Shown: positions 1 through 64,000 of the stretch, piece after piece | Layout: each line of letters opens with the position of its first letter | How positions within the stretch are numbered: position 1 is the first letter of the stretch | The notes under the pieces: generated by a model | What the model was told of the DNA's origin: nothing | The model's database searches: none | The model's input: only the letters and a program-made list of their open reading frames with translations | Position numbers and translations under genes: made by a program | From: an uncultured Christensenella sp. | GTDB taxonomy: Bacteria; Bacillota; Clostridia; Christensenellales; UBA1242 | DNA: 64,000 nt | NCBI GenBank assembly: GCA_964434145.1 | Contig: CAYSUG010000002.1 | Coordinates: 1,063-65,062, forward strand | Reading direction: 5' to 3'

Positions 1-44
1 ATCTATACTTAGTCTTAGTTTAAATATAATGACCCGAAATGTCA

Positions 45-84
45 AACAAAAAATAGCGGAAAAGATTATAATTTCCCGCTATTT
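45..84 (-). terminator. Rho-independent terminator closing the phage-like late/lysis operon
   Basis: Minus-strand hairpin (arms ATAGCGGGAAA / TTTCCGCTAT, one bulge) followed directly by TTTTTT, about 20 nt downstream of the stop of ORF 103..372. Confidence 0.6.
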
Positions 85-102
85 CTATCTAATGCAAAAT
101 TT

Positions 103-372
103 TTAGTCTTTGCCCAAATCTTCGACATTCTGCTCTGTGCTATCCACAGAATCTACCTCTGTGTCAGACTTATCCTCTGACATAGTATCTATATCGTTTT
201 TGTCCTTCACCACAATGCCTAGGACGACCAATATGCCACAGAACGACAATATTAGACTCTCTATAAGCGATGTATTGATGTCTATCCCTATTAACCTCTC
301 TATGTCTTCTAGAAAGATTACTACTGCACTAGCCAGACCTACCCAAAAGGCATAATTACTGTATTTTTTCAT
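103..372 (-). CDS. Phage holin (phi-LC3 / Phage_holin_1-like)
   Basis: 89 aa with two hydrophobic helices (FWVGLASAVVIFL; SLILSFCGILVVLGIVV) followed by a highly acidic tail. It is the last gene of the phage-like operon. The pattern resembles phi-LC3-type holins. Confidence 0.65.
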   Translation of the reverse strand: MKKYSNYAFWVGLASAVVIFLEDIERLIGIDINTSLIESLILSFCGILVVLGIVVKDKNDIDTMSEDKSDTEVDSVDSTEQNVEDLGKD

Positions 373-616
373 CTACAACCTCCTGTTTGACTTTCTTCAT
401 ATCTCTATGAGTTGTCGTATGGATAATATCCTTGATCTCTTGCACATCTTCTTTGATCTCTTCTACCGTAGATATAGCCGTGCCTAGTTTATCAATAGTC
501 TCTTGATATTTCTTCTCCCTAGCCCTACTATCCCTTAATACATAGAATAACAGCACCAGAAATAGCACAGCCCACAGCCCGTTATTGATAGCCAGATCGA
601 AGATCTCTTGCCACAT
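356..616 (-). CDS. BhlA/UviB-family holin-like protein
   Basis: 86 aa. The N-terminal TM plus charged stretch GLWAVLFLVLLFYVLRDSRAREKKYQE matches the BhlA/UviB signature as I remember it, followed by a coiled C-terminus. It overlaps the next holin by 17 nt. Confidence 0.6.
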   Translation of the reverse strand: MWQEIFDLAINNGLWAVLFLVLLFYVLRDSRAREKKYQETIDKLGTAISTVEEIKEDVQEIKDIIHTTTHRDMKKVKQEVVDEKIQ

Positions 617-617
617 A

Positions 618-1571
618 TTATTTAGCGTATTTCTCTAATAATTTGGCGACATTGCTTTCGCCCAAGAGCTCAATCAGCTCGGCATTGTTATTCAACTGAT
701 ATAGCGCGTCTTCTTTGGTCATGGCGTCCAAATACTCTGTGGCAATGTTATACTTTTGCGTCTCTTTGTATTTAGTTATCATATTTACGCCATATTTTCC
801 CGCATAATCCATCAAATCTTTTTCTTTGTCCCAATTGGACTCTTTCAATTCTTTTAACATTTCTGCATATTTTTCATTATATTCATTTTCTTTTTCAGCA
901 ATCTGGTTGTTGTATTTCAACACCTCTTGCTGTTTTTCCTCTAACTCTTTAGTCTTCTCATTTATTTTGTCCTGCAATTTTACTGCATACTCTATGTCAA
1001 AGTCCCTTAACGCCTCGCTCTGCTGAGTCTTCAGCGAAGAGATAGAGGTATCTATGTCATTGATACTAGCTGTCAGGTTATCGTTCAGTTCGTTATATCT
1101 TGCCAATTCTGCCTTGTCAAACGCATCTAGCATATTGATAACAATACTACTTCTGCTAAGGCCCCTTCTTAAGGAATCTTGGCTAGCATCTTCCTTTGCC
1201 TCTTTGTAATAACTCTTTGTATTATCCATAGACTCATTATAGTTAGCCTTGACAACCTCTTTGTCATTTTCCAATTGTTTGATTTTGGCTTCCGTAGACT
1301 CATTGATATCATCTATGGATTGCTTCCTGTAATCATACAATTCGTTCTCTGCCTCTTTGGCAACTGCCTCATCGTCAATCTTGACATCCTGCATCCTCTC
1401 ATACTTCACCTCTTCCATATCTATATTGGATTCTTGATCAAAAACTTTGTCATAGTCTGTCAGATCTTTGATAAGGTCATCTATCTTATTCTTTTTAGAG
1501 TTGGAACTAGCCAGCGACATTACTTTGTTGCTGGTCTCGTCATCGATTCTGTACTTATACACGCAGTACAC
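618..1571 (-). CDS. Phage-associated coiled-coil protein, function unknown
   Basis: 317 aa, rich in K/E/D/N and heptad-like, with no catalytic motif. It sits in the operon between the tail-like genes and the holins. The start is uncertain: the GTG at 1571 overlaps the GGAGG, and a GTG at 1562 has better spacing. Confidence 0.45.
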   Translation of the reverse strand: MYCVYKYRIDDETSNKVMSLASSNSKKNKIDDLIKDLTDYDKVFDQESNIDMEEVKYERMQDVKIDDEAVAKEAENELYDYRKQSIDDINESTEAKIKQLENDKEVVKANYNESMDNTKSYYKEAKEDASQDSLRRGLSRSSIVINMLDAFDKAELARYNELNDNLTASINDIDTSISSLKTQQSEALRDFDIEYAVKLQDKINEKTKELEEKQQEVLKYNNQIAEKENEYNEKYAEMLKELKESNWDKEKDLMDYAGKYGVNMITKYKETQKYNIATEYLDAMTKEDALYQLNNNAELIELLGESNVAKLLEKYAK

Positions 1572-1649
1572 CTCCCTTTTGTAGAAAAATATTCTGTTAG
1601 AAAATATTTGCGGACTATTTTATAAATATCATTTCTTGTTAGCATCATC

Positions 1650-2831
1650 CTATACCGTCAAATAACCATTATATATCAATATCTCGCCGTGACTAAGATA
1701 TATAGCGTCAGAGCAAGGAATATGTGTGGATTCATCACTCAAAATCACATCATCATAGGTAGAGAATGTTAATGACTTTTTCTCCACACGACCACCTTTG
1801 GACAGATAGCAATAAGACACGTCTGATGTAGCAGACATAGACACATCATCGTAGTCTCCTAATAGATGAGAAGAGGTGATAACTGCATCACCAATAACAA
1901 CTCCTAGTAGATATATCGCACCCGATCTGCCCGTTATCGCTATCAATTCTGGCAAAACAGAATCACTGCATTTCTGAATCGTGCGTAGTATTGGATTCTT
2001 GGTCGTCACCCATGGGACAACCGTTTCTATCCACTCTCCGTCTACCATGTTACAACTAATGAGCTGTCCGCCACTAGCAATACTATTTATGTAATATATC
2101 ACTAATTGATTAGCATTGTTGGACAAAGCCGCAGTCTGAACCATAGCACCATGTATAGTAGTCGGAGTTGCATAGTTGTCGTCACTAGTGTAATATACCA
2201 GATAACCATTAGATGCAATGCCTAACACTAAATGAGTGCTGCCAACAAACAAATTAGTATCTATTATAGATTTTGCATCCAATAGTTTTACTGGAATAAT
2301 ACAACTATCAGCCACGACTCCTTGCTGCAGATCTGAGAAATTAGTATACTTCATAACAATACACTCGCCCAATCCACGATGCGTCACATATACATTGTCG
2401 CCAACCTCTGATATAGTCATAGCACAGCCATTGTCTATTACAGCGCCGGTTATTTCTACATTGATGTCATATAGCATTTCAGACTCAGAATCCATTGTTA
2501 TATTTAGCGTAGCAGTATCGGCTATTGGCACATCAATATTTAACCCATTAGCATATCTACCCAGATATACAGCAACCCCATTCACTATAATACTTATTGC
2601 AATATTATCATAGTTGTTGTCATTATCATTATATATTTTGACATTTATATATCCACTATCGCCATTTATAATAGTTGTTTTGTTAATACTTGTAGTTGTT
2701 TGATATATCTTGTATTTGATAGTTTTGTTAGATTTCGCAGCATTACTAGTATAAGTGCCCCGATTTCTTTTCAAGTCCTCCATTGCATAATATGCACGCT
2801 TGCCGAAATTGTCTGTTACATCATATTTCAT
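1650..2831 (-). CDS. Phage structural protein (tail / receptor-binding candidate)
   Basis: 393 aa and beta-rich, with no TM. Its ATG overlaps the upstream stop (ATGA at 2828-2831). The call rests on position distal to the head genes only. Confidence 0.4.
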   Translation of the reverse strand: MKYDVTDNFGKRAYYAMEDLKRNRGTYTSNAAKSNKTIKYKIYQTTTSINKTTIINGDSGYINVKIYNDNDNNYDNIAISIIVNGVAVYLGRYANGLNIDVPIADTATLNITMDSESEMLYDINVEITGAVIDNGCAMTISEVGDNVYVTHRGLGECIVMKYTNFSDLQQGVVADSCIIPVKLLDAKSIIDTNLFVGSTHLVLGIASNGYLVYYTSDDNYATPTTIHGAMVQTAALSNNANQLVIYYINSIASGGQLISCNMVDGEWIETVVPWVTTKNPILRTIQKCSDSVLPELIAITGRSGAIYLLGVVIGDAVITSSHLLGDYDDVSMSATSDVSYCYLSKGGRVEKKSLTFSTYDDVILSDESTHIPCSDAIYLSHGEILIYNGYLTV

Positions 2832-4318
2832 ACTCTACCTACTATAATCTGTGGATTAGAAATATTTACTTCTGCGTCATTACTAACAAAGTCTATTGCC
2901 AGTTCCTTTGCCTTGATATTAGCATTGATTGTCGATATTTTCTTTCCGCCATTGATGCTATATCTTCTAGTCTGATTCTCTGTTCTAACAACGACATCTA
3001 CATCACTATCACTACTCAGTGTAATAGATTTTAACAACTTATAATTCATAGAATAATCGAATGATGTCATAGGCGACTTCCACACCTTGGTAGTAGGCTC
3101 GCCAAATACCGATCCTATCTTACCAACCTCACCTACCTTGTACGAATCACCAGACTTTATACACACCACTAATTTGCTCTCTATCTTCGTATTCAGTGTC
3201 TGAACATTGATAATATCATAGCCACGCAAGATATTAATTTCGCCAGTCCTTATATCCACCTCTAGCAAGACATTGTTGTCGTACTCACCCTCTTCGCACC
3301 CAACAATATCATCGTCCATTATTAGCCTGCAGGCTAGATAATATCTGCCATTGAAATAACTTGCTTTTGCATTGTCATTATAATTTTTTTCAAACAAAGA
3401 ATTTAGTTTTAGATCATATTTCTTAGTGGTTAATCCAGAGAAGTAATATATGCCGTCAGCAGCCAAGAACATAATCCTATCACCACAGACCTTGACCGTG
3501 TCTGTGTATATCTTGGTACTGGATGTAAACAGTGGAATGACTTGGAAATCAGTCTGGTCGGCATAAGCCACAATTCTATCTATTCCATATTCTCTGAAGA
3601 CATACAACGAGTCATTGAAACTAATAACCTTGTTAGACATTCCTCTCTCGTCCATTAAGTTAATGAATCCACCCTCGGTCAGACTCTGTGACCAATTAGT
3701 AGGATCCAGATCGTCGCTGAAATATATGGTGCGTCTATCTCCGCCAGAGGTAGCATACATCCTCTCATAGTGCATACACATACTGGTGATAACAGGTGCA
3801 TCCTCTATCTTCTTTACCTTAGACAATCCGTCCCAGATATACATCCCGTCCTCTTCTGTAGCAATGATGACACAGTCTTCTCCATTTAGGTTATAATTCG
3901 CCACCATGGGGATAGATTGTAGACTTAGTCCTAACTTGATTTTGTTATCTGGCTTGGTATATATAGTATAAGCATACACATCCTTGTCAGAGCCATACAC
4001 TAGCAGTGTATCAAATGGCACATTGTAGTATGTATCGTAGCATACAAATGTATATGTCGCCAGCGCATCTACGCCATCCGGCATCACAATTTTCTTAATC
4101 TTAGTTCTGTCATCGAAGTCATAGCATAGCTCCAGATCCTTGACACCCAACCCCGTCTTCAATGCTCCATTCTGATAACAATAATTGTATGTAGTAGTCG
4201 CATATCTGACTGGCAACAATTTCTCGTCATAATCTGTATTGATTCCATTAGCAAATGATGCATAGTTGTACTTGCTATAGCTTACACTCTTAGACTTGAT
4301 CTTGTTATCATAATACAT
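2828..4318 (-). CDS. Phage structural protein (tail-like, possible beta-propeller)
   Basis: 496 aa, directly abutting the adaptor-like gene (4319). Repetitive beta-strand-like segments. No enzymatic motif recognised. Confidence 0.4.
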   Translation of the reverse strand: MYYDNKIKSKSVSYSKYNYASFANGINTDYDEKLLPVRYATTTYNYCYQNGALKTGLGVKDLELCYDFDDRTKIKKIVMPDGVDALATYTFVCYDTYYNVPFDTLLVYGSDKDVYAYTIYTKPDNKIKLGLSLQSIPMVANYNLNGEDCVIIATEEDGMYIWDGLSKVKKIEDAPVITSMCMHYERMYATSGGDRRTIYFSDDLDPTNWSQSLTEGGFINLMDERGMSNKVISFNDSLYVFREYGIDRIVAYADQTDFQVIPLFTSSTKIYTDTVKVCGDRIMFLAADGIYYFSGLTTKKYDLKLNSLFEKNYNDNAKASYFNGRYYLACRLIMDDDIVGCEEGEYDNNVLLEVDIRTGEINILRGYDIINVQTLNTKIESKLVVCIKSGDSYKVGEVGKIGSVFGEPTTKVWKSPMTSFDYSMNYKLLKSITLSSDSDVDVVVRTENQTRRYSINGGKKISTINANIKAKELAIDFVSNDAEVNISNPQIIVGRV

Positions 4319-4885
4319 CTATTGCCACCACCTTCTCTTCGGCATAGCCACTTCTCGTCTAGGACGCATAATACTGCGCATCGCGTTTTTAAATCTGTCT
4401 TCCCAAATACTGGCATCATCACCATTGCCGCGGATAAATAAATATTCGCTAACTACACCCATTGACACAACCCTCTCTGTCAGATCCACACAAAACTCAT
4501 CTATCGTGTCATTGAATGTATACTCTCTTGGGAAATACGAGTATGTAATATCCACATCACCCTTAGCACACACAATCCCGCCAGCTATTATCTTGAAATG
4601 TAATTTCTGCCCATAAGAATCTGTAATTCTTAATATCTTATATAATTGCTCCTTAGCGAAACCCTGCAGCGGAATAATACCCGACACATTAATCACTCTC
4701 TTTGTCTTAGTCAGTGGGATATAATCTGTAGCGATAGAATTGCACACCAGATTAATGCAGTTAATTAATAGCTCCATATCATCATTCTCTACTTCTTCTA
4801 TAGTTGTAGTAGACCTCAATATATCTTCTAGTTCTTTCAATTGCAACATAGTTACACTCTGTTTTATTATCTTATTTACTTCCAT
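4319..4885 (-). CDS. Head-tail adaptor/connector-like protein
   Basis: 188 aa located downstream of the capsid gene. The C-terminal pattern (EYLFIRGNGDDASIWEDRFKNAM) resembles gp6-type head-tail connector proteins. The call rests on position and weak motif only. Confidence 0.35.
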   Translation of the reverse strand: MEVNKIIKQSVTMLQLKELEDILRSTTTIEEVENDDMELLINCINLVCNSIATDYIPLTKTKRVINVSGIIPLQGFAKEQLYKILRITDSYGQKLHFKIIAGGIVCAKGDVDITYSYFPREYTFNDTIDEFCVDLTERVVSMGVVSEYLFIRGNGDDASIWEDRFKNAMRSIMRPRREVAMPKRRWWQ

Positions 4886-4897
4886 TATCCTCTCCGT

Positions 4898-5278
4898 CTA
4901 TAGCCATTTAGTATTCATCGCTTGTCCCCAATCGTATCTTTTTGTGCTAGAATTCAGATTATCATACACGTCCTTTAGATTGGAGTCTATATATTCACTT
5001 CTTTTAGCTTCTCTATCATTATCTATACTTGCATTGTTTAGCTCTATATCTCTAATTAGGTTAGGATTATGCACTAGACTGGTAGTATACACATAGTCTA
5101 TCAGCCTGCTATCAAGCGTAGCATATGGACAAGTCAAACAGTAGCTATCCTTTAACCCGCTCATATGCACTTCCCACTTGTTATTTCTCTTATTAAATAC
5201 AATATAGTATCGCCCATCAATCTGCTGCAACCTACGCAATATCCCGAACATATCTCTACTGATTTTTGTCCTATACAT
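4898..5278 (-). CDS. Phage hypothetical protein
   Basis: 126-aa ORF with SD GGAGAGGA upstream, lying in the head-gene block. No recognisable motif. Confidence 0.4.
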   Translation of the reverse strand: MYRTKISRDMFGILRRLQQIDGRYYIVFNKRNNKWEVHMSGLKDSYCLTCPYATLDSRLIDYVYTTSLVHNPNLIRDIELNNASIDNDREAKRSEYIDSNLKDVYDNLNSSTKRYDWGQAMNTKWL

Positions 5279-5301
5279 AATCCTCTCCTATATTAAAGAT
5301 A

Positions 5302-5325
5302 TAGGCTACGATGTCTCGTAGCCTA
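5302..5325 (-). promoter_or_regulatory. Stem-loop immediately after the major capsid gene (partial terminator / mRNA stabiliser)
   Basis: Perfect 9-bp arms TAGGCTACG / CGTAGCCTA with a 6-nt loop, 20 nt downstream of the capsid stop. Such post-capsid hairpins are common in phage late operons. Confidence 0.45.
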
Positions 5326-5345
5326 ATATTTTTTTTATTTATCCA

Positions 5346-6530
5346 TTAAGCAACAGCGATGCCAGACAATTTTGCTTGGCCATTTGGCTTGTCACAGATA
5401 AGGTCAGCATATTTTACCAATGTAGCAGTATACACTGGATATCCTTGCTTTTGCTTAATAATTCTGCCATCCTCGCCTTCTAACCATTGCCAATCGCATA
5501 GTTGATGCAATGTGAATTCCTTAGTATTAAGTAGATACATCTCGTCATCTGCAATGAATCTGTCAGATACCACTGGAATACCTGCATAAGATATAGCCTT
5601 GTAGCCACCTGCTAGATCCATGATGTCTATGTTTCTTCTGAATGTGTTAAGGTATGCCTGATATGCTCTCTTCACAGCACTAGAACAAGTTATGAAGTCT
5701 ACAGTACTACCAGCAAACTCTTCCATCTCGTCTATTGCAGTCTGGATAACAGTATCAGAAATCTCTCCTACGCTCTCCTTTGTATAAGGATTTAGCCAAG
5801 GATAATTAGCCTTAGTCAAACCATACAATGTCTCTGCACTAGCATCAAATAATTTGCCAAGACCAGTAATCTCGTTATTAAATGAGCCTTGTACAACCAA
5901 AGCCTGCGTAGCAGTTAACTCTGTAGCAATGCTGCTATCAAATGTGATAGTCTTAGCTACTCTGTCCACATACGCTACACGCTTAGCACCATTGGCACTC
6001 TTCTCGCCAGTAGTTGTGTCCACAAAGTCAATGTACATTCCCTCAATAACATTCTTCACACTGTCTACAGCAACCAACGCAGAACCTGCTGTATGAGATA
6101 CAACTTTAGCTAACACTCCGCTGCCGTCGCCGTATAACATTCTGCCCATATTGAATGTACTAGCCTTGATCAAGCCCTCCATTTCTGCATTCAGTAGATT
6201 AACGAATGCACCGGCATTGTTCTGACTAGCTCTCATAGCCTTGTCAGATATTTCTATTGTTCCAAATAGATTCTTCAGTCCTGTCACGAACTTAACATAC
6301 TTATTCTCTTGTGCTACTGGTAGCATATCTGTCTCGCCACCTGCACCTATTCCGCCATTAATTCCATATGGAGCCAATTTGATAATTTCCTTGCCCCATA
6401 CATCTGCAGTAGACTGCTTAATCTTATTTAGCAGAGGATTAGCATTGATATTCAACTGGTCAGATACTACACCTAGATACACTGACTTCAACGCATCTTC
6501 TGCTGTCTGTAATGTAACCATTATTTTCAC
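5346..6530 (-). CDS. Phage major capsid protein
   Basis: 394 aa in the canonical terminase-portal-scaffold-capsid order. The sequence style (…DKAMRASQNNAGAFVNLLNAEMEGLIKA…GRMLYGDGSG) is typical of HK97-fold capsid proteins. A strong SD is present. Confidence 0.7.
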   Translation of the reverse strand: MKIMVTLQTAEDALKSVYLGVVSDQLNINANPLLNKIKQSTADVWGKEIIKLAPYGINGGIGAGGETDMLPVAQENKYVKFVTGLKNLFGTIEISDKAMRASQNNAGAFVNLLNAEMEGLIKASTFNMGRMLYGDGSGVLAKVVSHTAGSALVAVDSVKNVIEGMYIDFVDTTTGEKSANGAKRVAYVDRVAKTITFDSSIATELTATQALVVQGSFNNEITGLGKLFDASAETLYGLTKANYPWLNPYTKESVGEISDTVIQTAIDEMEEFAGSTVDFITCSSAVKRAYQAYLNTFRRNIDIMDLAGGYKAISYAGIPVVSDRFIADDEMYLLNTKEFTLHQLCDWQWLEGEDGRIIKQKQGYPVYTATLVKYADLICDKPNGQAKLSGIAVA

Positions 6531-6539
6531 TCCTTTTCA

Positions 6540-7178
6540 CTATTTGTGGAATAATCGCTCTACAATCTCCCTTGCTTCGCTCAGATTCCTTGGTTTGGTT
6601 GGAGATATTACACCTACACTATCACCCTTTGCCTTTATCATAATAGGCGGCGTCGTGTTGGCCTTGAGTTCTGTTAGATAATCTGATACAATTTTCGATC
6701 TAATCTTGTCATTGGAATATACATAATCCGCCAAGAATGTCTCATCTGCTATCAGATCACTCTCTTTTCTGTATCTATTAGCTACGACCTTGTTGTACGC
6801 CAAGTCTAGACAATTGGGCATACACGCCAGATTCTCATCTTGCATAATAGTCTTTGCTATATCTACGGCGAAATCTGATGCATACTTATTTTCTTCTAAG
6901 TATGCATCTATCTCGCTGCGCCAATTTTCAGTCTTGTACATCGGTACCCTAGGGGCATTATCGACAATATTTTTCTGCAGTTCGCTCAACATCTGACTCT
7001 TTTTTGTAAACTCTTTCTCCAACTCTTTGTAGCCATTGAACAAACTATCGGCGTCTTTGAATTTACCATACAAGGAGCCAGACTGCCTTACGTCATTACT
7101 ACATTCCTCACTCGCCGCTGCGACATTAACCGTACAAGACTGGTCTGGTTGTTCCTTGATATCATTAATATCTTCCAT
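6540..7178 (-). CDS. Capsid scaffolding protein (candidate)
   Basis: 212 aa, acidic and helical, lying between the portal and capsid genes. Confidence 0.5.
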   Translation of the reverse strand: MEDINDIKEQPDQSCTVNVAAASEECSNDVRQSGSLYGKFKDADSLFNGYKELEKEFTKKSQMLSELQKNIVDNAPRVPMYKTENWRSEIDAYLEENKYASDFAVDIAKTIMQDENLACMPNCLDLAYNKVVANRYRKESDLIADETFLADYVYSNDKIRSKIVSDYLTELKANTTPPIMIKAKGDSVGVISPTKPRNLSEAREIVERLFHK

Positions 7179-7186
7179 ATACCCTC

Positions 7187-9106
7187 CTAATTATTGGTTT
7201 TGTTCTCTGTGTTTTCTAACATGGCGGTTACCTCCATGTATTTCTTGTGCATATGTATATGCTCCAATAGTTTTTCTTCCAATTCTGGTTTCTCTCTCAG
7301 CTGTATCTTGAAATCATTGGATAATATGAAGCATCTGTGCTCCTTGATATGTGTGTCATGGTCATCTATCTCTCTTGGCTCAGCTATTACGCCATCTAGC
7401 ATCAACTCTACATTCTCTTTTTCTGCAGAACAGCTCTGCAATGTCTTCTCGTCCATTGTGTTGTCCCAGATGTCGAAACCTAGCTCTGACAGAATCTTGT
7501 GCCTCATGCCGTTACTTAGCTTGCCGTCCTCGTCATGCAATAGCCCCGCGCTCAGTGCCTCCATTATAGAGCTACGCCTCTGCGCCAGCGATTGATTCAA
7601 TTCGTAATCGGTCTCAAATACTACATCTTCCGTCGCCAGATTTGACCCTTTCCAATATAGCAACTCTACTGCACCGTTGTTACCAACCAATCTAGTTGTA
7701 TGAGGGAATACGGCAAACTGCTTGTATAGCCTTAGTACCATTTTTGCAATCTCTAACACACACATCTTTAAGTTCTCTGCACTCGTCAGCATTCTTACCT
7801 CGTCTTGCTCTATTAGTAATTGCAACGCCGTTCCACTAAGGTTGCCAGATATACTCTTGGTTGTAATCAGATCACTAACACCAGATATCTCTATGAATTC
7901 GTTCAATAGCTGCTTCTCTTCGTATTGAAAATCTACTGGCACATCACCAGTATTCAATAGCCTTGGTGGTGTAGAACCATTTCTGTACACCAAGACCTTG
8001 CCCGGCATCATTCCATCCTCCTCTAAGTTGTCTATATCCACACTGCCGTCCTCAACTGCAAATACACCCATGGACAGCCTATTAAGGAACTCATGCTTTC
8101 TGTTCTTAATAGCATTGTACGACCTCTGAATTGGAATCAATCTGTCTATTATACTCACGCCCCAGAAAGAATTAGGCACTGTAGACGATGTCTGCTTAAC
8201 AAACGGATACCCTCGCTTCCCTTCCGCATGATTGATATATGGCAGTTCACCCATATATAACAACCTATCTCCAGCCACAATGCTGACTCTGCCTTCTGGT
8301 AAATCTACAGACGGCATCTCGTATTTTTCTAATACTAATACATGGTTTTTCCGAATCTGCTTCGATACATTGGATGAATATACCGAGGATAAATTATTAC
8401 TAGGCATAGCCTCTAAGGTATAGCAATCTATATCTTTGCCCTCTAGTACTACTCCCCAGATATTTTTTACAGCATCTACGTGCAATGCCCTAGCATGAAT
8501 GATAGATGCACAGTCCTCGATGTTAGAATACGTATTGCTGTCTGGATATATCTCAAATGGACTGACTACACTAATCTCAATATCTCCCTCATGTATCTCA
8601 CTGCCTAGGTCATCCTTACCCACGACTCTGCCCTTAGACTCGCTCCAGCCAATTTTGTAGAAACTAGTTCCGCATATCTCACTCCATGTTGTGCCTTCAG
8701 CAAGCAACTTCGATATATTCGTCTCGTAAGATATTGCATTTAGTATTTTTTTACTTACCTTTGCCGCAGATACATCATTGACATTGTCGCTAAATGGAAT
8801 AACATTTAGCGTAGGCCTAACCTTACTTAACTTGCTTAATCTCAAGTCCAATATAGGCGCAATATGATTGTATACTTGACGTTCTTCCCACATATATTGT
8901 CTGTGGTTATCTACCACATCACCCTTGCCGTCTACAACACAATGTTGGTTGCCTATGTAGAAATTAATATTCATCTGCCATTTTGTATCATATGGTTTTC
9001 TTGATACTTGTCTGTCTCTGAAGTCCTCTAGCAGCATTGCTACATATTCTTTTTCAAACTCTTCTATACTTTCATTTTTCTTGGAATCAATCTTCTTTCT
9101 TCCCAT
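7187..9106 (-). CDS. Phage portal protein
   Basis: 639 aa. The N-terminal motif …KPYDTKWQMNINFYIGNQH…NHIAPILDLRLSKLSKVRP is typical of portal proteins, and the gene follows the terminase. Its start overlaps the upstream stop (TAATG). Confidence 0.75.
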   Translation of the reverse strand: MGRKKIDSKKNESIEEFEKEYVAMLLEDFRDRQVSRKPYDTKWQMNINFYIGNQHCVVDGKGDVVDNHRQYMWEERQVYNHIAPILDLRLSKLSKVRPTLNVIPFSDNVNDVSAAKVSKKILNAISYETNISKLLAEGTTWSEICGTSFYKIGWSESKGRVVGKDDLGSEIHEGDIEISVVSPFEIYPDSNTYSNIEDCASIIHARALHVDAVKNIWGVVLEGKDIDCYTLEAMPSNNLSSVYSSNVSKQIRKNHVLVLEKYEMPSVDLPEGRVSIVAGDRLLYMGELPYINHAEGKRGYPFVKQTSSTVPNSFWGVSIIDRLIPIQRSYNAIKNRKHEFLNRLSMGVFAVEDGSVDIDNLEEDGMMPGKVLVYRNGSTPPRLLNTGDVPVDFQYEEKQLLNEFIEISGVSDLITTKSISGNLSGTALQLLIEQDEVRMLTSAENLKMCVLEIAKMVLRLYKQFAVFPHTTRLVGNNGAVELLYWKGSNLATEDVVFETDYELNQSLAQRRSSIMEALSAGLLHDEDGKLSNGMRHKILSELGFDIWDNTMDEKTLQSCSAEKENVELMLDGVIAEPREIDDHDTHIKEHRCFILSNDFKIQLREKPELEEKLLEHIHMHKKYMEVTAMLENTENKTNN

Positions 9107-9288
9107 TATACTACCTCACTTTCTTGTTTTTTTGTTTTGGTTGTCTGTGCCAAATCTTTGACACAATGGCTGCATATAGCTATCCCTCTACAGCCAGAGT
9201 CTGTCCCTTGATGATACATATGCGTTGCCGCATTCTTGCACCCTGGAATCTCACACTTTATTAGATACTTAGCCTTTGTCCCGAACAT
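9106..9288 (-). CDS. Small Cys-rich (zinc-ribbon-like) phage protein
   Basis: 60 aa with the cysteine pattern C-x4-C … C-x5-C-x2-C. It is translationally coupled to the portal gene. Confidence 0.4.
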   Translation of the reverse strand: MFGTKAKYLIKCEIPGCKNAATHMYHQGTDSGCRGIAICSHCVKDLAQTTKTKKQESEVV

Positions 9289-9292
9289 ATAT

Positions 9293-9676
9293 CTACTCCT
9301 TTTTTAATTTTTTAAACATTTCCATTAATTTCTGCTGTTCTCTTAATAATGCATCATCAGACAAGTTCTCATAGTCTCCACCACCTTTGTTCTCTCCTAG
9401 TGCCAATTCTATGGCGTCTAGGTCTGGTGGATATGCCTTGGTACTTACCTTTCTCTTCATTAGTACCAGATCCTTGTCCACCCTAGAATATTCTTCTACC
9501 ACCTCGCTGACCTCGTAGCCCAATGCCTTTTTTAATAACGCATCTTGGATATTGCTGGATAACGGATTCTCTGTAATGCTTGTTTTTGTTATTTTCTTTG
9601 CCACATCTGCCCCTCGCCTTCGTTTCACATCTATAGTAAACACCCTAATTTGCCGTATTTCAAATTTTAGTGACAA
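9293..9676 (-). CDS. Terminase small-subunit-like protein (tentative)
   Basis: The segment ALLKKALGYEVSEVVEEYS…KRKVSTKAYPPDLDAIELAL resembles the C-terminal motif of Firmicute phage small terminases. The likely true start is the GTG at 9604 (SD GAGGGG 5 nt upstream). The position after terL is atypical. Confidence 0.35.
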   Translation of the reverse strand: MSLKFEIRQIRVFTIDVKRRRGADVAKKITKTSITENPLSSNIQDALLKKALGYEVSEVVEEYSRVDKDLVLMKRKVSTKAYPPDLDAIELALGENKGGGDYENLSDDALLREQQKLMEMFKKLKKE

Positions 9677-9703
9677 AATTTTTGCAAAAAAATATTACAA
9701 GCA

Positions 9704-11143
9704 CTAATTTGCCGTAATATTTCGTCGTAATCTACGTATTAACTTTTCCTTATTCTTCTGCACAGCTGTCTTTATTTCCGTCACTTTTGGCACATCGGGC
9801 CTACTCATTATATAGTATCTTAGTTCGTCTAGGCAGTGGTCATCCGTCTTGATAGGTACATCATTGTCCGACCAATAATATGATTTGAACTCCCTTATCA
9901 TATTCTTGCAATTACGAAATATATACAGCCTAGTCTTACCCTCGCCATTCTTTAGATATTGCTTTACCTTACTAATGCCAGAGAATAGATCTTTGTTAAC
10001 CTTGGGATTGACCAAGATGTCTTGCTCATAGAATAGCTCTGTCACACTCTTAACAGACGCTAGAGTCTTCTGATTGGCAGCACTATCTATCAGTGCCTCT
10101 ATCTTGCCGCCATAGCCTGTCTTCCAACCCAACTTAGCACTAATCTCTTTTATCTTGTTAGCATGATGAACTATATCCCGCTCCGCCTCGTAATGTTCTG
10201 CAATAACATATACATTGCCATCATAATCTACCGCATACCAGTGACAGCTCAATGGGTTATTTAAGCCTGGGTCAATGCTAATATTATCATACCACTCCCT
10301 TGGCACATCGAATGGGTCTATCACATGGATATTCTCGTCGAACTCGCCATACACACGCCCACCAAAGCCCGCAAAATTGCCATACCGCCTAGAATCCAGC
10401 TCGTCATACGCCAGAGTCTTGGTCAGTTTATCTATCTCTTCCTTGTCCAGATATGGATTATCAGCCCACTCCATCTGCTGATACCATATATCTGGGTCAT
10501 TCTGATTATTGAGATATATCTGCTCGTACACCCATGTCAACCCCTTTAACGGTGTCATCGTGCCATATAGTATACCTTTCTTGTCTATCACTCGCATCTT
10601 GCATTCTGTATATATATCTAGCGGAGGCTCTTCGTCAAACCATACGTAGTCTAGGCTAGTACCTTGGAATTTTTCTCTGCCCTGATCACAGCTCTTGAAT
10701 CCAATCCTAGACAACCCACCATGAATATTTCGCACAATGATTGTATCTATCACACCATACTCGCACGCAGACTTCTTGCCAGACGCCATGATTATATCTT
10801 CTATCCAATCTTTGTTAAGATAATGTAGTATTTTTTTCTGGGCAACGTCACGCTGGACTTGGGTACTAAGGGACACTACCCATCCGTCCATGCTAGTGGT
10901 AACATTTCTATACGGATGATTACCACGAGCCAGCCACACTGTCTCTACCGCACCACACTCTGTCTTGCCACTTCGGTTCCCACCAAATACCCATCTGTTA
11001 CTATGCATATCTCTATGGAACGCAAGTTGCTTGTGGTGTACGATATCACCAGTATTGTAATTCATTAGATTCTTGTTACCTAATCTAGAGAATATTTCTC
11101 TTTCTATTTTTCTCAAATTTATCGCTATCTCACTCTTTGTCAC
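9704..11143 (-). CDS. terL: Terminase large subunit
   Basis: 479 aa with Walker A GGNRSGKT, Walker B/catalytic LDYVWFDEE and a C-terminal RNaseH-like nuclease region (…DSAANQ…TDDHCLDELRY). GTG start with SD AAGGAGAGG. Confidence 0.9.
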   Translation of the reverse strand: MTKSEIAINLRKIEREIFSRLGNKNLMNYNTGDIVHHKQLAFHRDMHSNRWVFGGNRSGKTECGAVETVWLARGNHPYRNVTTSMDGWVVSLSTQVQRDVAQKKILHYLNKDWIEDIIMASGKKSACEYGVIDTIIVRNIHGGLSRIGFKSCDQGREKFQGTSLDYVWFDEEPPLDIYTECKMRVIDKKGILYGTMTPLKGLTWVYEQIYLNNQNDPDIWYQQMEWADNPYLDKEEIDKLTKTLAYDELDSRRYGNFAGFGGRVYGEFDENIHVIDPFDVPREWYDNISIDPGLNNPLSCHWYAVDYDGNVYVIAEHYEAERDIVHHANKIKEISAKLGWKTGYGGKIEALIDSAANQKTLASVKSVTELFYEQDILVNPKVNKDLFSGISKVKQYLKNGEGKTRLYIFRNCKNMIREFKSYYWSDNDVPIKTDDHCLDELRYYIMSRPDVPKVTEIKTAVQKNKEKLIRRLRRNITAN

Positions 11144-11258
11144 TTGCCTCTCCTTTTATTTTCCAAAATTAGCATTTTTTCGCTATATTTAGCTATTAAA
11201 TCGCATATTTGAATAGTACTAAATAGTGTATTATTATTTAATAAATAGAGGATACTGT

Positions 11259-12017
11259 ATGAGAAGAACTTATGCCAAAATAATCATTGCCATAGCCATG
11301 CTGCTACTTAGTCTATTCCCCCTACAATACGTATGTGCTACATCTGGATACGCTCGTATTACTAGACCAATGACATATCTGTATATACACGCCACTAGCG
11401 AAATAGAGAATAATGTCATATGCTATCTAGAAGAATCGTACTTCGTAGAGATAACACTAGACTACAACTCTGACTTCTATAAGGTAAATTATAACGGCAT
11501 TAGCGGCTATGTGCAGAAAAATAGTGTCACTCCTATCATTGGCACACCTATCAATCCATATCCCACCCCTTCTATGACCACCATTGATACCAAATGCTAT
11601 CTGCGCTCATCTCCCACCACTGCAGTAGACAATATCGTCACTGTCGTGCCAGAGAGCTGCACTGACCTACACTACATTGGCAAACTATTTGGCGAGGAAG
11701 CCATAGATTACCAAGGAAAATTATGGTACTATGTATCATATTTTGGCGTCAATGGCTACATCTATAGCCAGTATGTGTATACTATAGGCAATATTGCTAT
11801 GAATAGCGAAGTCTTTGATGCAACCTCTGGCAATTTAGCAAAAAATCCCACACCGCTTAGTATTATGGAGTGTGGAATAATCATTGCTATATTATGTATC
11901 CCAGCCATCGCCATAGTGATATTGATGTATAGAACACCAAAGGCAGCGAAGGAGTCTAAGAAAGTAACTCGAAAGATACCAAAGCAGAAAAAGATAGACT
12001 ATGATGAATTGCTCTAG
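11259..12017 (+). CDS. Membrane-anchored tandem SH3b-domain protein
   Basis: Start taken at the ATG at 11259 (SD AGAGGA). Signal peptide MRRTYAKIIIAIAMLLLSLFPLQYVCA, two SH3b-like units (…YKVNYNGISGYVQKNSV; …VSYFGVNGYIYSQYV), a C-terminal TM and a lysine-rich tail. It is antisense to the surrounding phage genes. Confidence 0.65.
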   Translation: MRRTYAKIIIAIAMLLLSLFPLQYVCATSGYARITRPMTYLYIHATSEIENNVICYLEESYFVEITLDYNSDFYKVNYNGISGYVQKNSVTPIIGTPINPYPTPSMTTIDTKCYLRSSPTTAVDNIVTVVPESCTDLHYIGKLFGEEAIDYQGKLWYYVSYFGVNGYIYSQYVYTIGNIAMNSEVFDATSGNLAKNPTPLSIMECGIIIAILCIPAIAIVILMYRTPKAAKESKKVTRKIPKQKKIDYDELL

Positions 12018-12550
12018 ACAGCCTTCAGTTCTTTCAATGCCTTGAAAATGCTGTTATTTGCTTCCTTCCTATCCTCTATTATTAACTCTTCGCCCGTCCT
12101 TGATGCCTGGAAGTTATATATATCCATTAACCACGATTCCTCTTTGTAATTGTCTAGTAGATATTTCTTAGTACATTTGCTAGCCAATGCCTTAGCTATG
12201 TCTTCTATGGCTCTTTTTTTTCTACGGAACACTGTCCTAAGGCTGACATCTAACGTCTCTGCACATTCTTCTAAATTAAGTCCGTCTATATAAAGCAGAC
12301 TAACTATCTCCAATTCTTTATGCGGCAGAGTCGCCATACACTCCTCTATTATCACTTTCAGATTAGTTAGATTTGCCTTCTTGTCATTATATTCTATTAA
12401 CCGCTCTATTTGCGCCATAGTGTTATAACCAGACTTTCGATTATAATACATAGAGTTTAGGCTGATCTGCCTCACCATATTGTCTATACGCTCCACAACC
12501 AACCCAAGTAGCCTATAACTGATTAATAATGTTTTACTCCAATTTTCCAT
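12014..12550 (-). CDS. Sigma-70 region-4-type HTH regulator (phage late-gene activator candidate)
   Basis: LPHKELEIVSLLYIDGLNLEECAETLDVSLRTVFRRKKRAIEDI is a sigma-70 region 4 / ECF-like HTH. The start is probably the fourth Met (12550), because AAGGAG abuts the first ATG at 12559. Confidence 0.55.
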   Translation of the reverse strand: MENWSKTLLISYRLLGLVVERIDNMVRQISLNSMYYNRKSGYNTMAQIERLIEYNDKKANLTNLKVIIEECMATLPHKELEIVSLLYIDGLNLEECAETLDVSLRTVFRRKKRAIEDIAKALASKCTKKYLLDNYKEESWLMDIYNFQASRTGEELIIEDRKEANNSIFKALKELKAV

Positions 12551-12598
12551 TATCATCATCTCCTTAATTTTTTACGTTTTTTTTTAGTGCACATAATC

Positions 12599-12627
12599 AG
12601 TATAATTTGTTAATTACTATTTGTCAA
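12599..12627 (-). promoter_or_regulatory. Sigma-A-type promoter for the sigma-like regulator
   Basis: Minus strand reads TTGACA - 17 nt - TATACT, about 45 nt upstream of the start codon. Confidence 0.5.
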
Positions 12628-12744
12628 AATTTTGTGACACTTTTGTACAATTTTATATTTTTTTGTACGAAAATGTTCAAAATTGTCGAAATTTGTAACT
12701 AGATTGTGTCTTGAGGCGAGGCTTGTTCGAATATTTATCGAACA
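12621..12744. promoter_or_regulatory. Helically phased TTGT-motif array plus 7-bp palindrome (operator / bent-DNA region)
   Basis: TTGT(N)A motifs begin at 12621, 12632, 12643, 12663, 12674, 12683, 12693 and 12704, a spacing of 10-11 bp or 20 bp. An exact Spo0A-box heptamer TGTCGAA lies at 12684-12690. The palindrome TGTTCGA-N7-TCGAACA lies at 12724-12744. Confidence 0.45.
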
Positions 12745-12855
12745 TTTGTTTTAATATACGCCATAAAAATATTTTTGACAAGTATTTCATAACAAATTTA
12801 TGAAAAATTTTTGAAATTTTTTGTCGAGAAAGTTGTTCTTTTGAAAATATTTATT

Positions 12856-12884
12856 TTGTTATGATATATATTATTTGTTATAAT
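12856..12884 (+). promoter_or_regulatory. Promoter of the NHL/SH3b protein gene
   Basis: TTGTTA - 17 nt - TATAAT with an extended -10 TG (TGTTATAAT), 25 nt upstream of the ATG at 12910. Confidence 0.5.
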
Positions 12885-12909
12885 GTAGAAATAAGGATGA
12901 AAATAGAGA

Positions 12910-15321
12910 ATGAAAAAATTTTTTGGAAAATTTCTAATTTTAATATGTCTAATGATTTGTTGCTTTGCCTCACCTAATGTAGCCAAGGCAGATTATTCTT
13001 TTGATAACACATTGATATTCACAGACTATAACGACCAAGTCAGCTTCTATGCAGACCTTACAGGCATTAGTGAGTTTGCCATCAATGAGAAGTACATATC
13101 GTACGCTATAGATAATTATGTGTATATATTGAATAAGACAACTAAGCATACTTTTACTCTGCCAGACAATATATCTTTACCTAGCGTAGACAATCTGTAT
13201 ATGACCAAACATTATATATTTGTAGTCAGCGGGACAGACATATATTCTTATCATATGGAATCACGTGCCTTGTCTAAGATATATATTGACGCGACTAAGA
13301 CCACAATACTTGGTGGATATATAGATTATTCTGTAGCAGAATTTACAGACAGTATAGTAATAGCAGCAATTACGGATTCAACTTTTTCTGCATATTTCTT
13401 TAATAGTGATACAATGAAATATACATCTAGCTACACTAACACTGCCCTAAATAATGAGATAACCAACACTGGATATTCGCTACTAAATGTAGCCTCAACC
13501 GCAACAACAGCATACATTATTAACAATTCTGCTGTTGCTGACGAGAACAGCCTATGGAAGGTAGATTATTCTAACAGCAACTTGTGCTCCAGAGCAATGT
13601 TCACCAAGCCTAATATAGAGACACTGGTGCCATATACATACACTGATGCAGCTATGGGCACGACTAGGGATTATCTGATAGCAATAGACACCAACAATGC
13701 TATCAATATCCACAGAACAGACATTACAGAATATGTGGGCAATGAAGAATATGCAGACGATGTCATTACTGGCAATACGACCGATTCTAGATTCGTTGTT
13801 AACGACCTGTCTACACCAGAAGATATCACTATATCCAATGGCATGGTGTGGGTGTCAGATAGCGGAACGAAATGTATACAGAGTTTTGATTTCGCTGTAG
13901 TATCAGGCAAGGCAACAATTACCGGCAATGAGATTGTACTAGCTGGCGAATGTGGTGAGGTAGGCAGATTCAATAGGAATTCTAATATAGAATATATGAA
14001 CGGCACAATCGTCGTGTCTGACGCCAATAACAGAAGAGTACAGATAATCAACGATACTATTACTAGTTATGACAAGAATATCCTAGGAACTGATGTAGAC
14101 CAGCTGGACAATCTAACACAGGCGTATCAAGTAGGTAATGTAATATACTTTATGTCATACACAAAACTAGGCAAGCAAAATATCTTCAGTTACGATATTA
14201 CTACCGATGATCTAGATCTAAAGGCACATAATGCAACAAAGGTATTGGACTCTACCATTAGTGGAACTACCATATATATGGTAGCTAGCAACGGAATATT
14301 TATCCTTAATACTGCTAACGGCTTGATATCCCCTATCCTCAATGCAACATTTGCAGATGATAGTCATATAGCATATATAACCAATGACTGCATAGCAATT
14401 ACAGAAGGCCAGAATGTGTCATTCTACTCTGTCAGTGGCACACATGCCACCAAGTCAAATAGTGTGACCATATCACGCAATATCACAGACATTGTATCCA
14501 GCGGCAGAACACTATATATCCTTGACAACGCAACCAAGAGCATATTCAGCTACACTATAGACACACAATACAATCTAGCGGACGAGAAGACTCTGCCATA
14601 CACCAATATTGATGTAGACTACTATTCGATTACTATAGATGACAAGACTGGCATCATATATGTTTTTGATAATAAATCATGCCGTATTGACAGAATAATT
14701 AATCCTACATTCAATTTCGTACATAATAGTGGCATATATCAGGTCAACAACAAAAATGTCAGTATATATGCTAGACCATATTATCTTAATGGAATAGATA
14801 CTCCTAATATCATAGACAAACTAGATGTCAATACTAGGATCACAGTGTATTCCAAGACCAGCATCAATTATGGCAATATAGAATATTACATTGTAGATCT
14901 AGGCAATAATACATATGGATACATTAATAGAGCTGATCTAACATATCTATCCGAAGTCATCAATTATGAGGTTATACACCCTAACGCTAGTATTCGTGCA
15001 TTTGATGATAGAGAATATATCAATGTATATAGCGAGGCATCATTTGATAGCGAGATTATAGCTACCGCACCAGTTGACACTAGGATATATATCCAAGATT
15101 ACGACTCGTCTAACGAATTCTCATTTGTTAGATTCTACGACAAGGATCAGAACTTGATCGAAGGATATATTGCAAATAATCTAGTCGATAGCGACGAGAT
15201 ATCCAGAGCACAAGTATTAGCGCTAATATTGGTAGGTTGTAGCATAGTCCTACTAATAGCGATACTAATAACTATTCATGTCATCAAAAAGCGTAGACTA
15301 AAGAAAATCGATGAAGAATAA
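12910..15321 (+). CDS. Secreted, membrane-anchored NHL-repeat beta-propeller protein with two C-terminal SH3b domains
   Basis: 803 aa. Signal peptide MKKFFGKFLILICLMICCFASPNVAKA. NHL-like blades (IVVSDANNRRVQIIN, VWVSDSGTKCIQSF, LYILDNATKSIFSY, IYVFDNKSCRIDRI). Two SH3b-like units, then a TM (LALILVGCSIVLLIAILITIHV) followed by KKRRLKK. Confidence 0.65.
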   Translation: MKKFFGKFLILICLMICCFASPNVAKADYSFDNTLIFTDYNDQVSFYADLTGISEFAINEKYISYAIDNYVYILNKTTKHTFTLPDNISLPSVDNLYMTKHYIFVVSGTDIYSYHMESRALSKIYIDATKTTILGGYIDYSVAEFTDSIVIAAITDSTFSAYFFNSDTMKYTSSYTNTALNNEITNTGYSLLNVASTATTAYIINNSAVADENSLWKVDYSNSNLCSRAMFTKPNIETLVPYTYTDAAMGTTRDYLIAIDTNNAINIHRTDITEYVGNEEYADDVITGNTTDSRFVVNDLSTPEDITISNGMVWVSDSGTKCIQSFDFAVVSGKATITGNEIVLAGECGEVGRFNRNSNIEYMNGTIVVSDANNRRVQIINDTITSYDKNILGTDVDQLDNLTQAYQVGNVIYFMSYTKLGKQNIFSYDITTDDLDLKAHNATKVLDSTISGTTIYMVASNGIFILNTANGLISPILNATFADDSHIAYITNDCIAITEGQNVSFYSVSGTHATKSNSVTISRNITDIVSSGRTLYILDNATKSIFSYTIDTQYNLADEKTLPYTNIDVDYYSITIDDKTGIIYVFDNKSCRIDRIINPTFNFVHNSGIYQVNNKNVSIYARPYYLNGIDTPNIIDKLDVNTRITVYSKTSINYGNIEYYIVDLGNNTYGYINRADLTYLSEVINYEVIHPNASIRAFDDREYINVYSEASFDSEIIATAPVDTRIYIQDYDSSNEFSFVRFYDKDQNLIEGYIANNLVDSDEISRAQVLALILVGCSIVLLIAILITIHVIKKRRLKKIDEE

Positions 15322-15324
15322 AAA

Positions 15325-15358
15325 AATGCTGTTATATTTTTTAACAGCATTCTTTCTT
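15325..15358 (+). terminator. Rho-independent terminator
   Basis: AATGCTGTTA / TAACAGCATT arms followed by a T-rich tract, directly after the 15321 stop. Confidence 0.7.
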
Positions 15359-15468
15359 TACATTACATCTCTAAGCTAGGCGGCTCTTTCTTAGAAAGTT
15401 TTTTTGCTAATCTGCTATCTGGATTAACCTCTGCAGCTGCTGTATAGAAAAAAAGCATAGAACATCAT

Positions 15469-16095
15469 CTATGCTTTTGTAGGAAATCTGTCCGATATCT
15501 CATTCCTATCTCTCATATGGTCCACCTTTGCATTTGTTAGTGCTGTAGGTAAGAAGAATCCATTAATCTTGTGAAAAGCAATCAAACCCTCTACAGTCTC
15601 TTCTTGCGCCGCCTTAATAGTCTTGCCATTGAAGATATTGTTAGGAACCTCTACCTTCATGTTTCCATCGCTGGTTATCACCACCTTCACAAATCCCATA
15701 TCATGCACTGGCAAATCTTCGTCATTAAGATATTTCCTCATAATATCTTTTGAGAATTGGCTAGTCAGATCTGTAATACCAGCCTTTTCCATTAACAGCT
15801 CTTGCACATCTTCTATGCTGACGGATTCATTGTCTGACATATATTCTGATATAGCAGAGCAATATACTGGCCTGTCCAGCCTATCTTTTACATCACTTAA
15901 CGCTGCCAAATTATCATATATCATGGCAGTTATCTTGTCATGTCCCAGCCACTCTGGATATCTGCAATCTATAATTTTGCCATCTGGAATAACATATAGC
16001 GACGCGTGCGTACCCACTCTAGTCATCCTTGTCATCTCTCTTCTTGCATAATCATCAAACACTATTGGTTCCAAATTCTTCGCTATTTCTGACAT
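15469..16095 (-). CDS. Hypothetical cytoplasmic protein
   Basis: 208-aa ORF with its own hairpin terminator (AAGCATAG…CTATGCTT plus a T-run) overlapping the stop. No recognisable motif. Confidence 0.5.
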   Translation of the reverse strand: MSEIAKNLEPIVFDDYARREMTRMTRVGTHASLYVIPDGKIIDCRYPEWLGHDKITAMIYDNLAALSDVKDRLDRPVYCSAISEYMSDNESVSIEDVQELLMEKAGITDLTSQFSKDIMRKYLNDEDLPVHDMGFVKVVITSDGNMKVEVPNNIFNGKTIKAAQEETVEGLIAFHKINGFFLPTALTNAKVDHMRDRNEISDRFPTKA

Positions 16096-16273
16096 CTTTT
16101 TTACCTCACTTTTATATAATGCTATTCTACCATATTTGTTAAATTATATCAATACTTATCCTAAAAAATAAGACATTTGATAAATAAATTTTGATATATC
16201 TGTTTTCTTACATCTCCTAATTTCTCATATTTCAATGTTTTTGTTAATACATATATTGCATGAGAGGTTCATA

Positions 16274-16984
16274 ATGATCAAGGTTATAAAAGCAAAAAAT
16301 ATATTTATTGTATTAGGAATCATTCTAGTCAGTCTTGCACTTAGCCTAGGTATTGTGGCAGTGACAGAAATAAATAATTCTCCATATCTACCCTACACCA
16401 TTGTACTAGATGCAGGACATGGCGGTAGGGATGCTGGCTGCAGTGGTGTCAATACGGGAGTGGCAGAATCAGATATCAATCTGGCAATAGTGAAGAAATT
16501 GCAGACTCTGCTAGAAGATTTTGGCTTCCGCGTAGTATTGACCAGAAGCGATAATAACGGGTTGTACGATGACAATGCAGACAACTACAAGGTCAGCGAC
16601 ATGTCCAGAAGGATTGAGATTATAGAGGCGACAAATGCAGACTTCGTGGTCAGCATTCACCAGAATTCTTATCCCAATTCCCACGCTATTGGTGCCCAAG
16701 CATTTTGGCAAGAAGATGATGAAAATAGCGAAAATCTAGCAAAAGCTATCCAAGAAATGCTAGTATCTCAGATTCCTAACGCCAGAACTGAGGCCAACTA
16801 TGGCGACTATTATATCTTAAAAGAATCCCAGACTCACGCAGTGCTGGTAGAGTGTGGATATCTAACCAATCCAGACGAAGAAATGTTGCTGACCCAAGAT
16901 TCTTACCAAGAGAAATTAGCCTACGCCATTACTTGCGGAATATTGAAATATTTCGATATCCCAGCGACCAGCAATATCGAATAA
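16274..16984 (+). CDS. cwlD: N-acetylmuramoyl-L-alanine amidase, CwlD-like (germination-specific type)
   Basis: N-terminal TM followed by an Amidase_3 core: LDAGHGGRDAG…, SIHQNS…, VLVECGYLTNPDEE. The architecture and length match CwlD. Start taken at the ATG at 16274 (SD GAGAGG). Confidence 0.75.
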   Translation: MIKVIKAKNIFIVLGIILVSLALSLGIVAVTEINNSPYLPYTIVLDAGHGGRDAGCSGVNTGVAESDINLAIVKKLQTLLEDFGFRVVLTRSDNNGLYDDNADNYKVSDMSRRIEIIEATNADFVVSIHQNSYPNSHAIGAQAFWQEDDENSENLAKAIQEMLVSQIPNARTEANYGDYYILKESQTHAVLVECGYLTNPDEEMLLTQDSYQEKLAYAITCGILKYFDIPATSNIE

Positions 16985-17007
16985 CAAAGAATGATACTCA
17001 TAATATA

Positions 17008-17037
17008 CAAAAAAGTGCGAAAATTCGCACTTTTTTA
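17008..17037. terminator. Bidirectional intrinsic terminator
   Basis: AAAAAAGTGCGA-AAAT-TCGCACTTTTTT lies between the convergent cwlD and HExxH genes. Confidence 0.7.
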
Positions 17038-17053
17038 CCATGTTGAATAACTA

Positions 17054-18097
17054 TTACTGTTTCTCTTGTTCTTGTTCTATCTCTGCCTTCCAATCTGTCC
17101 AGAATCTAAGTCTCTGCTCTTCGGTTATATCCCAACGCATTATGTGTGCACTTTTCCTTAACACATTCTTGCCGTCCTGCCATTGCGGCTCATTTGCATC
17201 CCCTATAGCACTCATCATCTTCCTTGCCAATTTTTCATCCGGAACAAGACATAGGACAGATAGCATATCCTCATATAAATTGCCATTCTCAGCCTTGAAC
17301 GCATCATACTCTGCTGCGTCCAACTTTGCAACTTTGTCCAATATGCATAATCCCTCTTCATCTTCTGCTGTCATAAAATGTGTCACTCTGCCAGCAATAT
17401 CTTTAATAGCACCATCCCAAGAATAGTTTATACCTTCAGTAATATTCATAATATCCTCTTCATGATCTAGTTCTTTTGCCAGTACTTTCTTCATATTCGC
17501 AATATTTCGTTTTGCCACAAGACTGAACCATTTTACTGAGTCTGCATAGTCTATAACTTGTTGCAACATTTCTACAGAATACTTTCGTGCATTTTGCTCT
17601 GCCTCGTCCAGAAAATATTTGCTATATTTGTATGCCTTGACATTCTTTTTGACTACCTCAACATAGCCATTATCTCCTTCGCTAACGATTCCTTGGTATA
17701 TCCCCTTGCCTGCGATAACCTTTGCCATAAAATTATCAAAATCTGACATATCTAGCGCTGTATGCCTAGATGCCGCTCTATCATATTCGCCATCTTCATT
17801 AGTTAGGTCATTCAGGTGATATCCTTCGTGCCACAACGCGATTAGATTCTCTGGATAATTATCAATCTTGGTAAATAACGAGTCCTTGACACATATTCTG
17901 TTAGTCTCTGGGTAGCAATTTGCATTGACTTCACTATCTTCATCCATTTTGCCTATTACCAAGGTTGATTGTTTCTCATATCCTACTTTATCAAATAATA
18001 GTGATAGCACCTTCATAATATGCGGCTCTCTGATATGCTTATTTGTTGTAGGATGATACTTGATTATATCTTTCATCAATTTCTCTTCTCTACTCAT
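17054..18097 (-). CDS. HExxH motif protein, paralogue B (putative zinc metallopeptidase-like)
   Basis: Contains LWHEGYHLNDL (HExxH) and a downstream FLDEAEQNARKYS. It aligns with the upstream gene along its whole length. The probable start is the ATG at 18097 (SD GAGAGG), overlapping the upstream stop as ATGAGTAG. No signal peptide. Confidence 0.55.
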   Translation of the reverse strand: MSREEKLMKDIIKYHPTTNKHIREPHIMKVLSLLFDKVGYEKQSTLVIGKMDEDSEVNANCYPETNRICVKDSLFTKIDNYPENLIALWHEGYHLNDLTNEDGEYDRAASRHTALDMSDFDNFMAKVIAGKGIYQGIVSEGDNGYVEVVKKNVKAYKYSKYFLDEAEQNARKYSVEMLQQVIDYADSVKWFSLVAKRNIANMKKVLAKELDHEEDIMNITEGINYSWDGAIKDIAGRVTHFMTAEDEEGLCILDKVAKLDAAEYDAFKAENGNLYEDMLSVLCLVPDEKLARKMMSAIGDANEPQWQDGKNVLRKSAHIMRWDITEEQRLRFWTDWKAEIEQEQEKQ

Positions 18098-19151
18098 CCC
18101 CAGCCTCTCTGTCTCTTGCATATCTTACATTGGATTCTATTCGCTGCTTCATGTTATTATCATTATCCCAGCCCATACAGTCTAATATCTTGTCCACTGT
18201 GCGTAGATTTCCCTCTCTTTGGCACTCTTTTGCAGTAGTTATTTCGTCTATTAGCTCCATTGCAAAATCATCATTTCTGGCAAACATTAGAAGGTGATAC
18301 ATATCATCAACCGGATTGCCATTCTTTTCTTCTAGCCTCTTGTACTTCCGTGCATCCATTTGACATATTTGATGCATTAGTGATGGTTGCCCATCGCTTT
18401 GCGTTGTGAAATATTCTCTTAATATCTTAGCACCTCTTAGATACATCAGATCTTCCTCAGTCATCGCTTGGATATCTTTTTCTCTAATTCTTTCTCTGTT
18501 TCTGGATTGCTCTAGATAATCAGCCAGACGCTGTGCATTTCTATTCATTACAATGTATACCCGACTATTTTTCGATATATTTTCACTATTATTCTCCCAA
18601 TAGTCTACTATCTTGGTTAACATATCTATAGAGAACTGCCTAGCCGCCCTCTCTTGGCTAGTATCCAAGTTTTTAAGAAATAAATACCTAGACACACTTG
18701 GCTCTATCTTGCCCCAACGATATTTATCTATATCTAGCCCCTTGTACAACCCTTGCTTGGTCATAGCCTTTCGCATTACTTCCATTATGCCAGCCCGACA
18801 CTTTTCACTGAACCTAGCAGCATCAGATATATATTTGCTGTCGCCAATAAGATTGAAATCCACTTGATGACAGCATTCATGAGCTATCTTAGATATATCA
18901 TTACCGAAATTCTTTGGATCCAAGAACAGCTTCTCGTCCAATGTTATCCTATCTATTCCAGTACTATAGAATGATTTGTCCCCTTTTAGCACTATCTTTG
19001 TCTCTGTATCACACCCGCCTATATAATATTGTGACAAAGCAGCAACTTTTGCTATCATCATCTCCCTCACTGGCTCTACATTGGTAGGAAACATATATTT
19101 CAATATATCCTCTATTATACTGTTCTCATTACCGCTCATCAGATTTGCCAT
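18090..19151 (-). CDS. HExxH motif protein, paralogue A (putative zinc metallopeptidase-like)
   Basis: Contains IAHECCHQVDF (HExxH) and a downstream DTSQERAARQFS. The probable start is the ATG at 19151 (SD GGAGG 6 nt upstream). No signal peptide or TM. Confidence 0.55.
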   Translation of the reverse strand: MANLMSGNENSIIEDILKYMFPTNVEPVREMMIAKVAALSQYYIGGCDTETKIVLKGDKSFYSTGIDRITLDEKLFLDPKNFGNDISKIAHECCHQVDFNLIGDSKYISDAARFSEKCRAGIMEVMRKAMTKQGLYKGLDIDKYRWGKIEPSVSRYLFLKNLDTSQERAARQFSIDMLTKIVDYWENNSENISKNSRVYIVMNRNAQRLADYLEQSRNRERIREKDIQAMTEEDLMYLRGAKILREYFTTQSDGQPSLMHQICQMDARKYKRLEEKNGNPVDDMYHLLMFARNDDFAMELIDEITTAKECQREGNLRTVDKILDCMGWDNDNNMKQRIESNVRYARDREAGDE

Positions 19152-19180
19152 AGTTCGCCTCCTCACATATTCCTTAGTAT

Positions 19181-19209
19181 ATTATATCACATCTGATAAC
19201 AAATTTCAA
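19181..19209 (-). promoter_or_regulatory. Near-consensus sigma-A promoter of the HExxH gene pair
   Basis: Minus strand reads TTGAAA - 17 nt - TATAAT, about 30 nt upstream of the ATG at 19151. Confidence 0.6.
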
Positions 19210-19218
19210 TAGATATAT

Positions 19219-19318
19219 TGTCCGAGGCGTATTGCCCTATATCGGGCGTCACCCAGCCTATCGGCTGGCTCCCTCGCTACGCCGCCTTCGGGGACTTCCG
19301 CTCCTCACGCCTAGGACA
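19219..19318. other. 100-nt GC-rich structured intergenic element with terminal inverted repeats (sRNA or MITE-like; unassigned)
   Basis: 65 G+C in 100 nt by direct count, in AT-rich flanks. The termini TGTCCGAGGCGT and ACGCCTAGGACA are 11/12 complementary. Internal hairpins are GCCC-TATATC-GGGC (19234-19247) and CCAGCC-TATC-GGCTGG (19253-19268). Confidence 0.5.
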
Positions 19319-19356
19319 CAAAAAAAGGTATCTTGCAAACTTGCAAAATACCTTTT
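19319..19356 (-). terminator. Rho-independent terminator of the giant gene
   Basis: Minus-strand hairpin AAAGGTAT…ATACCTTT followed by a run of 7 T, 28 nt after the TAG stop at 19384-19386. Confidence 0.7.
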
Positions 19357-19383
19357 GGTTTAGAGAAAATTTAGTTCTAATTA

Positions 19384-22300
19384 CTACCATTTGAATACAG
19401 GATCTTTCAGTTTATAAACAGAACTATTAGACCACGTACCACATTTACACTTAATAGTATATTCTGGTTTACTACTATAATGTCCAGATTCTTTGTTTTC
19501 ACCTGCGGTAATATAATCATAATAATTGCAATAACAACTATCGCTATGATGTGCACTACTGCAATTTAATTCCTTCTTATAGCAACTAGTCCCATGTTTA
19601 TGACCTTCTTCCGAATTATTGCAATTTAATACATCTTTATAACAACTATCATTATGGGCATGACCAGTGCTTCCACATACTAAGGTAGTTGAATGCTTAG
19701 TAGCACCACTATCACCATCTGTTGTTCTTTCGTAATAATGGTATGAGCCCAAAACAGTAATTGTATATGTGTGCGAATTTCCGTCTAATGTTAAATCTAT
19801 CGCCGCACCGACATCTACCACGACACCCGTATCATTTCCCTCGTATCCTTTCACCTTTACCTTGTTAGAATATGTTGTTGAGTTACTATTATTAACAGTA
19901 AATGTTATTCCACTTACCGCTCCAAAATTAACTGCATCATTATTAGCATTATTTTCTATATTATCTAGAGTTGGGGTACTAGCAGTACTAGATATTATAT
20001 CTCTTACACTACTAAAGGTTATGCTGAATACACTTGCTGCACCACTAGTATCTGTGTTATTCTCTACAACCAATTTCACTCTAATCCTTGGATTATAGAT
20101 GATATCAGTATGATTGTCATCCTTTCCAGTTATAGTATGTGTTGTACTGCTGCTATTATCTGTAATAGTCGTTCCACTCATAGCATTACTACTGATGTAT
20201 CCTACTATACCGGCAGCAAAGCCGCTAGACGATGTAACATTACCACTATTGGATGCTGTAATGGATACACTACCACCACCATTCATTGTAGACAGTCCTA
20301 CTATTCCACCAGCTTTTTCCGTGGCAGATATTGCACCGCTATTGGTCGTGGCAGATATTGCACCGCTATTGGTCGTGGCTGTAGTTGTGTTTGTATTAGT
20401 ATCAGTATAAGAACAAATCTTATTAGCACCAAACGCACCAGCTATACCACCAGCATTCTTTGCTGAGATGGTACCTGTAGTAGTATTGGTACAACCTTCT
20501 ATACCCATAGTATCCCAAGCATATACAATCTCTCCATCTTCATAAACTGAATTATTGAGCATAGAACCAACTATGCCACCAGCGTATGTGCTTCCAGTAA
20601 TTGCACCACTATTGGTACATAGTCGTATTCCGCCAACAGTCACGTAACCAACGATTCCACCAGCGAACTCTGCTTGTTTTTCATTATCAGTTATTGAACT
20701 ACCAGACACTTCCTTTGTTACATTGATATCTGCAGTATTTGTACAATTACTTATATATCTGCCATTCAATTGCCCAACTATTCCACCGGTATATGACGGT
20801 TTTGTTTCTTCCGAATCTGCTATTGAGTTTCCATTAGCATCTACTCTATGCAAGAAAATTGTCTTACTAACTATTTTACCAGATATGTTATCACACTTCT
20901 CTATAATAGCACATCTTGCTACACCTACTATACCACCAGCACCAGATGCTGCTTGTGCCAATGTCCCATCAAGAGAAGTAACATTATAACCATTAGTATG
21001 ACCAACACCATTTATTATACTATTGTTCTCAAAGTTAGTAATGTATGCAATTATATAGTCTTTTTTCTCATCCTGATACCATGGGTCATTACCAGTACTA
21101 GTACCTACGTCTATTCTACCTACAACACCGCCAACACTTGCACCTTGCATAGTTACATTGCCAGCTAATTGCTGCCTGCCAGTCGTCGGATTACCTCTTG
21201 CATCAACATTAGTACCAATAATTTTCAGTAATACACCATCTTCACCAATTGTGTCTAAGCTAGTATTACTATAAGAATCATCGTTTTCGTTTATCAATCC
21301 ATCTCCACTAGTATCGTCTTTTTCTATTCTGACAACACCGACCAATCCGCCAGCAGCACCAGCATAAGTTGAAGAAGATATTGTCAAGGCAGATGTATTA
21401 ACATTGCGGTTGTTTTGTAAGATTGAAGTTCCATAGCTATTACCCTTCATAAACATAGCACCAACTATTCCGCCAGAATAGGTTCCAACAATACTAGTAG
21501 CAGAGTTGGTACATCCATTAATATCACCTATTATGAATCGTCCTACTATTCCACCTGCAATACCGCTAGTAGATTGGCCTATTATATTAGCAGTATTATC
21601 ACAACCAATAATACCTACTGTATCCCATGCGTACAATCGTCCACTCGCATTATCATTGGCTAGTTTGTTACTAGCACCGCCTGCTATACCACCTATATAA
21701 CGTTGACTATCCTTAGTAAGTTTAATTTCACCATTGTTAGTACATTCCTTTAGTCCACAAGGTATACCTAATAATGATTGACCAATTATTCCACCAATTG
21801 CACACGCTGTAGACGATTCTATGTTTGCATGATTAGTACAGTCGCTAACCAACCTACCATTCATAATACCAGCTATTCCACCAATATTAGAACCTAATGT
21901 CCCATTCATATTATAAGCACTTCCGCCAGTAATACTACTAGAGTGATTATCACAATTAGTAATATAGCCGAAGTTCATATTACCAGCTATGCCGCCAGCA
22001 CAGCTAGCACCATAAATAGTATAATAGTTATCAAAGTTAGTAATATATGCGAATACATAGTTTTGTTGTAGCGTTGTATTTGGCTCGGTAGCATCTACCT
22101 TACCAACAACTCCACCTGCATATGTTGCAGAGATTGTATAAAATTCTGTTGCTGACTTCTTACCTATTACTTGCTTTGTAGTAGAATCTGTTGTATCTTT
22201 GTCTACTCCAATGAATTGGATTATACCATCTGTATTTTCTATATCAGAATTAGCAATTACAGTATTCGTATAATCTTTATCTATCACGCCTTCGCCTAGG

Positions 22301-25300
22301 ATTCCTCCTGCAGCATTCTTTGCTGTGATATTAGCATTATTGACATTGCCAGAGAATACGGCAGTAGCACCACTACGCATAGCAATAGTACCCACTATTC
22401 CTCCGGCATTAGTTACGCTATTGACATTACCCAACGCAACACTATTAGTAGAATCGGTTATACTGACACTAGCATTTGCAGTTGTATCAATACATCCTAC
22501 AAAGCCACCTAGGTTAGTTACATATATATAACCACTCGTATTGCTAGGTATAGCAATCTCTACATTAGCATTACTTGCATTACTAATAGTCACACTACCA
22601 GCCTTGCCTACATAACCACCTACATTAGTCGGAAGAGTGTTACTATTAATATCTTCAATATTAATTTTAACGTTATTTTCACCATTCTTGTTTAGTTTGT
22701 TTGTGTTGTCAATAATTAGACCTACGGCATAACCTACAAATCCACCCACATTAGTCTCTGCCGAGGCTGCTGTAGCCAGCATTGCTACCGCAGCACTTGC
22801 GCTACTAGCAGCATTTGCTATAGGTGTGCCATTGATAATGGTTCCAGATATTATTACACTAGTCAGTGTATAACCATCTGCCATATTTCCAGCCATACCA
22901 CCTACATTGCCATTGCCATTGACTGTTCCATTAGTAATGTTAATGTTATTGATAGTATTGTCATCTGATGTATTTACTTGTACATCTTCACCTATTACAC
23001 CAAACGCAATACCAGCATTGTTTGTGCCAGTGATTGTAATAGAATCTCCACTAGCAGTCCTTGTCGATGTGATTGTTAATGATCTGCTACCAGATGTACC
23101 AAAATTCATGCTTCCTCTCATGCTACCAGCCACAGCTCCAGCATTAGCACCAGAGATAGTCATTGTGTTATTGATCTCTCTGATTGCAGTAGCAGTTACT
23201 GTTCCGGTCACCTCACCGAACAAGCCACCTGCGTTGGTTGAATCGGATATATCTATTTTACCTAGTGTAGGAGTATCATTGATATTCAATGTTCCTACTA
23301 CACTACCTACTACTCCGCCAGCAGATTCAGCGTTAGTTATTGTTATGGTCTCTACATCTGTCGTAGCAGAATCGTCCCCGATGTCAATCGTTTCGCTTAG
23401 ATTCAATGTTCCATTTACTAGACCAGCTACACCACCAGCAGCATTACCGCCAGAGATTGTAGAATTAATTATTGCAATATTGGCCATATTCAATGCCTGA
23501 TTAGCGGCAACAATACCAATTAGTCCACCAGCATTACCATCGGACTCATTAGCTATCTCAGCATCAGATACATTGATATTATCCAATGTTACATTTATTC
23601 CCGTTCCAACTAGGCTACCAGCCAAGCCACCAACATTGCCATTGCCCTTGACTACACCATTAGTAATAGTAATCTTATTGATAGTATTAGCAGTTGTTGA
23701 ATTTACTTTAGCACTACCACTAATTGTTCCAAACGCCATACCAGCATTATTTGTACCAGTAATCACCATATCCGTTCCAGTGATTGTTAACGATTCGCTA
23801 CCAGATGTACCAAAATTCATAGTTTCGCTCACGCTACCAGCCACCGCTCCAGCATTAGTACCAGAGATAATCATTGTGTTATCGATCTCTCTGATTGCAG
23901 TAGCAGTTACTGTTCCGGCCACACTACCAAACAAACCTCCTGCGTTGGTTGAACCAGATATTGTTATTGTTCCTAGTGTAGTATCGTCATCGATGTTCAA
24001 TGTTCCTACTACACTACCTACTACTCCGCCGGATGATGTTTCCTTGTTAGAACCATTTATCTCGATGTCTTTTATAGTTGCGTTATTTATGGTAACACTT
24101 GTCCCAGTAGTAACACTTCCTAATATTCCGCCTAAGTTCGCAATATCTGTAGCAGATATATTAGTACTATCTACAGATATATCAACCAATGTCGTATCGC
24201 CACTATTGCTACCAGCCAAGCCACCGACATTGCCATTACCATTTACTACACCATTAGTAATAACAATGTTATTGACAGTCTTGGCTGTTGTAGAATTTAC
24301 TTGTACACCTTCACCTATTACACCAAACGCCATACCTGCATTATTTGTGCCAGTAATCTCCATATTCGTTCCAGTGATTGTTAATAATTCGCTACCAGAT
24401 GTACCAAAATTCATACTTCCGCTCACATTACCAGCAACAACGCCTGCATTAGTACCAGAGATAGTCATTGGGTTAGATATTGCATTTATTCCGCTAGCGT
24501 CAACTTCTCCGCTAACTTCTCCAAACAAGCCACCTGCGTTGGTTGAATTAGATATTGTTATTGTTCCTAGTGTAGGATCGTCATCGATGTTCAATGTTCC
24601 TACTACACTACCTACAATACCGCCAGATGTCGCAGCAGTAGTTATTGCTATGGTCTCTACATCTGTTGTAGCAGAATTATCTTGACTGATATTTAGCGTT
24701 CCACTCAATGTCGTTGTACCAGTAACATAGCCCAACAATCCACCAACATGATTGTTATTAAAATTACCATTAATAGATGTATTAGACACTGTAATATTAC
24801 TGATTGCTACATCTTGTGTTGTGCCGCTCGTAGCATCTGTATGACTACTAGTATGCCCTACAACGCCACCAACGTACGACTCGCTACCACTATTATTCGT
24901 AATGTTTACACCGCTTGCCACTACCGTAGCACTAGTTGTAGCACCAGACATACTACCAAACAATCCACCAGCATATACCTCGCCAGAAGTGGTTGTTACA
25001 TTTATATTATTTACGCCAGTTGCAGTTCCTACTACACTAACAATATCATCAATCTCGCTACCAGCCTCGACCTTACCAGCGATACCACCAATATATGTAG
25101 TAGTATTATCACCAGTTGCAGCCATCGAGAATTTAGGTTCGCTTAATTTCTGGATAGTATTAGCTGCAGCCAATAACTCTTCGTTATCTTTGGTTATCAC
25201 ACTGACGACACCACCCATTACTATTGTTTTTATACCACTAGCAGTTATTGTATCAACACTTACTGTGTTAGACTGCAAGTTTGTTGTATTACCAGTTGTA

Positions 25301-28300
25301 GTAGTAGCAACTCCGAACAATCCACCAATATTTGCTGTATTCACATTTGCAATTGTGAATTCATTTAGAGAGATTTTAACTTTCTGAATAGCAGCACCAC
25401 TGCCTACTACACCAGCAATTGCACCAACATACATTTCACCATGTTTATTAGTATTGCCTCTAATTGTGATTTTGATATCCGTTGCATTTATTGCCGTAGT
25501 AGTACCTATAGCTCCAGCTGCTGCATTTCCTGCAATCACGCCATATCTATATTGATTGCCGTCAACATACTCAGTTGCAGTATCAGTTACTACTACACCA
25601 TTCAATGTCATGTTATTGATAGAAGATGATGCATTGCTCATATATCCTATCACACCAGCGACATTCTGTCCACCGTCGACTGTTATAGTATTCAATTTTC
25701 CGCCACTAATAGACACATCACCGCTGTCTCTACCTACAACACCACCAGTATTACCTGACGCTTTGTTGTATAGGTTGATCCTTGTAATATCACAGCCAGA
25801 CATAGTTAATTTGCCTAGACTGTATGCCACAATACCACCCATATTACTTGCATTAGCAGTCAGTGAGATAGATGCAGCAACCTGTGTACCACCAGCTGGG
25901 GTTGCTGTAGCACCACTAATAACATCCACATTATCGAATTTGGTCTCGCCATTGTTATTTACCACACCCACCAGCAAGGATGCAGTATCGACTGTCAATG
26001 TGCTTGTACCTATAGCACCAATATTACCCATGTATTTTACTGTAAAGTTCTCTAGACTATTACCACCATTTAACACACCAAATAATCCATAATTAGATCC
26101 GTCCAATGTTACGATATTGGTTGTGCTAGGTATTGTAATATTATAGTTATTTCCTACCACATTTCCTTTGAATGGGAAGTTGGTAGAGCCAAATGGATTC
26201 AAGCTAGGTACACTTATCTCAAAATCATTTGCAATATACAAGTTGAAGTTATCTGAATTAGAATAATTAGCAGATACATCCTCAATTAATTGATGAGTAT
26301 TGGTATATGTCCCGCCAGTTCTCATACTCTGTAGCTTCTGAGCAGTCAGATATTCTAATTCACTAGTAATCTTGTATGCACCAGACTGGTATGACAATTT
26401 ATCCTCTGGGATTGCAAATAGGATGATATTATCACCACTCCATACTGAGGAATCAGATACATTACCTACATATGCTCCATTGTTCTTAGCATTTGTAGAC
26501 ACTATGCTTGCACCTTCACTAGGTGTATAAGCATTTGCACCACTATCGCTCTCGGCCTCTAGGATATAACCACCTGATATGATTCCTACGATGCCGTTGC
26601 CGTTAGTTATTGTGCCAGTATTCCTAACACCTTGTACTAAGATACTATCTGCAGCATAGCCTACAATACCACCTACATTACTTGCTGTAGTTACATCTAT
26701 TGCAACTCCATTGATAACCAATTTAGTATAGTTATATTTGTATTCACCAGGAATAGTTGTATCTAGATTATATGCACCAACTACACCGCCAACATTGCTG
26801 CCATTTCCTATCTCGATTGCTTTAGCATTCTTCAGCCAGATGTTATATGTTGTATACCATGCCTTATTAGCATCGTCGACTTCTATAACAGCATCTACCA
26901 GACCATATATTCTTACATTGTTAGCATTACCGACCATGCCACCCACACTGTTACCATTGGTCAATATTATTGAACCATTGGTCAATGTCAAGATATAGTC
27001 GTATGCTTGAGTGCTCTGATTATCTGATGCCCTTCTTAGACTAGACTCACCCTTATCATATGTCGTAGTTTCTCCAGACACAACATCTGTTAATGTTGAA
27101 TTATTAATAACAATATTTGATGAGATAACATTTGGAATATAATCTTCAAACACATCATTCAAAGCCTTATCGTACTGGGATGTAATCACTACATTATTAG
27201 CATCACCTACTAGTCCCGCTACATTGGATACATTGCTAGAAGTGCTAGCAATTTTAGTATTCTCAGACACTCTTGATAGGTAGATATTGCCGCTAGATGC
27301 CTTAGCACTACCAATCAATCCACCTACATTAGTAATAGCGTTATTAGCCGAAACACGTGTTCCACCATTATCGTACTCTTTGACTACATCAGCTTTGATT
27401 TGTACAACTATGTCGTTATTGGTTGTTGGATCTGAATCTACATATCCTACACTCATATTGTATAGCAATACATCCTTGGTTGACTCTATGCGACCTATTA
27501 GACCACCTATATTGGATGCAGTGTAGTTATCTGCAGTGCCACCCGTAATCTCATAGTTATATGTTATTTCTGTCTGTGCCGTTATGTTCTTCAATATTGG
27601 TTTATTAGAAGTAGCCAGATACAATCCACCTATTGCACCACCTATATTGCTGCCCGCGTCGGCATCAATTGTACCGTCTGCAGACAAGTTGTATAGATTG
27701 ACATTATTTGTAGAAATATCCATCAATGCTACAGATGATAAAGTTACACCATTGTACTCTGCATAACCAGCTATTCCGCCTATATATCCACCATTTATAT
27801 ATTTATTAATATCAGTAGATACAACCGGATAACTGATATTAATATTGCTAGATATATTGGTCATAGACGTATTGTATGCATAGCCGATCAATCCACCTAC
27901 ATACTTGCTGCCGTCTATGGTCTCTATTACCGTACCTTCGCCAATATTCAAGTTGCTAATATTAGCATTATCTGCCAGACCAATTAGACCAGAGTACATA
28001 TTCAGAATATTCTTCTTCTCCGCCCATTCTCTGTATACAAATTCTTCTCTCTCTGCATTAACAGACAGATAGTACGACATGAAGGATACAACCTTGATAT
28101 TACTGAAACTAGAGATGTCATCTGCTATTCCATTGTCATTAAAGTCAGCAGCCTTAATCGTGCCCTTGAATGGACGATATGTTTGTCCTTTTACTACCCC
28201 AGTCTCATAGTTGGTTGTTATTCCAGTATGATTTACTGTATTGTTATTAACATCTTTCTTGGTTAATACATCATAATCCGCATGACCTATAGCTACCCAT

Positions 28301-31300
28301 ATTTTACCAGAGAAGCTAAGTGAACCATTGATGACAATTGTCTTACCGGCAAAGTCATAACCTACATTAGTCATTCTGGCTATCCATGCCAACTGAGAAG
28401 TTCTCTCTATATAGAAATTATTATTATCAGCATAATATTGTTTTTCTTGCTCTACAATCTCGCCGTCAAATATATCTGTAGTACTAATGCCAGATGTAAC
28501 ACTATCTGTATATGGCAATGTAGCAAAGTCTATCCAATACCCCGCTGAGAACATCAACACTGGATAATCTGCATTACTGCCATCTCTATGCCAGATACTA
28601 CCCCACGCAAAGTTCTTGAAATCTTCTTCTGTATAGAATGTTTCATCTGCTAGATAGTTGTTTTTGCCAGTCGGATATGTTGTTCCGCTTATTGCGCCAA
28701 ACACACTTTGTTCATTAGTATTCAAATCTATTGTGTCTTCGTCGCCGTCACACTCCAAATTATTACTATTCACATATACATACTTAAATACTTGATTATA
28801 ATTAATAGAGCCGGCAGTCGTATATTCTCCTACTAGCGATGTATTGCCGCTAGAAGAATATGATTCTTCAATGATCGCATATCTGCCCTTTGACTCCAAT
28901 TGACCTTGTGATGCATCATAGTTCAGATATCCTATTAGGGCTCCAGCTTTTCCATTTCCATATGTAGTAATATTTACCTCATCCTTACGAGATTCATTAT
29001 CACCATTAGAGTTGTATGCATTGTCTATCAATACAGCCTCATTAGCATAGCCTAAGATTCCACCAGCATAATATCCATATACTTCACCTTGGTTATCTAT
29101 AATAGATAGTTCTGCCAATGCTCCTTCAGCTCTACCCATAATACCGCCAGCGTAGTTCACTGCAGCAGTATTCTTGACACCTGTATAGCTATATACATAT
29201 GCATTGTTTTCTGCCCTAATAATAGATATATTAGAGCCCGTTGAGCCATAGCCGACCATGCCACCAACGTTAGCACCTACTACTTGCAAGGTATTCTGCT
29301 TGCTGTCCGCAGGGTCGCATATCTTCATGATATCGCACTCTACACCTATCTGCTCTATTCGGAATTTTCTTTCAACTCCACCATTTTTAACAATATCGCC
29401 GCTAACGTCATTGATAGTCTGACCTTTGCTATCCTCTATGGCTATCATATTAACACCTGCCGCTGTATTAACAATCTGGTAATAATCATCAGAGTTATCT
29501 GCAGCAGTGCCATTATCGTGCTTCTTCACATAGAATGCTTTCGTTGTAACTGTATTAGCAGCAGTTCCGCCTATCTCGCTCATCTTGTATGCTACGCCAT
29601 CAGAGAAAATAGCATATTGTGATAGATCTGGATTATTATTATAGAACTCATCTGCCTTAAAGCTGACTACATCATAGTCGTTCTTCCTTGTTACTACAAA
29701 GTCGATATTGTATGTAATAGGATCTATTGCATCACCACTAGATACAACTGCACCTATTAGTGATCCGGCAGAGCCACCTACTGGATTACCAGCAGTGATA
29801 GTATTAGTAGCTATAACTAGACCTTTGTTAATAGATACATTGAACATATTGGTATCTGTCGCACCACTAGATGCTGTGACATAACCGAATAGTCCCGCAA
29901 CATCTGAGTTAATAACATTGATATTGGATATAGTATATATTATCTTCATACTACCACTATTCTGATTGTATCCGCCACCATTGAATGTTCCCTTGAACGG
30001 ATGTACTTTAGTTCCTATTGGTGTCCACATTTTGCCAGCTAGATCGATATCATCTCCTATTACTATAGATACTCCATCGAAGTCGTACTGACCAGTATTA
30101 ACCATATACGCTACCCATGCCAGCTCATTTGCAGTCTTGATAGTAATAGTAGTAATCTTGCCTTCTGCTACCAATAATTGTCCAGCTGGGATTATATCCT
30201 CATTAATGCTTGCTAATCCTACAATCTGATTAGCACCACCGGCATCAAGCTCATATTTGTATTCATATTCTGGGTCACCATCACTAACAGTAGGTATGTT
30301 ATACACCCAGACATAATCGCCATACATACTCTTGTTTTGATCATACACATCACTATCTGTATATGGGATATCTCTATTGTATAGAGTTGATGTATCTACA
30401 CCACTATAGTTGTATAGATAATCATATAAGTCTATATCTCTATAATACCACTTGCCTTTACTTACTTTTAGCTCTAACCTTAGCATTGGAGCACCATTAT
30501 TACGCTCTTTAGCATCTTCACCACTTAGACCATCTACTACGAACATAGTCCATACGTTGTCAAAGTCTAGAGTAAATGTATTGTCTGTGCTAACAATGAA
30601 ATTAGATATATCTGTAGCGTATGCAGTAGTAGAACTATACGCTATACTAGAGAACACCTTAGCCTCGCCATTGCTATCTACAAACGCAATGTTTTGCGAC
30701 TCATCGTCAGTTGTAGTACTATTATCTTTTTGTCTTAAATATGTATCATATATACCTTTATCCTCTATGGAGGAAGATTCTGTTATAGTACCGCTACTAT
30801 ATACAATCTTAGACAATGACACATTCTGTATCGTACTAGGCAATGAATCTACACTGATTATACTATTAGATATTAGACCAGTGTTAGTGTACGATATAGT
30901 ACCCGATTCATTCTTGTTGTATACTATATAATTATTGTTTACACCAGTCTCACTAGCAATATATGCGTGTATGACGCCTTCGTTAGTGCCAGCTACAGTG
31001 ATATTATTGCCTTTGTCATATGTCGATACAATGATACCCTCATTTGTCGTAGCTATAGTTATAGGATCTGTAGCAGAATGAACCCCTACAACAATCGAAC
31101 CCTTATCTACGCTATTAAACAGCGTTCCGCTACTACCAATAGTTGCCTTGTTGAAATAGAATATATTTGATTTCGCTTCGATTCCATTTGGTGTAGTACT
31201 AGCTACTATATAGGAAAGCCCTGTAGTATCTGGCTCTGGTGTAGGCTCTGCACCAGATGCTATCGCAGCAGCTGCAGCACTGCTATACACCATAGGTTTT

Positions 31301-34300
31301 TGTCTACTGCCGTCTGCTTGGATTTCGTCTTCCCAAGCAAGTAATGGATAACTATATGCATTGGTTTGTGTCCAGATAAATTCAGTCAGATACAGCGATG
31401 CAAATGTAGGTGTATTACCACTAGCATCCTCTACGCCAAACAACATCTCGTCGCTACCCATAGCCATGCCATAATAGTTACTATAAGGCATCAATTCTGC
31501 ATTGTAGTATGCACCACCAAATGCACTAGTTGTATATCTAGGATAACTCTTTGTCTCAGTCCCGTCCATATATGTACCAAACGTACTTTGACCCAAAATA
31601 CCACCAATAGTATTATTCTCGTCGTATATCTTGATATAGTCATAGTTCGTTATTGCAGGAACATTACTAATGCTATATACTCTGTCTATCACAAACAATG
31701 TCATATCATTAGAATGGTTGTCCAGCTGTCCAATAATGCCGCCAATGAATGATGCGTTAGAATTTACATTATCATTACTATCTATAGTACTTGCATTTTC
31801 TGGGTTGTTATTAGCTAGGTCATAGTCTATGAATACAGCACTATAAGAGTCTGTAATGCCAACCTCAGGAGGTGTCACTGCAGCTGCTGCAACTACGCCA
31901 CTATTAGTAATTTCTCCCACAGATACATAACCAACCAATCCGCCTACATTGTTGCCAACAGTGTTGATTTCATTTTCTTTTTTATCTGTTGTTGCAGCAT
32001 CATCTAGTCTTGTATATATAGCTATTGTCATATTACTAAATGACTCTGTCATAGCAAAGTTATCACCCTTGCCCACGACTCCGCCAAAATATGATTTAGT
32101 AATATTCAAAGTCTCACTTTCGGCCTTGATTGAGCCAGTTGTAGCAATTTGATGCAGATTTACCTCTGTAACCAGTCCAGCAAAACCAGATATATAGCTA
32201 CCTTGTAGCGTGCTACCATTACCACCAGCCAGATTGATATTGGCATCAGCCACAATTGTATTAAGATTTAGTTTTTCACCCTCTACTCCATTAACCTTGC
32301 CGCCAAATCCACCTACATAAATATCACTAGCTGTGCTACCCGCTGCCACATTGACATTGATAGTTGCATTGATGCTGTTGTCTCCACCAATAGTAGTATC
32401 AGCTTCTGTATTAACTTCGTTATCTTCTAATTGTCCTACATAGCCACCTACATACACACCAGAGCTACCATCATTAAGAGTTGTTGTGATCTCTACCTCT
32501 GATGTGCAATTATCTACATTGCCGCCTTTGTTCAAGTATCCGAATACACCGCCGGTGTATAGGTTCTTTGCAGCACCAGTAATATTGGTTGCTATCTTAC
32601 CAGATACGCTAATACCAGATACGCCATATACACCAGTGTCATCCATAGTTGCACCAATTGTTCCAATAGCTCCACCTATGTATGCTATATCTCCACTTTT
32701 AGCTTCTTTGGCCTGATGGAATGTAATATCTGCATTGACAGAGATAATATCTATGATATTCTCTTCCTTAGTCGTTGCATAACCTATTGTACCAGCTGCA
32801 CCACCTATAGCAATATTGCTATTAGAAGAATAATATGTTCCACTTGGTCTTGTCAATACATATTTATTATCACTAACACCTTTGTATTCATATAGTCCGT
32901 TATACACATTAATCGTTGTATTAACAGATGTTGGCTCTGTACCAGGCTCTGCAGCAGCAACATCGTCATTAATCATTCTAATCTCAGACTTGCCGACCAA
33001 ACCACCGACATATATTTTGTGCTCAATTGTATTGCCGTTAACCTCACCAGCAAGGTATACATTAATACCTGGTTGCTTCTCTATAGCGAAAGAGCTGCCG
33101 TTAGCCAGTGTCACTTCGTAATTATAATCACCATCATTATTACTAACCATAACACCGCAATTAGACATAACTACATTCTTGCCATATGCATAGCCAAACA
33201 ATCCACCAACATTTACAGCTTTTTCTCCAGTCTGATCTAGGACTAGCGATGTATTTATTTCTGTATTTTTGATTGTAACATCTTTGATGCTAGTGCCAGT
33301 ATACTCATTCTTGATATATCCACCTACGCCACCTACATATATCTCATCTGTACTCATCTTTGTCACATTGATAGACATATTATCAGTAGCATATTCCACA
33401 CCACCGTTATCTGTATCATTATATACCAGCTGCACATTATTGCCATATCCAAATAGTCCACCTACATATGCAGCATCTGTTACTTGGAATATACCTCTAT
33501 GAGTATCTACGCCACCTTCTTGATATCTTCCCACGACAGACACATCTTGGACAACTACACGCGCATTAGTTTTTTGTCTACCAAACAATATTCCTGCAGC
33601 AGCATTTTCCTTTCTAAGAGTAATATTAACATAATCTACAGCTATTTTGAATCCTCTGAATGCAGCTCCGTCTACATATCCAAATAGTCCAAAAGTAGAA
33701 TCATATGTTCCTTCTGTATTTAATCCATATATGGTATAATTTGCATAATAGTTGCCACCAGATTCATACAACCTATTACTCTTCAATATTCCAGTGAATG
33801 GATTATTTGTTTTGTTATTCAATGGTAACTTAGAATTATTCACTTGTATATCTTGCATTAAGATATATGTTGCATCTGGATATTTCTCTGTATTGTCTAA
33901 TAGGTCTTGGAATTCATACACATATATAACCTTCTTATATGTCATGAATCTACGTGTAGGGAAGACGTACTTTGCCTTGTCCACACGCTCTCCGCCATTG
34001 CCAGCATCGGTGCTACTCATTTCTACACCATACCACACATCGTTACGCCAAGTCTCATATACATTAGGCACTACGTTATTACTCTCAGGCATAGCCTTAT
34101 CACCAGATTGCTTGACAGTGCTATCCTTGTAATATGCAAAATTCATTTTTGCCGTTTCATTAAGGATATATTTTCCTTCAACGAATTCTTTAATAGTCCT
34201 TAGGGATCCATATTTCTGTATACGGCTGAATCTGTATATCTCAGCACCAGCGGTAGCATTAATTCTGACATCTCCAGAATATCCTTGGTATATCTCGTTA

Positions 34301-37300
34301 TTAATATAGCTGACAGTATTGATCACCTCATGAGAGAATGTTGCTATTGTATAAGTCGTAGTAACTACAGACGATTTATACTTTATCTCAAACGCCGTAT
34401 TAGTAATGTTGTAATAATATCTATTTTCCTCAGCAGAACTAGCGTCTGTTGGATACTCATCTATTGTGCCAAATATCTGTCTCAATATCTTTATTATCTC
34501 ATCAGTAGAATATATATCGCTGTCTTGAAGCCTATTTGTGATTGTTCCACTATTGAAGACAATATTGCCACCAATATTCTTATTACTCTCTGTCTTAGTA
34601 GCTAGATAATATGTACCCGCTGCAATATACTTGTTACCTTTTAAGCCAGACAGATAGTTACTCTTAGCATTACCCACCTCAGATATAAATTCTGTCTCAC
34701 TATCCTTGCCACTTAGGTCATTGTACTTATATGCTTGCATCAAGTATATATTTTCCTCAACAACTCTCTCTTCTACCGCCCCAGAGCTAATCCAGCCGTC
34801 CGAATTGCTAACAGCGAATCCTATAAAAGAGCCGATGTATGCTCTAGGAGCCACAGCCCCACCATAATTCGCTCTATTAGCATTCTTGTGTGCTTGCTTC
34901 CATAAGTTCATAGAGTTAAGGCTAGATATATCTAGCGTGTCGCCCATATCACTTGCTACACTCTGTACCTCGCCAGTATTGGCATTAGCCTCATAGAATA
35001 CATCTATATACTGCATCTGGTTATAAATATGATATATCTGATTAGCATTGGCCTGATCTTTGTTATATGCATTCTCTAACATCTTCTCTTTATTGCCAGC
35101 AGCATCATATTCTATATCTACTATCTTGGTCTGAATACCTATAGTTCCACCATACGCTCTGTATGCGAATACACTAGCAGTAGTATATACGTCATCCAAG
35201 CTTGCACCTATAGATATGCCTATTATACCACCAGCATACTTCGAGTTAATATTAGCCACATCTACCCTGTTGTATGCATTATTAATTACAGCACCATGAG
35301 ACAATCCCACCAGTCCGCCTATGTAGTGTGCGTTTCCACCATAATAGTCTGTTACCTCACTAACACTAGTCGTACCACCAGTAAAATAGTTGTAGTAGTT
35401 GTTTGCTGTAGTGCTAGCCTTCGATACATTGCTGTATAGAACACTGTCTAACGCTGATTGGTTAGCGTGCTGAACATATGACTTATCTATAGTTCCTAAC
35501 ATATGTCCGACCATTCCTCCAGCTATCGCCACACTATCCAACTGCATTCCACTAGTCACTATAACATCGCTATTAGTTATAGTAACATTGCAACCAGCAA
35601 AGCCAAATAGTCCTCCTACAACCTCGCCAGTAATAACATTAGCACCTACGAATTTCGCTCCAGTCACTGCAGCTACTGGCTCTAAATCGTCATCGCCTAT
35701 ATCGCCTCCTACAGCATCTACATTGATAATACCAGCGATACTACCAGCATAGGCTATCTTGCTATAATTATCACTGCCAGGAATGTATAGATTGAATTGA
35801 TGTGCAGTACTAGGATTTTCCTCGCTGTCACTACTTATATTATCCTTGGTTAATAAAGTAAATTTCTCACCAACTATTCCGTACACCTCTGTACCTATAG
35901 TCGTGTTCACCCTCGATGCATTAGAATTGGTTGCATCAAATAGGTTCGTTCCTATGCCACTGACAGAATGTAGATAGTTGGCAGTAACATTAATATTGCT
36001 AGTCACGTTGGCAATAATTGTGTCTCCGCCTATAAATCCAGCCAATCCTCCTACCACATTAGCACCAGAGATTACAGAAGAATTGCTAGCTCTATTAATA
36101 GTTACATTGTATATTCTTGCATAATCAATACTTCCAGCCAGTCCGCCAACCCTTTGTATTGCATTAGCTCTGATATACTCTATATTTAGGGTCAAATTCC
36201 TAATTGTTGCATAGTATATTTCGCCATCCTCATCATGTTTACCTAATGATTGAAATAGTCCAATACTTTCTATAGCGTTGCCAGAATTATCTGTTGCTGC
36301 AGATAATTTAATATTGGACATACTCATACCATTGCCGTCCATGTCGCCATAGAATGTAACATCATATGTCTTGACAGCTTTATCTAATTCTCCAAATGTT
36401 ATATCTCTAGTCAATCTTATGGACTTGTCTAACTGTGTCAAATTAGTATAATTTTCCTTATCAGTCAACTGCTTGCCATAGATATTGAAGTCATCTTCAC
36501 TGTCTACTAGATATGGGTTCAATACGCTGTTACCATATATAATATCTACTCCTCCTCCATTGTATAGAATATTGGAATAACTATATGCCGACTCTGCATC
36601 ATCAGCTACTTGGTTGACAATGTTAATCTGTTCTATCATTAGAGATGTCATTGTTCCAATCTGGCTACTCATAGCTGCCCAGTCTGCTGTATTCTTTAGA
36701 TAACTATTAACTTTTGATTTGATAGCGTCTTGAATAGCACCAACCTCTGTCGCTGCTGCAATAGTAGCATATTCATCTTCGGAGAATGTTGGCTTGAATT
36801 CAGCATTCTTGAAGTCTGCACCAGCATCCCTTAGCTTCTGCAACTTGCCATACAATACATTCTCATGCCCATTGATACTCTCTTTGTTAGCAAAGTTATC
36901 ATACGCCGTACTCAAATATACATATGCATATATCGTTTTTATCTGATTGGTTGTATAATTGTCAGTTATGTTCGTTCCAGCACTCTGAATGAAGTCATTA
37001 CTGTATGTAACTATATCACCTGCCATTGCTATAGCCATTTCGTCACGCAACGTTTCTAATATATCGTCAATACTATCATCCTTTGCCAATGGGTCGATGA
37101 AGTTGCCATATCTTAAGCTCATAGTTCTAAGATTAGCCGCGACCAATTGTGGAGTGCCTACATTGTATACACCTTCCTTGAAATACTTCGCAACAGTCTG
37201 TCCCTCTGTGCTAGTTGTGTCAGTATATTGCGTAGTTGGAATCCACCATATAGCGCCAGTCACCTTCTCACTATTCATTGACTTGTCTTCATTGAATGTG

Positions 37301-40300
37301 AATGTGTTGAATGTAGCATAGTCGCCAAAATCATACACTCCCTTCGCCAGTCCGTCTACGATAGTAGTAGCGTAGCTGTCTGTATAACTGGTCTTGATGT
37401 ATCTATATATGGTATTTCCATCCGAGTCTACACCACTAGGACTCTTGGTGTACATATCTTTCTCTGTCTGAGTCGTTAGAGCATCATAGCCATGCTGATC
37501 CAAGATAATGTTATTACTAGATATGATAGTAGAATTAGTCTCTTCTAGAGTAATATAGTCCTCCATGCTGACACTCAAGTAATAGATATTGCTCAGTGTT
37601 CCCGCATTGACTGATACACCATTGATATTCCTTGCTGCAAATGGAGAGTGCTGTATATCCCCAGCAATAACTGAAGACAATGAGTATGTCGAATCTATTA
37701 CACCGCTAGTTTGATTATAATACACGAATCCAGATGTCGATGCACCTACTACTACTATGTTAGAATAACTGTTGTTAATATTTCCATTGTTATTGTACAC
37801 GAATCCAGCAGATTGCTTGTTAGAATATATAGCATTACCGTAATTCCTTAGCTTGAATATGGCATTAGGCTTGTCAGCATATCCATAGTAATATCCAATG
37901 TAGTTGACTAGCTCTTCATCACCAATTCCGTTATTCTCTTGGATAGACTGGATAGTTACTGCAGTAGCAGTATCAGCCACTACATAATCAATTAACTCTC
38001 TCTCATAGTTGGTATTAGCACCCTCTACGTAAGAGAATGCAATTGTGCCAGTATTATTAACTACGAATCCAGCAGTTCCACTCAATGCAGCTTCATTACC
38101 CTTGTAATTAATAACATTGCCATTCTTGAAATATGACGAGCTAATCTTGCCAGAATTGTCGCATACAAATCCACCCACATAGAATGGTGCATTGATAGTA
38201 ATCCCCTCTACTGCACTATTGGTGATATGTCCGTTGTTTACTGCAACTAGACCACCCACCTTGATCTCTGTCGCACTAGTGTTGTTTAATGTAGACTGCA
38301 CACGAATCTGAGTTAGTGTTCTATCGTCGTAATTAGGATAGTCTGTGATATATTGTTCTACTCTGTAGTAATAATATTTCTGCAATCTGATAGCAAAGTC
38401 TTCCCTACTCAACTCGTCTTCTGCAAGCAATCTACTGTCTCTCTCGTATCTATAAGTGTCTGCGTTATTAATAACTATAGCATTGGTAATAATTCCGTTA
38501 TTCACACCAGCTACTACACCAAAATTAAATTCGGTAGCATTTTGGATATCAACTGTTATATCAGAATTAACACTACTTTCTACAGTATCTACATCCATAT
38601 TCTGAGTAGTCTGCAGCGGGTTAGCCGGCAATTCTATAATAATATTTTTCAGTATTGTCTCAGCATCGACTGTGCCAAATAGTCCAGCCGTAGTCGTCGC
38701 CGAGTCTAGGGCAGCAAAGCTATTGATTCTGATAACATAGCCATTGCCGTCTAGGCTAGTAATGGCAGTATTGATAGGCGTCCAATTCTCTACCTCTATG
38801 TCTTCCATTAAGATATATGACACACCCTCAACCATGTCTTCTAACTGGTCTGCTGTGTATATAGGAGTAGGATTTTCCTCATTAGACAGCCTCTGCATAT
38901 TGAACGAGAACTCTGTAGAATATGTATATCTAAATGCGGAACTATCACCCATATAATTACCGTTGTCATCCTGCTCAGCTGCGACAGAATACACATTGAC
39001 ACCACTGACAGACTTGCCGCCTGCAGACTCTCCGTGAACATCTGTAGCAGAATATTCTATAACCGCTTGCGCCAGAATTGTGTCGGATGTATCCAGAATG
39101 TTATTTCTGAACTTCAGCACGCCAAAATTCTTAGTTATATAATTAGCTCCAGACTCTGGCATATATGTCACACTATATACAGAATCTGTTATTACAAAGC
39201 TATAGTACGACTTCACAGATAGGTTAGAATATTGCCCGTTGGACTCTCTTACAAACCATGTCTTAGTCGAATGAGTAGCAGTCTCTCCAGTCTCACCCAA
39301 TCCCGCAGAAGTAATTCTGGCAGATAACAACTCTATTTGAGATTGTATGAACTCTATGTCATTGGCAGTAACATTGTTCCTATAATAATTCTTTCCGTCA
39401 TAATATGTAGCGTTTACATTAACCTTCAATTCATATGCCTGATTGAACATTCCATTGAATGTACCATTGGCAACACCCACAACCCCAATACTGTCTACGA
39501 CATACAGCGCTAGCTGCATCTTAATAACACTAGTAGCCCTATATACTTTGTTATTAATCATCTTCTTTACAGTAATAGATAGAGTTACTGTGCTGCCCAC
39601 CAAATCTTCGTCATACACTATAGGCAGACTCAATCTATGCATACCAGATGACGATGTCTTAAGCAAAACTTTACTAATCAACTGATCCATAATACCAGTG
39701 TTAGTAAATTTATCGCTACCATTTAAATACACCAATCTATTCAATACCGCATGGGTAGCACTATTAGTGTTACCAAGCTGCACCTCTATACTATCCCACA
39801 CATCATTAGTCTCTATATCAATAGCAACATCCGTTCCTATAGCAATAGGTGAATTACTGCTGCCATTAATAGATAGCGATACAGTAGGAGGAATGATAGG
39901 ATATAACACGAAACTATCTGTCCTCTCATCTAATAGCACGCCATCACTGTAGTATTTAATAGTAATTAGGTACGTAGATGTCTCATTTACTAAAGTGCCT
40001 ATATATGTCTTGACATAATATATTCCAGCAAAATCATATGTCTTGTCTCCTGCAGACTCATATACATTGGTAACATTATCAAGAGTTATTTTGCCGGGTT
40101 CTTTTACAGCACCAGAATAACTAGAATAGAATGCCCTAGATACATATTTATCCGCCAGTCCCTCGTCACTATTCAGTATCGTCTCTTCCACCAACTGTTC
40201 AAACTCTACATATACACCATTGACAGACGAGCTAGTAATCTCTACCTTGTCTACATTAGAATATCCAGGGAATATACCTACTTGTAACATTCCACTATAA

Positions 40301-43300
40301 CCTACTACAATCGTGTTACTTGGTAGATCTTGATTTACTTCATATCCTTGAGTAGGAGTACCGCCTATAACATCGTATGTCTTCATCGTAACGCTGTTAA
40401 AATGCCTTACCTCTGTAGACTCTAATACCTGAGGAATCATAGTATAGTTCATCTCTAGATATCCGATGCTCTCTACGGCTACCTCTTTGTCCTCTATCAT
40501 GTTGGACAAGAATGTTATCGTATAATTTTCTTCACTAACACAATCATACCTGTCATCCAATAACACTTCTATCTGGAAGTTATATGTCACATATCCTTCG
40601 TTAGACCTATCAATAGAAATTAACCTTAATTGATATTTGTCGAACACTGCATAGAAATTGTCTATATCCTTAGACACCTCGTATAGATATATATCATTGA
40701 ATAACACATTCCTAGAACCTTTTAGATAGAATGCAAAGCCGCTGCCTCCTAATTTGCTATCAATCTTTGTTAACCTATTACCACATCCCAAAACCTCCAT
40801 TTGCTTGTTGCCACTGGAGATATAGAAATATAGACTACTATCTTCATCATCTGTAGTTAGGGTTACACTGAATATACTTGCTTCTTTTGGAGTACCCTCT
40901 GCAGTTGTATCCAGAGATGTCAATCCGCTAGTCCCCTTGACAATGTCCAGCTCTATGCTATCACCCAAGCCTTTTTTGAAATCTGCAGCGTCCACCTTCT
41001 TGAATTTTCCTTCGGCTACACGGCTATAGAATTTCTGCAATACAACTTTGTCAGTCATAGCACCGCTAGACGTAGAGTATATATATGGCACCGCGAATAA
41101 CTTAATTCCTTCCACCTCTAATAATGCGGAGATATAGCAGGAGTCTGCATTGTCAATATCTACATATACTAGATACTCATTACTTCCGTCTGAATTCTTC
41201 ATATATTGATATGCTAATTCATTGATATTGAAATATTTCGAGTAATTGGTAGCTATATAGTCAGTTACGTCACCAGTCACAACATGATATATTCCACCAG
41301 CCGCATTCAGCATAAATATCCTCATACCAACCTTGGCACTAGCATTCTCTATCAGCTGTATATTAGGATATAGTTTTGTTAGAATCGAGTTAGTATTAGC
41401 GTCATTGAAGACTGAATTGATGCTATAAGAAAGCTTAATAGAGGCATTCTTGACAATCGTCATCTTCTCACTACTACCTTGCGCCAATGATTTGATATCA
41501 AAATCACTAACTACTCTATTTATTTGGATATATAGATTTACTACTAATTCTTTGTTATATATATTGGTCAGCGTTATGTGCGCCAATCCGTCACTAATAG
41601 CCTCTAATTGTAAGCCATTAACACCTTGGGACAATATAACATATCCCATACTGCCAGTATCCAAGGTTGCCATCATACTACTCTCTGCTATGAACTTTGG
41701 CAACATATTGATTGTTACCAATTCATCCATAGTATGAGTGTTTAGAGACTTGAACGTCTCCTTTGCGACATCAGAGAAAATCTCCTCTGTATAGCTAATC
41801 ACTCCATCACCATCTAGGTCGTTGCTGCTTAGTTCATACATAGATACAGCAATGTAATAATCTGTCGTACCTATCTCTACATCATAGATATTATCACCCA
41901 TTCCAGGCTTGGTCAGCTCAACGCCAGATGGCGGAATATCTATAGTTAGACGAATAGGATTATTACTATTAAACCCTCTCTCATCTACAACAAAAATGCA
42001 AGATTCTGAAGTATTACCATCCTTGTATTGATAGTATGCATATACCTCTGTTGTATATTGTTTTATATTATTAAAACCTTTATCATCCATATCCGCAACA
42101 TCTATTGTATAGATACCAGAAATAGGAACTTTAGAGTAACTATGTGTATCACCACATACATTGTAATACACACTAGATGTATTATCGCTATTAGCCAACA
42201 TTGTATTGTCTATCACAACACCGCTTGGCACATTAATATTCAACTTAGCAAAGCCATATTCTCCAGTATTAGAATTCTGTTCATATTTACCAACCATTAC
42301 ACCAATATTACCGCTAGATCCACTTGTATTACTCTCATAATACACAATATCACCATAATATTCGCCTGTATTATCTACAAATGTTAGCTCACCATTCATC
42401 TCAGCATTGATGTAAGAATATGCAGAGTTATACTGTCCCGCACCATGATTTACTCCAATAACACCGCCTAGGTTGTACTGACCAATGATAGCACTATTCA
42501 TGAAAGAATACGCCTCGCCTTGGTCTAAGAACTGAACCTTGTTATATGCTACCTCTCCATTAGTATCATTATATCCAGCAATACCACCTATCGATTGCTC
42601 ACCCACCAGTGTAGGTAGAGACTTTGTGTTTTCAATTGTGCCATAGTTTACACCAACAACACCACCAATGTTTGTATTGCCGAATATAATCGCCTTAGCC
42701 ACGACATCAGACATGGTCACACCATCGCCTAATATTCCAACAACGCCACCAATATTCTGACCATAGAAATTGCCAACTTTGTTATATTGCTCTGGGTTGA
42801 TCACAGCAACAACATCTGCATTAGCATACTTGGTCGTAACACTATTGTCTCTATCACTATACACTATCTTACTGGTAGCACCTTGTTCTTCTTCTACACC
42901 ACCAAACAATCCACCGATTGCTGATATTCCAGTCGTGTTGCCATGTATAACCACATACACTCTAGAATCGGTATTAATAACACCACCAGATACATTGACA
43001 TTCTTCAGCGTCTTAACATATCCAGCGACGCCACCTATGTACATATCTACAGAATTGGTCGCATCGACCTTGATTCCATAAGACGCTGCCTTTGTCGCAC
43101 TGTCACTATATCTTCCAGCTATCTGAACCAACTTAGAACTATCTATCTGGGATACATTGTTGCCATCATTCACTACAATTCCACTAATCTGACAACTATC
43201 TGCCATTCCCACCAAGGCACCTACGTATATGCCATTTCCTATACTGTTGCTATTGACATCTACATCTATATTAACATTATTTATTGCAATGTCACTGAAT

Positions 43301-46300
43301 TTTGCATTCTTGGCAAAGGCAAATATACCCACTCCACACGACTGACCGTCTTCTAATGACACACTAGACTTATGCACAAAATTATTAATACTGTGTACAA
43401 CTACACCACCGTCCACCAACAGCTTTGCACCACTAATAGCACCAGTAAATGGATTGCTCTCACTTCCTATAGGAACAAATCCGCCATCCAGATTGATATC
43501 CGAGGTCAACACATAGTTAGAACCTAGATTATTATTAATGTCCTGCAATTGCTTCTGATTGCGTACACTGTATGGATTGCCTACACCGTCCTCTACTATT
43601 ATGTTGAACTTTGTCGACACCTTGTACACATTAGCAGCAATCTGACTACTCTTTGCACTCAATAATACTACGTAATTAGGACTAGCATAACCCACTGATG
43701 ATGGACTTCTTAACTCTAACAACTTAATCGTCACGCTCTGATTTACTTCGTCAACCTCTACAGCAAAGCTATTAGAGTCTTGGCTTATCACAATTGACTT
43801 GTTAACATACTCGTCCAGATAATTTTCTGGCAAATCCAGCCTGTAATTAAATGTCTTTCTTGTATTCTCAGTCTCCTTCATCACATAATTGCCACTAACA
43901 TTGTCTACTTCATAATCCACACCTACAACAAAATCTCTAAGATCGAAGGCAACTTTGCTATTATTAAGAATTGGCACAATGCCAGATATTCTCATATTTC
44001 TCTGAACTGTAAGGAAAGAACTCTTGGTCAAAGTAACTTTATACTCACTGTTATTGATATGGTTATATGTTGCATTAACTACAGCATCCACTTGGATATA
44101 TATCCTTGCCTCTGTGTTATCCACTAACAGATTAGACGACTTTGTATAATCCACAAATATGGCTATATTCTGGCCATCCCCTTCCTTGAAGAATATATAT
44201 AGTTTATAATCCCAAGCATTATCACCCAGAGTATAATATGTATCCTGATACTCCTTGGCATTAGGCAACAATCCCACTATTGTAGCATTTTGTATCTTGC
44301 CAACAGTCTTGCTGCCATTCATTTCTGATACCACAACTAGACCACTATCATCAACACTTGGCTGTAAGGCCCACGTAAAATTGCTGTTAGAACCCACACT
44401 AATTATCCAATTAACCCCTGATGTCAAAGGTTTTTTATTGGTAATATCAGTCAGCGAATACGTTGCCACACCTTTTTCCTGGAACTCGGATTTTGTTCCA
44501 AATGTATTAAGAGTGTCCTTAGTAAATATCATATTCTTGGTAGAATCCAGACTAATCTGTCTAGTTGGAGAAGGAGTTTTGATATTGATAACAAACAACA
44601 CTTCTCCATGCTCCACATCTGTCCAAGACGCAATATCCCTGCTATGATTATCTCTTTTTGCTACAAAGCCTTTGACCGTAATCTCCAGCCTTACTTCACC
44701 TACAGCCTTAATCTCTAGTACATAATCGCTATCAAATTTTGCCAATGCCTCATTGGAGGTTTTGACACCAACATTCATATCTTTTGGCAATTCTATAAAT
44801 GAATATGTTTTAGTAACGGTATTATTAATATCATAATTCAGATTAAATGTCTGAGTATCACCCACCAACGCTTCCAAATTCACAATTGTTGTATTAATAC
44901 CATTATTATCAATCTTGGTTGCATCATAAGGCTCAATTTTGGTCGCATTTGCCGTACCCTCTTTTGCATCGCTACCCAGCGTCAAATATGGTTTGCCCGG
45001 CAATTCATAATACACCAATAGATAGAAGCTACATTTCTCTCCATTAGGAGCAACCAATTCTACCCTACATTCTCCCAAGTTTCCATCATAGAACAATATA
45101 TTCAGCATCGGTGCACAAGTATCAGCTACTACACTACCATTCACTTCCTCATATTTCTTATCAGACACGAACGCATATGACACATTTGAGCCTTTTTCAT
45201 TATGCTTTATTACACTATTTCTAGACACATCGGTTATATTAACCTGGATATCCAGTTTGTATAACTCAACAGGATTTACACTTACAGCATTATAATCATA
45301 TACTATATCACTATCAGCGCCATCACTTAAGAAGTTCTTATAATCACTAATAGCTCCGCCATTCCATGCCGCAAGACTATCTAGAGGGATATTTAGATAA
45401 TTCAACCCTGCACCAACACCTGCAACATACAGATTATCGTCAGAATATGGCACATACATCTTGTTACCATCACTTGTATTCCAGCCAATATTAGCCGAGA
45501 CATAATTAACCTTGATATCTTGAGAGGTCAGTACATATCCACTACTACCCACACTACATTCATATCTAAGATATATATCCTCTAGATATTCCGTCTTATA
45601 CGATTCATGAGTCGTATCTAACGACACAACTACAACAGACATAGACTTAATATTATCTAATCCACCATTAGCAGTAGCAGACGAGCCAGACACCTTGAAT
45701 TTCAAAAATTTTGCCTCACTTTCAGCCCCATTCTGCTTAATTATCGCACGTATTGAATATTCACTATTCAACAATTCATTATCTACACTACTATACTCTG
45801 TAGATACTATTTTTGCTAGCAACTGTATTCCACCAATATATCCACTGTATTGCTTGTATATATTGACACTATTATTAATCAACCTTTCTTCCGAATTTAC
45901 CTTCTCATACACTTCTATCTCGTCTGGATATTCACACACCTCTAACACGATTCTCACCCTTACTCCATCGAAAAACTGGGTATATTCGTCGTAGAATATT
46001 CTGAAATCCAAATCATAGCTTCTACTAATAGACGTCGTATGAGTAATATTATATGCAGCTCCGTCTTCGGTTAGATCACACCTAATAGAAGATATTGTAT
46101 CTACCTCTGACTGCACATTATACTGCCCGCTGCCTTTTATAGCCGACATATACTTTGTTGTACCATTTTCTTGTACAGCAAACATTCCACCAACATTGCT
46201 ATTAGTTAATCCATAACCAAATTCCACATTGGCACTTCTGTATCTAACGTCCACTTTATTTGATGTGTTATTTGCTAGCAGCAGCTTGAATGTAGCAACA

Positions 46301-47286
46301 CCGTCTATCACACCTTCACTTTGTAGCAATTGTCTAACTTCTGTACCACCAATAGCGTATTTGTTTGCCACTACTATATCAGACGCCTTTATCTCATCCA
46401 ATGTCACAACACTACAAGATTTAGTTATCACACCGCCGTCTACCTTCATAGCCCTAGCAGATAACACGAATCTGCCTGGAGTATATACAGTATCTTCTAC
46501 CTTCAACACCCCATTCTGAATAGACAACACCCTGTATGTTTGTCCCGCATCTTCATCTTCATAGCTTAGGGTCACAACACCAGAATTATTAGTAATTATG
46601 TAATTATCCTCCTTTAGAGCATCAATATTAGCACCCTCTAAGAAGTTCCTAATTCCATCTTCATCCGCATCGGCTTCATCCAAATATAATTCCACGCTCC
46701 TCTGAGTCGTATCACTAGGCAGAAATTGTATATATTTGGAGGTTTTCGCCTTCTCATACAGGATATTTTCTTGACCTTTTATTACAGGAACAACCGTCGA
46801 TACGAAATTAAAATCTTCTATCGGTCTTAGTAGTTCTATAACAAACGTCTCACTGGCCATTCCTTCAACTGTCAATATATCGAAACTAAAATTCTCTATT
46901 CCATTCTTAGCCTCAAACAACGCCGATACAATCCTCTTGTTTCCGTCGCTAGAATAGCTGTACTCTACGAAATCTACATATCCTTCATATCCACCAGAAG
47001 GCTCAACAGTAGCCAGCCTCTCCTCACTACCAGTATACCCCTCTATCTCCACCTGGATATAAAAATAGTTGATACTAGGATTGACCGCCGTATCGCCGCT
47101 AATTATGACACGCCGCAAATCGCTATCTATATTGGTCTGCAAGTCAGAATATGCCACTAACCGAACATCCGATATCCTAAGATTATCATACGGCCCGCCA
47201 CCACAAGAGCACGCACTAATCAGCCCCGCAAATGCAACCATTATCGCACATAGTATTCTTCTTGTAATTTTGAAAAACTTTTCCAT
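19384..47286 (-). CDS. Giant (9,300 aa) lipoprotein-anchored GLUG-motif / beta-helix-repeat surface protein
   Basis: Uninterrupted 27,903-nt ORF with a purine-rich SD (AAGGAAGAAG). The N-terminus MEKFFKITRRILCAIMVAFAGLISAC is a signal peptide plus lipobox. Many dozens of xGG[LIVFM][VAFI]G turns are present (e.g. NVGGLVGYVSVGEITNS), typical of the Pfam GLUG motif. There are seven cap motifs of the type …DIDLxGxxWxPIGxxxxPFxG. Confidence 0.85.
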   Translation of the reverse strand: MEKFFKITRRILCAIMVAFAGLISACSCGGGPYDNLRISDVRLVAYSDLQTNIDSDLRRVIISGDTAVNPSINYFYIQVEIEGYTGSEERLATVEPSGGYEGYVDFVEYSYSSDGNKRIVSALFEAKNGIENFSFDILTVEGMASETFVIELLRPIEDFNFVSTVVPVIKGQENILYEKAKTSKYIQFLPSDTTQRSVELYLDEADADEDGIRNFLEGANIDALKEDNYIITNNSGVVTLSYEDEDAGQTYRVLSIQNGVLKVEDTVYTPGRFVLSARAMKVDGGVITKSCSVVTLDEIKASDIVVANKYAIGGTEVRQLLQSEGVIDGVATFKLLLANNTSNKVDVRYRSANVEFGYGLTNSNVGGMFAVQENGTTKYMSAIKGSGQYNVQSEVDTISSIRCDLTEDGAAYNITHTTSISRSYDLDFRIFYDEYTQFFDGVRVRIVLEVCEYPDEIEVYEKVNSEERLINNSVNIYKQYSGYIGGIQLLAKIVSTEYSSVDNELLNSEYSIRAIIKQNGAESEAKFLKFKVSGSSATANGGLDNIKSMSVVVVSLDTTHESYKTEYLEDIYLRYECSVGSSGYVLTSQDIKVNYVSANIGWNTSDGNKMYVPYSDDNLYVAGVGAGLNYLNIPLDSLAAWNGGAISDYKNFLSDGADSDIVYDYNAVSVNPVELYKLDIQVNITDVSRNSVIKHNEKGSNVSYAFVSDKKYEEVNGSVVADTCAPMLNILFYDGNLGECRVELVAPNGEKCSFYLLVYYELPGKPYLTLGSDAKEGTANATKIEPYDATKIDNNGINTTIVNLEALVGDTQTFNLNYDINNTVTKTYSFIELPKDMNVGVKTSNEALAKFDSDYVLEIKAVGEVRLEITVKGFVAKRDNHSRDIASWTDVEHGEVLFVINIKTPSPTRQISLDSTKNMIFTKDTLNTFGTKSEFQEKGVATYSLTDITNKKPLTSGVNWIISVGSNSNFTWALQPSVDDSGLVVVSEMNGSKTVGKIQNATIVGLLPNAKEYQDTYYTLGDNAWDYKLYIFFKEGDGQNIAIFVDYTKSSNLLVDNTEARIYIQVDAVVNATYNHINNSEYKVTLTKSSFLTVQRNMRISGIVPILNNSKVAFDLRDFVVGVDYEVDNVSGNYVMKETENTRKTFNYRLDLPENYLDEYVNKSIVISQDSNSFAVEVDEVNQSVTIKLLELRSPSSVGYASPNYVVLLSAKSSQIAANVYKVSTKFNIIVEDGVGNPYSVRNQKQLQDINNNLGSNYVLTSDINLDGGFVPIGSESNPFTGAISGAKLLVDGGVVVHSINNFVHKSSVSLEDGQSCGVGIFAFAKNAKFSDIAINNVNIDVDVNSNSIGNGIYVGALVGMADSCQISGIVVNDGNNVSQIDSSKLVQIAGRYSDSATKAASYGIKVDATNSVDMYIGGVAGYVKTLKNVNVSGGVINTDSRVYVVIHGNTTGISAIGGLFGGVEEEQGATSKIVYSDRDNSVTTKYANADVVAVINPEQYNKVGNFYGQNIGGVVGILGDGVTMSDVVAKAIIFGNTNIGGVVGVNYGTIENTKSLPTLVGEQSIGGIAGYNDTNGEVAYNKVQFLDQGEAYSFMNSAIIGQYNLGGVIGVNHGAGQYNSAYSYINAEMNGELTFVDNTGEYYGDIVYYESNTSGSSGNIGVMVGKYEQNSNTGEYGFAKLNINVPSGVVIDNTMLANSDNTSSVYYNVCGDTHSYSKVPISGIYTIDVADMDDKGFNNIKQYTTEVYAYYQYKDGNTSESCIFVVDERGFNSNNPIRLTIDIPPSGVELTKPGMGDNIYDVEIGTTDYYIAVSMYELSSNDLDGDGVISYTEEIFSDVAKETFKSLNTHTMDELVTINMLPKFIAESSMMATLDTGSMGYVILSQGVNGLQLEAISDGLAHITLTNIYNKELVVNLYIQINRVVSDFDIKSLAQGSSEKMTIVKNASIKLSYSINSVFNDANTNSILTKLYPNIQLIENASAKVGMRIFMLNAAGGIYHVVTGDVTDYIATNYSKYFNINELAYQYMKNSDGSNEYLVYVDIDNADSCYISALLEVEGIKLFAVPYIYSTSSGAMTDKVVLQKFYSRVAEGKFKKVDAADFKKGLGDSIELDIVKGTSGLTSLDTTAEGTPKEASIFSVTLTTDDEDSSLYFYISSGNKQMEVLGCGNRLTKIDSKLGGSGFAFYLKGSRNVLFNDIYLYEVSKDIDNFYAVFDKYQLRLISIDRSNEGYVTYNFQIEVLLDDRYDCVSEENYTITFLSNMIEDKEVAVESIGYLEMNYTMIPQVLESTEVRHFNSVTMKTYDVIGGTPTQGYEVNQDLPSNTIVVGYSGMLQVGIFPGYSNVDKVEITSSSVNGVYVEFEQLVEETILNSDEGLADKYVSRAFYSSYSGAVKEPGKITLDNVTNVYESAGDKTYDFAGIYYVKTYIGTLVNETSTYLITIKYYSDGVLLDERTDSFVLYPIIPPTVSLSINGSSNSPIAIGTDVAIDIETNDVWDSIEVQLGNTNSATHAVLNRLVYLNGSDKFTNTGIMDQLISKVLLKTSSSGMHRLSLPIVYDEDLVGSTVTLSITVKKMINNKVYRATSVIKMQLALYVVDSIGVVGVANGTFNGMFNQAYELKVNVNATYYDGKNYYRNNVTANDIEFIQSQIELLSARITSAGLGETGETATHSTKTWFVRESNGQYSNLSVKSYYSFVITDSVYSVTYMPESGANYITKNFGVLKFRNNILDTSDTILAQAVIEYSATDVHGESAGGKSVSGVNVYSVAAEQDDNGNYMGDSSAFRYTYSTEFSFNMQRLSNEENPTPIYTADQLEDMVEGVSYILMEDIEVENWTPINTAITSLDGNGYVIRINSFAALDSATTTAGLFGTVDAETILKNIIIELPANPLQTTQNMDVDTVESSVNSDITVDIQNATEFNFGVVAGVNNGIITNAIVINNADTYRYERDSRLLAEDELSREDFAIRLQKYYYYRVEQYITDYPNYDDRTLTQIRVQSTLNNTSATEIKVGGLVAVNNGHITNSAVEGITINAPFYVGGFVCDNSGKISSSYFKNGNVINYKGNEAALSGTAGFVVNNTGTIAFSYVEGANTNYERELIDYVVADTATAVTIQSIQENNGIGDEELVNYIGYYYGYADKPNAIFKLRNYGNAIYSNKQSAGFVYNNNGNINNSYSNIVVVGASTSGFVYYNQTSGVIDSTYSLSSVIAGDIQHSPFAARNINGVSVNAGTLSNIYYLSVSMEDYITLEETNSTIISSNNIILDQHGYDALTTQTEKDMYTKSPSGVDSDGNTIYRYIKTSYTDSYATTIVDGLAKGVYDFGDYATFNTFTFNEDKSMNSEKVTGAIWWIPTTQYTDTTSTEGQTVAKYFKEGVYNVGTPQLVAANLRTMSLRYGNFIDPLAKDDSIDDILETLRDEMAIAMAGDIVTYSNDFIQSAGTNITDNYTTNQIKTIYAYVYLSTAYDNFANKESINGHENVLYGKLQKLRDAGADFKNAEFKPTFSEDEYATIAAATEVGAIQDAIKSKVNSYLKNTADWAAMSSQIGTMTSLMIEQINIVNQVADDAESAYSYSNILYNGGGVDIIYGNSVLNPYLVDSEDDFNIYGKQLTDKENYTNLTQLDKSIRLTRDITFGELDKAVKTYDVTFYGDMDGNGMSMSNIKLSAATDNSGNAIESIGLFQSLGKHDEDGEIYYATIRNLTLNIEYIRANAIQRVGGLAGSIDYARIYNVTINRASNSSVISGANVVGGLAGFIGGDTIIANVTSNINVTANYLHSVSGIGTNLFDATNSNASRVNTTIGTEVYGIVGEKFTLLTKDNISSDSEENPSTAHQFNLYIPGSDNYSKIAYAGSIAGIINVDAVGGDIGDDDLEPVAAVTGAKFVGANVITGEVVGGLFGFAGCNVTITNSDVIVTSGMQLDSVAIAGGMVGHMLGTIDKSYVQHANQSALDSVLYSNVSKASTTANNYYNYFTGGTTSVSEVTDYYGGNAHYIGGLVGLSHGAVINNAYNRVDVANINSKYAGGIIGISIGASLDDVYTTASVFAYRAYGGTIGIQTKIVDIEYDAAGNKEKMLENAYNKDQANANQIYHIYNQMQYIDVFYEANANTGEVQSVASDMGDTLDISSLNSMNLWKQAHKNANRANYGGAVAPRAYIGSFIGFAVSNSDGWISSGAVEERVVEENIYLMQAYKYNDLSGKDSETEFISEVGNAKSNYLSGLKGNKYIAAGTYYLATKTESNKNIGGNIVFNSGTITNRLQDSDIYSTDEIIKILRQIFGTIDEYPTDASSAEENRYYYNITNTAFEIKYKSSVVTTTYTIATFSHEVINTVSYINNEIYQGYSGDVRINATAGAEIYRFSRIQKYGSLRTIKEFVEGKYILNETAKMNFAYYKDSTVKQSGDKAMPESNNVVPNVYETWRNDVWYGVEMSSTDAGNGGERVDKAKYVFPTRRFMTYKKVIYVYEFQDLLDNTEKYPDATYILMQDIQVNNSKLPLNNKTNNPFTGILKSNRLYESGGNYYANYTIYGLNTEGTYDSTFGLFGYVDGAAFRGFKIAVDYVNITLRKENAAAGILFGRQKTNARVVVQDVSVVGRYQEGGVDTHRGIFQVTDAAYVGGLFGYGNNVQLVYNDTDNGGVEYATDNMSINVTKMSTDEIYVGGVGGYIKNEYTGTSIKDVTIKNTEINTSLVLDQTGEKAVNVGGLFGYAYGKNVVMSNCGVMVSNNDGDYNYEVTLANGSSFAIEKQPGINVYLAGEVNGNTIEHKIYVGGLVGKSEIRMINDDVAAAEPGTEPTSVNTTINVYNGLYEYKGVSDNKYVLTRPSGTYYSSNSNIAIGGAAGTIGYATTKEENIIDIISVNADITFHQAKEAKSGDIAYIGGAIGTIGATMDDTGVYGVSGISVSGKIATNITGAAKNLYTGGVFGYLNKGGNVDNCTSEVEITTTLNDGSSGVYVGGYVGQLEDNEVNTEADTTIGGDNSINATINVNVAAGSTASDIYVGGFGGKVNGVEGEKLNLNTIVADANINLAGGNGSTLQGSYISGFAGLVTEVNLHQIATTGSIKAESETLNITKSYFGGVVGKGDNFAMTESFSNMTIAIYTRLDDAATTDKKENEINTVGNNVGGLVGYVSVGEITNSGVVAAAAVTPPEVGITDSYSAVFIDYDLANNNPENASTIDSNDNVNSNASFIGGIIGQLDNHSNDMTLFVIDRVYSISNVPAITNYDYIKIYDENNTIGGILGQSTFGTYMDGTETKSYPRYTTSAFGGAYYNAELMPYSNYYGMAMGSDEMLFGVEDASGNTPTFASLYLTEFIWTQTNAYSYPLLAWEDEIQADGSRQKPMVYSSAAAAAIASGAEPTPEPDTTGLSYIVASTTPNGIEAKSNIFYFNKATIGSSGTLFNSVDKGSIVVGVHSATDPITIATTNEGIIVSTYDKGNNITVAGTNEGVIHAYIASETGVNNNYIVYNKNESGTISYTNTGLISNSIISVDSLPSTIQNVSLSKIVYSSGTITESSSIEDKGIYDTYLRQKDNSTTTDDESQNIAFVDSNGEAKVFSSIAYSSTTAYATDISNFIVSTDNTFTLDFDNVWTMFVVDGLSGEDAKERNNGAPMLRLELKVSKGKWYYRDIDLYDYLYNYSGVDTSTLYNRDIPYTDSDVYDQNKSMYGDYVWVYNIPTVSDGDPEYEYKYELDAGGANQIVGLASINEDIIPAGQLLVAEGKITTITIKTANELAWVAYMVNTGQYDFDGVSIVIGDDIDLAGKMWTPIGTKVHPFKGTFNGGGYNQNSGSMKIIYTISNINVINSDVAGLFGYVTASSGATDTNMFNVSINKGLVIATNTITAGNPVGGSAGSLIGAVVSSGDAIDPITYNIDFVVTRKNDYDVVSFKADEFYNNNPDLSQYAIFSDGVAYKMSEIGGTAANTVTTKAFYVKKHDNGTAADNSDDYYQIVNTAAGVNMIAIEDSKGQTINDVSGDIVKNGGVERKFRIEQIGVECDIMKICDPADSKQNTLQVVGANVGGMVGYGSTGSNISIIRAENNAYVYSYTGVKNTAAVNYAGGIMGRAEGALAELSIIDNQGEVYGYYAGGILGYANEAVLIDNAYNSNGDNESRKDEVNITTYGNGKAGALIGYLNYDASQGQLESKGRYAIIEESYSSSGNTSLVGEYTTAGSINYNQVFKYVYVNSNNLECDGDEDTIDLNTNEQSVFGAISGTTYPTGKNNYLADETFYTEEDFKNFAWGSIWHRDGSNADYPVLMFSAGYWIDFATLPYTDSVTSGISTTDIFDGEIVEQEKQYYADNNNFYIERTSQLAWIARMTNVGYDFAGKTIVINGSLSFSGKIWVAIGHADYDVLTKKDVNNNTVNHTGITTNYETGVVKGQTYRPFKGTIKAADFNDNGIADDISSFSNIKVVSFMSYYLSVNAEREEFVYREWAEKKNILNMYSGLIGLADNANISNLNIGEGTVIETIDGSKYVGGLIGYAYNTSMTNISSNINISYPVVSTDINKYINGGYIGGIAGYAEYNGVTLSSVALMDISTNNVNLYNLSADGTIDADAGSNIGGAIGGLYLATSNKPILKNITAQTEITYNYEITGGTADNYTASNIGGLIGRIESTKDVLLYNMSVGYVDSDPTTNNDIVVQIKADVVKEYDNGGTRVSANNAITNVGGLIGSAKASSGNIYLSRVSENTKIASTSSNVSNVAGLVGDANNVVITSQYDKALNDVFEDYIPNVISSNIVINNSTLTDVVSGETTTYDKGESSLRRASDNQSTQAYDYILTLTNGSIILTNGNSVGGMVGNANNVRIYGLVDAVIEVDDANKAWYTTYNIWLKNAKAIEIGNGSNVGGVVGAYNLDTTIPGEYKYNYTKLVINGVAIDVTTASNVGGIVGYAADSILVQGVRNTGTITNGNGIVGIISGGYILEAESDSGANAYTPSEGASIVSTNAKNNGAYVGNVSDSSVWSGDNIILFAIPEDKLSYQSGAYKITSELEYLTAQKLQSMRTGGTYTNTHQLIEDVSANYSNSDNFNLYIANDFEISVPSLNPFGSTNFPFKGNVVGNNYNITIPSTTNIVTLDGSNYGLFGVLNGGNSLENFTVKYMGNIGAIGTSTLTVDTASLLVGVVNNNGETKFDNVDVISGATATPAGGTQVAASISLTANASNMGGIVAYSLGKLTMSGCDITRINLYNKASGNTGGVVGRDSGDVSISGGKLNTITVDGGQNVAGVIGYMSNASSSINNMTLNGVVVTDTATEYVDGNQYRYGVIAGNAAAGAIGTTTAINATDIKITIRGNTNKHGEMYVGAIAGVVGSGAAIQKVKISLNEFTIANVNTANIGGLFGVATTTTGNTTNLQSNTVSVDTITASGIKTIVMGGVVSVITKDNEELLAAANTIQKLSEPKFSMAATGDNTTTYIGGIAGKVEAGSEIDDIVSVVGTATGVNNINVTTTSGEVYAGGLFGSMSGATTSATVVASGVNITNNSGSESYVGGVVGHTSSHTDATSGTTQDVAISNITVSNTSINGNFNNNHVGGLLGYVTGTTTLSGTLNISQDNSATTDVETIAITTAATSGGIVGSVVGTLNIDDDPTLGTITISNSTNAGGLFGEVSGEVDASGINAISNPMTISGTNAGVVAGNVSGSMNFGTSGSELLTITGTNMEITGTNNAGMAFGVIGEGVQVNSTTAKTVNNIVITNGVVNGNGNVGGLAGSNSGDTTLVDISVDSTNISATDIANLGGILGSVTTGTSVTINNATIKDIEINGSNKETSSGGVVGSVVGTLNIDDDTTLGTITISGSTNAGGLFGSVAGTVTATAIREIDNTMIISGTNAGAVAGSVSETMNFGTSGSESLTITGTDMVITGTNNAGMAFGTISGSAKVNSTTANTINKITITNGVVKGNGNVGGLAGSLVGTGINVTLDNINVSDAEIANESDGNAGGLIGIVAANQALNMANIAIINSTISGGNAAGGVAGLVNGTLNLSETIDIGDDSATTDVETITITNAESAGGVVGSVVGTLNINDTPTLGKIDISDSTNAGGLFGEVTGTVTATAIREINNTMTISGANAGAVAGSMRGSMNFGTSGSRSLTITSTRTASGDSITITGTNNAGIAFGVIGEDVQVNTSDDNTINNINITNGTVNGNGNVGGMAGNMADGYTLTSVIISGTIINGTPIANAASSASAAVAMLATAASAETNVGGFVGYAVGLIIDNTNKLNKNGENNVKINIEDINSNTLPTNVGGYVGKAGSVTISNASNANVEIAIPSNTSGYIYVTNLGGFVGCIDTTANASVSITDSTNSVALGNVNSVTNAGGIVGTIAMRSGATAVFSGNVNNANITAKNAAGGILGEGVIDKDYTNTVIANSDIENTDGIIQFIGVDKDTTDSTTKQVIGKKSATEFYTISATYAGGVVGKVDATEPNTTLQQNYVFAYITNFDNYYTIYGASCAGGIAGNMNFGYITNCDNHSSSITGGSAYNMNGTLGSNIGGIAGIMNGRLVSDCTNHANIESSTACAIGGIIGQSLLGIPCGLKECTNNGEIKLTKDSQRYIGGIAGGASNKLANDNASGRLYAWDTVGIIGCDNTANIIGQSTSGIAGGIVGRFIIGDINGCTNSATSIVGTYSGGIVGAMFMKGNSYGTSILQNNRNVNTSALTISSSTYAGAAGGLVGVVRIEKDDTSGDGLINENDDSYSNTSLDTIGEDGVLLKIIGTNVDARGNPTTGRQQLAGNVTMQGASVGGVVGRIDVGTSTGNDPWYQDEKKDYIIAYITNFENNSIINGVGHTNGYNVTSLDGTLAQAASGAGGIVGVARCAIIEKCDNISGKIVSKTIFLHRVDANGNSIADSEETKPSYTGGIVGQLNGRYISNCTNTADINVTKEVSGSSITDNEKQAEFAGGIVGYVTVGGIRLCTNSGAITGSTYAGGIVGSMLNNSVYEDGEIVYAWDTMGIEGCTNTTTGTISAKNAGGIAGAFGANKICSYTDTNTNTTTATTNSGAISATTNSGAISATEKAGGIVGLSTMNGGGSVSITASNSGNVTSSSGFAAGIVGYISSNAMSGTTITDNSSSTTHTITGKDDNHTDIIYNPRIRVKLVVENNTDTSGAASVFSITFSSVRDIISSTASTPTLDNIENNANNDAVNFGAVSGITFTVNNSNSTTYSNKVKVKGYEGNDTGVVVDVGAAIDLTLDGNSHTYTITVLGSYHYYERTTDGDSGATKHSTTLVCGSTGHAHNDSCYKDVLNCNNSEEGHKHGTSCYKKELNCSSAHHSDSCYCNYYDYITAGENKESGHYSSKPEYTIKCKCGTWSNSSVYKLKDPVFKW
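19387..19695 (-). other. C-terminal Cys/His-rich tail of the giant protein (three H-x-H-x2/3-SCY-x4-6-C knuckles)
   Basis: GHAHNDSCYKDVLNC / GHKHGTSCYKKELNC / AHHSDSCYCNYYDY, then KCKCGTW. Contains 11 Cys and 9 His in the last 103 aa. Confidence 0.6.
20321..20374 (-). repeat. Perfect in-frame 27-bp tandem duplication inside the giant gene
   Basis: GTGGCAGATATTGCACCGCTATTGGTC occurs twice back to back (20321-20347 and 20348-20374). This encodes …TTNSGAISA TTNSGAISA…. Confidence 0.9.
22895..24700 (-). repeat. Three near-identical tandem coding modules (about 594- and 711-nt period) inside the giant gene
   Basis: The protein block SGG[IV]VGSVVGTLNI[DN]D…TNAGGLFG…MNFGTSGS…ITGTNNAG[MI]AFG…NGNGNVGG[LM]AG occurs three times. 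The DNA copies are alignable by eye at about 23,231, 23,938 and 24,531. Confidence 0.85.
47209..47286 (-). other. Lipoprotein signal peptide of the giant protein (lipobox I-S-A-C, Cys26)
   Basis: Basic n-region (KITRR), hydrophobic core ILCAIMVAFAGL, then ISAC. The Cys26 codon is at 47209-47211. Confidence 0.7.
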
Positions 47287-47348
47287 TTTCTTCTTCCTTA
47301 GTTGTATTTTTTCTCAAAATAAAAAAATTATTATAATTGTATATATGC

Positions 47349-47378
47349 ATTATATAAAATCATTCATATTGCCGTCAA
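47349..47378 (-). promoter_or_regulatory. Sigma-A-type promoter of the giant gene
   Basis: Minus strand reads TTGACG - 18 nt - TATAAT, about 60 nt upstream of the ATG at 47286. Confidence 0.55.
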
Positions 47379-47400
47379 ATCATTACACTAATGTTTTAAA

Positions 47401-47446
47401 AAAGAAAAAATTCAATTATGCTAGAAAAAAATTTCTAGCATAATTG
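47401..47446 (-). terminator. Rho-independent terminator of the sleB-ypeB operon
   Basis: 15-bp arms CAATTATGCTAGAAA / TTTCTAGCATAATTG followed on the minus strand by AATTTTTTCTTT, 30 nt after the ypeB stop. Confidence 0.75.
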
Positions 47447-47477
47447 AAAATTTAAAAAAATCGACATCTCCTCCACA

Positions 47478-48818
47478 CTACTCCAGAAGGTCGCCATTAT
47501 CTGTCTCTATGATCCTCATTATCTTCAATTCTTCTCCAGTCGAAGAGTCCAAGTAGACATAGTAGGTATAGCCCGACCACTGACACACATACTCGTACGC
47601 ATTACTTTCTCCAACATACTCGTTTGGCACTACACAGTAATTTCGCTCCACCACCTCTAGACTATCACTGAGATAGTTTTGCACAGCAGACATAGATAGC
47701 GCCGCCTCGTACTCATCCCTCTCATAATGGTTGTATATATAATTAGTCGCCTCCCAGCCTACCAATTCTCCACCATTGAGATCTATCTTCACCTTCACCA
47801 GATCACTGTAATATATAACCCCGTCCTCTGTATACGCCAGATTAATATACACAATACTACCTATCACTTGATGCCATACGTCAGTCATCTCTTCGTAGCC
47901 AAAATCGTAGGCTATTTTCTTGGATAGAGCGATCGCCTCGTCTATTGTGACCTCCTCTCCAGAGTAGTCTCCATACGCAGTGGCTGACAACAACTTTCCA
48001 CCATTTTGCAATACTTGCAAGAAGACTTTGTTATCACCAACTAAATGATAATTATACGTATCCAATTTACCATTGGTTTCTCCGACATACTGCACCTCAT
48101 AGTCTACCCAATAATCAGTAAGCTCCGACACCTTGGCATAGGCCTCTTCTTGACTAATCTTATCCTCCAACACTTTTGGTTCCTTATTCATCACACTCTC
48201 AGAGAACGGCCCGTCATAGATTAGAGTAGGAACACTGCCGTACGCACCGTCACCAGAAACCAATCCCGCAGTAAATGACGAGCCAGATTCCGAATTGGTC
48301 GCATCAGACAAAATAACAGCCTCAGATAATACATCAGTATATCCTTTGTTGATGTCATACTTGATTACAGACACACTCTCATGCAATCCCTCAATAGCCG
48401 TCAATACATCACCCTCTACCACCGTCTCATTCTGTAGCAAGCTATACACATATCCAGCAACCTTATTAATTAGCTTGTTAACATTGCTTAGCGAACTAGA
48501 ACTAAGCGGCATACTAGAGATATTTTCCTCTGCCAATACGCAGCTAGCATATATGCTTTGCATGATATTTTTTTGAGACGTGTAGGTGGTGGTTGCCACC
48601 AATTTACTTAGATCCACCTCTATATCGTCAATGTTATCTTTTAGACTCATATAACTCTTCTGATAACTATTCTCTAACGCATTCTGATACGTCACCTTAC
48701 TCGCCCACATTACACCTAGAAATACGAGTGCAGCAACAGCAACTACAGTCATCACAATGAACGCTATTAATATTTTTTTACTAGACTTCTTTTCCATATT
48801 TCTCCATGATTTTGTCAA
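47478..48818 (-). CDS. ypeB: Germination protein YpeB
   Basis: 446 aa with an N-terminal TM anchor and PepSY-like C-terminal repeats. It lies immediately downstream of sleB, as in the conserved sleB-ypeB operon. Confidence 0.8.
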   Translation of the reverse strand: MTKSWRNMEKKSSKKILIAFIVMTVVAVAALVFLGVMWASKVTYQNALENSYQKSYMSLKDNIDDIEVDLSKLVATTTYTSQKNIMQSIYASCVLAEENISSMPLSSSSLSNVNKLINKVAGYVYSLLQNETVVEGDVLTAIEGLHESVSVIKYDINKGYTDVLSEAVILSDATNSESGSSFTAGLVSGDGAYGSVPTLIYDGPFSESVMNKEPKVLEDKISQEEAYAKVSELTDYWVDYEVQYVGETNGKLDTYNYHLVGDNKVFLQVLQNGGKLLSATAYGDYSGEEVTIDEAIALSKKIAYDFGYEEMTDVWHQVIGSIVYINLAYTEDGVIYYSDLVKVKIDLNGGELVGWEATNYIYNHYERDEYEAALSMSAVQNYLSDSLEVVERNYCVVPNEYVGESNAYEYVCQWSGYTYYVYLDSSTGEELKIMRIIETDNGDLLE

Positions 48819-48858
48819 TTTCTATATACATTTTGACAATTGCTCTATATCGCTTATC

Positions 48859-49536
48859 TTAAATCGCAAATACATGATTACCAATCTCCACCACAATAGT
48901 TCTGTCAAATATCCAACTACTAGTAGCAACTGCTGGATTATAATAATATAGACATCCATACGTCGGATCCCAGCCATTCATAGCATCTTGTGCAGCCTGA
49001 TAAGCAGTACCATCTGGCTCTAGATTCATCTGCCCGTCACTAACTGCAGTAAATGCCCAAGGCTGATACACAACACCATATATTGTGTTAGGAAAATCCG
49101 GACTAGCCACTCTATTAAGAATGACTGCACCTACAGCAACCTGCCCCTCGTATATCTCACCTCTAGCCTCGGCATATATGCACTTTGCCAGTATATATAG
49201 GTCATTGCTCTGCTGACTTCCCAGATGTATACCCAGAGCCGACGCCGTAGCTCCGTCCACCTCTCCCGTTACAGCCAACCCATAATCGTATTGAAAGTCC
49301 GACACTGCAGCCCTAGTAATCTCACCATAATATCCAGTAACCTCTTCATCAAAATATCCCAGTTCTTTTAGACTCTGCTGTATCTGTATAGTCTCTGACT
49401 CTGTGTATGCCATAACAGACGCAATCCTAACATCCATATCCACAAACATATACATTATAGCCATTAAGAATATTATTGCCACAACCATCGCCACAATCAT
49501 CATAATATTGTCTAGCACCCAAAATTTTTTTCGCAT
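48859..49536 (-). CDS. sleB: Spore cortex-lytic enzyme SleB
   Basis: N-terminal TM/signal, a PG-binding repeat (IQQSLKELGYFDEEVTGYYGEITRAAVSDFQ), and a Hydrolase_2 core: AEARGEIYEGQVAVGAVILNRV…YQPWAFTAVSDGQ…YYYNP. Confidence 0.9.
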   Translation of the reverse strand: MRKKFWVLDNIMMIVAMVVAIIFLMAIMYMFVDMDVRIASVMAYTESETIQIQQSLKELGYFDEEVTGYYGEITRAAVSDFQYDYGLAVTGEVDGATASALGIHLGSQQSNDLYILAKCIYAEARGEIYEGQVAVGAVILNRVASPDFPNTIYGVVYQPWAFTAVSDGQMNLEPDGTAYQAAQDAMNGWDPTYGCLYYYNPAVATSSWIFDRTIVVEIGNHVFAI

Positions 49537-49555
49537 CTTCCACCTTTTTTTCTAT

Positions 49556-50068
49556 CTAAAAATATTTGTCAATTATTTCCTTAAATTTCGACTTGTATAC
49601 AATATTTTTTGTGTCCTTAAAACATAAAGGTGGATACACCACACACCACCAGTTATCTCCTTCTCCACTGCCCAGATTTATTATTATCGCATCATAGAAA
49701 TTTGCCTCTAGCGTACACCCCTCGTATGCCCTTGTAGGAAAATATTCCTCTCTGATTTCTACGCTACTTCTATAATCAAATCCATTCTCATTCAGCACAG
49801 CATCCGCAATGTCCTCTATCGCTCCTTTGTTGCATCTAATTACCCCCACAACATTTTCAAACGACTCACATCCAGCTATCATCGGTGTCAAATACGCCAC
49901 AACATCTTCCTTCACCTTATACTTTACATTCTGATCCTCCACACTATTGGAATTAGCTCTAATATGTATCCTCAATATATCCTCTACATTACTTGCATTG
50001 TTGCACGCCACTAATCCCACACACGACGCCAATATTATTAGAATCAAGGCAATTATTTTTTTCATCAT
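49556..50068 (-). CDS. spoIIR: Stage II sporulation protein R
   Basis: LRIHIRANSNS…GEGDNWWCVVYPPLCF is the SpoIIR signature. The start is probably the ATG at 50068 (SD GAGGTGG), not the ORF-track start at 50104. Confidence 0.85.
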   Translation of the reverse strand: MMKKIIALILIILASCVGLVACNNASNVEDILRIHIRANSNSVEDQNVKYKVKEDVVAYLTPMIAGCESFENVVGVIRCNKGAIEDIADAVLNENGFDYRSSVEIREEYFPTRAYEGCTLEANFYDAIIINLGSGEGDNWWCVVYPPLCFKDTKNIVYKSKFKEIIDKYF

Positions 50069-50205
50069 TCTTTTCCCACCTCTCATTCTTATTTCTTGAC
50101 CCAATTAACCCACTGTATACCCCTACACCAGTCAACCTATCACCTATTCGACATTTCTTTACAAAAAAAAGAAGCTCTGTATTATACATCAGAACCTCTC
50201 ACACC

Positions 50206-51015
50206 TTATTTCATCTTCTTCAACAACTTTATTATCTCAGCCTCTAACTTACCACCTGCACTATAATCTGCACATACAGACACATCCACTCTGTCATCTT
50301 TTACAATTTTTTTTGCCACATCTACACTATTATGGCTACACTTGTCATACACACAGACCCCGTATCCGCCTTGAGACCTTATCATCCTCATACACGGCAC
50401 ATCAGTCTCACCGTCACCAATATATATCATCCTAGAATATGGAATATATGCCTTACTCTTCTTAATCTTACTGTTGACAGCATTGCTGTCATACAACACA
50501 TCCACCAATCCTTTTTCTATTCTTGCAATATATTGTGTCTTCTGTGTATAATTAACAACATATGCTGGCCATACAGCCTCGCCATTATCATCATACATAT
50601 AATGACTGGCAAATATTTTCTTAAACTTATCCGCAATAGCACACGCTTCTATCATCTCTCTGTAACCAGAACTAACAACATAATGCTCTATCTCTAGCCC
50701 CAACTCTCTGCCATAGGCATTGATTCTATCGAACCAATCTATCACCCCTGGGTAGAATACATCTATCTTTCTACCATGTTCGTTCAAGAACTCCCTCGTT
50801 AATTTCTTCTTTTTATCTTTAGCAAATTGAATAGTGGTATAAAGGAATGCAAGTATCTGATCCACATCCTTCTCTTCCATCAACTTATTAGCCCTATTCC
50901 AATATTCTGTTATTCCAACCCCTAACGATTGTACCAACGACCCATTTTGCATATCCCCACTAATTAAGGTATTGTCAAAATCATATATCATTGCCACTTT
51001 CTTCAATTTCTTCAT
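50206..51015 (-). CDS. HAD-superfamily hydrolase (HAD-IB-like)
   Basis: Motif I is YDFDNTL (DxDxT). Motif IV is IYIGDGETDVPCM. Confidence 0.7.
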   Translation of the reverse strand: MKKLKKVAMIYDFDNTLISGDMQNGSLVQSLGVGITEYWNRANKLMEEKDVDQILAFLYTTIQFAKDKKKKLTREFLNEHGRKIDVFYPGVIDWFDRINAYGRELGLEIEHYVVSSGYREMIEACAIADKFKKIFASHYMYDDNGEAVWPAYVVNYTQKTQYIARIEKGLVDVLYDSNAVNSKIKKSKAYIPYSRMIYIGDGETDVPCMRMIRSQGGYGVCVYDKCSHNSVDVAKKIVKDDRVDVSVCADYSAGGKLEAEIIKLLKKMK

Positions 51016-51148
51016 CTGTTACACCTCTTGATACTTATTGTAACACATCTTCTACCCTTATTCCAAAGATATCTTCCACTTGCTCAAATTAATCAAATTT
51101 AATATTTTGAATATTTATTCATAATATTGAATTCTTGTTTTTATTTTG

Positions 51149-51177
51149 TTGATATACACTCGCATATATGCTACAAT
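51149..51177 (+). promoter_or_regulatory. Promoter of the XRE / RSH-like operon
   Basis: TTGATA - 17 nt - TACAAT, about 68 nt upstream of the ATG at 51245 (SD AAGGAGAAG). Confidence 0.5.
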
Positions 51178-51244
51178 ATTGCCATAGAAATACACTCTAA
51201 CTATAACACTTGACACAAAAAACACACTAAGGAGAAGACACACT

Positions 51245-52234
51245 ATGAATAACACCGACAAGATTCAAACATTCCACAACAATCTTAAATATCTTATGAC
51301 GAAATATGGCTACACCCAGAAACAGCTCAGCACCCTGACAGGCACTAGCTGTGCCAGCATCAATAATTATATTAACAAGAATGCAGAACCCAGCCTATCG
51401 TTTATGCTGAAACTAAAGGAAATATTCGGCATATCACTAGATGCAATGCTGGAATCAGATATATCAGAAAATAGTGATATCAAGCCAAAATTGGACACAA
51501 AATTGGATAGATTCATCGGCAGCTACTTGATGTATTTCTACAATTCTGGTGAATACAAAGGCAAGGTTAGTAACTTCTCTAAGAACACCCTGAAGTACGC
51601 CGTTATATCCGTCATCAAAGACGAGGGCGGCAATATCTCCACCCTTGCCACATTCATCAAGAATAGAGACGACGCAGAAGAATTAAAACAAAGACTAGAC
51701 GAAGCCTCATCCGCCAAGCAAAAAAAAGCAATACACGCTAGTCTTGAAGGAATGTACAAGGGCACAATAGATGCTAGTGACAAGCAGATATTTATTTACT
51801 TAAAAAGCGAGTCTCTAAATGACCAGAGCTTAATTATCCTTAATAACCCTCCTAGCAACAAAGAATATCTAGGTGGCCTTGGCACTGCCAATTCTGTTAG
51901 CCGCGGTAGAGAACATATGCCTTGCGTTCAATTCGCAATACTATCCAAGAAGATATTAAAAGTGTCTGACGGCGAGATATACAATCTTCTAGCCTTAGGC
52001 GTCAGCGATATCAACGTGGAGACAGAGGCAGAGCAACTAATCAACCTATTTAAGAATCTGTATATCAACAATGAGACATTAAAAGACGATTTGACATCAA
52101 TCCAGAAGAAGAAAATAGTAGAGAATAGCCTTAACGCAATTGTGTCTGATCTAATAGACGCCAATATGTTCAGATTTGCCAAAGTCTCCAATATGGAAGA
52201 TGACGATTATTATAGAATATTAAAAGACGAGTAG
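51245..52234 (+). CDS. XRE-family HTH regulator with an uncharacterised ~250-aa C-terminal domain
   Basis: The N-terminus LKYLMTKYGYTQKQLSTLTGTSCASINNYINKNAEPSLSFMLKLKEIFGISLDAML is a Cro/C1-type HTH. The remainder has no motif I recognise. Confidence 0.7.
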   Translation: MNNTDKIQTFHNNLKYLMTKYGYTQKQLSTLTGTSCASINNYINKNAEPSLSFMLKLKEIFGISLDAMLESDISENSDIKPKLDTKLDRFIGSYLMYFYNSGEYKGKVSNFSKNTLKYAVISVIKDEGGNISTLATFIKNRDDAEELKQRLDEASSAKQKKAIHASLEGMYKGTIDASDKQIFIYLKSESLNDQSLIILNNPPSNKEYLGGLGTANSVSRGREHMPCVQFAILSKKILKVSDGEIYNLLALGVSDINVETEAEQLINLFKNLYINNETLKDDLTSIQKKKIVENSLNAIVSDLIDANMFRFAKVSNMEDDDYYRILKDE

Positions 52235-52240
52235 AAGACT

Positions 52241-53683
52241 ATGATAGAGAATTACGAAGAAATATATGAGAATATCTTGTCTGACCTGAAGCGTAAGCAG
52301 GTCGTAGACATCGGATTATTCATCAAGTCATACAATGTTGCAAAAGAGTTGCACAAAGAACAATTGCGAAAGAGTGGCGAGCCATACATTGTCCACCCCA
52401 TCCAGGTCACTGAGATTCTTAATAGGCTAGACTTCGACATCAATGTGCTATGTGCTGCTATGTTGCACGACACAGTAGAGGACTGTGGATACACCATAGA
52501 GCAGATGTCAGAAGAGTTCAACCCCACTATCGCGAAGATTGTAGACGCAGTCACCGCTATAGAATTGGATTTGGACAAATATAGCGAAGAAGATTTCCCA
52601 AAATACTTAGCCGAGGCACAAACTTATCACAAACTAATCAGCATTGGCAAAGAGAACCTATATGCTTTCTATATCAAATTCGCCGACAGACTAAATAACT
52701 TAAGAACACTAGAATGTTTTCCTAGATACAAACAACTAGCCAAGATCACAGAGACCGAGCAGTGGATTCTACCGATGATCCATATCTTGAAATCATGGTG
52801 GTTCCATAGACAGATTGCCAACCAATGCTTCCTAGTTCGTAAGAAACCAGAGCTAGAAAATTTTTCAAAAATATATAATAAATTTTTCACATATAATGCA
52901 AAGAATTTTGAAGAACTACAGACCAATTTCACCAACGCTCTGACCAGATATCTGAAGAAGACAAAGCAATCCAACGACCTGCACAAAATATCTATCAAGC
53001 CATGTACAGAACTGGAGACATACAACATAATCTCAGAGACCATGTACACAAAATCTGTGACCGAAGTAAAACAAAGTTACCTTAACAAGTTCGCAATCAC
53101 TAAGCTATATATTACTATCAATAACAGTATCAGCCAAAAAGAATTGAACGACTTTATTTTTAAATTCTTAACCGCAGAATTTAGCGACCTATCTGTCACA
53201 ATTACAGGCTATGGCATAGAGCCATTTACTAATAAAAATTACATAGTCATATCCGACAAATACAGGAACAAATATCAATTATTTATATTTAATCTAAAAG
53301 ATTATCTGGCATATCGTAACGGCACTGTAGACGGAATAGACCTTAACTTCATAGACGAGAACGCCGAGGCTATATCCACCAAATATATAACCGTCAGAAC
53401 TAGATCAGATGAGAAGATTGTAATGCCAGAAGGCTCGACCATTCTAGACTTTGCATTCAAGATACACAAGGACTTCGGATTCAGTGTCAAGTACGCATTT
53501 ATCAATAATAGCCCAACCAAATCCCCAATATATACTAGATTAACAGACGGCGACAAAATCAATCTAGTATTGGAAAAAGACAAAGACGGTCATTGCAAGA
53601 ATATATCGCAGATTCGTTGGATAATGTACGCAAAGACAGAGAGTGCTCAGCGTAAATTAGTTAGATATTTTGAATCCATATAA
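52241..53683 (+). CDS. RelA/SpoT-homologue: HD (p)ppGpp-hydrolase domain + degenerate synthetase-like region + TGS domain
   Basis: HD motifs present: YIVHPIQVTEIL, MLHDTVEDCGYT, IKFADRLNNLRTL. TGS-like segment: ITVRTRSDEKIVMPEGSTILDFAFKIH. No RxKxxxSxxxK or EVQIRT synthetase motifs are visible. The start is 6 nt after the XRE gene. Confidence 0.7.
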   Translation: MIENYEEIYENILSDLKRKQVVDIGLFIKSYNVAKELHKEQLRKSGEPYIVHPIQVTEILNRLDFDINVLCAAMLHDTVEDCGYTIEQMSEEFNPTIAKIVDAVTAIELDLDKYSEEDFPKYLAEAQTYHKLISIGKENLYAFYIKFADRLNNLRTLECFPRYKQLAKITETEQWILPMIHILKSWWFHRQIANQCFLVRKKPELENFSKIYNKFFTYNAKNFEELQTNFTNALTRYLKKTKQSNDLHKISIKPCTELETYNIISETMYTKSVTEVKQSYLNKFAITKLYITINNSISQKELNDFIFKFLTAEFSDLSVTITGYGIEPFTNKNYIVISDKYRNKYQLFIFNLKDYLAYRNGTVDGIDLNFIDENAEAISTKYITVRTRSDEKIVMPEGSTILDFAFKIHKDFGFSVKYAFINNSPTKSPIYTRLTDGDKINLVLEKDKDGHCKNISQIRWIMYAKTESAQRKLVRYFESI

Positions 53684-53737
53684 TTTGACAACAAATGTAT
53701 ACATATTGTCATAAAGTTACATGTAGCTGTCACATTG

Positions 53738-54511
53738 CTACATTACGATATTTATAACAAAACCTAACAATATTCCAGACAATATACAGTAGAATGTTGC
53801 ATTTCCTTTGTTCAAATCTATAGCATTGGGTATCATATCACATACAGTTACTTGAAGCATAGCACCTCCTGCAAAGGCAAGAAAGAACGATGTCATAGTG
53901 AGAGATATGCCACCAAGCAACACCCCAATTATCCCGCCCACTATTGTCATACTGCCAGCAATTGTGCTCAGCAAAACTGCTACGAATTTGTTGGTTCTCC
54001 CTGCCACCAATGGCAGCGATATTGCCATACCCTCTGGGATATTATGTATCATTATTACTATAGCCATCGTCAGTGCAAGACTACCCGCCACAGTATCGGA
54101 CGCACCTATCGCCAACCCCTCTGGAATATCGTGCAAAGATATTGCTAGTAGTAGGAATAGTCCTGCACTTTTTAATTTCTTCCTATTGGCACTAGTTAGG
54201 TCGTTCTTATTACTTATTAACGTCCTTGTCTTGTTAATCCTTGCCTCAATTTTTGCCACAACATAACCTAGCATTATCATGACAACAATGCCCCATATCA
54301 TGCCTAGTAGTGACACCATAGGACTGGGCGACATTGCCATTGATTCTGGCATTAGGTCAAAAAAAACTACTGCCAGCATTATCCCACTAGCAATGCCAAG
54401 GACTGCACTAATAAATTTTCTGCCTCTAACCCCTACAAGGACACCCAATAATCCACCTAGGCCAGTACCTACCACACCAGATACAGCAGTTAATAATATA
54501 GTATTATTCAT
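53738..54511 (-). CDS. zupT: ZIP-family zinc/metal transporter (ZupT-like)
   Basis: 257 aa, polytopic, with the duplicated signatures LHDIPEGLAIG and IHNIPEGMAI. Confidence 0.8.
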   Translation of the reverse strand: MNNTILLTAVSGVVGTGLGGLLGVLVGVRGRKFISAVLGIASGIMLAVVFFDLMPESMAMSPSPMVSLLGMIWGIVVMIMLGYVVAKIEARINKTRTLISNKNDLTSANRKKLKSAGLFLLLAISLHDIPEGLAIGASDTVAGSLALTMAIVIMIHNIPEGMAISLPLVAGRTNKFVAVLLSTIAGSMTIVGGIIGVLLGGISLTMTSFFLAFAGGAMLQVTVCDMIPNAIDLNKGNATFYCILSGILLGFVINIVM

Positions 54512-54638
54512 ATAATATTCTACTGCATAATGAACCAGAAATATTACTGCAAATAATATATTTTGCTAATTAAATCATTTCCTAAAAGCAAATATATCTG
54601 ATATACTTAAACAATAATTATAACAAAAGGAATATCAT

Positions 54639-55223
54639 ATGTCAGCAAAAGAAGAATTTATTTCGATTTACAAGAACTATATCACCAGAACAGGCAGCGA
54701 TGCATTACTGAAGTATCTAGAGTCATCAGACTTCTTCACAGCTCCCGCTAGTAGCAAATTCCATTCCAACTTCGAAGGCGGACTATGCGAACATAGCCTG
54801 AAAACATATTATAGATTTCTGAAGAATCTAGAGTTAGAGTACGGCAGCAAATGGCAAGACGTTATATCTATGGAGAGCGCGGCTATCATCAGCCTACTGC
54901 ACGATGTGTGCAAGATTGATTTCTACAAATTAGATTATCGCAATGTCAAGATTGACGGCAACTGGACACAGAAACCATATTATTCTGTAGAAGACAGCCT
55001 ACCATATGGTCATGGCGAGAAGTCTGTGTATATCGTTAGTGGATTCATGAAATTGACCAGAGAAGAAGCAATGGCAATCAATTGGCACATGGGTGCAATG
55101 GATAATAGAATTAAAGGCGGCAGTTATTCCCTTAGCCCAGCATTCTACACATTTCCTACAAGCTTCATTTTCCATATATCAGATATGCAAGCCACATATT
55201 TGGATGAAAAAGTAGAAGAATAA
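54639..55223 (+). CDS. HD-domain phosphohydrolase (YhaM-type HD fold)
   Basis: Motifs FHSNFEGGLCEHSL…, LLHDVCK…, YGHGEKS… and FHISD. Confidence 0.55.
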   Translation: MSAKEEFISIYKNYITRTGSDALLKYLESSDFFTAPASSKFHSNFEGGLCEHSLKTYYRFLKNLELEYGSKWQDVISMESAAIISLLHDVCKIDFYKLDYRNVKIDGNWTQKPYYSVEDSLPYGHGEKSVYIVSGFMKLTREEAMAINWHMGAMDNRIKGGSYSLSPAFYTFPTSFIFHISDMQATYLDEKVEE

Positions 55224-55241
55224 TATAAAAGGAAGAAAAAA

Positions 55242-56279
55242 ATGGAACTATACATCTCTATCCCACTATTTCTAATCTCTCTATTTCTAGTGATCAAAGG
55301 CGGAGACATATTCGTAGACGCCTCTACCAAGATAGCAACAAAAACCAAGATACCTAACATCATTATTGGCGCTACAATTGTATCTATCGCCACCACCCTG
55401 CCAGAACTAATCGTTAGCACGATAGCCAGCACACAAGGTTCATTTGACTTAGCGATCGGTAACGCAATTGGTAGCATTATATGTAACACTTCTCTTATAT
55501 GTGCCATATCTCTTACATTTGCACCTATTATAATTCATAATAAGACTTCTCCGCTAAAAAACTATCTGCTATTAGCAGGCATCATCCTTACTGGTGTATT
55601 CAGTATAGGAATAGAGAATGGCCAGATTGCAGGCTCTGTCAATATATTCGAAGCAATATTGCTATTAATTCTATTCGTTGTATTCATGGCTACCAATATC
55701 CATGACGCCAAAGCAGAACTAAAGGAATTAAAAACATTGAACGCCAATAACTCTGCACAAGCTAATGCAGCGACAAACGATAACACACCTACAGTAACCG
55801 ATAAAATGGGTAAATTGTTGTTACTATTCTTGCTAGGCGCTGGCATGGTCGCTGCAGGAGCAATAGGACTAGTCGAGAGCGCTAAAGCTATTGCTACATC
55901 TATGCATATCAGCGAGGCAGTTATTGGTTTAACCATTGTCGCAATAGGTACCAGCCTACCAGAACTGGTTACTACTATCACCTCTCTTAGAAAGAAGAAT
56001 AACTCACTTGGCTATGGCAATATCATTGGTGCCAATATCCTTAATATCACCCTAATCATGGGTACGTCTGCGTGCATCTCTGGCACTAGCGGACTACCTA
56101 TTAATTTCTGGACATTAGTAGTTAGTATACCAGTTGCATTAGTTTCTAACCTAATATTCCTAATTCCAATGACCTTAAAACAACGAACGTATAGATGGCA
56201 AGGCGTCACACTGCTGCTATTATATGCCACTTATCTAACATTCCTTATTATTATGACTCTTAATGGAATATCTATATAG
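55242..56279 (+). CDS. Ca2+/cation antiporter (CaCA family, YrbG-like)
   Basis: Two alpha-repeats (GATIVSIATTLPELIVS and GLTIVAIGTSLPELVTT), about 10 TM segments, and GNIIGANILNI. Confidence 0.85.
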   Translation: MELYISIPLFLISLFLVIKGGDIFVDASTKIATKTKIPNIIIGATIVSIATTLPELIVSTIASTQGSFDLAIGNAIGSIICNTSLICAISLTFAPIIIHNKTSPLKNYLLLAGIILTGVFSIGIENGQIAGSVNIFEAILLLILFVVFMATNIHDAKAELKELKTLNANNSAQANAATNDNTPTVTDKMGKLLLLFLLGAGMVAAGAIGLVESAKAIATSMHISEAVIGLTIVAIGTSLPELVTTITSLRKKNNSLGYGNIIGANILNITLIMGTSACISGTSGLPINFWTLVVSIPVALVSNLIFLIPMTLKQRTYRWQGVTLLLLYATYLTFLIIMTLNGISI

Positions 56280-56405
56280 CCACACTATTTTGACAGCAAT
56301 ACTTGACATATTGGCCATATTCTGTTACTATATGCGTAAGTTTTGTAGGCTTATTAACAATAAAACTACTAACCAACAATGATTACACCAAAAAAGGAAA
56401 TACAA

Positions 56406-56990
56406 ATGCGTAAATTTCTAAAAATTTACTTCAAGTTCAATATATTTCTCAATCTAATCCTAATGCTATATTCAGCTATCGCATTCATAGCAGCAGGGCT
56501 GGGGATTGATTTCTTAATGCATTTCGTGATACAGATCCAATCATTTGCCACGTTTGAGCTAGTAGAGTGGATATCCCACCCTATCTATATTGCCGCAGCG
56601 GCGTTCTTTGGATTCTTTATCAATCAATATTTTTATCATGTATCAATAACCCTATCCAATTTCGACAAATTTCGCGAGATTACTGGACTATATGTTGTAC
56701 CAATCTTCGCACTAGGACAATTGCTTGCTAATATGTTCACTCTGGGCATTATTGCTGCTGCACCATTCGTGTTCAATGTTGTAGCAACAATACTGCTTAT
56801 CTTAGTACAAAGGGCTAATAACAAGTTGTACGCCCAGAACATGGAAGTGCCTAGTGTAGCAATTTTCGACCCTGCAATGCAAGAAATGAGCTTGAAGATT
56901 GGACAACTTAGGATATTGAAGTCTGAGGGTAAAATTAGCGAAGAAGAATTTATGTTACATCTTAACAATATATTAGAGAACAAAGAATAA
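56406..56990 (+). CDS. Membrane protein with C-terminal SHOCT domain
   Basis: Four TM helices followed by LKSEGKISEEEFMLHLNNIL (SHOCT-like). Start taken at the ATG at 56406. Confidence 0.55.
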   Translation: MRKFLKIYFKFNIFLNLILMLYSAIAFIAAGLGIDFLMHFVIQIQSFATFELVEWISHPIYIAAAAFFGFFINQYFYHVSITLSNFDKFREITGLYVVPIFALGQLLANMFTLGIIAAAPFVFNVVATILLILVQRANNKLYAQNMEVPSVAIFDPAMQEMSLKIGQLRILKSEGKISEEEFMLHLNNILENKE

Positions 56991-56993
56991 ATT

Positions 56994-57017
56994 GTGGTCA
57001 TAGCGACCACTTTTTTA
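56994..57017 (+). terminator. Rho-independent terminator
   Basis: GTGGTC-ATAGC-GACCAC followed by TTTTTT, 4 nt after the stop. Confidence 0.7.
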
Positions 57018-57159
57018 TTTCTATTATTTTTACTCAATGTGATATATGTTTGGTTTTTTTTACAAGATTTGATAAAATCTAGGTATCATTTGGTAAAACA
57101 TCTTGCCCAATTACTTTTGTTGCACACTGCCACAGAATGAAAAAAAGGAAAATTAATAT

Positions 57160-59649
57160 ATGAAAGTCATTTTGAAAAACGCACATTCAGTGCTTCAAAA
57201 AGGCAATCAACATTTCAAGAGAAAAAAATCTTATGCTCAGCAGAGTATGGATTTTTTTGCCAAAAATATGGTCAAAGACCTTCCTTTTATGTCCAGATAT
57301 GTGACAACAAAGTATAACAAATATCTACTAACCAAACATCGAGACAAGTTCCTTAGGATCAAAAATTTTCTCAATTTCAAGATTACAGAAAAAGATGATC
57401 TTTCCAATGCCTTTGACAAACTTAACTTCATTAGGCTAAAAATAATGCTAATAGAACGGGACATTACTGCATATAGAAATGCACTCAAGCTTGGCTTTGA
57501 CTCCAAAGACTCTAACATGGTGCTGCAAAAGAAAATTAGACATAAGTATGCCAAATTAAGAAAATTTGATACATATCAGAATCTTAGCTTGGGCGTAATA
57601 TATGACAAGAGCATCTTGGGTGACAAGATAGCAGCATATACGGATGCCGCAAATAACAATAGAGAGAAGATAACAGAGAAATACGACTCTATGCCAATGC
57701 TAAATAGTATGCAGAGAGAATTTATATTCAATATCATTGCCACCCGACAGCCAGAGGATAAAATATTCGAGGATAATGTATCTATAGAAGTTTTTAGAAG
57801 GTTATTAACCAAGAATCCAGAGTATCAGAAATCTCTAAGTAATATAGACACATTCACCAATTATTATCTTGCAGCCCACCCAGGGTCTCTTAGCAAGGAA
57901 TTCGTCCAATTCAAGGCACTGCACGCCAAATCTAACATTAACACTATTGTCAAAGCTTATCTGGATATGTATGCTAAGAAATATGTCGGCACCTCTGCCG
58001 AGACACTTAATGCTATCCAGCAAGAACTATTCGCGTCATTCACATACAATGACTTTAAGAGTAGCGAGATATTTGCAGCTATGGACAGGGCCCTTTCACT
58101 TAACGATATATTACTGAAAGCAAAAATCAATTTTGCAAAAATGGAAATGTGCAATGAGTTGGAATATTGCCTAGACTTGCCAGAAATTAACAATTATTTC
58201 AAGATAATAGAGGCAAAGGATAGAATCAAGAACTATATCGTATCCAATGAGAGACTATTTGTCGAGCGTATAGAGAAGGAATTCCCTGAGATCAAATCTA
58301 CAGAATTCATCTATATGTATAACAAGGTCAGGTCCACCCTACAACAATATAGGCTAGACATAATTGAGACCGAACAATATTTTGTACGCGATTATATCAA
58401 TGCAGTCATGGATAACGAGTTCGACGACGCTGATGACGAAGATAATATCAATGCCACATTGGACGATATCTCTCTTGGCATCTATAAGAATCCTACTGCA
58501 ATTAACGCCAAGCACGCATTTGATACATACATCAAGCTGATAACGCAGTTCAATTATATCAAGACAGCTAAAAACGCTGAGTTTGAAGAAATGCTAGAGG
58601 ACAGTAAGTTATTCCATGGTGTATTAGTTACAAAGAAATTGAAGCCAATATTGCCTCTGGACATCCAGTCCAAGATCATTAGCCTGCCATACGAGGCACA
58701 AGTCAATCTAGCAAAAAACTACAGAAATACAACAACATTAGATATGCTGGACCAGTTCGATATTACACCTATTGGAGACCTAAAATTAGGCGATGACGTT
58801 TTGCAGTTTGGCACAATGTCCTCCGCATCAGTATCTAGACTGTCAATGATTATGGCCAGCGCAAAGTTAGAAGACTATATCACCATTGCCAAGGATGTCA
58901 AGGGACTGAAGAATGAGATCAACTTAGCAGAATACATGATTGGCGGCATAGAAGAGGATCTACACAACTCAATTGCCTCAACAATTATTCCTAGACAGCA
59001 ACCAACCATCCCAGACTCTGACGAAGACAATGATGACGAAAACGAGACTATAGAAGAGGCTGATAGCATAGAAGCTAGCAATGAGGACGATAATACTCAG
59101 ATAGACGAAGTAGTTAATTACAAGAAAGCTAAGAAATATATAGATATCATTGCCAAAGAGAAGAATGAAAAAGAAAGAACAAGAATGCTGCTAGCATTGC
59201 AGAAAAGAATTAATGCCACTAGCATTAGACTGCAAGATGTCCAGATAGACAACCTAAATGAGACACTGAATCCAATGAACCTTGCCCTTCGTACCCCTGC
59301 TAATTATGTAGTGCATTTGATAGAGAAATATAAGTCAGACAAAAGAGATATTAATTCTCTTCAAGTAGGATTGAAGCTAAGAATCAGAACAGGCAATCTG
59401 GTACTAACCGACGAGGAGATAAACACTATTAACGACGACTACAATCTATCTCTGATACAGCGGGTAAAACCAAGAGTCGCTAGGTCTATTGCCATCCTTG
59501 CCCAGTCTTACAAATGCACCGGCACCTTAAGCGATACTGCAAAGGAAAAATTGGCCCACACGGATGCCCTTGTTCGGAACACATTGAAGAAAAAGAGCAC
59601 AAAGCTCGTTCCTCTAGATATGATATTATTCAATATCTTGAATGAATAA
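57160..59649 (+). CDS. Large alpha-helical hypothetical protein with an acidic insert
   Basis: 829-aa ORF with SD AAAGGAAA. No TM, Walker or other motif recognised. Acidic tract: DSDEDNDDENETIEEADSIEASNEDDN. Confidence 0.5.
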   Translation: MKVILKNAHSVLQKGNQHFKRKKSYAQQSMDFFAKNMVKDLPFMSRYVTTKYNKYLLTKHRDKFLRIKNFLNFKITEKDDLSNAFDKLNFIRLKIMLIERDITAYRNALKLGFDSKDSNMVLQKKIRHKYAKLRKFDTYQNLSLGVIYDKSILGDKIAAYTDAANNNREKITEKYDSMPMLNSMQREFIFNIIATRQPEDKIFEDNVSIEVFRRLLTKNPEYQKSLSNIDTFTNYYLAAHPGSLSKEFVQFKALHAKSNINTIVKAYLDMYAKKYVGTSAETLNAIQQELFASFTYNDFKSSEIFAAMDRALSLNDILLKAKINFAKMEMCNELEYCLDLPEINNYFKIIEAKDRIKNYIVSNERLFVERIEKEFPEIKSTEFIYMYNKVRSTLQQYRLDIIETEQYFVRDYINAVMDNEFDDADDEDNINATLDDISLGIYKNPTAINAKHAFDTYIKLITQFNYIKTAKNAEFEEMLEDSKLFHGVLVTKKLKPILPLDIQSKIISLPYEAQVNLAKNYRNTTTLDMLDQFDITPIGDLKLGDDVLQFGTMSSASVSRLSMIMASAKLEDYITIAKDVKGLKNEINLAEYMIGGIEEDLHNSIASTIIPRQQPTIPDSDEDNDDENETIEEADSIEASNEDDNTQIDEVVNYKKAKKYIDIIAKEKNEKERTRMLLALQKRINATSIRLQDVQIDNLNETLNPMNLALRTPANYVVHLIEKYKSDKRDINSLQVGLKLRIRTGNLVLTDEEINTINDDYNLSLIQRVKPRVARSIAILAQSYKCTGTLSDTAKEKLAHTDALVRNTLKKKSTKLVPLDMILFNILNE

Positions 59650-59677
59650 ATTTTTGCATATTTTTTGCACTAAGCTA

Positions 59678-59706
59678 TTGAAAAATGCAAGACAATACGA
59701 TATAAT
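59678..59706 (+). promoter_or_regulatory. Promoter of the 188/85-aa gene pair
   Basis: TTGAAA - 17 nt - TATAAT, 85 nt upstream of the ATG at 59792. Confidence 0.55.
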
Positions 59707-59791
59707 ATATGTAGGAATATGCATTTGTTGCATAGCCAGCGTATTGTCTAATATTAGTAGATTATAACCAAATAGAAAAAAAGGACAATAC

Positions 59792-60358
59792 ATGAATATA
59801 GAATACACTTATTTATCCAAGGCAGACTTCTCACCCAGCGGCAATGTCCAGAACGACCTGTACCAAGTAATCAAGCTAGAACTAGGATACTACTTCGAAG
59901 ATAGATACGAAGAATCAATGGATCGTTATGCTATGGCGACCACTATGGCAGAGCTAAATCAATTGGAGAATGAATCTCAAGTCATTAGACGGGTTAAGAC
60001 CCCATTGAAGGACAAAAAGATTGCAAATTTGCAAGAATATATCTCTGCCAAGAGAGACAATCTAAAGGACGGATTCTCCTCACCAAAAGATCGTAATCAG
60101 TTATCGGTCGCAGTAGATATACTAGAGAAATGCAACAAAAATATCTTGCAGTTAGTATATAATATTTGCCAAGAGATAAAGGAAGGTATTATCAAGAAAT
60201 CCAATAATGATAGTTATCAGCTAATCGATCTATATTACTCTAAGCATTTGAGCAAAAAATTTGGCAGCTTTGCAGAGTTTGTAGATAGTTGTAACCAGTA
60301 TTTGGAGAAATCTATTAATTTGGTCTATGGAGGACATAATTATGGCAAAAAACACTAA
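59792..60358 (+). CDS. Hypothetical protein
   Basis: 188-aa ORF with SD AAAGGA, helical, with no motif recognised. Confidence 0.5.
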   Translation: MNIEYTYLSKADFSPSGNVQNDLYQVIKLELGYYFEDRYEESMDRYAMATTMAELNQLENESQVIRRVKTPLKDKKIANLQEYISAKRDNLKDGFSSPKDRNQLSVAVDILEKCNKNILQLVYNICQEIKEGIIKKSNNDSYQLIDLYYSKHLSKKFGSFAEFVDSCNQYLEKSINLVYGGHNYGKKH

Positions 60359-60584
60359 TGTATTCAAGTTCGACATTATCGAGAGAACTATTGCAGAGCT
60401 AGATTTTACAACAAAAGAAGAGGTCGTTAGACTATCAGAGATTATGAAGGATGTCGCTGCTAAGAAGGATTATTCTGACGCTGTGAAGAAGGCATTTGCC
60501 GACGCATATAACGAACTAAAATCTGACGACTTTACTCTAGAGAATTTGAAAGAAATCAAGAAATTAATCAAGATTGAAGATTAA
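60342..60584 (+). CDS. Small hypothetical protein
   Basis: 80 aa counted from the ATG at 60342 (SD GGAGGA 8 nt upstream). It overlaps the upstream gene end by 17 nt. Confidence 0.45.
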   Translation: MAKNTNVFKFDIIERTIAELDFTTKEEVVRLSEIMKDVAAKKDYSDAVKKAFADAYNELKSDDFTLENLKEIKKLIKIED

Positions 60585-60593
60585 TATCATACC

Positions 60594-60640
60594 AAAAAAA
60601 GACTTTGAGCATAACTATTATTTGCTCAAAGTCTTTTTTT
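60594..60640. terminator. Bidirectional intrinsic terminator
   Basis: A7-AGACTTTGAGCA…TGCTCAAAGTCT-T7 lies between convergent genes. Confidence 0.75.
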
Positions 60641-60646
60641 ACACTT

Positions 60647-61540
60647 TTATTGGTACTTTCCACACCATTCACATTTGTTGCTATCATATAACATCTGTAC
60701 GCCGCAATGCCTACAATATATCTTGCCAGAATTGGCTTTGTTTGCAGATTTTCTTGCATCTCGCATCTCTATAGTATTCTCTTCTCTCTTAGTTGCAAAT
60801 ATATCGTCACCCTCTTCTATGCAAGAGTTATCACAATCGCTTTGAACCTGCCTACTATTGCTTAATTCTCGCTCGAAATTTTCTCTAAATTCTGCATTCT
60901 TCTTAGCTTCCCCGCGCCTCTGATCCATAATGGATACTGCTATCATTACAGCTAAGCTAATGAAGAATCCTACAGCAACAACCAAAGCAATTGTCGCGTT
61001 GACAGATTCATCCAACGCCTCGTATTCTTGTAGCCAAGTCGCAATCTCTTCCTCACTAGCGTGCTTGCAAGTATACTGAATACCCTCATAGCCCACTTTG
61101 TAATACACTACATTAGACACCTCTACACTAACCACATCATCTATACTAGAGAATGTAGGATATGTAGAGAACTCATACCTATCGTCCTCGTTCCAAATCG
61201 ACTCATAACTAGGAAATTTTACATCTGTGTGATGCTCAGAATACGTTACACCATTTTTTACATAACTAATATCTACATCTGCCAAAAAATCGAATTGTGA
61301 CATAGACGATGTAGCATCAAAGGCGTTGTACACGTCTAATTTCAGACTAACCCAATCGCCAAGAGTTGTGGTGGTCATTTCTTCTATCTCATAGCTGCAA
61401 TCCACATAATATATATCAGAATGCAACCTAGCATATTCGTCACTCTCTTCTGTAGAGCCACTGCCTGTCATGGCCACTACTATCAAAGCAACCAACATTA
61501 CAAAGAAGATTATAGTTGTTATAATTTTCGCTTTTTTCAT
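60647..61540 (-). CDS. Membrane protein with C-terminal zinc-ribbon
   Basis: 297 aa with an N-terminal TM, a second TM (ALVVAVGFFISLAVMIAVSIM), and the C-terminal CRHCGVQMLYDSNKCEWCG (CxxC…CxxC). Confidence 0.5.
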   Translation of the reverse strand: MKKAKIITTIIFFVMLVALIVVAMTGSGSTEESDEYARLHSDIYYVDCSYEIEEMTTTTLGDWVSLKLDVYNAFDATSSMSQFDFLADVDISYVKNGVTYSEHHTDVKFPSYESIWNEDDRYEFSTYPTFSSIDDVVSVEVSNVVYYKVGYEGIQYTCKHASEEEIATWLQEYEALDESVNATIALVVAVGFFISLAVMIAVSIMDQRRGEAKKNAEFRENFERELSNSRQVQSDCDNSCIEEGDDIFATKREENTIEMRDARKSANKANSGKIYCRHCGVQMLYDSNKCEWCGKYQ

Positions 61541-61564
61541 TCTTCTATTTTCTCCAGCACAGTA

Positions 61565-62812
61565 TTAGACTTCGTAATTAGTCTCGATTACAACTTTTAC
61601 AATATTCTTCTTGCCTTTCTTCAATATCAAGAACCCTTCTGACATATCATCCGTTGTCACCTCTTGCTTGATATTTGTAACCTTCTCGTTATTTAGCATA
61701 ACTCCGCCTTGCTCTATCATCCTTCTAGCATCACTCTTAGACGCACATAGCGATGTATTGACCAGCAAGTCTGTAATAGCCACATATACCATATCATGAG
61801 GCAATTCTACCTCTGGAGCATTGGACATATCTGAACCACTGAATACATCTTGTGCTTGCTTTAACGCAGCATCAGCATCTTCCTTGCCATGCACTAGCTT
61901 GGTCACCTCGTACGCCATTCTCTTCTTTGCCTCTCTGATGTCGCCTTGCATTATATCTTTAATTTCATCCATAGGCACATATGTTAAGAATCTGAAAAAT
62001 TTCTCCACATCCTTATCGTCTACATTGTAGAAATATTGATAGAATTCATATGGCGTAGTCTTCGTCTTATCTACCCACAGAGCACCCTTCTCCGTCTTGC
62101 CCATTTTCTTGCCTTCATAGTTGGTTAGTAGTGGATGAGTAAATGCCTCGTATGTCTCTTCTGATCCATTAACAAGGGCTAATTTTCTACCCAAATCCGC
62201 ACCTGCTACAATGTTTGCCCATTGGTCACTACCACCGAACTCTAATACGCATCCGTGGTCCTCGTGCAGCCTAACGAAGTCATATGCTTGCATTAGCATA
62301 TATCCCATCTCGAAGAATGTCAATCCGCCTTGCTCTAACCTCCTTGTATACGCATCACAAGCCAACATTTTATTAACATTGAAATGCACACCAATATCTC
62401 TCATGAAGTTAATGTAATCATATCCATGGAACCAATCCGCGTTATTAACAAACATCACTGGGTTGTCTCCGTCTACTTTTAAAAATTTTGCTACAATAGC
62501 CTCTATCTTAGACCTATTCCTATTAACAAAATCACTATCAACCATTTTTCTCATATCAGTCTTGCCAGATGGATCACCAATCATAGCAGTAGCACCGCCC
62601 AAGACTATAATAATCTTGTGTCCAGCGTCTTGCAAGTACTTGGCAATAATCAATGGGAAACAATGCCCAATGTGCAGACTCTCTGCAGTAGGGTCTATAC
62701 CCACATACATCGCCCTTGATTCACCATTCAATATCTTTCTTACATTCTCATCATCGGTTGTCTGATATATATATCCTCTCTCTACCAATGTCTCGTATAA
62801 TTTGTTATTCAT
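61565..62812 (-). CDS. tyrS: Tyrosine--tRNA ligase
   Basis: HIGH motif (SLHIGHCFPL), KMSKS variant (KKMGKT) and a C-terminal S4 domain (SKSDARRMIEQGGVMLNNEKV). A T-box leader lies upstream. Confidence 0.95.
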   Translation of the reverse strand: MNNKLYETLVERGYIYQTTDDENVRKILNGESRAMYVGIDPTAESLHIGHCFPLIIAKYLQDAGHKIIIVLGGATAMIGDPSGKTDMRKMVDSDFVNRNRSKIEAIVAKFLKVDGDNPVMFVNNADWFHGYDYINFMRDIGVHFNVNKMLACDAYTRRLEQGGLTFFEMGYMLMQAYDFVRLHEDHGCVLEFGGSDQWANIVAGADLGRKLALVNGSEETYEAFTHPLLTNYEGKKMGKTEKGALWVDKTKTTPYEFYQYFYNVDDKDVEKFFRFLTYVPMDEIKDIMQGDIREAKKRMAYEVTKLVHGKEDADAALKQAQDVFSGSDMSNAPEVELPHDMVYVAITDLLVNTSLCASKSDARRMIEQGGVMLNNEKVTNIKQEVTTDDMSEGFLILKKGKKNIVKVVIETNYEV

Positions 62813-62827
62813 CGCTTTTCCCTCTCC

Positions 62828-63050
62828 TTTTTTACAAAAAAATCCTCATATATTTGACATCAAATACATAAGGACGACATGACTCGTGGTACCACCTTAC
62901 TTCGCTAAAATATTTTTTAGCCTCATATATTTTGCTATTGGTCAAAATATTCAAAACTCCCAAACTCGCTCCAAAAGTGTAATTCAATAACCCGACTCAG
63001 AAGCTTTGCACCTACCAGCTCCTCTCTAAGTATCATATTGCCAAATAATC
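62828..63050 (-). promoter_or_regulatory. T-box riboswitch leader (Tyr specifier candidate UAC)
   Basis: The minus strand contains the AGAGAGGAGCUGG stem-I element and a candidate specifier, GAAUUACAC (UAC followed by A). It also has the T-box sequence AAGGUGGUACCACGAG (plus-strand 62881-62898) and a terminator hairpin followed by U7 just before the SD. Confidence 0.85.
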
Positions 63051-63083
63051 TACTAATCTTTCTTCCTTGCTAATTATGCCTAG

Positions 63084-63112
63084 ATTGTACAGTAAATATT
63101 ATAAATTGTCAA
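63084..63112 (-). promoter_or_regulatory. Consensus sigma-A promoter of the T-box/tyrS unit
   Basis: Minus strand reads TTGACA - 17 nt - TACAAT. Confidence 0.65.
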
Positions 63113-63171
63113 TATTTTTTGACATTAATAATTAAACTAAATATATAAACCTAAATAAAGTATTGTTAACT

Positions 63172-63206
63172 AAAAAAAACACTGGCATTAGTTAAATAAC
63201 CAGTGT
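63172..63206 (-). terminator. Rho-independent terminator
   Basis: Minus-strand hairpin ACACTGG…CCAGTGT followed by T8, 18 nt after the stop at 63224. Confidence 0.7.
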
Positions 63207-63223
63207 CTATTATCTTATTGTTC

Positions 63224-64000
63224 TTAATAATTATTGATATATTCAATAACACCATCTGCTTCTGTCTTTGTAATCTTACCATATTCAAAAGTAACTGTAT
63301 TTTCTTCTACATAGTCATACGTTTCATCACTCAATCCATACTCAGCATGTTTGTTGATAATACATTCAATCAAATTATTGTTCTGGTCGAAAACTGTTGT
63401 AATCATATTAAATTCTTTTCCACTTTCGGAACTATGTATAGATACTATGGTTGCCATACCTTCTTCTGAACGTTCAGCACTAACCATATCATTGCTTGTA
63501 ATACTAAGGAGTGGACCTAATGAGAATGGTCCTAATAATGTGTTATCTATTAAATCTCTATATATACTGTAGTCTTTCTCAGTTTTTATCTCTCTTATTT
63601 CGGTATACTCATTATACGTACCGTAACAAACCGCACCGTAACCATCGTAACCATCGACTTGTGAATAATACAATAATTTATCATCATTTGTCTTGTACAA
63701 TTTTACTATTCCACCTTGTTTTTGAGGATAATATGGGCATCCATTCATTGATGCATACATTGTCACATTATGCACATCCGGATGCATTACCTTAAATTTC
63801 ATCATTGCTAACTTAATCATATTGTACGCATCCTCATTGGACATCTCTCCAGATTTACTCAACGCCTCAGTCAACTTCGCAATCTCTTCATTCTTTTGCT
63901 CTAACAAATCTAGATATTCACTCATTTGGGCATTATGTTTTGCGTTTTGAGTCTGTATCTCATCTTTTAATTCTTCTAGCGTTAGCTCTGATTTAGTCGC
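63224..64000 (-). CDS. Hypothetical protein (5' end outside the window)
   Basis: The ORF track gives 63224..63925. The frame stays open upstream to the window edge (…ATKSELTLEELKDEIQTQNAKHNAQ-MSEY…), so the true start may lie beyond 64000. Confidence 0.45.
   Translation of the reverse strand, partial: ATKSELTLEELKDEIQTQNAKHNAQMSEYLDLLEQKNEEIAKLTEALSKSGEMSNEDAYNMIKLAMMKFKVMHPDVHNVTMYASMNGCPYYPQKQGGIVKLYKTNDDKLLYYSQVDGYDGYGAVCYGTYNEYTEIREIKTEKDYSIYRDLIDNTLLGPFSLGPLLSITSNDMVSAERSEEGMATIVSIHSSESGKEFNMITTVFDQNNNLIECIINKHAEYGLSDETYDYVEENTVTFEYGKITKTEADGVIEYINNY

Follow-up and report, generated by a model that had tools for sequence, protein, structure and literature searches.

A 27.9-kb gene predicted to encode a 990-kDa lipid-anchored surface protein with GLUG-type beta-helix modules in a spore-forming, gut-type Clostridia bacterium

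Organization of the locus

The window, the whole 64-kb stretch of DNA that we analysed, carries on its reverse strand a giant gene that reads for 27.9 kb without a stop codon (Table 1). The product computed from its translation has a mass of 990,217 Da (~990 kDa) and a pI of 4.44, in line with the preliminary description of the locus as a single uninterrupted open reading frame (ORF) for a protein of ~1 MDa. At the base composition of the window, 5.7% of codons should be stops, and 9,300 open codons would arise by chance with a probability of ~1e-237. That description had also placed chance ORFs here at rarely more than ~150 codons, a figure that does not hold, as antisense ORFs within the giant gene reach 370 aa. 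The GC content of the gene is similar to that of the rest of the window.

Table 1 Features of the giant gene and its flanks, with predicted protein regions (positions in the window; family HMM, profile built from external family members)
Feature	Position	Strand	Evidence or remark
Terminator hairpin of upstream ypeB, setting the giant gene apart from spoIIR-sleB-ypeB	47411..47448	-	17-pair stem, then T-run
Sigma-70-type promoter of giant gene, TTGACG-18-TATAAT	47349..47378	-	Consensus scan, 11/12 matches
5′ leader with Shine-Dalgarno AAGGAAG ~7-8 nt before ATG	47287..47348	-	Read from sequence
Giant gene ORF	19384..47286	-	9,300 codons, ATG start, no internal stop
Predicted lipoprotein signal peptide, aa 1-26, lipobox L-I-S-A-C, Cys26	47209..47286	-	G+LPP and PROSITE-like lipobox patterns
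N-terminal unique region, aa 27-1246	43549..47208	-	No recognisable domain; 48% identity to SIG400
M1, GLUG-type beta-helix with N-cap, aa 1247-1720	42127..43548	-	Family HMM 47.0 + 15.7 bits; AF2 model
Unique region U2, aa 1721-2814	38845..42126	-	No family, PDB or repeat signal; 54% identity to SIG400
M2, weak divergent cap from aa 2820; aa 2815-3278	37453..38844	-	Family HMM 13.7 + 6.1 bits
Unique region U3, aa 3279-3611	36454..37452	-	No matches
M3, GLUG-type, aa 3612-4125	34912..36453	-	Family HMM 31.5 + 24.7 bits; six GGxxG turns
M4, GLUG-type, aa 4459-5294	31405..33912	-	Family HMM 47.7 bits at cap + four coil matches
M5, GLUG-type, aa 5715-6230	28597..30144	-	Family HMM 117.4 bits
M6, GLUG-type, aa 6292-6959	26410..28413	-	Family HMM 67.6 bits; holds best sub-threshold Pfam GLUG match
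M7, GLUG-type, aa 6999-9089, one cap then ~2,100 aa of coils	20020..26292	-	14 consecutive family-HMM matches
C-terminal Cys/His-rich tail, aa 9200-9300	19387..19689	-	Read from sequence
Intrinsic terminator of giant gene	19323..19356	-	15-pair stem, then T-run
Promoter-like site of next gene downstream	19209..19181		Consensus scan

The signals that flank the gene agree with the stand-alone transcription unit proposed earlier. A promoter, a Shine-Dalgarno sequence and the gene's own terminator frame the ORF, and the ypeB terminator closes off the upstream genes, with promoters and terminators called by consensus scans only. Wall-related genes of the Amidase_3 and SH3_3 families lie nearby. On the 3′ side, beyond the strong terminator, are two unannotated paralogous genes for ~355-aa cytoplasmic HExxH proteins, and a block of phage packaging and head genes follows 7-19 kb downstream on the same strand.

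Long DNA repeats inside the gene are confined to three copies of ~600-700 nt at 22889-24673. Since such repeats are few and only ~80% identical, repeat collapse during assembly is unlikely. A Logan contig from SRR14307658 matches the genes upstream of the giant gene at 100% identity.

An orthologue, free of stops in the part seen, is found at the same spoIIR-sleB-ypeB-adjacent position in the metagenome-assembled genome (MAG) Clostridiales bacterium SIG400, a species whose YpeB is 70% identical. The two proteins are colinear, with 49% identity over 3,270 aa; this comparison covers all the residues visible in SIG400. The region between the giant gene and ypeB is 81.5% identical, compared with 71.7% for the ypeB coding DNA. 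Within it, both promoter hexamers and their 18-nt spacing are kept, the leader is nearly invariant and the ypeB terminator hairpin is altered in its loop alone. The conserved leader matches no Rfam family. The intact ORF, its negligible chance probability, the colinear orthologue and the conserved promoter and leader together establish that the giant gene is real, stand-alone and apparently monocistronic.

A predicted lipid anchor at the N-terminus

The N-terminus, MEKFFKITRRILCAIMVAFAGLISAC, shows a positively charged n-region, a hydrophobic h-region and a lipobox of the form [LVI][ASTVI][GAS]C. It fits the Gram-positive lipoprotein pattern G+LPP with Cys26 as the candidate lipidation site, and the SIG400 orthologue (LSAC) also satisfies the lipobox patterns. 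By pattern matching, we therefore predict a lipoprotein of the SPase II type. Along the 9,300 aa, this signal peptide is the sole hydrophobic segment. The C-terminus lacks such a segment, no LPxT[GAN] motif occurs, and Pfam searches with halves of the protein and with 930-aa tiles returned no SLH or CW_binding match, so the lipobox is the only visible anchor, as had been suggested. The lgt and lsp genes are absent from the 64-kb window. A lipobox is rare among the relatives described below, occurring in ~3 of the 229 inspected.

Seven capped modules separated by unique regions

Our map divides the protein into seven modules (M1-M7), intervening unique regions and a short C-terminal tail. The preliminary description envisaged ~8,000 aa packed with GLUG turns. 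Instead, we see seven discrete capped modules that account for ~48% of residues by alignment, or ~60% when whole modules are counted. We count 61 exact copies of the motif GG[LIVFM][VAFI]G; they are clustered, and long stretches such as aa 1650-3700 and 5230-6000 have none. M5 has the best-conserved cap (TIKTANELAWVAYMVNTG...DIDL...WTPIGT...PFKGTF...GLFG), and M2, with its divergent cap, is the stretch best conserved with SIG400 (59-69% identity). M7 contains ~40 GGxxG turns at a spacing of 27-50 aa. Self-similarity analysis resolves within it three copies of a 198-243-aa unit with 45-55% identity, the DNA repeats being ~80% identical.

For ~3,700 aa (~40% of the chain), including the N-terminal ~1,220 aa, the SIG400 orthologue is the only match, with no other relative detectable among 1.84 billion representative proteins. 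Residues 27-1246 have no match in Pfam, NCBIfam, PHROGs, the PDB or a word-index homologue search. Neither the N-terminal region nor U2 contains cryptic repeats detectable by sensitive BLAST or by hhalign of each profile against itself. The earlier reading of aa 1-1230 as serial beta-sandwich spacers thus gains no support from repeat, Pfam or PDB searches. This unassigned ~40% of the protein could hide enzymatic or other functions.

The Cys/His-rich tail carries a motif of the H-x-H-x3-C-Y type repeated two to three times (GHAHNDSCYKDVLNC / GHKHGTSCYKKELNC / AHHSDSCYC). The tail has no Pfam or PDB match, and none of the 229 related proteins that we inspected has its motif.

Relationship to GLUG proteins and IgA1 proteases

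Standard HMM libraries miss this divergent giant protein: searches of Pfam, NCBIfam and PHROGs with its halves and with 930-aa tiles gave nothing at threshold, and the Pfam search with the 4,700-aa halves gave no GLUG match. Among the tiles, the best score of the Pfam GLUG model (PF07581) is 18.1 bits (E 0.0035, ~aa 6459-6485), below the gathering cut-off of 20.5 bits, and the next is 9 bits. The Pfam scan proposed as a check on the GLUG and beta-helix assignment thus fails directly, as the beta-helix HMMs likewise stay below threshold. Sequence searches of the PDB yielded chance-level matches only, whether the query was either half of the protein, its last 210 aa or a two-sequence profile of aa 1-1246 or of aa 1721-2815. 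Word-index searches detected no homologue of aa 1-1250 or of aa 7351-8300, and JGI metagenome contigs, scanned twice with orthologue alignments that each provided two usable peptide patterns, returned no relative.

Relatives emerge from more exhaustive comparisons. A phmmer search recovers 888 weak relatives at E<=1e-3; the matches cluster on the module cap, chiefly that of M5. Among 50 of these matches that were scanned, 27 contain Pfam GLUG (best E 1.5e-40) and 7 contain Peptidase_M26_N. The scanned relatives also bear the surface-protein domains Big_2, Flg_new, SLH, dockerin and Por_Secre_tail, and some carry GH43, CBM_X2, dockerin or cohesin. A profile search added 80 further relatives, mostly PF07581 proteins, one of them named 'GLUG motif-containing protein'. 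In the reverse direction, the giant protein reaches 519.6 bits against an HMM made solely from external members, which aligns to 4,490 aa and marks the start of seven caps. The cap shared by GLUG proteins and the giant protein reads I.TA.ELA..A..VN.G..F.G.T..L..DIDL....WTPIG....PF.G.FDG.G..I.NL........GLFG, followed by coils with GG[ILV][VA]G turns.

Structural comparison points in the same direction for the one module of the seven that it covers. Our AF2 model of M1 (aa 1240-1665; pLDDT 72.7, pTM 0.78) is rich in beta-strands and has a helical cap; a model of M5 made from an alignment of internal paralogues only (pLDDT 32) was discarded. Folding and Foldseek comparison, another check proposed, bore out the assignment for M1. 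The best structural matches are the beta-helix domains of M26 IgA1 proteases (6XJA, 6XJB and 7JGJ from S. pneumoniae; 7UVK from G. haemolysans) and BACOVA_03286 (3N6Z). Entries 3n6z, 7uvk, 7uvl, 6xjb, 7jgj and 6xja all fall within the top 7 at probabilities of 0.89-1.0, with modest TM-scores (0.29-0.42), high rmsd and 13-15% identity. Generic beta-helices follow the IgA1-protease entries in the list. The sole PDB match of a coil-motif profile is the S. pneumoniae IgA1 protease (E 0.023).

Transitive homology, the external-member HMM and the M1 model support the view that a large part of the chain is a GLUG-type right-handed beta-helix, kin to the N-terminal domain of the M26 IgA1 proteases. 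The original GLUG/beta-helix identification therefore stands in substance by these indirect routes, whereas the direct Pfam models remain below threshold. Likeness to the IgA1 proteases is at the level of fold only. The giant protein lacks their M26 middle and C-terminal protease domains, G5 and LPXTG; HExxH occurs nowhere in its 9,300 aa, and the tiles match neither Peptidase_M26_N nor M26_C even at E<=10. In the IgA1 proteases, the beta-helix domain gates the substrate and has no catalytic role (PMC7695701).

GLUG-motif proteins (PF07581) are surface proteins of Firmicutes, Bacteroidota, Saccharibacteria, Spirochaetes and gut archaea; their function is unknown in the literature, possibly that of adhesins (PMC9723798). 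GLUG-type modules occur widely among microbes of the gut and the environment, but the literature on them is sparse: a full-text search turned up four papers naming the motif or domain. A typical relative has a 220-300-aa module, and the best 150 relatives have a median length of 860 aa and a maximum of 4,550 aa. The giant protein, unlike these, falls below the Pfam GLUG cut-off, comprises 9,300 aa with seven modules, one of them ~2,100 aa long, and has none of the partner domains (Big_2, SLH, dockerin and others) of its relatives. It thus appears as an extreme natural concatenation of GLUG-type modules, joined to an anchor that is rarely seen in the family.

A candidate surface fibre

We propose, with a probability of about 0.6, that the gene encodes a 990-kDa surface lipoprotein of a spore-forming Clostridia bacterium, and that this lipoprotein is no enzyme but serves as a fibrillar adhesin or surface fibre. 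The features of fibrillar adhesins that are present are the predicted lipobox anchor and the repetitive rod M1-M7; no known adhesive domain is detected in Pfam or NCBIfam. The protein would be exported through its predicted Sec/SPase-II-type signal and then lipidated at Cys26, which would fix its N-terminus on the outside of the cytoplasmic membrane. The first ~1,200 aa may cross the wall, and the serial beta-helix rods would stand out from the cell by tens of nanometres, forming a fibre or coat. If ~5,500 aa form coils of ~33 aa with a rise of 0.48 nm each, the rod would be ~80 nm long. Distal modules and the C-terminal tail would then be presented for binding to surfaces of the host, food particles or neighbouring cells. 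If expressed, such a protein would dominate the surface of its host cell, making it a candidate determinant of attachment in its habitat.

A bolder reading, which we regard as much less likely than not, takes the protein as the founding case of a class of Gram-positive mega-fibres, restricted to its clade, that are lipid-tethered and of 'multi-beta-helix' build. New folds with functions of their own, such as wall-spanning, ligand-binding or metal-dependent ones, would then lie in the ~3,700 aa that cannot be assigned (the linkers between modules, the Cys/His tail, aa 27-1246 and aa 1721-2814). The unusually conserved promoter and leader would reflect dedicated regulation of a gene that takes up ~1% of the coding capacity of a small genome.

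The beta-helical fold also raises the alternative, unlikely in our view, of a surface-tethered polysaccharide-active enzyme or array, some of whose modules cleave or modify host, diet or cell-wall glycans. Pectate lyases, polygalacturonases, tailspike depolymerases and alginate epimerases have a right-handed beta-helix as their catalytic fold; such enzymes fill the Foldseek lists below the IgA1-protease matches, and GH43, CBM_X2, dockerin or cohesin accompany the fold in some relatives. However, those structural matches have probabilities of only 0.01-0.18 and TM-scores <0.3, and the nearest solved relatives are non-catalytic domains. Pfam, NCBIfam and PHROGs reveal no catalytic family in the giant protein, whether glycoside hydrolase, lyase or other, and no Beta_helix family either.

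The position of the gene directly after spoIIR-sleB-ypeB, kept in two species, and the wall-related Amidase_3 and SH3_3 genes nearby might instead suggest a structural protein linked to sporulation, at the spore surface, in the exosporium or as an appendage. We consider this rather improbable, as a conserved terminator parts the gene from ypeB, its own promoter has -35/-10 elements of the housekeeping type, no spore-coat or exosporium family is detected and a lipobox signal suits a membrane-tethered vegetative surface protein.

It is more than doubtful that the protein is a contact-dependent effector or polymorphic-toxin-like fibre with the Cys/His tail, or an unrecognised C-terminal domain, as its active part. 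A very long beta-helical fibre that ends in a distinct ~100 aa with repeated H-x-H-x3-C-Y motifs would fit, as would the pair of paralogous genes downstream. Yet no toxin, pre-toxin or immunity family is detected, including in the last 930 aa; the downstream genes lie past a strong terminator, with a promoter-like site of their own and cytoplasmic products; and the predicted export route is that of a Sec-dependent lipoprotein, not T5SS, T6SS or T7SS.

We find it hardly credible that the gene is cargo of the adjacent prophage or of another mobile element and encodes, for instance, a giant protein involved in receptor binding or related to superinfection. The same-strand packaging and head block is close by and the fold is found in a few viral proteins, but the ypeB-adjacent position is kept in a species with a YpeB of only 70% identity, and the GC content is that of the rest of the window. 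There is no PHROG match, tblastn of aa 5715-6914 against 50,697 phage and 72,556 plasmid records found none, and neither did a scan of IMG/VR for the last 1,000 aa.

An assembly artefact or a decaying, unexpressed ORF is just as hard to credit: the sequence is probably metagenome-derived and giant repetitive genes are prone to misassembly, but the unbroken 27.9 kb, the few and diverged DNA repeats, the independent MAG with its colinear orthologue and conserved regulatory DNA, and the identical SRR14307658 contig across the upstream genes speak against it.

Place among giant surface proteins

The proposed surface fibre has a familiar counterpart in Ebh of S. aureus, a ~1.1-MDa protein that is built of FIVAR/GA helical repeats and anchored in the membrane at its C-terminus. 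Like fibrillar adhesins in general, Ebh is an acidic, repeat-rich rod of megadalton size that is exported by Sec and stands out from the wall. These traits would be common to Ebh and the giant protein, which differs by its beta-helix modules and its predicted N-terminal lipid anchor.

The preliminary description ranked the protein among the largest bacterial polypeptides; its size is indeed large, but it is no record, as bacterial proteins of 10,000-85,804 aa have been described, including proteins of 10,000-30,000 aa in Clostridia from gut metagenomes (bioRxiv 10.1101/2023.11.21.568195). Those giant Clostridia proteins come from the same class of bacteria and probably a similar habitat, and are presumed to bind surfaces. 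They are reported to be built of RCC1, Listeria-Bacteroides repeat, YG-repeat, dockerin and LRR units, none of which is detected in the protein described here. Most likely it is an unusual member of an already known class of giant surface proteins.

An uninterrupted gene for a 9,300-residue protein

The giant gene is a single ORF with an ATG start in the ORF listing of the window (19384..47286, minus strand), and its translation of 9,300 aa has zero internal stops, a computed mass of 990.2 kDa and a pI of 4.44. Because stops are expected in 5.7% of random codons at the base composition of the window, 9,300 open codons would arise by chance with a probability of about 1e-237. The GC content (0.37–0.40) and GC skew are like those of the adjoining genes. 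DNA repeats within the gene are few, including one 27-nt repeat in 2.3 copies, so repeat collapse is no serious worry; DNA-level repeat analysis also gives a unit of approximately 600–700 nt in three copies with about 80% identity. The preliminary description had proposed this single reading frame, with its own promoter and terminator: the frame is borne out, and both signals are present as predicted sites, identified by consensus matches (see table). An antisense ORF of 370 aa lies in the repeat-rich part of the gene (23573–24685, plus strand), along with several others of 159–197 aa, most likely a by-product of biased codon content on the sense strand.

Coordinates of predicted features (nucleotide positions refer to the window, aa to the giant protein)
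Feature	Position	Strand	Basis or context
Giant-gene promoter, TTGACG-18-TATAAT	47378..47349	-	consensus match
Upstream terminator hairpin	47448..47411	-	consensus match
Giant gene's own terminator hairpin	19356..19323	-	consensus match
Promoter-like site of next downstream gene	19209..19181	-	consensus match
M1	aa 1247-1720		family HMM
M2	aa 2815-3278		family HMM
M3	aa 3612-4125		family HMM
M4	aa 4459-5294		family HMM
M5	aa 5715-6230		family HMM
M6	aa 6292-6959		family HMM
M7 (~2,100 aa)	aa 6999-9089		family HMM
sigma70_r4 / phage transcription-regulator gene	12014-12559	-	prophage-like block
Large terminase	9704-11143	-	prophage-like block
P22-like portal	7187-9106	-	prophage-like block
Major head protein, phrog_14242	5346-6530	-	prophage-like block
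Virion structural protein	2828-4318	-	prophage-like block
DUF7934	618-1571	-	prophage-like block

Seven divergent GLUG-type modules

NCBIfam, PHROGs and PDB sequence searches gave no match to the protein, nor did Pfam with its 4,700-aa halves; with 930-aa tiles, the only relevant Pfam signals were GLUG (PF07581) at 18.1 and 9 bits, under the 20.5-bit cut-off. These standard libraries, returning nothing at threshold, are therefore blind to the protein. Self-comparison detects weak similarity (about 25%) among several blocks, stronger similarity (45–55%) inside aa 7350–8300 and none in aa 1–1200. The blocks share a recurring N-terminal cap (in M5, ...TANELAWVAYMVNTG...DIDL...WTPIGT..PFKGTF...GLFG....) followed by GG[ILV][VA]G turns.

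An exhaustive phmmer search with aa 5715–6914 against 1.84 billion representative proteins yielded 888 matches at E≤1e-3, 42 at E≤1e-10 and none at E≤1e-30 (best score 88 bits), with the cap as the aligned region in almost all. The library thus contains no close whole-protein homologue; its matches form a broad family with the module in common. Among 50 matches scanned, 27 pass Pfam GLUG (best E 1.5e-40) and seven pass Peptidase_M26_N. Partners of the module in these matches are Big_2, Flg_new, dockerin, SLH and Por_Secre_tail, domains characteristic of surface proteins. A profile search added 80 family members, most of which carry PF07581; one bears the name 'GLUG motif-containing protein'. 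The GLUG assignment of the preliminary description falls below the Pfam cut-off, yet a family HMM built from 31 of these outside proteins, the giant protein's own sequence being left out, matches the chain at 519.6 bits in 35 stretches. Matches beginning at profile position 24 or earlier mark cap starts at aa 1255, 2820, 3620, 4465, 5715, 6293 and 7013, and so define seven modules, M1–M7. At a domain i-E≤1e-3, 4,490 residues are aligned (48% of the protein), and whole modules cover about 60%.

The unassigned regions (aa 27–1246, 1721–2814 and 3279–3611, shorter linkers and the last ~210 aa) gave no sign of a known family, a PDB relative or repeats in searches that included two-sequence profiles with the orthologue from the MAG Clostridiales bacterium isolate SIG400. 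The serial beta-sandwich spacers that the preliminary description proposed for the first ~1,230 aa are thus conjecture. Together they make up approximately 3,700 aa, or about 40% of the protein, and match nothing beyond that orthologue, to which they are 48–54% identical where it is visible. The C-terminal ~100 aa (aa 9200–9300; window 19387–19689) hold 9 of the 49 cysteines in a Cys/His-rich tail of repeated GH.H..SCYK..LNC-like units. Pfam and PDB offer no match to this tail, and none of the 229 inspected relatives from the GLUG family has it; it may form a small tip that binds metal or is rich in disulfides.

Predicted fold

AlphaFold modelling of M5 from internal paralogues only gave a pLDDT of 32. 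For M1 (aa 1240–1665), an 85-row alignment of internal modules and family proteins from the profile search gave a pLDDT of 72.7 (mostly >90 in the first 130 residues) and a pTM of 0.78; the modelled chain runs from a short helix into many short strands. The first-ranked Foldseek match in the PDB is 3N6Z (BACOVA_03286, 'putative immunoglobulin A1 protease'; E 6.6e-4), and the top seven also include the IgA1 proteases 7UVK, 7UVL, 6XJB, 7JGJ and 6XJA (probability 0.89–1.0), with modest TM-scores of 0.29–0.42. Generic right-handed beta-helices (pectate lyases, tailspikes, AlgE and SRRP) follow at lower ranks with low probability. A profile of 65 coil motifs has a sole PDB match, the Streptococcus pneumoniae IgA1 protease (E 0.023). 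The region matched there is the enzyme's N-terminal beta-helix, a non-catalytic domain controlling access to the active site (PMC7695701). Unlike IgA1 proteases, the giant protein has neither HExxH nor the M26 protease domains.

Predicted export signal and a conserved locus

With Cys26 as the lipobox cysteine, the N-terminus, MEKFFKITRRILCAIMVAFAGLISAC followed by SCGGG, satisfies G+LPP, the lipoprotein pattern for Gram-positive bacteria, as well as a PROSITE-like lipobox rule; the SIG400 orthologue has ...CTLSAC followed by SCGGG. As this signal is the sole hydrophobic stretch, and neither an LPxTG motif nor SLH, choline-binding or other wall-binding families (Pfam) were detected, the predicted N-terminal lipid is the only visible anchor, in agreement with the preliminary description and on the strength of pattern matching.

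Upstream lie spoIIR, sleB and ypeB, which indicate a spore-forming Firmicute host. When one genome from each GTDB species was scanned with YpeB, one relative emerged, SIG400 (SVIC01000001.1; YpeB 70% identical), with the same upstream gene order. Directly after its ypeB, an ORF of at least 3,270 stop-free codons runs past the end of the 10-kb flank; its product aligns colinearly with aa 1–3340 of the giant protein at 49% identity (locally 34–69%). The ypeB–giant intergenic region (window 47287–47477; 11342–11528 of the SIG400 locus, L002) is 81.5% identical between the two species, compared with 71.7% for ypeB coding DNA and about 66% for alignable giant-gene DNA. The terminator stem, both promoter hexamers (-35 and -10) and their spacing, the A/T-rich 5′ leader of ~60 nt and the AAGGAAG Shine–Dalgarno sequence are kept. 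No Rfam family matches it, and the region could be a regulatory element not yet recognised.

Window 48674–51185 recurs at 100% identity in a Logan contig of run SRR14307658, and the same strain has therefore been sequenced independently. A 616-nt metagenome scaffold (L003; ENA ERZ28633416) codes for a peptide that shares 54% identity with aa 5965–6039, in a non-cap part of M5, and hints at further orthologues in fragmentary assemblies.

Proposed function

The best-supported reading, at a probability of roughly 60%, is that of a very long, acidic fibre or coat protein, tethered to the membrane and spanning the wall, which would present beta-helix surfaces and a distal tip for binding. It is favoured by Sec/lipobox export, the absence of a catalytic signature, a rod-forming fold occurring seven times and multi-domain surface-protein relatives; the scant literature describes GLUG as 'of unknown function' and possibly adhesive (PMC9723798). 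Assuming 5,500 aa, ~33 aa per coil (from the GGxxG spacings) and a rise of 0.48 nm per coil, we estimate a rod of about 80 nm.

With no catalytic signature in view, a glycan-active enzyme is unlikely. A spore component, in a host that carries spoIIR, sleB and ypeB, is improbable, and a toxin-delivery fibre very improbable. Prophage cargo would fit the phage block at ~600–12,560 of the window, but the ypeB-adjacent position is conserved in SIG400, and searches of PHROGs, of IMG/VR (C-terminal 1,000 aa) and of phage and plasmid records (aa 5715–6914) gave no match, leaving this origin only a slim chance. An artefactual gene is scarcely credible.

Giant surface proteins are known as a class, as are GLUG modules as an uncharacterised family. 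Clostridia proteins of 10,000–30,000 aa have been described from gut metagenomes (bioRxiv 10.1101/2023.11.21.568195), so the size, initially placed among the largest, is notable but not record-class. What is unusual is the concatenation of seven GLUG-type modules, one of ~2,100 aa; a predicted lipid anchor, apparent in approximately 3 of 229 relatives; module divergence so great that every curated model misses them; and ~3,700 aa conserved with the orthologue, where visible, yet matching nothing else.

Neighbouring genes

The prophage-like packaging and head block spans 600–12560 (minus strand). At the other end of the window, an 829-aa ORF (57160–59649, plus strand) has no Pfam match, and nearby ORFs (54639–55223, 56379–56990, 59792–60358 and 63224–63925) are likewise without assignment. 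Immediately downstream of the giant gene, two overlapping paralogous genes (17054–19166, minus strand) encode proteins of 355 and 358 aa with 24% mutual identity (E 5e-20) and an aligned HExxH (HECCH and HEGYH). Neither has a signal peptide or matches Pfam or PHROGs, and the pair could represent uncharacterised metallopeptidase-like proteins. The interval from the prophage block to the giant gene contains, beside an Amidase_3/endolysin-like gene (16235–16984), two plus-strand genes: 12910–15321, for a protein of 803 aa that has NHL repeats, SH3_3, a signal peptide and a C-terminal TM segment, and 11226–12017, for a 263-aa SH3_3 membrane protein.

What the first reader, a model, noticed from the sequence alone, without database searches (positions are those of the whole stretch)
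26150..43600. The giant ORF is a head-to-tail concatenation of at least seven complete 'cap + GLUG-helix' units
The protein restarts seven times with the same ~50-aa cap signature. The signature runs x-I/Y-x-I/V-x-T/S-x-x-E/Q-L…Y-x-L-x-x-D-I-x-L/V-x(3-8)-W/F-x-P-I-G/N-x(3-6)-P-F-x-G, and each cap is followed by hundreds of residues of GLUG turns. Cap 1 is PYSVRNQKQLQDINNNLGSNYVLTSDINLDGGFVPIGSESNPFTG (DNA ~43,590). Cap 2 is PIYTADQLEDMVEGVSYILMEDIEVENWTPINT (~38,880). Cap 3 is NPYLVDSEDDFNIYGKQL…RLTRDITFGE (~36,525). Cap 4 is VIYVYEFQDLLDNTEKYPDATYILMQDIQVNN…NNPFTG (~33,940). Cap 5 is TITIKTANELAWVAYMVNTGQYDFDGVSIVIGDDIDLAGKMWTPIGTKVHPFKG (~30,150; verified by translating 30,101-30,150). Cap 6 is FYIERTSQLAWIARMTNVGYDFAGKTIVINGSLSFSGKIWVAIG (~28,420; verified). 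Cap 7 is YKITSELEYLTAQKLQ…NDFEISVPSLNPFGSTNFPFKG (~26,385). The units differ in length and sequence, so this is old accretion of whole units rather than simple repeat expansion. A few EF-hand/dockerin-like loops (NDLDGDGVISYTEE, DFNDNGIADDIS, SGDGLINENDD) sit between units.
Basis: seen in the sequence. Interest (0 to 1): 0.6.

Follow-up and report, generated by a model that had tools for sequence, protein, structure and literature searches.

The report
Giant seven-module beta-helix surface lipoprotein
A 9,300-residue lipid-anchored surface protein of an uncultured small-genome gut Clostridia bacterium carries seven diverged copies of a known building block, the IgA1-protease-type (GLUG) beta-helix, strung together with Ig-like spacers; this is a solid description of a common kind of giant adhesin-like protein, not a new kind of system.

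Summary
The ORF (window 19384-47286, minus strand, 9,300 aa) contains all seven quoted cap strings within about 15 nt of the stated positions. A cap profile built only from other proteins matches it with its cap part at exactly those seven places (E 8e-6 to 6e-30).

- The caps are the N-terminal start of a known, structurally solved domain. This is the GLUG-type beta-helix of PDB 3N6Z and of the S. pneumoniae IgA1 protease N-terminal domain.
- Chains of 3-14 such modules are common in metagenomic proteins. The cap profile hit 17,728 cluster representatives.
- The units do not sit strictly head to tail. A ~1,200-aa N-terminal region and a ~1,000-aa Ig-like array separate them.
- Only units 4 and 5 show even a marginal match to the usual closing motif.
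- Unit 7 is ~2,200 aa long and carries recent internal tandem duplications.
- Only one of the three "EF-hand" loops is conserved.

Four congeneric genomes hold collinear 9-10.5-kaa orthologues with caps at matching positions, which supports old accretion of units. The most likely function is a non-enzymatic adhesive fibre; this is inferred, not shown. It is a new member of a known kind, of low to moderate interest.

The parts
19384..47286 (-). Giant gene, 9,300 codons, no internal stop
   Evidence: Collinear orthologues of 9,045-10,541 aa occur in four congeneric genomes.
47209..47286 (-). Lipoprotein-type signal peptide with lipobox (…GLISAC, Cys26)
   Evidence: Read from the sequence. The only TM-like stretch is aa 11-31. 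The same …S/A-C-S-C… lipobox is present in all four orthologues and in the paralogue on contig C10.
43606..47208 (-). N-terminal non-helix region, aa 27-1227. No caps and no GLUG rungs; probably an Ig-like stalk (inferred).
   Evidence: no cap or rung hits; no Pfam hit. The fold was not tested.
42127..43605 (-). Unit 1: cap (aa 1228-1345) plus GLUG helix to about aa 1720
   Evidence: External cap HMM E 5e-23 with rung hits to aa 1668; leave-one-out E 9e-4.
38887..41919 (-). Spacer, aa 1790-2800: a string of beta-sandwich (Ig-like) domains. It holds the one conserved EF-hand-like loop (aa 1822-1833, DLDGDGVISYTE).
   Evidence: AF2 model pLDDT 53.4. Foldseek gave 240 PDB matches at E<=1e-3, led by titin Ig arrays, cadherins, contactin and the Sap S-layer. 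The loop is kept in 4 of 5 orthologues.
37132..38889 (-). Unit 2: cap (aa 2800) plus degenerate GLUG helix to about aa 3385
   Evidence: External cap HMM E 2e-18; leave-one-out E 6e-5; a W…TPQLV closing-like motif at aa 3347.
34687..36588 (-). Unit 3: weak cap (aa 3567-3700) plus GLUG helix to about aa 4200
   Evidence: External cap HMM E 1e-16, but not recovered in the leave-one-out test. It is among the best-conserved stretches among orthologues, up to 69% identity.
31324..33966 (-). Unit 4: cap (aa 4453) plus GLUG helix plus closing motif (aa 5305-5316, W…YPLL)
   Evidence: Cap E 2e-14; Pfam Peptidase_M26_N E 0.003 over aa 4438-4586, below cutoff; closing-motif HMM E 0.0045.
30481..31323 (-). 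Cap-less beta-rich segment, aa 5322-5602, ending in a second closing-like motif (FTLDFDNVWTM…)
   Evidence: Closing-motif HMM E 0.02; no cap hit. Its nature is unresolved.
28549..30180 (-). Unit 5: best cap (aa 5708-5822), helix with a ~130-aa insert (aa ~5868-6000), and closing motif (aa 6228-6244, W…YPVL)
   Evidence: Cap E 6e-30. The AF2 model gives strand-helix-strand then beta rungs, with a low-confidence insert. Closing motif E 0.03.
26407..28443 (-). Unit 6: cap split by a ~37-aa insert (aa 6284-6337 and the PFKG at ~6375), plus GLUG helix to about aa 6960
   Evidence: Cap E 9e-8 and rungs E 1e-8. AF2 gives helices at model residues 580-588 and 597-608, then beta rungs with pLDDT 70-93.
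19717..26400 (-). Unit 7: weakest cap (aa 6971-7090) plus a very long GLUG helix (~2,200 aa) with recent tandem duplications at aa ~7200-8200
   Evidence: Cap E 8e-6; leave-one-out E 6e-6; self-BLAST above 100 bits within aa 7400-8200. Orthologue G009 has 51% gaps at aa 7951-8100.
19387..19695 (-). Cys/His-rich C-terminal tail (aa 9198-9300)
   Evidence: 9 of the protein's 49 Cys lie in aa 9204-9282. A Cys-rich C-terminal end is visible in all four orthologues; G009's closely resembles this one. It was not studied further here.
47349..47378 (-). Sigma-70-like promoter candidate (TTGACG-18-TATAAT, 11/12) upstream of the giant gene
   Evidence: This is a consensus match only.
47411..47448 (-). 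Terminator-like hairpin between ypeB and the giant gene
   Evidence: 1 found against 0.1 expected.
19323..19356 (-). Terminator-like hairpin just after the giant gene's stop codon
   Evidence: 1 found against 0.1 expected.

Best explanation
The gene encodes a lipid-anchored cell-surface fibre of a spore-forming, small-genome (1.28 Mb) uncultured Clostridia bacterium.

Shown:
- An N-terminal lipobox signal.
- Seven independently capped right-handed beta-helix modules of the GLUG / IgA1-protease-NTD type. Each opens with a strand-helix-strand cap (I-x-T-x-x-E-L … Y-x-L-x-x-D-I-D-L … W-x-P-I-G … P-F-x-G-x-F-D-G-N-G-x-x-I) followed by stacked GG(L/I)(V/A)G rungs.
- At least one ~1,000-aa Ig-like spacer between modules.
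- No protease motif.
- The same module order in four orthologues.

Inferred: the Ig-like parts act as a stalk that carries the helices away from the membrane and through the wall. The diverged helices act as ligand-binding (adhesive) surfaces, much as the homologous helix of IgA1 protease binds the Fab of IgA1. The caps seal the open N-terminal edge of each helix so that each module folds on its own.

The protein grew by old accretion or duplication of whole modules (units 1 and 4 are sisters; units 5 and 6 have similar caps). It is still growing by tandem duplication of rungs inside unit 7.
For: - Architecture: seven caps by an outside-only profile, with rung blocks after each.
- Homology to solved beta-helices: an outside cap profile hits 3N6Z (E 1e-20, residues 41-185) and IgA1P 6XJA/6XJB/7JGJ/7UVL/7UVK (E ~8e-9, chain residues 117-236). 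The giant's caps match that profile with hhalign probability 99.6% and E 9e-24. PMC7695701 places the IgA1P beta-helix at residues 781-1070 of a 665-1963 construct, so the match begins at the first residues of the helix. The paper also shows the N-terminal domain that contains it is soluble on its own (construct 665-1010) and that this domain binds the IgA1 Fab.
- AF2 model of units 5+6: the caps are strand-helix-strand at pLDDT ~70-84, with a ~100-aa non-beta junction between the units.
- The Foldseek top list holds mainly beta-helix proteins, including IgA1P.
- The spacer models as an Ig-like array.
- Lipobox.
- No HExxH and no enzyme family hit.
- Orthologues are collinear with caps at matching positions.
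- Small one-module relatives are secreted proteins with the cap directly after the signal peptide.
- The gene has its own promoter-like and terminator-like sites.
Against:
- Both AF2 models are of low to moderate confidence (pLDDT 61.6 and 53.4).
- The Foldseek match of units 5+6 is not significant (best E 0.08).
- Pfam Glug and Peptidase_M26_N hits are below their curated cutoffs.
- The giant's own caps and units find no PDB chain directly. The link runs through an intermediate profile.
- No binding function of a GLUG helix outside IgA1 protease has been tested, and no ligand can be named.
- The fold of aa 1-1227 was not tested.
Confidence: 0.6

Rival explanations
1. The beta-helix modules are enzymes, for example polysaccharide lyases or hydrolases as in pectate-lyase-fold proteins and phage tailspikes. 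The giant would then be a multi-enzyme surface machine for glycan breakdown.
For: Most of the other structural neighbours in the (non-significant) Foldseek list are tailspikes, lyases, epimerases and esterases. Right-handed beta-helices are a common CAZyme scaffold (general knowledge).
Against: No enzyme family was hit in Pfam or NCBIfam. The sequence-level relatives are 3N6Z and the IgA1P N-terminal-domain helix. In PMC7695701 the catalytic residues of IgA1P come from the other domains, and this domain binds the substrate's Fab and gates the active site. No catalytic motif is conserved across the seven units; there are no invariant columns apart from one Leu.
Confidence: 0.12
2. It is a structural envelope or spore-surface component (S-layer-like sheet, exosporium or coat fibre) rather than an adhesin. 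The reason would be its position next to the germination and sporulation genes sleB, ypeB and spoIIR.
For: The neighbours are YpeB, a SleB-like hydrolase, SpoIIR and an Amidase_3. This placement (sleB-ypeB-giant-…-amidase) is kept in all four orthologue loci. The B. anthracis Sap S-layer is among the fold matches of the spacer.
Against: A terminator-like hairpin and a sigma-70-type promoter separate it from ypeB. A lipobox fits mother-cell or vegetative membrane anchoring, and no SLH or cell-wall-binding domain is found. More distant congeners keep ypeB without any giant next to it, so the adjacency is not functionally required.
Confidence: 0.12
3. It is a contact-dependent delivery or competition protein. 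The long fibre would present the Cys/His-rich C-terminal domain as an effector.
For: The tail (aa 9198-9300) differs sharply from the rest and is Cys/His-rich. Some giant beta-helix proteins do carry C-terminal toxins (general knowledge).
Against: No toxin, immunity or secretion-partner family was hit. The C-terminal tail is only 24-31% identical in three of the four orthologues without the cassette-like pattern of polymorphic toxins having been shown.
Confidence: 0.05
4. The 'caps' are ordinary internal turns of one continuous solenoid, and the seven-fold pattern is a by-product of low-complexity G/N/S/T-rich sequence.
For: The written consensus is loose. Cap 3 fails the leave-one-out test. 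The junction in the AF2 model is low confidence.
Against: The outside-only cap profile gives E 8e-6 to 6e-30 at exactly seven sites and nowhere else in ~5,500 aa of rungs. The caps contain a predicted alpha-helix. The same motif starts the helix in solved structures and in one-module proteins. Non-helix spacers lie between units.
Confidence: 0.03

Closest known systems
PDB 3N6Z, 'putative immunoglobulin A1 protease', a 363-aa one-module protein (structural-genomics entry)
   Same: It has the same cap plus GLUG-rung module. The cap profile matches residues 41-185 at E 1e-20, with further rung matches to residue ~300. It works as the stand-alone version of one unit of the giant.
   Different: It has one module, not seven, and no Ig-like spacers. 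Whether it has a lipobox or closing motif was not examined here. Its function is unknown. The giant's own caps do not hit it directly, only through the wider profile.
N-terminal beta-helix domain of Gram-positive M26 IgA1 metalloproteases (S. pneumoniae IgA1P/ZmpA; PDB 6XJA, 6XJB, 7JGJ, 7UVL, 7UVK; Pfam Peptidase_M26_N PF05342)
   Same: It has the same domain type. The cap profile matches the first ~120 residues of the helix at E ~8e-9. Cap 4 gives a weak Peptidase_M26_N hit. The N-terminal domain that holds the helix is soluble on its own and makes a protein-protein contact with the IgA1 Fab (PMC7695701).
   Different: The giant has no HExxH, no Peptidase_M26_C, no G5 domain and no LPXTG. It is not a protease. 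It has seven helices instead of one, and they are longer (about 500-2,200 aa against ~290).
Multi-module cap+GLUG surface proteins in metagenomic protein collections (unnamed class; e.g. P0013 with 14 caps, P0089 with 3, P0143 with 4)
   Same: These are repeated cap-helix-closing-motif units on secreted or lipid-anchored proteins. The cap profile finds 17,728 cluster representatives. Among the best 147, 28 have 7 or more caps.
   Different: Typical units are 330-500 aa, abut one another and end in a clear GWDF..VW....YP.L motif. Here the spacings are 578-1570 aa, Ig-like arrays are interposed, the closing motif is mostly missing, and the total length (9,300 aa) exceeds the longest of the top 150 representatives (7,824 aa).
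Giant1-5 extracellular proteins of Apilactobacillus kunkeei (PMC12863079)
   Same: These are several 3,000-8,000-aa surface proteins that fill ~6% of a 1.5-Mb genome. They have a beta-solenoid binding head on a long rod and are proposed to be adhesins. Here six open frames above 2,500 aa fill about 8% of a 1.28-Mb genome.
   Different: Those solenoids resemble the serine-rich-repeat-protein binding region, there is one per protein, and the rods are alpha-helical. No sequence relation was tested or is expected.

Membership tests
GLUG-type capped beta-helix module (as in PDB 3N6Z / IgA1P N-terminal domain) | N-terminal cap motif (…E-L…Y-x-L-x-x-D-I-D-L…W-x-P-I-G…P-F-x-G-x-F-D-G-x-G…GLFG) recognised by a profile of family members | tested here: met
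   An outside-only HMM hits seven sites at E 8e-6 to 6e-30. hhalign of A2 against A5 gives probability 99.6% and E 9e-24. A5 hits 3N6Z at E 1e-20 and IgA1P at 8e-9.
GLUG-type capped beta-helix module (as in PDB 3N6Z / IgA1P N-terminal domain) | Pfam GLUG motif (PF07581) above the gathering score | tested here: not met
   The best segment scores are 18.5, 15.6 and 9.8 bits against a cutoff of 20.5. Nothing at E<=0.01 on the 4,700-aa halves. The rungs are visibly GLUG-like (77 regex matches) but diverged.
GLUG-type capped beta-helix module (as in PDB 3N6Z / IgA1P N-terminal domain) | Right-handed parallel beta-helix fold of each unit | tested here: inconclusive
   The AF2 model of units 5+6 is beta-rich with pLDDT 61.6. 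Foldseek's best E is 0.08, though most of the top hits are beta-helices.
GLUG-type capped beta-helix module (as in PDB 3N6Z / IgA1P N-terminal domain) | C-terminal closing motif (GWDF..VW....YP.L) at the end of each unit, as in canonical multi-unit proteins | tested here: inconclusive
   There are only marginal hits, at aa 5223-5321 (0.0045), 5537-5581 (0.02) and 6199-6246 (0.03). None follows units 1, 3, 6 or 7.
M26 IgA1-specific metalloprotease (ZmpA/B/C) | HExxH zinc site and the Peptidase_M26_C catalytic region | tested here: not met
   There is no HExxH anywhere in the 9,300 aa and no Peptidase_M26_C hit.
M26 IgA1-specific metalloprotease (ZmpA/B/C) | Peptidase_M26_N above the curated cutoff | tested here: not met
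   17.4 bits against a cutoff of 27.7, and only over cap 4.
Bacterial lipoprotein | Signal peptide ending in a lipobox [LVI][ASTVI][GAS]C | tested here: met
   The N-terminus reads MEKFFKITRRILCAIMVAFAGLISAC. Equivalent lipoboxes are present in four orthologues and in the C10 paralogue. This is pattern only; no predictor or experiment was used.
Dockerin / EF-hand calcium-binding modules between units | Paired D-x-D-x-D-G-x-x-x-x-x-E loops recognised by Pfam and conserved in orthologues | tested here: not met
   There is no Dockerin or EF-hand Pfam hit. Only the single loop at aa 1822 is kept (4 of 5). The loop at 6381 is part of cap 6, and the loop at 8660 is not conserved.

The most novel reading that the evidence does not exclude
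This giant belongs to a set with its distant 9,109-aa paralogue and the other very long open frames, six above 2,500 aa in all, about 8% of a 1.28-Mb genome. Together they would form the partner- or host-contact apparatus of a genome-reduced, dependent Clostridia lineage. Each of the seven old, diverged helices would bind a different ligand, so that one molecule is a multivalent attachment organelle roughly 0.1-0.2 micrometre long.
Probability: 0.15. Interest if true: 0.55.

Novelty: new member of a known kind. Interest (0 to 1): 0.27.

Why it matters
This gives a clean domain map for an unannotated 28-kb gene that takes up 2.2% of a very small genome. It also ties the gene to a solved structural module, so the seven units can be expressed singly and tested for binding. 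More broadly, capped GLUG helices are among the commonest building blocks of giant surface proteins in gut Clostridia. Even so, they have no curated family for the cap and no tested function outside IgA1 protease. A cap model would improve annotation of tens of thousands of proteins. The finding does not reveal a new mechanism.

Tried and rejected
- Pfam and NCBIfam scans of nine overlapping segments gave nothing above the cutoffs.
- Direct PDB sequence searches found no relevant chain. I tried the giant's caps (A1), unit 5, the six-orthologue profile of units 5+6 (A3), and a canonical three-unit outsider, P0089. Only a wider outside profile reached 3N6Z and IgA1P.
- The search for related loci in genome contigs with units 5+6 found nothing. 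Orthologues came from the genome search instead.
- A closing-motif HMM gave only marginal hits.
- A self-BLAST dot plot shows almost no similarity between units. The units are too diverged for BLAST.
- Foldseek of the two-unit model was not significant.
- Literature searches for 'GLUG' returned nothing relevant.
- The ideas that the EF-hand-like loops are dockerins and that the protein is an M26 protease are rejected.

Full report
**The object.** The finding lies inside one open frame, window 19384..47286 on the minus strand, 9,300 codons long. It has an AGGAAG ribosome-binding site before the ATG. A sigma-70-like promoter candidate and a terminator-like hairpin separate it from the upstream ypeB gene, and a terminator-like hairpin follows the stop codon. 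The product starts with a lipoprotein-type signal (…GLISAC). It has no other TM-like stretch and no HExxH, and it is rich in G/N/S/T/V/I.

**Checking the observation.** All seven cap strings and the three 'EF-hand' strings are present. The caps start at aa 1238, 2808, 3590, 4453, 5713, 6291 and 6971, within about 15 nt of the stated DNA positions. In leave-one-out tests an HMM of six caps recovered the seventh as the best non-training hit for six of the seven caps (E 1e-3 to 7e-10). Cap 3 failed.

A stronger and independent test used the cap alignment (A2) against 1.84 billion cluster representatives. It found 17,728 proteins at E<=1e-3. From the best 150, plus eleven hits of a word-based search, I took 637 non-redundant caps and built an HMM that contains no residue of the giant. 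That HMM matches the giant with its cap part at exactly seven places, with E 5e-23, 2e-18, 1e-16, 2e-14, 6e-30, 9e-8 and 8e-6. All other matches use only the rung part of the profile. So there are seven caps, no more, and cap 3 is real although weak. GLUG-like rungs follow each cap in blocks.

**What the cap is.** In small relatives the cap sits directly after the signal peptide (P0003, P0006, P0007, P0009, P0012). Two-cap and many-cap proteins are common. Among the best 147 representatives, 79 have their first cap within 150 aa of the N-terminus. Of the same 147, 28 have seven or more caps and one has 14. The median cap spacing is 384 aa.

A profile of 34 outside caps (A5) hits two groups of solved structures:
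- PDB 3N6Z (363 aa), at residues 41-185, E 1e-20.
- The S. pneumoniae IgA1 protease structures 6XJA, 6XJB, 7JGJ, 7UVL and 7UVK, at E ~8e-9, chain residues 117-236 of the 665-1963 construct. That corresponds to residue ~781.

PMC7695701 places the start of the IgA1P beta-helix (781-1070) at exactly that residue. The paper also shows that the N-terminal domain containing it is soluble on its own and that this domain binds the IgA1 Fab. The giant's caps match the outside profile with hhalign probability 99.6% and E 9e-24. The link is indirect. The giant's own caps and units hit no PDB chain, and the Pfam Glug and Peptidase_M26_N hits are below cutoff.

**Structure predictions.**
- *Units 5+6 (aa 5700-6899, six-orthologue alignment A3).* The model has mean pLDDT 61.6 and pTM 0.52. 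Each cap is strand, alpha-helix, strand (pLDDT about 70-84) followed by beta rungs. The ~100 residues between the units (aa ~6173-6275, containing W…YPVL) are non-beta and of low confidence. Unit 5 has a ~130-aa low-confidence insert. Foldseek against the PDB gave nothing significant (best E 0.08). The top list nevertheless holds mostly right-handed beta-helices, including 6XJA and 6XJB.
- *The stretch between units 1 and 2 (aa 1790-2800, alignment A4).* The model is poor (pLDDT 53.4), yet it gave 240 PDB matches at E<=1e-3. These are led by titin Ig arrays, protocadherins, contactin and the B. anthracis Sap S-layer. It is therefore a string of Ig-like beta-sandwiches, not a helix.

- The units are not head to tail. 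Aa 1-1227 and aa 1790-2800 are non-helix. Cap spacings are 578-1570 aa, and unit 7 runs for ~2,200 aa.
- The canonical closing motif of outside units (GWDF..VW....YP.L) is found only marginally. It appears after units 4 and 5 and once more at aa 5537-5581, at the end of a cap-less segment.
- Unit 7 contains near-identical tandem copies, and orthologue G009 has a large gap there. Rung-level repeat expansion is therefore ongoing.
- Of the three EF-hand-like loops, only aa 1822-1833 is kept in 4 of 5 orthologues. The one at 6381 is the F-D-G-N-G-x-x-I element of cap 6. The one at 8660 lies inside unit 7 and is not conserved.

**Evolution.** The genome has 1.28 Mb in 64 contigs and is 95.5% complete. 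The neighbours of the gene are SpoIIR, a SleB-like hydrolase, YpeB and an Amidase_3, so the organism is a spore-forming Clostridia. A relative is 'MAG: Clostridiales bacterium isolate SIG400'.

Four congeneric genomes hold full collinear orthologues of 9,045-10,541 aa, and a fifth (G002) holds a copy cut short by its contig. The four full copies are 13-71% identical in 150-aa windows, carry the same lipobox and have caps at matching positions. All four lie between sleB-ypeB and the amidase gene, with 0-3 HExxH genes after the giant. Four more distant congeners have ordinary genes after ypeB.

A tree was built from about 105 cap columns, with 28 giant-family caps and 109 outside caps. Each cap position is monophyletic across orthologues (support 0.97-1.0, weak for cap 1). 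Caps 1 and 4 are sisters (0.95), and the giant's caps as a set are not monophyletic. Cap 6 could not be placed. This supports old accretion of whole modules, with the caveat that the alignment is short.

The same genome holds a distant 9,109-aa paralogue with the same lipobox and two caps. It also holds further open frames of 5,823, 4,149, 2,804 and 2,556 aa.

**Function.** Nothing enzymatic is detectable. The only member of the module family with a known role binds a protein partner (PMC7695701). A lipid anchor, an Ig-like stalk and multiple diverged helices fit a long adhesive fibre. That is an inference. The rivals are enzyme modules, an envelope or spore structure, and effector delivery; they are listed with what would refute them.

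**Earlier notes of this scan** describe similar giants in other Clostridia and name 3N6Z and IgA1P as the closest known structures. I treated these as leads and confirmed that link myself.

**Verdict.** This is a new member of a known and common kind of protein.

Noticed in passing
G000 contig C10, open frame from base 87 (+), 9,109 aa; also C9:3158 (+) 5,823 aa, C4:11393 (-) 4,149 aa, C1:22833 (-) 2,804 aa, C45 (-) 2,556 aa: The 1.28-Mb genome holds six open frames above 2,500 aa, about 101 kb or ~8% of the genome. The 9,109-aa one is a distant paralogue of the window's giant. It has the same lipobox context (LLGCNCSCSDGYDN), two caps and collinear 26-30% matches to units 2 and 3.
   Followed up: partly
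window 16235-50104 and loci L009-L016, L018-L021: The order sleB-ypeB-giant-(HExxH genes)-amidase is kept in all four orthologue loci. The number of HExxH paralogues after the giant varies (3, 1, 0, 1, against 2 here). Four more distant congeners have neither the giant nor HExxH genes after ypeB.
   Followed up: partly
window 30481-31323 (aa 5322-5602): A cap-less, beta-rich segment with N-x-G-type turns ends in a second closing-like motif (FTLDFDNVWTM…APMLRLE). It may be a decayed eighth module.
   Followed up: no
window about 29286-29684 (aa ~5868-6000): A ~130-aa insert lies inside helix 5. It is low confidence in the AF2 model and is the least conserved part of unit 5 among orthologues. 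It gave a weak sequence hit to PDB 5MU5, an 'uncharacterized protein' (E 0.03).
   Followed up: no
window 41787-41822 (aa 1822-1833): A canonical EF-hand-type loop, DLDGDGVISYTE, sits at the start of the Ig-like spacer. It is kept in 4 of 5 orthologues and is a possible single calcium site.
   Followed up: partly
window about 22700-25700 (aa ~7200-8200): Near-identical tandem copies lie inside unit 7. Orthologue G009 shows 51% gaps at aa 7951-8100, so copy number appears to differ between species.
   Followed up: partly
window 36589-37131 (aa ~3386-3566): The stretch between units 2 and 3 reads as alpha-helical, alanine- and charge-rich sequence, unlike the Ig-like spacer. It was not modelled.
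   Followed up: no
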